Shown: positions 1-24,000 of the stretch, one piece after another
Numbering within the stretch: the first letter of the stretch is position 1
Layout of the letters: each line of letters begins with the position of its first letter
DNA from: Intestinimonas sp. HCP28S3_D6
GTDB lineage: Bacteria; Bacillota; Clostridia; Oscillospirales; Oscillospiraceae
Direction: 5' to 3'
Assembly (NCBI RefSeq): GCF_052065695.1
Contig: NZ_JBQHTM010000008.1
Location: 1-24,000 of the forward strand
Length of the DNA stretch: 24,000 nt
Program-made: the position numbers and the translations under genes
The notes under the pieces: model-generated
Seen by the model: the letters and a program-made list of their open reading frames with translations, nothing else
Told to the model about the DNA's origin: nothing
Database searches by the model: none

Positions 1-446
1 GGTCAGTCCACCGCCAAGGGTGCGTGAGACAAAAAGAAGTCCCCGGCAGATACTGCCGAAGCAATATCTGCCGGGGGTTCAGACACCTGCAAAGTTACCC
101 CTGTCAGGGGGCACCAAACTATGTCCGGTCTTTTTTTGCCCGTTTTTCAATATAAAGCTCATCTTGGCCTTCTCGTTTCTGCCTATCAGCACCGCAAAAA
201 CGGACATGCCTGTGTCTGAGGTTCCGATCCCTAAAAATGGCATACTTGCTTTAGCACGTGGGAACCATCTGCGCAGGGTGTTTCCGGTTCCACGTGACTA
301 CCGATGACAATCAAATACTGTACCGATCACCGGAAGTGAGGTGCAGCCGAAATGGAGTAATCCTTCGGTATGCCCTCACGCCTGTGGTCTGGTTTTGCAT
401 GTCTGAAGCTCTCCATTTCGGCAAAAGCCGAAGGAGGGCTTTCATT

Positions 447-818
447 ATGCAAAACAATGACAATCAGAAGACCTATTTTATCTACGTTCGCAGCACCGGC
501 GAGAAGGTACCTGTCACCAAGGAACAGCACGACTCCTTCTATAAGGAAGCCGACCGTATTCGTCACAAAGAGCAGGATCACGGCAGGTGCATGTGTCCTT
601 ACCGCTTCATCTGGAAGTGCGACGGTGACTGTATCGGCTGTGAATACCATGCAGCAGGTGACATTACTTCTCTGGATCAGTCACTCCCTGATGGCAACGG
701 CACCCTCGGTGACTATATTCCTGACCGCAGTAGTCCATGTCAGCCCGACAGGCAAGAAACGCAGCTTCTCCTGCAATCACTGTTTTGCACAGATGGTTTT
801 CTGCGGAGACTGCGGTGA
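447..818 (+). pseudogene. Truncated element-type sigma/HTH-like regulator. Only the Cys-rich N-terminal part is recognisable.
   Basis: ATG at 447 follows AAGGAGGG (431-438). The translation MQNNDNQKTYFIYVRSTGEKVPVTKEQHDSFYKEADRIRHKEQDHGRCMCPYRFIWKCDGDCIGCEY looks like the N-termini of sigma-like regulators on clostridial integrative elements. No sigma region 2 or 4 follows. After about nt 740 this frame gives nonsense, while another frame becomes recombinase-like. Confidence 0.4.
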
Positions 819-1377
819 GCTTTACCGGCGCGTTCACTGGAATAACCACGGCTGCAAGTCCATCGTCTGGCGCTGCATCAGCCGATTGGAGCCGGGCTCC
901 GCAGACACAAACTGCACCAACCGGACGGTTAACGAGCTCCTGCTGCAGGAAGTCACGGTCACAGCCATCAATCAGATTCTGACAGAGCGCGGCACCTTCC
1001 TAAAACAGTTGCAGGCCAATATCGCCAAGGCCGTAGTCAGCGCCGATACCCTATCGCCGGATGGCATTCAAGCTCGGCTGGAAGAACTGCAAAAAGAGCT
1101 CATCAAGAAGGCAAACAACAAACAGGATTACGATGCCATCGCTGACGAAATCCTCAGACTCAGGGAACAGAAGGAACAGTCCGAGGTCGACAGCCACCAC
1201 CGGGAAGAAGCCATGAACCGGATCAAGGAACTGCAGGACTTTATCTTCAAGCAGAAAACAGACATCACAGAGTTCGACGAAGCTCTGGTAAAAAAGCTCA
1301 TCGAGAAGATCACCGTCTTTGCCGACCACTTCACTGTGGAATTCAAGTCCGGGATCACAATTGATATAGAGGCATAA
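793..1377 (+). pseudogene. C-terminal fragment of a large serine recombinase (second zinc-ribbon plus coiled-coil tail). The catalytic domain is absent.
   Basis: MVFCGDCGELYRRVHWNNHGCKSIVWRCISRLE...NCTNRTVNELLLQEVTVTAINQIL, followed by a long charged helical tail, is the typical C-terminal third of TndX/TnpX-type large serine recombinases. Nothing upstream in this frame resembles a resolvase domain (no YxRVS motif). Confidence 0.6.
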
Positions 1378-1381
1378 AAAG

Positions 1382-1418
1382 AGCAAGCATCACAGACTTA
1401 CTATCTGAGATGCTTGTT
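1382..1418. terminator. Hairpin between convergent genes, possibly a bidirectional terminator.
   Basis: AGCAAGCATC (1382-1391) pairs with GATGCTTGTT (1409-1418). This gives a 10-bp stem with one G.U pair and a 17-nt loop. It lies between the stop at 1377 (+) and the stop at 1423 (-). Confidence 0.4.
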
Positions 1419-1422
1419 TGCT

Positions 1423-2250
1423 TTACCTCCAACATGTTAAAGGTTTTATTTCAATTATTCGATCTGGAGAAATCTGAATACCGTTTTTCATCAGAAGAAT
1501 ATGCTCAAATGGCTCTCCAAAGGCGGTATCGTAAGCCATCGTTAAATACATCAATACTTTGTCCTTATCGCTCTGATCATCGTCCCCGTCAAAAACAATA
1601 TCGAAACCATTTACTTGAGCTACTATTTCATATGGGAAATGCGACTGCTCCCATTCCTCAGATAATTTTAATCTTAATAGGTTGTCAATATCCCATAGTA
1701 TTTCCGGGCGGCAATGAACCTGACCCCCATAAGGACTTCTTTCCCATACCGATAAAAATCCGCAAGTTGTAAAATCATAATAGAACTTTCTTCCAATCGA
1801 CCAACATAAATATTCCTGTGTACCTGTTCTGGGACAATTGCCAGCATTATAAGAAATATCAAAGGCTTTCCCTTTATATGTCAATAATGCGTCCTCTATA
1901 TTTATTATTATCCCGTGCCGATCTAAAAAAACTCTCAGTTCTGATTCGACACAAAGATATGCTTGCTTTAAATCTAAGATCCCATATTTCTTTATAGCTT
2001 CACACTCGTTTGCACTCGTGGTTACGTGAAAATACACAAAATTAAAATCAAGATATGTTCTCGGAAGATGTCCGAATCTTTTTATTACCTCTTCCACTAA
2101 ATCATCTGTATATCTGTATTCACTTTCATGCCCTACAAATTTTTCCCAAGTTGAAATGTCGACTCCGCTTAGTCCTACTAATGTTTTACAGGCATTTGCA
2201 GAAGATCGTATATCATAAGTATTAAACAAATACAAAACCTCCTCGGACAT
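1423..2250 (-). CDS. Hypothetical protein, 275 aa, with no family recognised (AT-rich orphan cargo gene).
   Basis: Long uninterrupted ORF in an AT-rich block with balanced, globular-looking composition. An alternative TTG start at 2229 lies 7 nt after GGAGG (2241-2237 on the minus strand). No catalytic motif recognised by eye. Confidence 0.65.
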   Translation of the reverse strand: MSEEVLYLFNTYDIRSSANACKTLVGLSGVDISTWEKFVGHESEYRYTDDLVEEVIKRFGHLPRTYLDFNFVYFHVTTSANECEAIKKYGILDLKQAYLCVESELRVFLDRHGIIINIEDALLTYKGKAFDISYNAGNCPRTGTQEYLCWSIGRKFYYDFTTCGFLSVWERSPYGGQVHCRPEILWDIDNLLRLKLSEEWEQSHFPYEIVAQVNGFDIVFDGDDDQSDKDKVLMYLTMAYDTAFGEPFEHILLMKNGIQISPDRIIEIKPLTCWR

Positions 2251-2330
2251 CTATCTCGAACACTCAACACCCCTGACATCTAATCCACAGCTTCAACTAT
2301 GTGACATCTAATCCGGCAACTCAACTCTCA
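2246..2330. repeat. Three imperfect tandem direct repeats (29, 28 and 28 bp).
   Basis: Units start at 2246, 2275 and 2303. They read GACATCTA-TCTCGAACACTCAACACCCCT, GACATCTAATCCACAGCTTCAACTATGT and GACATCTAATCCGGCAACTCAACTCTCA. They share GACATCTA(A)TC at the 5' end and a TCAAC block near the 3' end. Confidence 0.6.
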
Positions 2331-2360
2331 CACTTTTTGAGCCAAGCCACCATAGATAAG

Positions 2361-2390
2361 TTACCGCAGAACTATTACCGTCTCCACCTG
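2361..2390 (-). pseudogene. Orphaned native-type 3' terminus of rlmD (QVETVIVLR-stop), displaced by IME insertion.
   Basis: The minus strand reads CAG GTG GAG ACG GTA ATA GTT CTG CGG TAA. It matches the rlmD reading frame at the right junction (CAC GTG GAG ACA GTA ...) over the 15-nt repeat, then ends after 4 more codons. Confidence 0.55.
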
Positions 2391-2434
2391 CTCGAAGCTA
2401 CCTAAAGTCGAAAAGTGCCTGAAATCAAGGGCTT

Positions 2435-4126
2435 TCAAGCGCATTCCACTCCGACCTTTGACATCAATACTACCGTCTCGACTTGTGAATCATTGTCCAA
2501 ACTCAAGCTCATATCTTCTTCAATGATCGGGAGCTTAAATTTGATGGACTTGAGCCACTGTCCGTTGGGTTGACGTTCCTCGTATATCTGGATTTCGGAA
2601 ATCAGCGCTTCCATAATCTGCCGCTTTTCCTGCTCACTCATGACGGCGTATAGCTTATCAAAGTAAATCAGCACCTTGTAAATATTATCTCCGGTGAGCT
2701 TTTCCGCTTCGATTGCCATTTTCTTTGCTCTGGCAGTGATCAGCAGATTTTCCGTATCTTCGATCTTATCATACATCTTGTAAAGCCGATCATCAAGGTC
2801 AGCCTTGCGTTTGTAATAGTGTTTATCGTCTGGGTCAAGGGAATCAATTTCTTCCATCAGCTTTGATTTCACAGCATAATACTGCCGGAGCAGCTTTTCG
2901 TAATTGGCAATCTCCTGCTCAATGGCGACAGTGTCCACCTTCATGTTGATTTTTTCCTGCATCATGGCGGCGAACTTCGGATTGCTGACCAGCTTTACGA
3001 TAACCTCTGCTACTGCACTGTCCAACAGTTCCTCGTGAATCTGCTTTCGATAATCGCACTTGTGCCCACGAATCATAGTGCGGTGCTTGCAGCCATAATA
3101 GAAGAAATCCTTGTACTTTGTTCCATCCTGCTTATGCTTGATGCTCTTGTTACCATACATCCCGGCTCCGCAGATTGGGCATTTGACGATACCCGACAGA
3201 AGATGCACCTTGGTGTCCTTGCCGCGGTTCACATGTTCATACTTTTGAGCCTGTGCCAGCAGTTTCACCTGTGCTTCGTGCCAGAGTTCTTCCGACACGA
3301 TCCCCTCATGCTGGCCATCCACCAGCAGATAATCATCCTGCTCCACAAGCCGGTAATCGTTCCTGGTTCCATGCACCTTCTCCGTTCTGCGTCTGCCATA
3401 GGCGATTTTGCCGCAATAGACAGGATTTTTCAGTATTCTTCGGATCAGAGACGCATCGAACAGCGGATTTTTGCCGTTCTGCCGCTGGATTTTGTGAATA
3501 CCATGCTGGTCAAGATATTTGGCAAGACCATTTGCACCCATGTCGGTATGCACATACTGATCGAAGATCACACGGATTGCATCCGCTTCTTCCTCGTTGA
3601 TGAAAAGCTGGCCATTTTCCAGCTTGTAGCCGTAGGGCGCAAATCCGCCGTTCCATTTGCCCTCACGGGCCTTCTGGATTCTGCCCTCCATTGTCTGAAC
3701 ACGGATGTTTTCTCTCTCGATCTCCGCAACAGCTGACAGAACAGAGATCATCAGCTTTCCGGCATCCTTGGAAGAATCAATCCCATCCTCCACACAAATC
3801 AGATTGACGCCGAAATCCTGCATGACCTGCAAAGTGGACAATACGTCTGCCGCATTTCTGCCGAAGCGGGACAGCTTGAATACCAGCACGAAAGAGACAC
3901 CATCTTTCCCGGATTTTATATCCTCCATCATGCGGTTAAACTCGGCTCTGCCCTCAATGGATTTACCAGACTTACCGGCATCCTCATACTCACCGACTAT
4001 CTCATATTCATTGTACTCGGCAAAGGCTTTCATTCTGGATTTCTGGGCATCCAGAGAGTATCCGTCGATCTGCATGGCGGTGGATACTCTCGTATAGATA
4101 TATACTTTTGTCTTTTCTTTTTTCAT
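2435..4126 (-). CDS. Large serine recombinase (integrase of the IME).
   Basis: N-terminal resolvase domain with VYIYTRVSTAMQ (nucleophile Ser15) and LSRFGRN. Recombinase domain (GGFAPYGYKL). Zinc ribbon (CPICGAGMYG...YYGCKHR...HKC) and a coiled-coil C-terminus. 563 aa. Confidence 0.95.
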   Translation of the reverse strand: MKKEKTKVYIYTRVSTAMQIDGYSLDAQKSRMKAFAEYNEYEIVGEYEDAGKSGKSIEGRAEFNRMMEDIKSGKDGVSFVLVFKLSRFGRNAADVLSTLQVMQDFGVNLICVEDGIDSSKDAGKLMISVLSAVAEIERENIRVQTMEGRIQKAREGKWNGGFAPYGYKLENGQLFINEEEADAIRVIFDQYVHTDMGANGLAKYLDQHGIHKIQRQNGKNPLFDASLIRRILKNPVYCGKIAYGRRRTEKVHGTRNDYRLVEQDDYLLVDGQHEGIVSEELWHEAQVKLLAQAQKYEHVNRGKDTKVHLLSGIVKCPICGAGMYGNKSIKHKQDGTKYKDFFYYGCKHRTMIRGHKCDYRKQIHEELLDSAVAEVIVKLVSNPKFAAMMQEKINMKVDTVAIEQEIANYEKLLRQYYAVKSKLMEEIDSLDPDDKHYYKRKADLDDRLYKMYDKIEDTENLLITARAKKMAIEAEKLTGDNIYKVLIYFDKLYAVMSEQEKRQIMEALISEIQIYEERQPNGQWLKSIKFKLPIIEEDMSLSLDNDSQVETVVLMSKVGVECA

Positions 4127-4221
4127 CTCACAATCCTCATTCGTGCCACAGCTATGGCACCTTTATGTATCCTTACTCCGAAGCTCTTTCAGAGTAAGGT
4201 TTGGACACATTTCACACGATT

Positions 4222-4250
4222 ATTATATCATGCCGTTTTAGCTTTTTCAA
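4222..4250 (-). promoter_or_regulatory. Near-consensus sigma-70-type promoter upstream of the recombinase gene.
   Basis: On the minus strand: TTGAAA (4250-4245), a 17-nt spacer, then TATAAT (4227-4222). It lies about 95 nt upstream of the recombinase ATG (4126). The leader contains hairpins at 4143-4160 and 4171-4199. Confidence 0.5.
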
Positions 4251-4402
4251 TAGTGTCCTCTGGCTGTTCGGGAATATTCGCAGTTCCAGCAGTTTCTTCC
4301 CCAAAACAGTGCGGCGGCTCTGGAAGATTGTCAATGTCCAGAACCGCCGCATATTTTTCTATTAAGTTGGCAAGCAAATCGGCAAAGCCGCTCCACTCAT
4401 CC

Positions 4403-5392
4403 TTATTCCAATCCGCTATAATGGTTTACCTCCTGTTTTTTACTGCCACGCTGTGTGTACGCCCGGATAATCTCCGGAGGGATACGGTCAAGAATCCCTT
4501 TCACCCGTTCATAATCGCTTTGCAGCCTTGCCTCCTGCAACTTCTTGACGGTACTCTGCTGCTGACTCTTTTCCAGCGCTTCCGCTAAATCATCGTTTTT
4601 CTTTTTTAGCGCCTTTTTCTCGGATTCAGCCGTGGTAAAGCACTTCTGATATTTCTTCATCTGCGTTTCCATCGCCGCCACATCTGGGATATATTCCTCC
4701 AGAAATGCTGCGATTTGCGCTGTCCGCTCCTTGTAGTTGGTAAATTTCACATCGGAAAGCATTGCATCCAGCTTTTCCATCTGCTTTGTCAGACGGGTCA
4801 TCTGTTTGAACACTCTCGGCGGGATATGGTCACGGCCCGTCTCGCTGGCACTCTCACCACGCTCCAATACCGGATACTTCTTGACCATGTGTTCCCAGAA
4901 CTTGTCTTGCCACCATGTCAGCTTTTTCTTGTTGCCTACGATCTCCTTGGCGCTGAGCCGCTTGTCCTCTGTCAACGGGACAAAAGAAAGGTGCATATGG
5001 GGCGTTTTCTCGTCCATATGCACCACGGCGGATATAATGGTTTCGGGGGATTGGTTCTGTCGGATAAACTCCAACGCATCATTGAAGAATTCCTTGATCT
5101 CAGCCCGTTTCTTGCCCTTGAAAAATTCCGGACTTGCGGTGATCAGCGCTTCTACCACACGAACACTGTCAGAGCGAGTGCGGCATCCGGCTGCAGCAAT
5201 CTGCCGTTCGGACTCTGCCCGGTACTTTCTTTCCGGCTTAACAAGGTGGAAATTCAAATGACTGCGGCTGGTATCAATATCCGGATTGCTTGCGTACTCT
5301 TCTTTGGTACGCTCATTGTGGGCTTCAATGCGCCCGATCTCCGGCCCCTTATACTTGGCAAATCTCAAAATAGCAAACTGTCCCTTTTCCAT
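4403..5392 (-). CDS. MobV-family (Mob_Pre) relaxase.
   Basis: N-terminus FAILRFAKYKG...IEAHNER and metal motif VVHMDEKTPHMHLSFVPL are typical of Pre/MobV relaxases. The likely start is the ATG at 5392 (MEKGQFAIL); the ORF track extends it to 5416. Confidence 0.9.
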   Translation of the reverse strand: MEKGQFAILRFAKYKGPEIGRIEAHNERTKEEYASNPDIDTSRSHLNFHLVKPERKYRAESERQIAAAGCRTRSDSVRVVEALITASPEFFKGKKRAEIKEFFNDALEFIRQNQSPETIISAVVHMDEKTPHMHLSFVPLTEDKRLSAKEIVGNKKKLTWWQDKFWEHMVKKYPVLERGESASETGRDHIPPRVFKQMTRLTKQMEKLDAMLSDVKFTNYKERTAQIAAFLEEYIPDVAAMETQMKKYQKCFTTAESEKKALKKKNDDLAEALEKSQQQSTVKKLQEARLQSDYERVKGILDRIPPEIIRAYTQRGSKKQEVNHYSGLE

Positions 5393-5479
5393 TATTTTTC
5401 CCGACCTTTCTGCCATACGATGTCATACCGTGGTACGTTTGGTACGGGTGGTACATGTATTTCCGGGTCACTTTCGCTT

Positions 5480-6808
5480 TTATAGAAACGGTCTTTGCAA
5501 AAGCTCAATGCCGACAAAACCTCTGGCGAACTTCCCACCGCCGATATTGACCTTATTTGTGTATTCAAGGTGATAGTGGCTCTCATTCTGTTTGAGGAAG
5601 GAGCAGAAGCGCTTTTGCGAAAGGCTGCTCATGGCGTTATCGTCACACCACAGCTTGTAAACAGCATACAGGGCTTTGGAGCTGACTTCGTAATCTGCCT
5701 TGAAGCGGATATACCCTTCGGAACCTAAAAAATCGATGATGTTGTTGCCGTCCGATACCGCAGCCTCCATGTTGTCCTGCGCCGACTGACTGAGTGTAAA
5801 CCTGTAATCGTTGGCAATCAGGCGGTGCAGGCCCGTGAGTGCCCACAGGAAAATGCCCTCTGCTTCGGCGCACATCTTTTCCGCAATATACGGATCGTCT
5901 CTCCGATTCGGGTCTTTTTCTATGGTGGAAAGGATAATTTGTCTGCGGAAAAAACCCACGCTGTGGTCATTGAGAGATTGCAGGACGCCGTTGCCCAAGC
6001 CGATAAAGCGTACATACAAATCGCCCTGGTAGCTCTGCTGTCCCTTTTTCTCCAGATCCATCGGCAATTCTGCAGTGATGATTGCCTTGATATGATTGGT
6101 CTGGGGCAAGGCTTCCAGCTTCATATCATCGTCCAGCATCACAAGCTCATGTTCCAGATCAGCCCGGGCAAAAGGGCTTGTCTCCACCTTTGCGATACTG
6201 CCTGTGTTCATGTTGCTGCCCAGCAGCGCACGAAGGACAATGCCAATGCGGCTTTTGCCCTCGCCGCCCTTGCCGATCAGCAAAAGCATCTTCTGTCCTT
6301 TGGTGGAGGGAATAAAGCAGTATCCCATAAATTCCTGCAAGGTCAGGATGTCCTCCGGCTCCAAAAGCTGAGACAAAAAATGCAGCCATGTCACTGGCTG
6401 CGGAGCTTCTGGATTGTAGGAAACGGGCAGACGGTTCCGACAGAAATCCTTTTCCGGTCTGAATGTACCGTTCAGATAATAGGTGCCGTTCGCCACATGG
6501 ATGCGGTCTTGATACAGGGGCAACTTTTCGGTGCAGCACTCCATCCGCATGACATCCAACAGATTTGTGACCTTCTTTGCAATGCCACTGGTCACATAAT
6601 ACTTGATGCGGTCATAGATCACCTTTTTCAGGCGGTTTTCATCGTGTACTCTACCATTGACCGTGAAAAATGCTCCGTTTACCGTGACCATTGGATATTC
6701 CCGGAGAAATTCTTCGCAGAATATGGCTTCGTTGATTTTCTTACCGTCAAACCACGCCGGATTTTTACAGTGCGCGGTCTGCGTCATTTCATCGCTCATA
6801 GCGTACAT
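5480..6808 (-). CDS. D5/P4-family primase-associated NTPase (SF3 helicase-like).
   Basis: Walker A MLLLIGKGGEGKSR and Walker B LVMLDDD, with overall length and layout typical of phage/plasmid primase P4-family C-terminal domain proteins. Start at 6808 or 6799, overlapping the upstream gene stop (6789). Confidence 0.85.
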   Translation of the reverse strand: MYAMSDEMTQTAHCKNPAWFDGKKINEAIFCEEFLREYPMVTVNGAFFTVNGRVHDENRLKKVIYDRIKYYVTSGIAKKVTNLLDVMRMECCTEKLPLYQDRIHVANGTYYLNGTFRPEKDFCRNRLPVSYNPEAPQPVTWLHFLSQLLEPEDILTLQEFMGYCFIPSTKGQKMLLLIGKGGEGKSRIGIVLRALLGSNMNTGSIAKVETSPFARADLEHELVMLDDDMKLEALPQTNHIKAIITAELPMDLEKKGQQSYQGDLYVRFIGLGNGVLQSLNDHSVGFFRRQIILSTIEKDPNRRDDPYIAEKMCAEAEGIFLWALTGLHRLIANDYRFTLSQSAQDNMEAAVSDGNNIIDFLGSEGYIRFKADYEVSSKALYAVYKLWCDDNAMSSLSQKRFCSFLKQNESHYHLEYTNKVNIGGGKFARGFVGIELLQRPFL

Positions 6809-7397
6809 ACTCCTCTCTCTTTCTTGCGGTGTAGTCCTGGAGGGACGCAATCTTGCCATCTCTCATCAGCTCATCCACCACAGCAACACGTTCTTCCAAA
6901 TCGCCTACGACCAGAATGTCCGTCAGATATTCGATGCGATCAAGCATCTGGCAGGCTTCCACAAAACGGTCATCCAGATCATCGTCCGGCATTTTCGGGG
7001 CATACCAAACCTTCCAGTCTTCCAACAGATGCAGATAATCCGTCAGCACACGGAAGCAAAGCATTTCGTCCTCCCGGAACTGCCGGATGTGGGGATGTTT
7101 GGGTTTGCGGGGAACTGCCACCGCTTGTCCCTGTTCGGTACTGATACCGAAGTCCTCAGCCAACCTTAGCGCCGCTTCGTAGCTGCTCAGATCAAACAGT
7201 CTCGCCGCAAAGTCAATCACATCTCCCTTGGCTCCGCAGCCGAAACAAAAGAAATATTCCTCGTTCAGCTTCAAGCTCGGATGCCTGTCATTGTGGAACG
7301 GGCAGCAAGCCATGTCGTTGCGGTTGACTTTCAGCCCGTAGTGTTCGGCAGCTTGTCTTACGGGAACTGCCGCCTTGATGGTTTCAAATAGATTCAT
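6789..7397 (-). CDS. CHC2 zinc-finger primase-like protein.
   Basis: CCPFHNDRHPSLKLNEEYFFCFGCGAKGDVIDF is a canonical DnaG-type CHC2 zinc finger. ATG at 7397 lies 7 nt after GGAGG (7409-7405). Confidence 0.85.
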   Translation of the reverse strand: MNLFETIKAAVPVRQAAEHYGLKVNRNDMACCPFHNDRHPSLKLNEEYFFCFGCGAKGDVIDFAARLFDLSSYEAALRLAEDFGISTEQGQAVAVPRKPKHPHIRQFREDEMLCFRVLTDYLHLLEDWKVWYAPKMPDDDLDDRFVEACQMLDRIEYLTDILVVGDLEERVAVVDELMRDGKIASLQDYTARKREEYVRYER

Positions 7398-7565
7398 ATG
7401 CATACCTCCGTAATTAATTTGACAATTCTTGCTTGTCACCTGAATATACGGAGAAAACAGCTTTCAACCGAAAAATCCGGCACTTCTGCAAAAAAAGAAA
7501 TCGCCGCCCTGAATTTTTGCAAAAATGCAAAATACACAGGGTGGCGATTGTTCACAATATGCGCC

Positions 7566-7594
7566 TTGATATTATTCCGAAAATAGAATATAAT
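7566..7594 (+). promoter_or_regulatory. Consensus-like sigma-70-type promoter for the HTH-XRE-sigma module.
   Basis: TTGATA (7566-7571), a 17-nt spacer, then TATAAT (7589-7594), about 25-30 nt upstream of the first gene of the module. Confidence 0.55.
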
Positions 7595-7617
7595 ATTATC
7601 AGATTTAGCGAAAAGGG

Positions 7618-7833
7618 GTGTTGAGGGTGCGTTATTTATCAACTTTTGAGGTGGCGGAGAAATGGGGGATTTCTCCGCGTCGTGTAGGTGTTCTTTGTAG
7701 CCAAAACCGCATCCCCGGCGCACAGCAAGCAGGAAGCCGCTGGATTATCCCAGAAGATGCAGAGAAGCCCGCTGATGCCAGAATCAAAAGCGGCAAATAT
7801 ATCAAAGCAAAAAACAAGGAAAGGGGGACATAA
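7618..7833 (+). CDS. Small HTH DNA-binding protein (excisionase/MerR-like HTH_17 type).
   Basis: YLSTFEVAEKWGISPRRVGVLCSQNRIPGAQQAGSRWIIPEDA is the typical helix-turn-helix of small element-encoded DNA-binding proteins. The start is non-ATG (GTG 7618 or GTG 7627, after AAAGGGG). Confidence 0.7.
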   Translation: MLRVRYLSTFEVAEKWGISPRRVGVLCSQNRIPGAQQAGSRWIIPEDAEKPADARIKSGKYIKAKNKERGT

Positions 7834-7836
7834 CGA

Positions 7837-8682
7837 ATGGAGAATGTATTTTTGCCCGGTACTGTTAGACAGCGGCTTGCCGATCTGATGAAATATCACA
7901 AGGTATCTCAGACTGACCTTGCGCTAAAAATTGGATGCGGCGACAGCTTGCTCAGCCGTTTCCTAACCGGAAAGACAGACAAGATCGGTGACGAAAACAT
8001 CATCCGTATTGCTAGAGTATTCAATGTGTCCACCGACTTTCTTTTAGGCGTGACCAATGTTCCCGATAGAAAAAATTATGAGATTGAAGAGCTGGGCTTG
8101 TCAGCCCAGGCGGCACGAAACCTCTACACCGGCAAGGTTAATACACAAGTGGTCAATCGGCTCTTGGAAAGTCCCCGCTTTGCTGAGCTGACCTACATAT
8201 TGGAGCAGTATTTCAATGACACTATCGCATCCGGCTTTGCAGCTCAGAATCAGCTTTACGCTACCCTTGCCAATCTGACAAGAAGTACCGTACAAACCGA
8301 TGCAGCGAAAGAAGCTGCCAAGGACATCAGCCGTTTACGGACACCGGCATATCAGGCAGATCTCGCCACCATTGAAGCTCAATTTATGGCGGCAGTCAAA
8401 GAAGTGAAGAAAGAGATCGGTCACGATTTTACAGTACAGCAGGCCCTCACCAAAGAAGCCGCCGAGCGAATGTTTACAGAGCTTACAAAAGGTCAGGATA
8501 TGGAAAACCCCAAGGTCACACCGGAGCATGTGACCGAACTGATTATCGACAGCGTTGCCGGTATGGATGGGGTCAACCAAGAAGCACTGGACAAGCTCAG
8601 TCAGGCGTTGACCGACTTTATGCAGACCACCTTGGATCAGGCGGCAATACAGGAGAAGGACGATGAAAAACCAGAGCAATGA
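7837..8682 (+). CDS. XRE-family transcriptional regulator with a long C-terminal helical extension.
   Basis: N-terminal HTH_3 motif: RQRLADLMKYHKVSQTDLALKIGCGDSLLSRFLTGK...IRIARVFNVSTDFLLG. It starts 4 nt after the upstream stop. Confidence 0.85.
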   Translation: MENVFLPGTVRQRLADLMKYHKVSQTDLALKIGCGDSLLSRFLTGKTDKIGDENIIRIARVFNVSTDFLLGVTNVPDRKNYEIEELGLSAQAARNLYTGKVNTQVVNRLLESPRFAELTYILEQYFNDTIASGFAAQNQLYATLANLTRSTVQTDAAKEAAKDISRLRTPAYQADLATIEAQFMAAVKEVKKEIGHDFTVQQALTKEAAERMFTELTKGQDMENPKVTPEHVTELIIDSVAGMDGVNQEALDKLSQALTDFMQTTLDQAAIQEKDDEKPEQ

Positions 8683-9325
8683 GCAACTCTGCACTCTGGC
8701 ACAGAAGGGGAATAGGAACGCCCGTGACCTGCTTCTGGAAAACAATTTCGGCTTTATCCGCAAAACCGCCAACGAGATTTATTTCGGTATGAATCTGGGC
8801 GAAAGCGAACTCAGTATCGACAAAGACGATCTGGAGCAGGAGGGCTGCATCGGCTTATTGGATGCCATCCCTCGCTTTGACAGTAGCAAAGGCGCCAAGT
8901 TTCTGACCTATGCCGCACCGTCCATCCGAAACGCCATGACCGATTTGATACGGAATGCGTTTTCTCAATTTGAGCAGCGAATGACCGACACCACAGATGG
9001 ACTTGCCTTTCAGAAAATCCGTCTGGATGAAGTTGTCCCCGGCGAGGAACGGTTGCTGCGTATCGAAGCGGTTGCCGACCCGATTGCCAAATCGCCGGAA
9101 CAGATTTATGTGGAACAAGAAACATTGCGTGAACTGTATGCGGGACTCGATAGGATTGGAAAGCGAGAGCAAGCCTATCTGCTGTACCGTTTTGGCTTCA
9201 CAGACGATATAGAGCATACGATGATTGGGGCAGCAATCCACTTTAATCTGAGCGAAAGCCGAGCCAAGAAAACCGAGGAACAGGCTATGGACAACCTCTG
9301 GTTAGAGTTGCCGTGGTGGTTTTAG
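8663..9325 (+). CDS. Sigma-70 family RNA polymerase sigma factor (element-encoded).
   Basis: Region 2-like EQEGCIGLLDAIPRFDSSKGAKFLTYAAPSIRNAMTD and region 4-like REQAYLLYRFGF...AAIHFNLSESRAKKTEEQAMDNL. It overlaps the XRE gene by 20 nt. Confidence 0.85.
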   Translation: MKNQSNEQLCTLAQKGNRNARDLLLENNFGFIRKTANEIYFGMNLGESELSIDKDDLEQEGCIGLLDAIPRFDSSKGAKFLTYAAPSIRNAMTDLIRNAFSQFEQRMTDTTDGLAFQKIRLDEVVPGEERLLRIEAVADPIAKSPEQIYVEQETLRELYAGLDRIGKREQAYLLYRFGFTDDIEHTMIGAAIHFNLSESRAKKTEEQAMDNLWLELPWWF

Positions 9326-9758
9326 TGCGTGTCGCTGTGGCGGGACAGGGGCTTATATACCTCTGCTTCCTTCTCCGGTCAGTCGGATTTTGTTTCTCAA
9401 AAATCCTGCATTTGTGTCAACGCCTTTGTCACAAAATCCGCCTGCCCTACTGCCGCCGAGAAGCGTCTGTCCGCTTCAATCTGCCTATGTCGCAGATGCT
9501 GCAGCCAGCCCCTTTCCAGCGTCAGCCGGAAGCAAAGGTATAACACACTAGACTTTGCAAGCAAAATCGTGTGCCAACAGGGATGTTTCTCGCCCCTATT
9601 GGAAACCCAGAGCCAAGGGGCTGCCCCCCTCTGGACACCTCATATTTTCTTCACACGGTGGTACCCAAACTGAAAGAATCAGTTTGACACCGGTGCGAAG
9701 AAAATACAAAAGGAAGCATCTGCACATGAATCTGCAAACTGCTAATCTTCCTTTTGTC

Positions 9759-9801
9759 CTGACAATCTGAATATTAATATGGTGCAATTTCAGATTGTCA
9801 G
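9759..9801. promoter_or_regulatory. Perfect 13-bp inverted repeat at the upstream edge of the AT-rich cargo (operator or boundary candidate).
   Basis: CTGACAATCTGAA (9759-9771) and TTCAGATTGTCAG (9789-9801), separated by 17 nt (TATTAATATGGTGCAAT). The right arm contains TTGTCA (9795-9800), 18 nt before TATTTA (9819-9824). Confidence 0.4.
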
Positions 9802-9868
9802 ATACTATTTCAACGATTTATTTATGCTTAACCATATGCGAATGCGGTCAGAAAGGAATCAGAAAAAT

Positions 9869-10520
9869 TATGGAATGGATAACCAAGTTAATTGATCTTC
9901 TAAAGGTACCATTAAAAGTTCTTTTACCCTCGGCATGGCTTTTTTCATCCGCCATGACCTTATTTCCTGACAGATGGCTTGAAAAATTAGGTTTACTAGA
10001 GTGGAAAAATGAGCACCTGTTTGCTTTTGGATTAATACTTATTATCACCTCCTGCCTGATCCTGGTGTATTCATTTATTTATACGAAATCAAAAATTACT
10101 CATCTTATTTCCAAACTTTTCTTGAACAGAAATACTATGAAAAAATTTTCAAGTATGAGTGATGTTGAAAAAGCAATTATTCTCAAACTTTACCACTCGC
10201 CCGCATTTACTTGCGAACTTGACTATGGGCAGCCTGTAATAAAAGGCCTTGTTGCACGCAATTACTTATATGGTGGTGGTCAGCAATTAGTTCGAACATC
10301 CTTATATTCAACAGCGTTACCGGTAAAACTTACGCTCCAACCATTTGTTTATCAGGCACTGGATTATTACAAAGAAAAGCTATCACGAGAAATTGAAAAA
10401 ACAGAAAAAAAGATCGCTAAAACGAAAAGAGAATCAAAACTAAGCAAATTGAATTATAAACTTTATGAGCTGAAAGATTGCTATGAAGCATATTTCGACG
10501 AAAACTTGTTTAAGGAATAA
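9869..10520 (+). CDS. Membrane protein resembling superinfection-exclusion protein B (SieB-like).
   Basis: Two hydrophobic segments (VLLPSAWLFSSAMTLFP and LFAFGLILIITSCLILVYSFIY). A cytoplasmic domain follows with the ...SDVEKAIILKLYHSPAFTCELDYGQPVIKGLVARNYLY pattern, then a Lys/Glu-rich helix. This layout matches my recollection of the SieB family. ATG at 9869 is preferred over the track start at 9795. Confidence 0.6.
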
Positions 10521-10563
10521 CTCTCAAACGTAAATGCTAATAGGCGATTAATGGGGGGTAATT

Positions 10564-13500
10564 ATGGATAAAGCCACTTCAACTGAAATTATCACAACAT
10601 ACTTTAAAGCTGTATGCGACGCATACCGTCTCGGAAATGTTGAGTCATCTTATAACGCACCAATAATGGCTCTGTTCACAGATATTGGATGTGCTGCCCG
10701 TGATTTGTCTGGTGAGCGTAAAGGTCAAACCGGAGAAAATATTGATATTAAACTGTGGCACAGCGAGGAAGAAGTTACAGAAACTGAACCGTTTGCTGGC
10801 GTTGAAGTTAAAAAAGTTGGAGGCATTGACAAGAGAGCCCTCTCCCAGATCAAAATCGAAGCTGATCGGTATGGCAATGCTATTTTAACTGATAATCTTG
10901 AATGGCGTTTTTGGCGTGCTGGTGATACGGAGATGTATACCGGTTTGCGAATTATGGAATTGGTTAATGACAAACTGGTTCTAAGAGAAGATAACGTCGA
11001 GCTGTTTATTAGCCTCGTAGAAGATTTTCTGCTTCGTGATCCTGCACAAATAAAATCATCCACCAAGCTTGCTGAATATATGGCAATGCATGCTCGCACA
11101 ATACGCAGCATAATTTCTGGTATTCTTAAAGATGACGGCAATGGACAACCTCTTGTCACTGACAGTCAAAAGAGACTACCTATGTTTATAGAATTATATG
11201 GGCTATATAGCAGGATTAAATCTGACCTCCGGCCTCTCATGAACACTCGTGAATTTGCTGATATGTATGCCCAGACCATTGTCTATGGTTTATTTATCGC
11301 AAGATACAATGACACAACACCGGACTCCTTTGACAGATATGAGGCCATAAAATATCTGCAAGAAGAATCCGAACTCCTCAAACAGTTCTTCATGCATATT
11401 GCCGGAACCGGCAGAAAACACCCTACCCTTGAAGGCGTTATTGAAAAGTTGTGTTCTTTGTACCGTATTTGTAATATTTCTGCTTTGCTGGAGCGAGATG
11501 AGAAGAAGGATACGATTATCCATTTTTATGAAGAATTTCTGACTTTCTATGATCCGGCATTAAGAAAATCGCTTGGCGTTTTTTATACACCAGTTCAAGC
11601 CGTACAATATTTAGTTTCAACTGTAGATAAGATTTTGGTTGAAGATTTCGGTATTGAAGGGGGACTCTCGAATAACGAACTAATCACAACGAAAGTTCCG
11701 TGTGCACCATACAAAGTAACAAAGACCAAGTGGTCCAGCGAAATGACAGTTTCTGTACCCCGTGTAGCTATTCTCGATCCAGCCTGCGGCACTGGTTCGT
11801 TTGGTGCAGAGATCATCAAATATATTAAAAATACATATTTTTCTGGCGCTCGGTCAGCATTTTATGAAAACTACATTCAGCAGGAAAACGGCTTGCTTTC
11901 CCGCTTAATTGGTTTTGAGATTATGATGACCAGTTATGTTGTTGCGCACTTAAAAATTCGTCGCACAATTGATGAAACGCTCGGTCATTTGCCAACAGTT
12001 CAGCTCCCCACAAACATTTTTTTGACAAACACCCTGGCACCACCCATGTCGGATTTGGAGCGAGGTGAACAGTTGACTTTGTTTGATTTCTCTGCTGCCA
12101 TTACTGAGGAAGCCTACAACGCAGATACATGGAAAGCCCGTCGCCCCATCAAGGTAATCATCGGTAATCCTCCATATCTGGCGGCATCTACAAATCCATA
12201 TGATATTTCGGCATACAAAACTGAAACGGATGGTGTGACTGATTTTGGTGAAAGAAAGCACTGGCTGAATGATGATTATGTAAAATTTTTCCGTTTCTCC
12301 GAACAGATCATCGATAAGAACAAAGAAGGTGTGCTTGCCTTTGTATCCAATAACGGATACTTAGACAATCCGACCTTTAGGGGTATGCGTGGCAGCCTTC
12401 TGAGATCCTTTGATAAAATCTATATCGTAAATCTTCACGGCAGCGCAAATAAAAAGGAAACCGCTCCCGACGGAAGCAGGGATGAAAATATCTTTGATAT
12501 TATGCAAGGTGTATCTTTGTTCATCGGAGTCAAAAAAACAAAGAAAACAGATTGGGCAAAAGTATACTATACGGATATTTGGGGAACCCGGGAAACCAAA
12601 CTGGAGGCCCTTGCCAAAGGCGATCTGACATTCACTCTGTTGAAGCTGGATCATAAGATGGCGTACTTTATTCCTTTCGGAAATAGCGACAAAGATGCCT
12701 ATGATAAAGGGGTTAGTATTGCAGAACTGTTTCCGATAAGTGTGACAGGAATTGTTTCTGGCAACGATAGTGTAGCCATTGCACCTACAAAAGCCGAATT
12801 AATTAGACGGATGGATATTGTTAAGCATGCCACAGAAGAAAAAGATATATTCAATCTATGGGGGAGATTCAGCCGTGGACAAACAGCAGAAAAGATCCAA
12901 AATGATGTCCTATCAGAAGGCAAAATAACTCAGATTTCTTTCCGCCCGTTTGATTCTCGATGGACATATTATTCTGGCAATTCCTGCGGATGGGTTCTTT
13001 GGCCCAGAGAAAAGAGCACCATGGGGCATTTGCTGGCCGAACCGACGAGCCCTATTGGAGCCAATATTGGTTTGGTATTCTGCAAAACCTCCAGAAACTT
13101 CTTTTCTCCGTTTGTGTCCAGGAATATCATCGCACATCGGCTGTTCTCTGCTATGTGCGAGATCACCTACATCGCACCACTTTATCTTCGTTCAGAGTCG
13201 GAACTGACTGGCGAAAGCTGGACTGCAAATTTGAACGATGATGCATTTAATAAATTAACCCAGTATTTGCCTACAAAGCCCACACCAATTGAGGTGTTTG
13301 ACTATGTGTACGGCATTCTGCACGATCCGGTTTACTGCGAGAAATACGAGCAGTATCTTTGCAGAGATTTTCCACGTGTTCCGGTCATCAATGAGCCAGA
13401 GGAAGAAAGAACCGACGGTACATTTTTCGTAAGTGAAGATTTGTATAGAGAATATGTTGTTACCGGCGAACGGCTTAGAAAACTGCATCTTATGCAAATC

Positions 13501-13797
13501 AAGGTGCCTGCCGAGCTTATGTTAGATCCTAACACACCTGATGATATGGAAATCGGAGCCGTTAAATACAAAAACGGTGTGCTTCAGTTAAACGCCAACA
13601 AACACATTACCGGTATTTCTCAGGATGTATGGCAATACCAAATTGGCGGACATCAGGTGTTGGACAAGTGGTTTAAGGAACATAAGGGCGAAACACTCAC
13701 TATTGATTCCTTTACTCACATTGAAAATGTGGTGGGATTGCTTGCGGAGACAATCAACTTGCGAGAACATATGCGAAGTTTGCACAAGCAAATTTAA
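10564..13797 (+). CDS. Type IIG/PglX-like N6-adenine DNA methyltransferase with a putative N-terminal PD-(D/E)xK nuclease domain and a type-ISP-like C-terminal specificity domain.
   Basis: MmeI-like N-terminal pattern: D61 (NIDIKLW), E81-x-K83 (GVEVKKVG), then QIKIEADRYG and ILTDNLEWRFWR. Motif X is FYEEFLTFYDPALRKSLGVFYTP. SAM motif I is DPACGTGSF (nt 11776-11802). Catalytic NPPY is at nt 12166-12177. C-terminal hallmarks are FRPFDSRWTYY, VFDYVYGILHDPVYCEKYEQYLCRDFPRVP and WQYQIGGHQVLDKWFKEHKG. No helicase motifs. Confidence 0.85.
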   Translation: MDKATSTEIITTYFKAVCDAYRLGNVESSYNAPIMALFTDIGCAARDLSGERKGQTGENIDIKLWHSEEEVTETEPFAGVEVKKVGGIDKRALSQIKIEADRYGNAILTDNLEWRFWRAGDTEMYTGLRIMELVNDKLVLREDNVELFISLVEDFLLRDPAQIKSSTKLAEYMAMHARTIRSIISGILKDDGNGQPLVTDSQKRLPMFIELYGLYSRIKSDLRPLMNTREFADMYAQTIVYGLFIARYNDTTPDSFDRYEAIKYLQEESELLKQFFMHIAGTGRKHPTLEGVIEKLCSLYRICNISALLERDEKKDTIIHFYEEFLTFYDPALRKSLGVFYTPVQAVQYLVSTVDKILVEDFGIEGGLSNNELITTKVPCAPYKVTKTKWSSEMTVSVPRVAILDPACGTGSFGAEIIKYIKNTYFSGARSAFYENYIQQENGLLSRLIGFEIMMTSYVVAHLKIRRTIDETLGHLPTVQLPTNIFLTNTLAPPMSDLERGEQLTLFDFSAAITEEAYNADTWKARRPIKVIIGNPPYLAASTNPYDISAYKTETDGVTDFGERKHWLNDDYVKFFRFSEQIIDKNKEGVLAFVSNNGYLDNPTFRGMRGSLLRSFDKIYIVNLHGSANKKETAPDGSRDENIFDIMQGVSLFIGVKKTKKTDWAKVYYTDIWGTRETKLEALAKGDLTFTLLKLDHKMAYFIPFGNSDKDAYDKGVSIAELFPISVTGIVSGNDSVAIAPTKAELIRRMDIVKHATEEKDIFNLWGRFSRGQTAEKIQNDVLSEGKITQISFRPFDSRWTYYSGNSCGWVLWPREKSTMGHLLAEPTSPIGANIGLVFCKTSRNFFSPFVSRNIIAHRLFSAMCEITYIAPLYLRSESELTGESWTANLNDDAFNKLTQYLPTKPTPIEVFDYVYGILHDPVYCEKYEQYLCRDFPRVPVINEPEEERTDGTFFVSEDLYREYVVTGERLRKLHLMQIKVPAELMLDPNTPDDMEIGAVKYKNGVLQLNANKHITGISQDVWQYQIGGHQVLDKWFKEHKGETLTIDSFTHIENVVGLLAETINLREHMRSLHKQI

Positions 13798-13812
13798 AAA
13801 AACGGGGGAAAC

Positions 13813-15000
13813 ATGGATAAGATAATTAAAATTCCAGTGGATACAGGAAAGGTTGTAATTTCAGAAGATATAAAGTCCATACTCAAGAATTTGTTTTCCG
13901 GATGCAGAGTAAGTTTCCTGCTTGGTGCTGGCTTTTCTGCAAATCTGTTAGGCACTTTGAGTAATAATGAGGTAATTTTTGAAGCATTACAAAAATATCA
14001 AGTCAAAAATGAAGATGAACGAAAAAAGATCACTATTCTATCTGCATTTTTGTATTGGTCGTTCTTCATTAGATGTATCGAACCGATCTCCTCCAAAGTA
14101 TCGACATATGATCCCTCATTTGCCCCTTACAAAGAATTTGGAGATATTGTGTACCGGATTTTTGCCGAAAGAGGAAATCCAGCATTGGATCGACAGTTCA
14201 ACATCTTTACAACAAATTACGACCCAATAATTGAGCTGATCTTTGACCATTCAACCTGTATATGCAATGATGGCTTTGAAGGGAGAATTGAACCTCGATT
14301 TTCCACCGATAACTACTCAAAAACGTATTATAGGCAAGCAGTATTCTCCAACAGGAAAGCTGAAATCCCATCTGTGAATCTTTTAAAGTTGCACGGGTCT
14401 GTTACTTGGAGCACAGACATCATTTGGGGAGGTATTGAGTATCAGCAATATCGAACCCAAATACATCACTTTACCAAAGAGCACTCTACATTGTTTGATG
14501 TAGCTATGGTATCAAGAATTGATGCTCATTTTACGGCTGATCAACCGGATGAAGCAAATAAACAAATTCAATCTTTGCTTGCGAGTACTATTTTTGATTC
14601 ATTACTTGCCAAAGAGGGAGACTATGACAAATTCATTCAATCGTACAAAAATTCCTTCCTAATTGTGAACCCAACAAAGGAAAAATTCAGTGATACCCTA
14701 TTAAACAAAAATTATTATGAGCTTCTGCGCATTTTCTCCAATGAGTTGGAAAAAGAGAACTCACTTCTAGTAGTCAATGGTTTTTCTTTTAGAGATGAGC
14801 ACATCCTTGATGTAGTAAAACGCTCCATGGTTAATCCATCCTTGAAAATACTCATTTTCACATATCAAGAAACAGCGATTGGGGACTTTCAAAAACTATT
14901 CGGTGAGGCGAAGAATAATAACATTACTTATATTACGCTGGATGGAGAAAAGCTGTCTTTGGATTATTTCAATCAGATTTTGTCACATATCCATTCCTAA
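13813..15000 (+). CDS. SIR2-family (SIR2_2-type) putative NAD+ hydrolase, partner of HerA.
   Basis: FLLGAGFS (aa 35-42), TTNYD (aa 133-137), LLKLHGSVTWS (His194) and VVNGFSFRDEHI. It starts 15 nt after the methyltransferase stop, preceded by GGGGG. Confidence 0.85.
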   Translation: MDKIIKIPVDTGKVVISEDIKSILKNLFSGCRVSFLLGAGFSANLLGTLSNNEVIFEALQKYQVKNEDERKKITILSAFLYWSFFIRCIEPISSKVSTYDPSFAPYKEFGDIVYRIFAERGNPALDRQFNIFTTNYDPIIELIFDHSTCICNDGFEGRIEPRFSTDNYSKTYYRQAVFSNRKAEIPSVNLLKLHGSVTWSTDIIWGGIEYQQYRTQIHHFTKEHSTLFDVAMVSRIDAHFTADQPDEANKQIQSLLASTIFDSLLAKEGDYDKFIQSYKNSFLIVNPTKEKFSDTLLNKNYYELLRIFSNELEKENSLLVVNGFSFRDEHILDVVKRSMVNPSLKILIFTYQETAIGDFQKLFGEAKNNNITYITLDGEKLSLDYFNQILSHIHS

Positions 15001-15020
15001 AAGGAAAGAGGTGAATCGGT

Positions 15021-16847
15021 ATGAACGATTTTTATAAAATCGGACAAGTGATTGAGGTACGAGGTCAAAAACTTCGCATACGTGTTTTTGAAAACAAGAA
15101 CAGCAATATTCTGATATACCAGGGACACGTTATTAAAAATGTGTCCGTCGGCAGCTTCGTGAAGATTCCAAAAGGATTCAGCAACATCATTGGCCGCATA
15201 GAGGGTGAATACATCCAAGAAACTAAGCCCACAGGTGAGAACAATGGTCAACTTCGTTTTTCAAAAGAGAGCGAGACCATTGATCGCATTATCGAAGTTA
15301 GCATTATGGGTGTGTTGAATGATGGACGTTTTCAGAGAGGTCTCATTGACATTCCGCTGGTTTTCTCCGATGCATATATGCTTACAGACATAGAAGTGCA
15401 AAAGATTTTCGAGTTTAGCTCCGATTTAAGCACTTCTGTGTGTATTGGCTCTATTAACGATTACAAAGAAGAAAAGCTTTTCATCTCGGCAAATTCTCTT
15501 TTTGCCAGTCATATAGGAATCTTCGGAAATACCGGAAGTGGCAAATCAAATACATTGGCCAAGATATACACCGAGTGCTTTCAACGTTTTAAAGGAATGC
15601 CTGGATTCGCTAAAAGCAGATTTCTTCTTATCGATTTTAATGGAGAGTACACCCAAGCCTTTGATGACAGCAAACGAGTATATCGACTTTCAACAAGAGT
15701 TGATACAGGAGATTCAATCCCTATTCATCAATCGTTTTTGGAAGATGTGGAACTCTGGTCAATAATATGTGAGGCAACAGAAAAAACTCAGAAGCCTTTC
15801 TTAAGCAAGAGCATTGACTTATACCGCCGTTTGCGTGAGACTGACAATCTTATGGCCTATATTCGCGGGATGTTACGGAATCTGCTTCTCCGATACTATG
15901 ATGACCCTCAAATATTCTTGCGTCAACTAACAGGACTTAAGACGATTCTTACATTGCTATTTGTTGATGCCGAACCTGGAATCAGAATTTTAAATAGCAT
16001 CCAACTTCGTGCGCAGGGTACAAAATTCTACCGTACATCTGCTGAGGGTGAGCACTGGGCAAACAGCCTCGATGACTACGAACAACAATTTGTATCTGCT
16101 ATTTTGGATTCAGTGTTTATTCCGGCTAATTGCAAAGATCCGGATGAATATATGATATTTGAGTATGCTCTACGGTATAAATACTTGGATTCTTTGTGTT
16201 TGCAATATATCAACGAAGAACACGTTGGCCCACTGATCTCAAGATTTGAAAATCGTGTAAAACGAGTAAAGCGCCTTTTCAGAATATGCGAGAACCCCCC
16301 ATCTGATTGGTTAGCGGTATATTCATTGGTTGATGTTAATGTAGAATTCAAAAAGATTGTACCTTTAATTATCTGTAAGTATTTCTATGAACGCCAACGG
16401 CAGAATTTCAATGGTAGTAGTCTACATATTATCATTGATGAAGCACATAATGTCTTGTCCACGACATCTGAACGAGAAAGCCAGACATGGAAAGATTACC
16501 GCTTAGAAACTTTCGAGGAAATTATCAAAGAGGGACGAAAATTCGGAACATTCTTAACTATATCGAGCCAGCGTCCCTCTGACATCTCGGAAACCATTAT
16601 TTCTCAACTACATAACTATTTTATTCATAGATTGGTTAACAATGAAGATATACGGGCAATAGGTAAAGCTGTGGCATTCATTGACAATACTTCATATGAA
16701 ATGATCTCGGTACTCCCGCAAGGAGCATGTATCTTTACTGGTGTCGCTTCCAATTTTCCTGTTTTGGTGCAGGTCGATTTGCTACCCAAACAAAAGCAAC
16801 CACAGAGTAGCACCATAAATCTTACAGAGTTATGGAAAGAACCTTAA
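15021..16847 (+). CDS. HerA-like (DUF87/FtsK-HerA superfamily) ATPase.
   Basis: N-terminal barrel-like IGQVIEVRGQKLRIRV...GSFVKIP. Walker A GNTGSGKS (aa 169-176). Walker B HIIIDEAH (aa 469-476). Then EGRKFGTFLTISSQRPSDIS...LHNYFIHRL. It starts 20 nt after the SIR2 stop, preceded by GAGGTG. Confidence 0.9.
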   Translation: MNDFYKIGQVIEVRGQKLRIRVFENKNSNILIYQGHVIKNVSVGSFVKIPKGFSNIIGRIEGEYIQETKPTGENNGQLRFSKESETIDRIIEVSIMGVLNDGRFQRGLIDIPLVFSDAYMLTDIEVQKIFEFSSDLSTSVCIGSINDYKEEKLFISANSLFASHIGIFGNTGSGKSNTLAKIYTECFQRFKGMPGFAKSRFLLIDFNGEYTQAFDDSKRVYRLSTRVDTGDSIPIHQSFLEDVELWSIICEATEKTQKPFLSKSIDLYRRLRETDNLMAYIRGMLRNLLLRYYDDPQIFLRQLTGLKTILTLLFVDAEPGIRILNSIQLRAQGTKFYRTSAEGEHWANSLDDYEQQFVSAILDSVFIPANCKDPDEYMIFEYALRYKYLDSLCLQYINEEHVGPLISRFENRVKRVKRLFRICENPPSDWLAVYSLVDVNVEFKKIVPLIICKYFYERQRQNFNGSSLHIIIDEAHNVLSTTSERESQTWKDYRLETFEEIIKEGRKFGTFLTISSQRPSDISETIISQLHNYFIHRLVNNEDIRAIGKAVAFIDNTSYEMISVLPQGACIFTGVASNFPVLVQVDLLPKQKQPQSSTINLTELWKEP

Positions 16848-16850
16848 AAC

Positions 16851-16886
16851 CAGAGCCCACCGATCATTGTTGACCAGTGGGCTCTG
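16851..16886. terminator. Hairpin between the convergent herA and a small minus-strand gene.
   Basis: CAGAGCCCAC (16851-16860) pairs perfectly with GTGGGCTCTG (16877-16886), with a 16-nt loop. It starts 3 nt after the herA stop. The T-run is weak on the plus side; TTTT follows on the minus side. Confidence 0.45.
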
Positions 16887-16898
16887 CCATATTAATTT

Positions 16899-17144
16899 TC
16901 AATCCATCAACCGATACTCTGGTGTGCCTTTCACATACCGTTCCAAGTCGCCGCCAAGAACCAGTTGCGCATATTCCAGAGGTTTATTATAGATCAGCCA
17001 GTCCAGCTCTGACCGCTGATACATATTGTCGGCAACCTCGTTCTCCACGGCGATCGTATCAATGGTAATCATGCTGCCATCGGTAAATTTCAGTTCAACA
17101 CAGGCAGTATCCATATTGAACTCACAGGAAAACAAGCGCTCCAT
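16899..17144 (-). CDS. Small conserved hypothetical protein (81 aa) at the IME right end.
   Basis: ATG at 17144 (MERLFSCEFNMDTACVELKF...) follows GAGGTGG (17156-17150), which overlaps the stop of the rlmD tail ORF. I recall this sequence as a recurrent small protein of clostridial elements, but cannot name the family with certainty. Confidence 0.65.
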   Translation of the reverse strand: MERLFSCEFNMDTACVELKFTDGSMITIDTIAVENEVADNMYQRSELDWLIYNKPLEYAQLVLGGDLERYVKGTPEYRLMD

Positions 17145-17154
17145 ATTCGCCACC

Positions 17155-18777
17155 TCAAATCATCCCGAAGTGCTTTAATGCCTCCATAATCGCCTTTTCC
17201 TTCTCTGGCGGGCATTGGGGCTGCTTAGATTCCTCAGACTTCGGCTTGTTGTAATTCTCCCGCTCAATAATGCCGCATTTCTGCTTCACCTGTGCGATAT
17301 ACAAATTGCTTACCTTCAAACCACTATGTTCCAGTACATAATCTTTGATCTCTTGATAGGTAGCCTTTTTCTCCGCAGCCGTCAAATCCAGCTCATCCAT
17401 ATCCAGCTCAACTTCGATATGCTGCGTCGATTTTAGTTTGGACAATAAGCATACTGTCTCCACGTGGGCGGTGCGGGGGAACATGTCCACCGCCACGGCG
17501 GTCTGGGCGGCGTAGCCCAGCTCCGCAAATCGGGCCAGGTCTCGGGCCAGGGTGGCCGGGTCGCAGGAGACGTAGACCACCCGCTCGGGGGCCATCTGGG
17601 CGATGGAGGCCACCACCTCCGGGGCCAGGCCCTTCCGGGGCGGGTCCACGCAGATGACGTCCGGCCGCAGACCCTCGGCGGCCAGCCGGGCGGCGGTGTC
17701 GGCGGCGTCGCCGCAGAAGAACTCGGCGTTGGTGATGCCGTTGCGCATGGCGTTGGCCTTGGCATCCTCCACGGCGGAGGGGACGATCTCCGCCCCGATG
17801 ACCCGCCCGGCGTGGCGAGCCATGGCCAGGGAGATGGTGCCGATGCCGCAGTAGAGGTCCACCACCGTCTCGGTGCCGGTAAGCCTTGCCAGCTCCACTG
17901 CCTTGCCGTAGAGGACCTCGCACTGGTCCCGGTTCACCTGGTAGAAGGAGGGCACCGAGATGCGGAAGGTGAGGCCGCAGAGGGTGTCCTCCAGAAAGTC
18001 CTGCCCCCACAGGGTGCGCAGCTCTTTGCCCAGCACCACGTTAGTCCGCTCCTTATTCACGGACAGCACCACCCCGGCCAGCTCCGGGGCGGCGGACCGG
18101 AGGGCCTCCACCAACTCCCGCTCGTGGGGCAGCCGGTCCCCGTTGACCACCAGGCAGCACAGGGCCTGGGTCCGGGAAAAGCGGACGAAGAGATGGCGCA
18201 CCAGTCCGGCGTGGGCCTTCTCGTCATAGGCGGGGACGGCATACTCCGCCATCCACCGCCGGACGGCGTGGGCCAGGGAGGAGGCGGTCTCCGGCTGGAG
18301 GAGGCAGTCGTCCACGTTCACCACATCGTGGCTCCGGGCCCGGAAGAAGCCGATCTTGGGCCCGTCCTTCCCCGCGGCCACCGGCAGCTGCACCTTATTT
18401 CGATAACGCTGTGTATTTTCCGCCCCCAATATCACAGAAACCGCCAGGTCCAGACCCCCTACCCGGCGGATGGCGTCCTCCACCCGGCGGCGCTTGGCCT
18501 CCAGCTCGGCGGGGTAGCTCATGTGCCGGAACTGGCAGCCGCCGCACCTGGGGTACTGGGGACAGTCGGGGTCGATGCGGTCCGGGGAGGGCGTCCTGAC
18601 CCCCGCCGCCTTGCCCCAGATGGCGGAGCGGCCCACCTTTAAAATGAGGGTGTCGCACACCTCGCCGGGGAGGCCGCCGGAGACAAAGACCACCTGGCCG
18701 TCCAGATGGGCGATGCCCTCACCGTTGAGACCGATGGACTCGATGGTCAGGGGCAGAATGTCATTTTTCTTGGGCAT
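17155..18777 (-). CDS. rlmD: 23S rRNA (uracil-C5)-methyltransferase, RlmD/RumA family. The last ~100 codons are supplied by the IME.
   Basis: TRAM-like N-terminus, Cys cluster CPQYPRCGGCQFRH, SAM-binding VVDLYCGIGTISLA and VYVSCDPATLARD. ATG at 18777 lies 7 nt after GAGGTG. Codon usage switches from GC3-rich to AT-rich at about 17460. Confidence 0.9.
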   Translation of the reverse strand: MPKKNDILPLTIESIGLNGEGIAHLDGQVVFVSGGLPGEVCDTLILKVGRSAIWGKAAGVRTPSPDRIDPDCPQYPRCGGCQFRHMSYPAELEAKRRRVEDAIRRVGGLDLAVSVILGAENTQRYRNKVQLPVAAGKDGPKIGFFRARSHDVVNVDDCLLQPETASSLAHAVRRWMAEYAVPAYDEKAHAGLVRHLFVRFSRTQALCCLVVNGDRLPHERELVEALRSAAPELAGVVLSVNKERTNVVLGKELRTLWGQDFLEDTLCGLTFRISVPSFYQVNRDQCEVLYGKAVELARLTGTETVVDLYCGIGTISLAMARHAGRVIGAEIVPSAVEDAKANAMRNGITNAEFFCGDAADTAARLAAEGLRPDVICVDPPRKGLAPEVVASIAQMAPERVVYVSCDPATLARDLARFAELGYAAQTAVAVDMFPRTAHVETVCLLSKLKSTQHIEVELDMDELDLTAAEKKATYQEIKDYVLEHSGLKVSNLYIAQVKQKCGIIERENYNKPKSEESKQPQCPPEKEKAIMEALKHFGMI

Positions 18778-18792
18778 GGGGGAACACCTCAT

Positions 18793-19584
18793 TTAAGATG
18801 GGATGGGCGAGACGGCCAGCAGGTCCTGGAGGTCGGCGTAGGGGAGGGTGAACTCCAGCAGGCCGGCGGCGTAGGGGGCCAGAGTGTCGGGCTGGTAGTA
18901 GATCACCAGGCCCTGGTCGCTGAGATAGAAGTAGGTGTCGTTGAGCTCGGCCTCCAGGACCGCCCGGGAATAGCCGGCGTCAGCCCCCTTTTGCTCCAGC
19001 AGGTCCAGCACCCGGGTGCGGCCGGCGTCGGGGTCGGTGAAACAGTCGTCCAGGGCCAGCTTCTCTCCGGTGGAGAGGTCAAAGGTCTCGGAGAACTGGA
19101 AGTTGGAGGGGTGGGCCGCGCCGGTGACCGAGTTGGCGTAGTAGCTGCGAACGATGCTGACCAGGTCTTCGGTCTGGAGGGTAAGGCGGTAGCTCATGGA
19201 CTCACCGTAGGGCAGGAAGTCCTCCCCCATGGCCTGGGCCACCTCGTAGTCTCCGGCGGCGTAGCCGGCCAGCTCGGAGGCGTCGCTCAGGTAGGCCATG
19301 CCCTCGGCGGCGTAGTAGTCCTGGATCTTCTGCCAGGCGGGTACCGCACTGGCATTCTCAATGTCGGGGAACACATAGTCTACCGACATGACCACCGTGC
19401 CGTCGTCGGCGGTGAAGTCCTTGGCAAAGGTCTGGTCGGTCCACACCAGCTCCAGAGGGGCGGTCTCCTCCGGTGCCGAAAACTCCACAAGGGCAGGGGT
19501 GGGGGTGGCCTGGGGCTCTGCCGGAGCGCAGGCGGCCAGGGTGAGGACCAGGGCTGAGGCGAGCAGCAAGGGTCTAGCGCGCAT
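18793..19584 (-). CDS. Lipoprotein with a DUF4163/DUF3298-like body.
   Basis: MRARPLLLASALVLTLAAC (signal peptide plus lipobox) follows AAGGAAGG. The body contains the ...NSVTGAAHPSNF... pattern seen in DUF3298 domains. The track ORF (to 19833) is over-extended upstream. Confidence 0.75.
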   Translation of the reverse strand: MRARPLLLASALVLTLAACAPAEPQATPTPALVEFSAPEETAPLELVWTDQTFAKDFTADDGTVVMSVDYVFPDIENASAVPAWQKIQDYYAAEGMAYLSDASELAGYAAGDYEVAQAMGEDFLPYGESMSYRLTLQTEDLVSIVRSYYANSVTGAAHPSNFQFSETFDLSTGEKLALDDCFTDPDAGRTRVLDLLEQKGADAGYSRAVLEAELNDTYFYLSDQGLVIYYQPDTLAPYAAGLLEFTLPYADLQDLLAVSPIPS

Positions 19585-19802
19585 AGGGACCTTCCTTTCT
19601 GTCTTGGGGCGTGGGGCGTCGATCTGGCAACATTGTACCACAGCCCCCCGCCGCCCGGCTACCTTATTTTGAAAAAGCCCTTCCGCACAGGACGGGCCCC
19701 GGCGGCGGCGGGGGATTTGTTCACAATTTTCTCTTTTTTCTTCCGGCCGGGTATGATATACTAAACTGATTCCAGAACCAATTAGGAAAGGTGTACGATA
19801 AA

Positions 19803-22552
<2,750 letters not shown>

Positions 22553-22571
<19 letters not shown>

Positions 22572-22885
22572 CCTGCAAAGGCACCCGCGCAGCGGGGACG
22601 GCGGTCACGCCGTTCAAGCGTTTTCACCGCCAGGTGAAAACCTTGGGCCGGGGCGGATTCACTCCGCCCCGGCTGAGTGAAAGAATGGGGTTCCCGCGGG
22701 GCCTGCCCCGTGGGGAAGTGCCACTCCGAGCCGGAGTAACCCGCAAAGGCACCCGCGCAGCGGGGACGGCGGTCACGCCGTTCAAGCGTTTTCACCGCAG
22801 GTGAAAACCTTGGGCCGGGGCGGATTCACTTCGCCCCGGCTGAGTGAAAGAATGGGGTCCCCACGGGGCCTGCCCCGTGGGGGAC
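22553..22885. repeat. Tandem duplication of a 168-bp hairpin-rich unit that begins inside the last 19 nt of secA.
   Basis: Copy 1 is 22553-22720. Copy 2 is 22721 to about 22885. Both start CCACTCCGA.C.GGAGTAAC. The copies differ by a handful of substitutions and one 1-nt deletion. Each contains hairpins such as GCCGGGGCGGA-TTCAC-TCCGCCCCGGC (22647-22673). Confidence 0.85.
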
Positions 22886-22917
22886 AAGTCCCCTTTGGTC
22901 CAGAAAGGAGTACCTCT

Positions 22918-23727
22918 TTGGATATCCACGACAAGATCAGCGCCGGCGTTACCTACCTGTCGGCGGAGGCCTTTGAGCACGCCGGCGGGGTGGTCCACGG
23001 CTTCTCCACCCGGCTGGGCGGCGTGAGCACCGGCATCTATGAGAGCCTCAACCTGGGCTCCACCCGGGGCGACGACCCTGAGCACGTCCGGGAGAACTAC
23101 CGCCGGTTCTTTACCGCCGTGGGAGCTGACCTGAGCACGGTGGCCATGACCAATCAGGTCCACAGCGATGTGGTCCGGCCCGTGACCACCGCCGACATCA
23201 AGGCCGGCCTGCTGGACCCGGAGCCCTACGAGGCCGACGGCCTGGTCACCGATATCCCCGGCGTGGCCCTGGTCATCTTCAGCGCCGACTGCCTGCCCGT
23301 CCTCCTCTATGACCCGGTCCGCCGGGTCATCGCCGCCGTCCACGCCGGCTGGCGGGGCACCGCCGCCGGCATCGTGGAGCGGGCGGTGGAGAAAATGGCC
23401 TTCTACGGCTGCTGCCCGGAGGACATCCTGGCCGCCATCGGCCCCGGCATCTCCCGGTGCTGCTTCGAGACCCACGAGGATGTACCCAACGCCATGACTG
23501 CCGCCCTGGGCGTCCGGGCCACCCCCTTTCTCTCCCCCATCGAGAACGGCAAGTTCAAGGTGGACCTGAAGGGCATCAACGCCATGCGCCTGGAACGGGT
23601 CGGCCTGCGCCCGGAGCACATCTCCGTCACCGCCGACTGCACCGCCTGCCTGCCTGAAAAGTACTGGTCCCACCGGATCACCGGTGGCGTCCGGGGCAGC
23701 CAGGCCGCCGTCATTCAGCTTTTATAA
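22918..23727 (+). CDS. pgeF: YfiH/PgeF-family (DUF152) polyphenol-oxidase-like / peptidoglycan editing factor.
   Basis: HGFSTRLGGVS, NQVHSDVV, ADCLPVLLYD, HAGWRGTAAGI and IGPGISRCCFE. The TTG start at 22918 lies 7 nt after AAAGGAG. The track start at 22801 lies inside the repeat. Confidence 0.85.
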   Translation: MDIHDKISAGVTYLSAEAFEHAGGVVHGFSTRLGGVSTGIYESLNLGSTRGDDPEHVRENYRRFFTAVGADLSTVAMTNQVHSDVVRPVTTADIKAGLLDPEPYEADGLVTDIPGVALVIFSADCLPVLLYDPVRRVIAAVHAGWRGTAAGIVERAVEKMAFYGCCPEDILAAIGPGISRCCFETHEDVPNAMTAALGVRATPFLSPIENGKFKVDLKGINAMRLERVGLRPEHISVTADCTACLPEKYWSHRITGGVRGSQAAVIQLL

Positions 23728-23730
23728 CTC

Positions 23731-23775
23731 AAAAGAGCGAAAAGAGGGATATTGTTCTCCGCTTTTCGCTCTTTT
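23731..23775 (+). terminator. Rho-independent terminator after pgeF.
   Basis: Perfect 14-bp stem: AAAAGAGCGAAAAG (23731-23744) with CTTTTCGCTCTTTT (23762-23775). The T-run forms part of the 3' arm. Confidence 0.7.
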
Positions 23776-23804
23776 CCATACCTATCACTTATCAGGAGCC
23801 GCCT

Positions 23805-24000
23805 ATGAAACCATCCCGCCTGTTTGCACTGGTCCTCGCACTGGCCCTGCTCTCCGGCTGCGGCGCCCCTCCGCCGGAGGTCACCCCCACCCCCTCCCCC
23901 ACGCCCGAGACTGTGGAGGCGTCAAGCACCGTTTTTACCCTCCCCCGCACCACCGCCAGCCTCCACCCCATCCTGAGCACCGACAAGGTGAACGTGTCCC
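23805..24000 (+). CDS. Lipoprotein, 5' partial (runs off the window). It may be a solute-binding protein.
   Basis: ATG at 23805 lies 6 nt after AGGAG. The translation MKPSRLFALVLALALLSGC has a lipobox followed by a Pro/Thr-rich linker. No stop occurs before the window end, so it is absent from the ORF track. Confidence 0.6.
   Translation, partial: MKPSRLFALVLALALLSGCGAPPPEVTPTPSPTPETVEASSTVFTLPRTTASLHPILSTDKVNVS

Follow-up and report, generated by a model that had tools for sequence, protein, structure and literature searches.

The locus raises the question of where a mobile element at the 3′ end of the rRNA methyltransferase gene rlmD (rumA) begins and ends, and of what adjoins it on either side. 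A first-pass annotation of the window (the whole 24-kb stretch of Intestinimonas sp. HCP28S3_D6 DNA that was analysed) bounded an integrative mobilizable element (IME) of ~15.1 kb by a 15-nt imperfect direct repeat, with copies at 2376-2390 and 17461-17475. The reading favoured here, with high confidence, is that 2478-17458 (~14,981 bp) is an IME located near the end of rlmD, within its conserved 3′ ...HVETV... codons, with a GA crossover, a tail swap and a decayed neighbouring element. The earlier size of about 15 kb is retained, but its left end was wrong.

Three copies of the (H/Q)VETV-coding core

A search of the window for the (H/Q)VETV-coding 15-mer returned three copies, all on one strand:

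2376..2390, plus strand: TACCGTCTCCACCTG, the left copy of the first-pass annotation; internal, non-junction core copy in the neighbour's terminal block (homology runs across it; no inverted-repeat arm)
2471..2485, plus strand: TACCGTCTCGACTTG, true left core copy (attR core, recombinase/neighbour; 15-mer search and homology end)
17452..17466, plus strand: TACTGTCTCCACGTG, right core copy (attL core, rlmD/IME; 15-mer search and insertions in other hosts)

The repeat is beyond chance, since three matches at ≤3 mismatches were found in the 24-kb window and 0.32 are expected. TACCGTCTCCACCTG was present where it had been reported, and recomputation returned the same match to the right copy (13 of 15 positions, with GTCTCCAC common to both) and the same minus-strand reading of both copies as (Q/H)VETV; the coordinates given for the right copy were displaced by 9 nt. 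The copy at 2471-2485, which encodes QVETV within the recombinase ORF and had been overlooked, matches at 12 of 15 positions and is the functionally relevant left copy.

The right end of the IME is joined to rlmD

17461..18792, minus strand: host rlmD (rumA), 5′ part to the crossover; RlmD residues 1 to ~450, ending ...DMFPRTAHV(E) (TIGR00479 rumA, 4e-123; Pfam tRNA_U5-meth_tr and TRAM)
17155..17458, minus strand: start-less tail ORF fused in frame to rlmD (translation)

Comparison with four related genomes confirmed the right junction in rlmD. The rlmD DNA is 86-92% identical to that of the relatives G013, G007 and G003, and rlmD homology ends at 17453 (G007, G003 and G011) or 17437 (G013). 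A GC step from 0.44-0.46 to 0.67-0.70 is seen only at the right copy, with host-like GC from ~17455; this step and the end of homology in the relatives support the earlier claim that the right copy is the rlmD junction and continues into element DNA. The same IME right end adjoins a different rlmD gene in each of L101, L102 and L105; these independent insertions in other hosts diverge upstream of CAY GTG GAR ACR GTA. Host and element homology both break inside CAC GTG GAG ACA GTA. The proposal that a large-serine-recombinase IME interrupts rlmD at the HVETV codons is supported, and the crossover GA (minus strand) would lie at 17459-17460 on this side. The nearest uninterrupted rlmD, in G013 (protein 95% identical), ends ...HVETVCLLSKGA (CLLSKGA, then a stop codon) and is followed by GC-rich DNA (GC 0.66). 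Its natural tail TGCCTTTTGTCCAAA resembles the IME right end TGCTTATTGTCCAAA, and by the G013 comparison taken by itself the right boundary could be placed as much as 15 nt deeper in the element.

The left end of the IME lies inside the recombinase gene

2480..4126, minus strand: large serine recombinase, element-encoded part, codons 1 to ~549 (...SLDNDSQV), without its own stop (Resolvase, Recombinase and Zn_ribbon_recom domains)
2435..2477, minus strand: borrowed end of the recombinase ORF (..TV VLMSKVGVECA-stop), the neighbour's rlmD-replacement tail (homology to L113, L109 and L111)

The recombinase carries the expected domains of a large serine recombinase (PF00239, 2e-38; PF07508, 5e-19; PF13408, 9e-12), and its catalytic domain matches PDB 3guv at 1e-88, with A118 and SprA also among the PDB matches. 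DNA similarity to the window is lost at 2453-2490 in 80 of 80 recombinase homologues, the conserved DNA of the family ending at 2469-2472, and window 1-2452 had no match in any of the 80. The homologues are retained up to ..VETV and then continue into unrelated tails and stops, which are either short and host-type or the long tails of tandem elements, and backbone homology to two sister IMEs in other hosts begins only at 2455/2469. By these comparisons the true left end is inside the recombinase gene, ~95 bases from the position first given, with the crossover GA predicted at 2478-2479. The recombinase ORF runs past the crossover, and its final 12 sense codons and stop come from the neighbour: VLMSKVGVECA-stop is homologous to the end of ...FPHTEHVETV-VLMSRVEGK-stop, which is fused to rlmD in L113, L109 and L111. 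A left boundary at 2376-2390 is at odds with recombinase homology that ends 80-95 nt to its right and with attP arms that pair with 2471-2485. The recombinase gene had been placed 45 nt inside the repeat; the stop codon at 2435-2437 is indeed 45 nt from 2390, but that ORF end is borrowed from the neighbour. At the level of homology and translation, both boundaries are fixed to within the shared core and both junctions are in-frame fusions.

The joined ends form a symmetric attP

17435..17446, plus strand: right terminal inverted-repeat arm AGTTTGGACAAT (attP P′ arm), 12 nt from GA (attP symmetry)
2492..2503, plus strand: left terminal inverted-repeat arm ATTGTCCAAACT (attP P arm), 12 nt from GA (attP symmetry)

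When the 2471-2485 copy is joined to the right end, the product is a symmetric attP of ~48 bp, AGTTTGGACAAT-N9-GTC-GA-GAC-N9-ATTGTCCAAACT, with GA at its exact centre and imperfect terminal inverted repeats of ~30 bp. The right arm is symmetric with the 2471-2485 side at 18 of 30 positions, including a perfect, contiguous 12-mer and GTC/GAC beside the centre, a score reached by 5 of 47,940 30-mers in the window; with 2376-2390 it is symmetric at 11 of 30 (null 7.5 ± 2.4). The left arm lies in recombinase codons S-L-D-N, whose DNA is almost invariant in the 80 homologues, and TTGTCCAAACT in the right-arm region is conserved in L101, L102 and L105. The symmetry of attP, together with published relatives, points to a crossover exactly at the GA of the Glu codon; strand exchange may instead take place in GTA, as the junctions have only GAGAC and GTA in common.

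The left flank consists of other rlmD-targeting elements

730..2477, minus strand: remnant of a second rlmD-targeting element, comprising a short tail, a repeat-rich spacer, ORF275 and a recombinase fragment (homology, Pfam)
1423-2250, minus strand: ORF275, in the second-element remnant
~790-1377, plus strand: recombinase fragment without catalytic domain, in the second-element remnant
1..118, plus strand: end of a third element, with the 3′ end of a DUF4368-type serine recombinase gene (stop ~27) and ~90 nt (overlap with C150; copies in C37 and C57)

From 2477 leftwards the DNA is 80-90% homologous to rlmD-fused blocks in unrelated metagenomes, and L113 has the block from 2486 to 1298 at 90% identity, joined there to an rlmD gene. 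Homologues of ORF275 are found directly downstream of rlmD in L107, L109 and L111-L113, and an intact version of the second element, with two serine recombinases, SHOCT, a lysin and a holin, is present in L109-L112. As judged by this homology, the site holds a tandem array of rlmD-targeting elements. The contig begins at the third-element end, the array running to the contig start; neither the far end of the array nor the host rlmD 3′ end that was displaced was found in the assembly.

From 2376 to the contig start GC is 0.35-0.55 relative to 0.65 in the host, with no step at 2376, and there is therefore no host DNA to the left of 2376-2390. The stretch 2361-2390, said in the first-pass annotation to preserve the original rlmD stop region, belongs to a mobile-element block that is found beside unrelated rlmD genes. 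The left copy does continue as IVLR-stop, but this is not the natural end of RlmD: the closest empty site ends ...HVETVCLLSKGA and stop, so that the window holds no original rlmD stop, and the restored ending ...TAHVETVIVLR-stop differs from the CLLSKGA-stop of G013. A mismatch between the rlmD 3′ end of relatives and 2361-2390 had been named in advance as evidence against a preserved end, and is largely what was found, only the 12-nt core GTGGAGACGGTA of the 2376-2390 copy being shared with empty-site rlmD.

This copy can tentatively be explained as the scar (a relic att core or captured rlmD 3′ end) of an older tandem insertion, now non-functional in the neighbour's terminal block. It lies 95 nt from the real att core, on the same strand, in frame and with its 12-nt identity to the rlmD core, and chance would rarely supply such a match (0.32 per window, as above); L107/L108 have a degenerate version (~11/20) at the homologous position, strong homology in the L109-L112 family resumes exactly at 2371, beside the copy, and tandem arrays at the rumA/rlmD site are the rule, both among the homologues here and in published arrays (PMC4120198). 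However, in L109-L113, other members of the neighbour family, that position is occupied by an unrelated spacer, only ..EQ upstream of the core resembles a recombinase end, and the copy may have arisen by chance or by gene conversion from the core next to it. Movement of the IME and the neighbour remnant (perhaps with the third element) as a larger composite, via a distal att site beyond the contig start, is improbable. Tandem arrays of rumA elements have been described, recombination between their outermost sites is possible in principle (PMC4120198, PMC4701971), and the distal end here is outside the contig; but the neighbour's own recombinase is without a catalytic domain, none of the 80 homologues is accompanied by sequence from window 1-2452, and since the sister IMEs occur with other neighbours and in other hosts, the 15-kb unit moves alone. 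An IME running from 2376-2390 to the right copy, with the repeat as crossover and IVLR-stop as the host rlmD end, is hardly credible: the same-strand, in-frame 13/15 match slightly exceeds the 12/15 of the 2471-2485 copy, but homologous blocks in L107, L108 and L113 are uninterrupted across 2376-2390 (from 2429 to 1269 in L107/L108, the homologous bases of L107 lacking the core), the left flank consists of mobile-element genes without a composition step, recombinase-family homology stops short of that copy, symmetry is near background, and the closest empty site has a different end.

Proposed integration mechanism and the tail fused to RlmD

For the IME at 2478-17458, the recombinase would pair the ~48-bp attP with the rlmD site and exchange strands within the Glu codon, at its GA. 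Since attP falls within the recombinase gene, the 3′ ends would be swapped in frame on integration, RlmD gaining the start-less tail of the element and the recombinase ORF running out of the element to end in whatever adjoins. The adjoining DNA here is the VLMSKVGVECA-stop tail of the decayed second element rather than host DNA, this element having either occupied the site first or come along with the IME. The excised-circle junction would read ...GATTCACAAGTCGA joined to GACAGTATGCTTATTGTCC..., and the empty-site product ...HVETVVLMSKVGVECA and stop, as against ...HVETVIVLR-stop with a left end at 2376-2390.

After RlmD ...HVE, the tail reads TVCLLSKLKSTQHIEV...HFGMI-stop (CLLSKLKSTQ...HFGMI), with 98 residues after ...VETV and 93 beyond the shared CLLSK. 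Homologous tails of 97-111 aa, with 22 invariant positions, are found at the ends of other rlmD elements; a structure model predicts three helices (pLDDT 64), and no Pfam or NCBIfam match was obtained for the tail. It is speculative, and on balance unlikely, that the in-frame tail swap is a regulatory switch. If so, only the recombinase of the excised circle would carry the conserved, ~95-110-aa three-helix tail, which in the chromosome would be parked on RlmD while the recombinase has a short borrowed tail; the tail could then modulate attP x attB versus attL x attR activity, or DNA binding, and provide directionality control without a classical directionality factor. The general idea that two integrase forms differ in function has been raised previously (Ambroset et al., PMC4701971); the new contribution is the conservation of the tail family across different recombinase lineages.

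Gene content of the IME

4403..5416, minus strand: Mob_Pre (MOBV) relaxase (PF01076, 8e-52)
5480..7439, minus strand: primase-helicase module, a D5_N/DUF5906 protein and a CHC2 zinc-finger protein (Pfam; 92-94% identical in sister IMEs)
7837..9325, plus strand: HTH (XRE-type) regulator and sigma-70-family factor (Pfam HTH_3, Sigma70_r2)
9795..16847, plus strand: variable cargo overall, including a SieB-like protein (Pfam)
10564-13797, plus strand: type IIG/ISP-like methyltransferase (Pfam)
13813-15000, plus strand: SIR2 (Pfam)
15021-16847, plus strand: HerA (Pfam)
16899..17153, minus strand: DUF6061 gene, directly 3′ of the tail ORF (PF19537, 1e-39)

Pfam analysis identified both a recombinase and a Mob_Pre relaxase, as in an IME. 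No VirB4 or coupling-protein family was detected among the 20 ORFs scanned, the sole TrwB-like match being weak (2e-5) and inside the HerA partner of SIR2, and oriT was not identified. The element is predicted to be competent for excision and to be mobilised in trans by a co-resident conjugative element. In G043 and G044, the sister IMEs are ~93% identical over 2455/2469-7399, have the right end as well, and differ in cargo; the variable cargo is absent from these sister IMEs (L115 and L116). SIR2-HerA and the type IIG-like methyltransferase are anti-phage defence cargo.

Comparison with known systems

The rlmD-inserted IME belongs to a well-described class of serine-recombinase rumA elements. 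Phage large serine integrases (A118, phiC31, Bxb1 and SPbeta SprA) have the same resolvase/recombinase domain/zinc ribbon architecture, a symmetric attP of ~50 bp with a non-palindromic central dinucleotide, and integrate inside a host gene; their attP is outside the integrase ORF, whereas here it is inside the recombinase gene, and no recombination directionality factor was identified in the element.

The closest likeness is to the vanG elements and ICE-r of Streptococcus agalactiae, S. anginosus, Enterococcus faecalis and Roseburia intestinalis (Srinivasan et al. 2014; PMC4120198), which duplicate a GA target in a GAG (Glu) codon of a conserved motif near the rumA 3′ end. In these a recombinase gene of ~547-549 codons without a stop spans one element end, the opposite end carries an ORF of 101-115 codons that has no start codon and continues the reading frame of the 5′ part of rumA, imperfect inverted repeats are 28-30 bp, and different elements form tandem arrays at the site. 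The IME likewise has a GA/GAG target, a stop-less recombinase gene, a ~100-codon tail, inverted repeats and a tandem array. However, vanG/ICE-r elements are conjugative, at least 45 kb and carry vanG or other resistance genes, whereas the IME is 15 kb, with a Mob_Pre relaxase, no mating-pore genes, defence cargo and a GC-rich gut Clostridia host, and the Glu codon is the 10th sense codon from the rumA end in the G013 empty site and the 11th in vanG/ICE-r.

Streptococcal rumA ICEs and IMEs that encode a single serine integrase, and the Clostridioides difficile element CTn5 after re-insertion in rumA, have short direct repeats with one copy in rumA and one inside the integrase gene, as here, and undergo reciprocal 3′-end exchange (Ambroset et al. 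2016; PMC4701971). The excised and integrated integrases differ at the C-terminus, and IME versions exist; the exchange described by Ambroset et al. changes the reading frame of both proteins, whereas here both fusions are in frame via the shared VETV. IMEs with serine integrases in rumA are also reported (family Ser_4, Coluzzi et al. 2017; PMC5357655); the comparison with this family is by features, the sequence match being that of the catalytic domain to PDB 3guv. The attP of myxophage Mx8, as cited in PMC4701971, is also in the integrase gene, and integration replaces the C-terminus with reported lower activity; unlike the recombinase here, Mx8 Int is a tyrosine recombinase, and no reciprocal in-frame fusion to a target gene is known for it.

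Both element ends lie in copies of the VETV core

A search of the window with up to three mismatches returned three copies of the 15-mer that codes for VETV on the minus strand, all on one strand, with 0.32 expected by chance. Two of these, TACCGTCTCCACCTG (2376-2390) and TACTGTCTCCACGTG (17452-17466), are identical at 13 of 15 positions and read QVETV and HVETV on the minus strand, respectively, so that the repeat reported in the first-pass annotation of the integrative mobilizable element (IME) in the 3′ end of rlmD (rumA) is genuine. The third copy, TACCGTCTCGACTTG at 2471-2485, codes for QVETV within the 3′ end of the serine recombinase ORF.

At the right end, the rlmD frame (TIGR00479, 4e-123) runs from 18792 down to ...DMFPRTAHVETV and continues for 98 element-encoded residues (CLLSKLKSTQHIEV...HFGMI-stop). 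Among 40 relatives compared for rlmD, genome G013 (RlmD 95% identical) carries an uninterrupted gene ending HVETVCLLSKGA-stop, followed by GC-rich DNA. Homology of the rlmD DNA reaches 17453 with three relatives (G007, G003 and G011) and 17437 with G013, the latter because the natural rlmD tail resembles the end of the element. One right end (TGY YTN TTGTCCAAACTRAAATC...) is also fused to three different rlmD genes elsewhere (L101, L102 and L105), which together with the homology breaks confirms the right junction. Its earlier assignment to the right copy is therefore upheld, with the coordinates moved nine bases to the left, from 17461-17475 to 17452-17466. The rlmD of G003 ends VVRLYKLNGR-stop and is followed by HIRVEQSLH..., which in sequence looks like a decayed long element tail (KLNTKQHIEVELNLDE...) and is possibly the scar of a lost element.

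At the left end, searching genome contigs with the recombinase gave 303 relatives (hosts in this one scan: Oscillospiraceae, Lachnospiraceae, Faecalibacterium, Blautia and Butyricicoccus), from which the 80 loci with 83-97% identity were retained. In 80/80 loci conservation of the recombinase extends to ...SLDN(D/E)x(Q/H)VETV, with unrelated sequence beyond: some homologues finish in short host-type RlmD ends (CLLEKE-stop, VRLERDR-stop, ALLERMEKE-stop and others) and then host-like DNA, and others in the long tails of a second, tandem element. DNA similarity of these loci to the window stops at 2453-2490, mostly at 2469-2472, and window 1-2452 has no match in any of the 80. Two whole sister IMEs (L115 and L116, in genomes G043 and G044) are about 93% identical to window 2455/2469-7399 and have the right end as well. 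Because the homology of both homologues and sister IMEs ends there, the recombinase gene lacks its own stop codon, and the element boundary falls within the VETV codons at 2471-2485. This copy had been overlooked, and the left junction was put about 95 nt away at 2376-2390, a decoy copy.

The decoy copy is internal to a second, decayed element

The DNA beyond the left junction belongs to a neighbouring element that contains a 275-codon ORF (ORF275; 1423-2250, minus strand) with 235 uncharacterised homologues at E up to 1e-3 and no Pfam match. Homologues of ORF275 lie directly downstream of rlmD in five metagenomic contigs (L107, L109 and L111-L113), and in L109-L112 two convergent serine recombinase genes, SHOCT, lysin and holin come after the homologue; a family member is typically the first gene behind rlmD, in the terminal part of a prophage-like element. 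The window from 2486 to 1298 is 90% identical to L113, where the block is fused to rlmD (...FPHTEHVETV, then VLMSRVEGK-stop). The alignment with L107 and L108 runs from 2429 to 1269, unbroken across 2376-2390, and their bases homologous to that stretch (AAGGCCGCGTGGATAATCGC) lack the core; the alignment with L109-L112 runs from 2371 to 730. L110 has core and tail without an upstream rlmD gene, and the end of the neighbouring unit is therefore the VETV core. These alignments identify 730-2477 as the terminal block of a second element that targets rlmD and has decayed here: its recombinase fragment (about 790-1377) retains only the zinc-ribbon and coiled-coil part. The tail VLMSKVGVECA-stop on the IME recombinase ORF is borrowed from it.

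The 2376-2390 copy is thus internal to the neighbouring element and no junction in this genome; perhaps it is an old att scar or converted sequence. A nearly deleted third element was considered for the 95 nt that separate the left copies and was rejected, as the tail, spacer and ORF275 of L113 are contiguous and fused to rlmD. The proposal that the original rlmD stop is preserved at the left flank is not supported either, since the closest uninterrupted rlmD (G013) ends differently and the flank is a mobile-element block. The nearest direct repeat can thus be a decoy when element ends are called.

Two further features of this block were observed. Upstream of ORF275, window 2246-2325 contains iteron-like direct repeats in three copies, two of (T)GACATCTAATCC and one of GACATCTATCTC. 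L107-L113 have conserved repeats of a similar kind (GATTAGATGTCA, GATAGATGTCA), which look like motifs found downstream of the recombinase in L067 and L100. Judged by sequence, these repeats may be binding sites for a regulator or a recombinase accessory factor at the end of this element family. A small ORF of no known family (258-818, plus strand; MQNNDNQKTYFIYV...) runs into the serine recombinase fragment (about 730-1377), and position 730 or so looks like a deletion or rearrangement joint because homology to the intact L109-type recombinase stops there.

Reconstruction of attP

The attachment site was built from the two junction flanks alone, fused at the GA of the Glu codon, giving AGTTTGGACAAT-N9-GTC-GA-GAC-N9-ATTGTCCAAACT, a perfect 12-bp inverted repeat with an inner 3-bp repeat in which each arm lies exactly 12 nt from the central GA.

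2492-2503: left attP arm, inverted repeat
17435-17446: right attP arm, inverted repeat

Symmetry with the right arm was 18/30 for the 2471-2485 copy versus 11/30 for the 2376-2390 copy, against a window-wide null of 7.5 +/- 2.4 in which only 5 of 47,940 30-mers scored at least 18. The left arm falls in the S-L-D-N codons, where the DNA is almost invariant across homologues. When attL and attR were compared for the window, G043 and G044, the core varied on both sides; crossover was placed at GA on the basis of the attP symmetry and the published GA target. Crossover at 2478-2479 and 17459-17460 gives an element length of 14,981 bp. The corrected boundaries yield attP (about 48 bp), attL and attR for a recombinase lineage widespread in gut Clostridia.

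Composition and gene content

Host-like GC (0.60-0.71) is found only from about 17455, and GC is 0.33-0.56 over positions 1 to 17450. By this measure host DNA is absent left of both left-hand core copies, and, as the window comprises bases 1-24,000 of its contig (C8), foreign DNA reaches the contig start. An Rfam search of the window at the gathering threshold gave no match. The element encodes the following:

Within 2435-17458: large serine recombinase, 563 aa, with resolvase, recombinase and zinc-ribbon domains
Within 2435-17458: Mob_Pre relaxase
Within 2435-17458: D5/DUF5906 helicase and CHC2 primase finger
Within 2435-17458: HTH regulator and sigma factor
Within 2435-17458: cargo of SieB-like protein, type IIG/ISP-like methyltransferase, SIR2 and HerA
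Within 2435-17458: DUF6061 gene

No mating-pore genes were found among the genes of 2435-17458, and IME is therefore a fitting label. The sister IMEs have an about 93% identical recombinase-relaxase-primase backbone, an entirely different cargo (window 7400-16900 versus L115 and L116) and about 560 additional bases at the point matching window 5426/5427; from sequence comparison, the defence island resembles a cassette that can be exchanged. A 15-kb vehicle is thereby defined, with a conserved backbone and swapped cargo, here SIR2-HerA and a type IIG-like methyltransferase.

Proposed mechanism and relation to known rumA elements

The fusions are precise, in frame and reciprocal (rlmD/tail and recombinase/neighbour), the same element ends recur in four hosts, and the rlmD site carries a tandem array. 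In the proposed mechanism, the recombinase would pair the symmetric attP with an rlmD site, or with an rlmD-plus-neighbour-tail hybrid that would retain a B′-like half, GACGGTAGTATTGATGTCAAAGG, and strands would be exchanged at GA. In the predicted excised circle the recombinase ORF would read on into the long tail (...TTGGACAATGATTCACAAGTCGA joined to GACAGTATGCTTATTGTCCAAACT...), and the predicted vacated site would be ...GCCCACGTGGA joined to GACGGTAGTATTGATGTCAAAGGTCGGAGTGGAATGCGCTTGA, with RlmD ending VETVVLMSKVGVECA-stop. Transfer would rely on a helper conjugative element via the Mob_Pre relaxase.

This architecture is already published. The vanG and ICE-r elements sit after GA within a GAG codon, the 11th from the rumA 3′ end, fuse the rumA 5′ part in frame to start-less ORFs of 101-115 codons, have 28-30-bp imperfect inverted repeats and form tandem arrays, Roseburia included (Srinivasan et al. 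2014, PMC4120198). Ambroset et al. [quoted passage not shown] 2017, PMC5357655). The IME shares all the defining features of the class examined here (recombinase domains, insertion at the Glu codon, a recombinase gene lacking a stop, the start-less ORF fused to rlmD and the inverted repeats) and is a further example, with defence cargo in a gut Clostridia host.

A third element at the contig start

1-118: final 27 nt of a large serine recombinase gene (DUF4368-type) and about 90 nt of element end

This recombinase gene continues in contig C150 (66-nt overlap with the contig start). Diverged copies (94-96%) are present at C37:25665-26282 and C57:11972-12585, which makes the path left of the contig start ambiguous and is the probable cause of the assembly break. 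Neither blastn nor tblastn detected in the host genome the DNA or proteins located after rlmD in G013. A fuzzy search for the host-type tail and a peptide scan of the whole genome for further ..FPxTxHVETV or ..LDNDxQVETV ends returned only the two window junctions; the assembly therefore lacks the displaced 3′ end of the host rlmD. At least three elements are stacked at the rlmD 3′ end, an accretion hotspot, and annotation pipelines will therefore mis-call the C-termini of RlmD and recombinase.

The tail domain fused to RlmD

The start-less tail ORF (17155-17458, minus strand) has no Pfam match at E up to 10 and no NCBIfam match. Its AlphaFold model has three helices at moderate confidence (pLDDT 64), and a Foldseek search against the PDB gave nothing significant, the best hit being the LacI-type DNA-binding region of CcpA (E = 1.6), a model-based resemblance that is no more than a hint. 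The tail is conserved across different element lineages and comes in at least three sequence types; an alignment of eight sequences at 32-63% identity has 22 invariant positions.

Follow-up and report, generated by a model that had tools for sequence, protein, structure and literature searches.

Probable stacking of an exchangeable type IIG restriction cassette and a SIR2-HerA cassette in an integrative mobilizable element of a gut Oscillospiraceae bacterium

Organization of the locus

The locus is the cargo region at the rumA-proximal end of an integrative mobilizable element (IME) that carries a serine recombinase and belongs to a gut Oscillospiraceae bacterium; positions refer to the window, i.e., the whole analysed stretch of 24,000 nucleotides (Table 1). 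The same IME backbone is found in the related loci L004-6, L021, L027, L057, and L140-147. Four genes, all on the plus strand and separated by 43, 15, and 20 nt, make up the cargo, and the ORF coordinates agree in this respect with the original prediction; merely the first gene starts one base later than predicted (ATG at 9870), the frame from 9869 containing 13 stops. Also as predicted, the block is AT-rich and distinct from the IME backbone (GC 0.396 vs 0.487; host flank 0.654, rising to 0.65-0.70 at rumA), with values of 0.343 (SieB-like gene), 0.420 (IIG), 0.361 (SIR2), and 0.393 (herA) for the single genes.

Table 1. Positions of the cargo genes, flanking structures, and IME backbone within the window
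Feature	Position	Strand	Remarks
IME backbone overall	2435-9325		
Serine recombinase	2435-4126	-	IME backbone
Mob_Pre relaxase	4403-5416	-	IME backbone
D5/DUF5906 primase-helicase	5480-6859	-	IME backbone
CHC2 zinc-finger protein	6789-7439	-	IME backbone
HTH regulator	7837-8682	+	IME backbone
Sigma-70-like factor	8663-9325	+	IME backbone
Inverted repeat upstream of cargo genes	9759-9801		Candidate operator or promoter region, cargo slot
SieB-like gene (gene 1)	9870-10520	+	216 aa, ORF from ATG
Type IIG gene (gene 2)	10564-13797	+	1077 aa ORF
SIR2 gene (gene 3)	13813-15000	+	395 aa ORF
herA gene (gene 4)	15021-16847	+	608 aa ORF
Hairpin after herA	16851-16886		16-nt arms, between convergent herA (+) and DUF6061 (-)
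DUF6061 gene	16899-17144	-	81 aa; final backbone gene before rumA (gene tables L140-L147, offset 1869)
TRAM + U5 RNA methyltransferase gene (RumA/RlmCD-like)	17155-18792	-	Host gene flanking the IME

The inverted repeat proposed upstream of the cargo genes possesses perfect 13-nt arms (9759-9771, CTGACAATCTGAA, and 9789-9801, TTCAGATTGTCAG) around an AT-rich spacer of 17 nt, and its folding gives a dG of -18.4 and a z of -4.5. In L001, conservation over 9511-9801 amounts to 85%, and a different gene lies downstream there. The hairpin after herA, likewise found where it had been predicted, folds with a dG of -22.1 kcal/mol and a z of -5.7 (equally stable shuffles: 0/200). The same hairpin, its stem altered by a compensatory G/C swap, occurs beside other cargo in L001-L003; it is part of the IME backbone and not of the SIR2-HerA cassette, and it probably serves as a bidirectional terminator closing the cargo region.

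At the junction between the IIG and SIR2 genes, a Shine-Dalgarno sequence (GGGGG) is present and the fold check found no hairpin, and scans inside the block for consensus promoters (19 vs 21.1 expected) and terminators (5 vs 6.2 expected) stayed at chance level, such that a single transcription unit is plausible. Of the single unit originally predicted, the operon-like layout stands, whereas transcription itself is no more than plausible; the four genes themselves are real, and their co-transcription is probable.

Identity of the encoded proteins

A PADLOC search, as proposed with the original prediction, returned REase_MTase_IIG (PDLC03610, 1e-182), SIR2 (PDLC04080, 5e-59), and HerA (PDLC04097, 2e-169) as best models for the products of genes 2, 3, and 4, besides weak matches to mad2 and mad8. 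Together with the SieB family of gene 1, these domain models uphold the predicted gene identities, apart from the label "PglX-like" for gene 2, which was discarded: BREX genes are absent, and among solved structures the type IIL enzyme DrdV comes closest (7LO5, 5e-40, residues 266-1046), LlaBIII and LlaGI being matched as well. The protein contains the residues of an N-terminal PD-(D/E)XK nuclease (D61, E81, K83), the motifs of a gamma-class N6-adenine methyltransferase (DPACGTG at 405, NPPY at 535), and a C-terminal specificity domain corresponding to Type_ISP_C (3e-53); the catalytic motifs are invariant in 41-42 of 42 homologues. Judged by its sequence, gene 2 codes for a DrdV-like type IIG (IIL-like) restriction endonuclease-methyltransferase. 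A type ISP identity, considered in view of the LlaGI/LlaBIII-like Type_ISP_C scores, was rejected because the helicase-like ATPase is absent.

Concerning genes 3 and 4, the SIR2 motifs (GAGFS, TTNYD, LHGS) as well as Walker A (GNTGSGKS, 169) and Walker B (IIIDE, 470) of HerA are intact, HerA matches the solved SIR2-HerA complexes 8YHO, 8WIV, 8XAU, and 8J4U at 1e-27 to 1e-29, and in 79 related loci SIR2 is situated directly upstream of herA wherever sequence is available. By homology, the two genes are assigned to the SIR2 NADase and HerA ATPase of the Nezha/Gao19 pair.

Exchange of cassettes among related loci

Two readings had originally been offered for this arrangement: a stack of separate systems, or one integrated four-gene system, in which the NADase/ATPase effector SIR2-HerA is gated by the IIG enzyme through its recognition of DNA or its sensing of methylation status; a lack of co-localisation had been named beforehand as refuting the latter. 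Among 28 species-level loci with IIG homologues (63-91% identity), SIR2-HerA follows the IIG gene in only 4, all of the same IME lineage, whereas it is missing in 24, including loci in the same IME and rumA site (L001, L002, L021). There, the IIG gene is followed by Dodola DolA/DolB (L021), AbiU (L008), DUF6414 (L001, L002, L007), a protein kinase (L152, with a 91% identical IIG), or, in other loci, housekeeping genes (CPSase, Pth, PyNP). The SIR2-HerA pairs with HerA of 85-94% identity, in turn, are preceded by another IIG with an S subunit, likewise in this IME (L057/L068), by a type I hsdM-S-R operon (L075, L077, L082, L095), or by no restriction-modification (RM) system at all (L079).

The DNA homology breaks exactly at gene borders (10564, 13797/13799, about 16851): compared to the sibling IMEs L004, L005, and L066, it stops at 9648 and restarts at the very ATG of the IIG gene; compared to L021, L001, and L002, it comprises the IIG gene alone (10564/10583-13784/13797) and sets in again from 16817-17154; compared to L057, it picks up again at 13799, and compared to L075, it is restricted to 13814-16897. 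Since the IIG gene mostly occurs without SIR2-HerA, since the latter occurs with other RM systems or none, and since the breakpoints coincide with gene borders, the block is regarded as a stack of known systems, essentially as in the first of the two readings.

With the co-localisation named beforehand thus lacking, the integrated system is highly improbable on these data. Its gaps of 15-20 nt, the lack of an internal terminator, and the strong ribosome-binding site at the IIG-SIR2 junction would fit it, as would the existence of composite methylation-plus-ATPase systems (MADS, MANTIS), but the PADLOC matches to mad2 (IIG) and mad8 (HerA) fall short of those to the IIG and HerA models by more than 100 orders of magnitude, and two-gene SIR2-HerA operons, transplanted alone, still protect (PMC11472057, PMC12322248). 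The block is nevertheless inherited as a whole over short terms: it is intact on at least 119 metagenome contigs of the same IME lineage, and IIG, SIR2, and HerA are kept together despite a divergence of around 6-13% of the three proteins from those of sibling IMEs (L004 type). This co-inheritance is real, favours integration, and weighs against a view of purely exchangeable cassettes.

Association of SIR2-HerA with RM systems

Two HerA clades, including the present one, are nearly always found immediately downstream of an RM operon of one sort or another, at a distance of 6-100 nt. Some RM system adjoins SIR2-HerA in 10/11 contexts of these clades as against 2/18 elsewhere (Fisher p = 3e-5 for a division drawn post hoc among about 30 metagenome contexts), and at least eight kinds of RM system occur upstream (two IIG types, IIG+S, type I twice, type III twice, AlwI type IIS, a Dam-fusion, and C5). 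Of the 13 DNA-modification systems found within +/-10 kb of SIR2-HerA (12 RM systems and one BREX), 12 lie right beside it in the same orientation, and even with HerA 95% identical, L106 possesses a type III system upstream and L109 an IIG. This adjacency suggests at least transcriptional piggy-backing; it is greater than expected from simple stacking, and a generic functional coupling could lie behind it.

Under such a coupling, certain HerA clades would cooperate with any RM system upstream, the IIG being replaceable while the presence of "an RM" is either necessary or strongly synergistic; HerA might, for instance, be loaded where restriction has produced DNA ends, or SIR2-HerA might serve as a guard that responds when restriction is inhibited. 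The ten independent contexts with an RM system directly upstream and co-directional accord with it, and PrrC-EcoprrI, in which an abortive-infection effector lies within a type I RM operon and under its control, provides a precedent for a guard system. HerA-NurA acts on DNA ends, and a DNA-end or RM-derived signal may be the trigger of SIR2-HerA. However, no class of defence is commoner than RM, and it was through their enrichment beside RM that defence genes were first discovered, so that a high baseline of adjacency is to be expected; the excess of upstream over downstream positions is modest (10 vs 2-3, p = 0.04-0.09), other clades and the plasmid copies are autonomous, heterologous two-gene constructs work, and sharing of a promoter alone would explain the layout. 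We therefore consider generic coupling unlikely, although clearly less so than the integrated system.

The SieB-like membrane protein

The product of gene 1 matches SieB (PF14163, 2e-13, above the Pfam threshold) and has one strong transmembrane segment, at around residues 47-72, besides a small alpha/beta module and, at its C-terminus, a coiled coil. Among the IIG and SIR2-HerA loci compared, the gene is found solely in the present element, and the homology to sibling IMEs disappears between 9648 and 10564, i.e., across its slot.

In 10/11 contexts of this subfamily, an RM methyltransferase gene, belonging to one of four RM kinds, follows on the same strand, either immediately or one to two genes further on (binomial p of around 1e-6 against a null of 20%). 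Relatives of 39-68% identity lie inside SNF2-DUF4391-SieB-Mod-Res clusters (also written SNF2-DUF4391-SieB-Mod-X-Res), in which translational coupling of the SieB-like gene, through stop and start codons that are shared or overlap, is frequent. The protein is probably an RM-associated accessory cassette travelling with RM methyltransferases, and not a free-standing exclusion gene; thus, of the "exclusion-type" gene originally predicted, the SieB family stands, whereas its independence is doubtful. This adjacency is the sole unexpected link in the locus and one of two leads beyond the original prediction, the other being the RM adjacency of the two HerA clades.

Three fully independent systems, in which gene 1 would stand alone as a gene for abortive infection or superinfection exclusion, comparable to prophage sieB, and have no more than its insertion hotspots in common with RM systems, would nonetheless agree with the Pfam match, with the one context without any RM (L153), and with close IIG homologues (91% identity) doing without a SieB-like gene in sibling IMEs, because the slot there holds other small ORFs. 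Against the methyltransferase linkage and the translational coupling, and with no relatives of the subfamily among 50,697 phage genomes, 2.9 million viral contigs, and 72,556 plasmids, we regard this as conceivable but rather unlikely. The absence from phage collections sets the subfamily apart from prophage sieB.

Proposed mode of action

The cargo is thus probably a stack of exchangeable anti-phage cassettes, a type IIG RM system followed by Nezha/Gao19, in an IME hotspot, with the SieB-like protein as accessory, most likely of RM methyltransferases. The cassettes would probably be read from one upstream promoter. To judge from its intact and conserved nuclease and methyltransferase motifs, the IIG enzyme would methylate host sites and cut unmodified incoming DNA. 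SIR2-HerA would act autonomously, a complex of HerA hexamer and SIR2 oligomer depleting NAD+ and aborting infection, as is suggested by published homologues and the intact motifs. The layers would stand in series, with restriction first and NAD+ depletion as backstop, and SIR2-HerA need not read the IIG methylation mark. As SIR2-HerA of the present HerA clade lacks its own promoter region, its expression would probably piggy-back on whichever RM operon precedes it.

Comparison with known systems

The adjacent, co-directional SIR2 and HerA genes, with their best PADLOC models and intact NADase and Walker motifs, correspond to SIR2-HerA/Nezha/Gao19, but the pair is only around 20-30% identical to the structurally studied homologues. 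Furthermore, it lies 15 nt behind an RM gene without its own promoter region, whereas the tested and plasmid copies are autonomous operons; the plasmid homologues (n = 4, 37-40% identity) stand alone behind upstream intergenic regions of around 0.2-0.8 kb. With DrdV and the MmeI-family type IIL enzymes, the IIG protein shares the combination of PD-(D/E)XK nuclease, gamma-class N6-adenine methyltransferase (NPPY), and C-terminal specificity region in a single polypeptide; it differs in that the specificity domain scores as Type_ISP_C.

MADS, BREX, and MANTIS equally combine a methyltransferase with ATPases (IIG to mad2 at 6e-11, HerA to mad8 at 2e-20), but their other defining genes are absent here, and the present components are separable cassettes. 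The resemblance to PrrC-EcoprrI is one of architecture, the SieB-like relatives being small non-RM genes embedded in an RM operon, often with overlapping codons; there is no sequence relationship, and the SieB-like product is a membrane protein, whereas PrrC is a cytoplasmic anticodon nuclease.

The defence-cargo hotspots of ICEs, IMEs, and satellites show the same constant backbone, exchange of contents in an RM slot and a second slot, and breakpoints at gene borders. Here, the hotspot belongs to a small Mob_Pre/serine-recombinase IME beside rumA in Oscillospiraceae, a family of which we met no description in the literature, without a targeted search; its RM slot holds IIG or IIG+S, and its second slot SIR2-HerA, Dodola, AbiU, or DUF6414.

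Organization of the four-gene block

The four genes, a SieB-like gene, a type IIG restriction-methyltransferase gene (IIG), SIR2 and herA, are all situated on the + strand with gaps of 43, 15 and 20 nt, in agreement with the co-directional arrangement originally predicted. Only the start of the SieB-like gene, previously placed at 9869, is shifted by one base: the frame from 9869 contains 13 stop codons, and the correct start is the ATG at 9870, which fits the N-terminus MEW... of all 34 SieB-like homologues. The expected AT-richness relative to the backbone of the integrative mobilizable element (IME) was found as well (GC 0.396 in the block, 0.487 in the backbone and 0.654 in the right flank), with unequal values for the single cassettes (0.343, 0.420, 0.361 and 0.393 for genes 1 to 4). 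Likewise, an inverted repeat with perfect arms precedes the block, and herA is followed by a hairpin (dG -22.1 kcal/mol, z = -5.7). Folding of the junction between IIG and SIR2, TAA-AAAAACGGGGGAAAC-ATG, revealed no hairpin, and scans for promoter- or terminator-like consensus sequences inside the block gave uninformative matches at chance level, such that co-transcription of the four genes is plausible but unproven.

Features of the window and extent of its blastn homology to related loci
Feature	Position	Strand	Length or remark
Recombinase-fragment ORF	370-1377	+	335 aa
Adjoining ORF	1423-2250	-	274 aa
Inverted repeat arms	9759-9771, 9789-9801		13 nt each
SieB-like gene (gene 1)	9870-10520	+	216 aa
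IIG (gene 2)	10564-13797	+	1077 aa
SIR2 (gene 3)	13813-15000	+	395 aa
HerA (gene 4)	15021-16847	+	608 aa
Terminal hairpin	16851-16886		
Opposed overlapping ORFs	19782-22571	+ and -	926 aa (+), 924 aa (-)
Homology to L004, L005, L066	lost 9648, back at 10564		resumes at IIG ATG
Homology to L021	10564-13784, again from 17154		
Homology to L001, L002	10583-13797, again from 16817 / 16851		
Homology to L057	from 13799		
Homology to L075	13814-16897 only		

Identity of the IIG enzyme and of the SIR2-HerA pair

The IIG protein matches the PADLOC model REase_MTase_IIG (PDLC03610, 1e-182) and the Pfam families Type_ISP_C (residues 721-1049), N6_Mtase and Eco57I. Among solved structures, it most closely resembles DrdV, a type IIL enzyme (7LO5, 5e-40); next come LlaBIII and LlaGI, in their MTase-TRD parts. 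Of 42 homologues with identities as low as 28%, 41-42 retain D61/E81/K83 of the PD-(D/E)XK nuclease as well as motifs I (DPACGTG) and IV (NPPY) unchanged. Uniting nuclease, N6-adenine methyltransferase and target-recognition domains in one polypeptide, the protein is by its domains a type IIG/IIL enzyme of predicted activity. It is not a type ISP enzyme (LlaGI/LlaBIII), since its 1077 aa contain no helicase/ResIII domain in Pfam; the alignment to LlaBIII/LlaGI begins only at their MTase region. The alternative label PglX-like had to be dropped: PADLOC favours models of IIG restriction-modification (RM) over PglX, and the BREX partners brxA/B/C, pglZ and those of brxL type are absent among the Pfam-scanned ORFs (370-9325 and 17155-19833). 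Membership in the eight-gene MADS system (mad1-8) was rejected because PADLOC gave weak partial matches to mad2 (6e-11) and mad8 (2e-20), the other mad genes being absent.

SIR2 and HerA, co-directional and 20 nt apart, form the canonical pair that had been predicted. They match PADLOC models (5e-59 and 2e-169, respectively) and, in sequence, solved SIR2-HerA complexes; SIR2 exhibits the motifs GAGFS, TTNYD and LHGS when aligned to 8YHX, and the Walker A (GNTGSGKS, 169) and Walker B (IIIDE, 470) motifs of HerA are intact. Judged by gene pair and catalytic residues, they belong to the SIR2-HerA (Nezha/Gao19) systems. Homologues form a supramolecular complex, deplete NAD+ and protect against phages (PMC11472057, PMC11514289), and published two-gene operons protect unaided (PMC11472057, PMC12322248).

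Modular composition of the cargo

Two readings of the block had been proposed: either methylation or recognition by IIG gates SIR2-HerA, or independent systems are stacked. Concerning the first, co-occurrence of IIG and SIR2-HerA did not extend beyond one recent lineage (4/28 IIG loci, 1/~31 SIR2-HerA contexts). The genome scan for IIG comprised 56 loci, 28 of which were counted (at least 63% identity, usable downstream sequence); SIR2-HerA follows IIG only in L004, L005, L006 and L027, which have one IME backbone in common. Elsewhere, IIG is followed by DUF6414 (L001, L002, L007), Dodola DolA and DolB (L021, with homologous genes in L016), a 260-aa ORF and AbiU (L008), an M78 peptidase (L013), a C5 methylase (L015), SLFN/AlbA (L025) or plain housekeeping genes (L018, L020, L026, L029). 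Among these, L001, L002 and L021 share the IME and rumA setting of the window. In L152, an IIG 91% identical to that of the window is followed by a protein kinase.

From the SIR2-HerA side, 79 metagenome loci were examined. SIR2 precedes HerA in all of them with sequence available, and IIG accompanies the pair only in the clade with at least 93% HerA identity, within the IME of the window. In L057 and L068, which possess the same IME backbone, an unrelated IIG (PDLC03602) and a type II specificity subunit replace the SieB-like gene and IIG, and in L075, L077, L082 and L095 (HerA 86-89%) a type I hsdM-hsdS-x-hsdR operon ends 30 nt before SIR2. On plasmids, four homologues of the pair (37-40% identity) stand alone: the intergenic regions in front of them measure ~0.2-0.8 kb, and RM genes were not found in their vicinity.

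The strongest argument is provided by the breakpoints of homology between the window and its relatives (see table), which are situated at gene borders, i.e., the alignments indicate cassette exchange, and which argue for a modular cargo, in which the SieB-like gene, IIG and SIR2-HerA can be separated from one another. With varying partners on both sides and breakpoints at gene borders, gating by IIG is not supported, and the stacking reading is retained: at this cargo hotspot of the IME, a type IIG RM system is stacked with a Nezha/Gao19 pair.

Setting within the mobile element

The cargo is preceded by genes for a serine recombinase, a Mob_Pre relaxase, a D5-like primase-helicase, a CHC2 protein, an HTH regulator and a sigma-70-like factor, and followed by a small DUF6061 gene and a high-GC rumA/RlmCD-like gene. 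The terminal hairpin recurs in L001 (5500-5531), L002 (4828-4861) and L003 (7289-7321), the cargo of which differs; by this comparison, it stays with the IME backbone. A compensatory change between the window and these loci (AGAGCCCAC...GTGGGCTCT vs. ACAGCCCAC...GTGGGCTGT) supports a functional stem, and the hairpin probably serves the cargo and the DUF6061 gene, between which it lies, as a bidirectional terminator. The exact SieB-like protein carries the source annotation Faecousia sp., and elements related to the IME were found in Pseudoflavonifractor, Lawsonibacter and Angelakisella. An enterobacterial element was rejected, since megablast gave no match in E. coli genomes.

The 335-aa ORF at the left IME end contains the zinc-ribbon and DUF4368 of a large serine recombinase without the Resolvase catalytic domain, and the adjoining 274-aa ORF has no Pfam match; together they look like the remnant of a second element or a tandem accretion. 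In L141 and L142 (1-1625), a GmrSD_N (type IV restriction-like) gene is situated left of Mob, where otherwise identical copies possess the serine recombinase, which points to another variable slot for defence genes at the opposite end of the IME. In the high-GC host flank, two ORFs on opposite strands overlap over nearly their full length, and one of them is probably an artefact of a GC-rich frame.

Several element copies contain decayed defence genes. In L146 (11158-13859), an IS (Transposase_mut) lies within the 5' end of SIR2; in L062 (256-3470), SIR2 is truncated by IS21 (istA/istB); in L006 (13250-17890), a 402-aa reverse-strand ORF without annotation is inserted between SIR2 and herA; herA is reduced to 59 aa in L027 (8154-8330); and IIG is truncated in L063 and L072. 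Such repeated decay hints at a fitness cost. L064 (7590-9644) contains a herA with 94% identity and no SIR2 upstream; its homology to the window starts at window position 15007, 14 nt ahead of herA, and the locus represents an orphan herA or else the product of a chimeric assembly.

The SieB-like gene and its association with restriction-modification

The SieB-like protein matches Pfam SieB (PF14163) at residues 24-137 (2e-13, 50.5 bits, cut-off 26), as do all 34 homologues, and no PADLOC model. It possesses one strong hydrophobic segment (around residues 47-72), and its AlphaFold model (pLDDT 84), for which no significant structural neighbour was found, begins with long helices and further contains a small alpha/beta module and a coiled coil. 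While the family assignment of the original prediction holds, a prophage-type exclusion gene was rejected: the gene and its relatives are situated on the IME or in chromosomal RM clusters, and searches of phage genomes, of IMG/VR contigs and of plasmids returned no relative. None of the 135 IIG or HerA loci possesses a SieB-like gene, even in a search with a family HMM; the reverse, however, is not true.

For homologues with 39-100% identity, 11 distinct contexts were inspected, and in ten of them one of the next two genes downstream, in the same orientation, encodes an RM methyltransferase (p ~1e-6 against a generous 20% null). The IIG family of the window is found with P0001 and, outside the IME, with P0003; plain type III systems with P0030 and P0032; a C5-methylase/NgoFVII type II system with P0018; and no RM with P0004. 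The remaining contexts (P0005, P0007, P0010/P0014, P0011, P0034) are clusters of the order SNF2 helicase-DUF4391-SieB-Mod-(variable gene)-Res, in which stop and start codons often overlap. A literature search yielded no relevant report on a SieB-RM association, nor on PF14163 or DUF4391. We infer that the SieB-like protein is an RM-associated accessory; that it acts as a membrane Abi effector or guard, or as a tether, is speculation.

The type III-like cluster itself is conserved at L148-L151, L154-L157, L163-L164 and L167-L168, and apparently undescribed. Its order is SNF2 helicase (~1075 aa)-(GmrSD)-DUF4391-SieB-like-(210 aa)-N6_N4 Mod-variable slot-ResIII+RE_endonuc, and the slot contains SLFN_AlbA_2/HATPase_c_4, a Nuc_deoxyrib_tr-like gene, a 175-aa gene, or nothing.

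Restriction-modification genes upstream of SIR2-HerA

After de-duplication to ~31 SIR2-HerA contexts, RM genes of at least eight different kinds are found directly upstream and co-directional in 10, with gaps of 6-100 nt. In an unbiased Pfam scan of the flanks (111 upstream and 105 downstream ORFs), RM families head the upstream list (ResIII 6, N6_Mtase 4, Methylase_S 4, N6_N4 3, D12 3, Eco57I 3), whereas downstream the 25 commonest families include a single DNA-MTase family, N6_N4, with two members. Nearly every DNA-modification system located within +/-10 kb is immediately adjacent and in the same orientation, and the downstream neighbours represent a typical island mix (TIR, KAP, YobI, AAA_5, DpnII RM and AIPR, BREX). 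By HerA clades, split post hoc, RM adjacency is found in 3/4 contexts of the clade of the window, in 7/7 of a clade with 59-95% identity and in 2/18 elsewhere. L106 and L109, with HerA proteins 95% identical, differ in their upstream RM (type III vs. IIG).

This adjacency, found in ten contexts, with at least eight RM kinds and concentrated in two clades, exceeds the expectation from simple stacking, and there may be a generic functional coupling between SIR2-HerA and whichever RM lies upstream; however, RM is the commonest defence class, the clades were split post hoc, and the upstream-vs.-downstream asymmetry used as a control is marginal (p = 0.04-0.09), for which reason functional coupling is not claimed. 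The minimal reading is promoter sharing behind RM operons: RM-adjacent HerA clades have no separate promoter region, in contrast to autonomous copies with their few hundred intergenic bases upstream.

A homologous ORF of 165-167 aa without Pfam match is situated between type II-like RM genes and SIR2, 6-59 nt from the latter, in L104/L105/L107/L112 (e.g., L107 3073-3576) and in L133 (8378-8875), i.e., in two contexts with HerA proteins merely 40% identical. It could be a third component or another RM accessory. In L125 (1452-13263), AAA_27 and SNF2 helicase genes precede SIR2-HerA with a 13-nt gap, and a downstream N6_N4 methyltransferase overlaps the herA stop by 28 nt; this locus may constitute a larger composite system, unlike the arrangement in the window.

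Implications and comparison with known systems

As originally posed, the locus is ordinary, a mobile element on which known systems, a type IIG RM and Nezha, are stacked, and to report a methylation-linked SIR2-HerA system as new would be mistaken. What is documented is a small IME family of gut Oscillospiraceae, the cargo end of which behaves as a defence hotspot of two slots whose cassettes are exchanged cleanly. Beyond stacking, a worthwhile residue consists of two ideas, a SieB-family membrane protein as an RM-associated component and SIR2-HerA clades that are systematically placed behind RM operons; if either was confirmed, it would bear on the coupling of first-line restriction and second-line abortive systems.

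Taken jointly, a SieB family that is a new RM accessory and a SIR2-HerA clade that leans on upstream RM constitute a tentative reading, which we consider rather less probable than its failure. SIR2-HerA of the clade of the window would need the RM in front of it to be expressed, and possibly also to be triggered. The SieB-like gene, conserved directly upstream of the methyltransferase in type III-like clusters, would have been transferred to plain type III, IIG and type II systems. Its product might keep the RM enzyme tethered where DNA enters, or it might be a membrane-bound abortive effector or guard, controlled by the neighbouring RM enzyme or sensing its inhibition; the latter is proposed by analogy to PrrC, the likeness being an effector or guard under the control of an adjoining RM enzyme.
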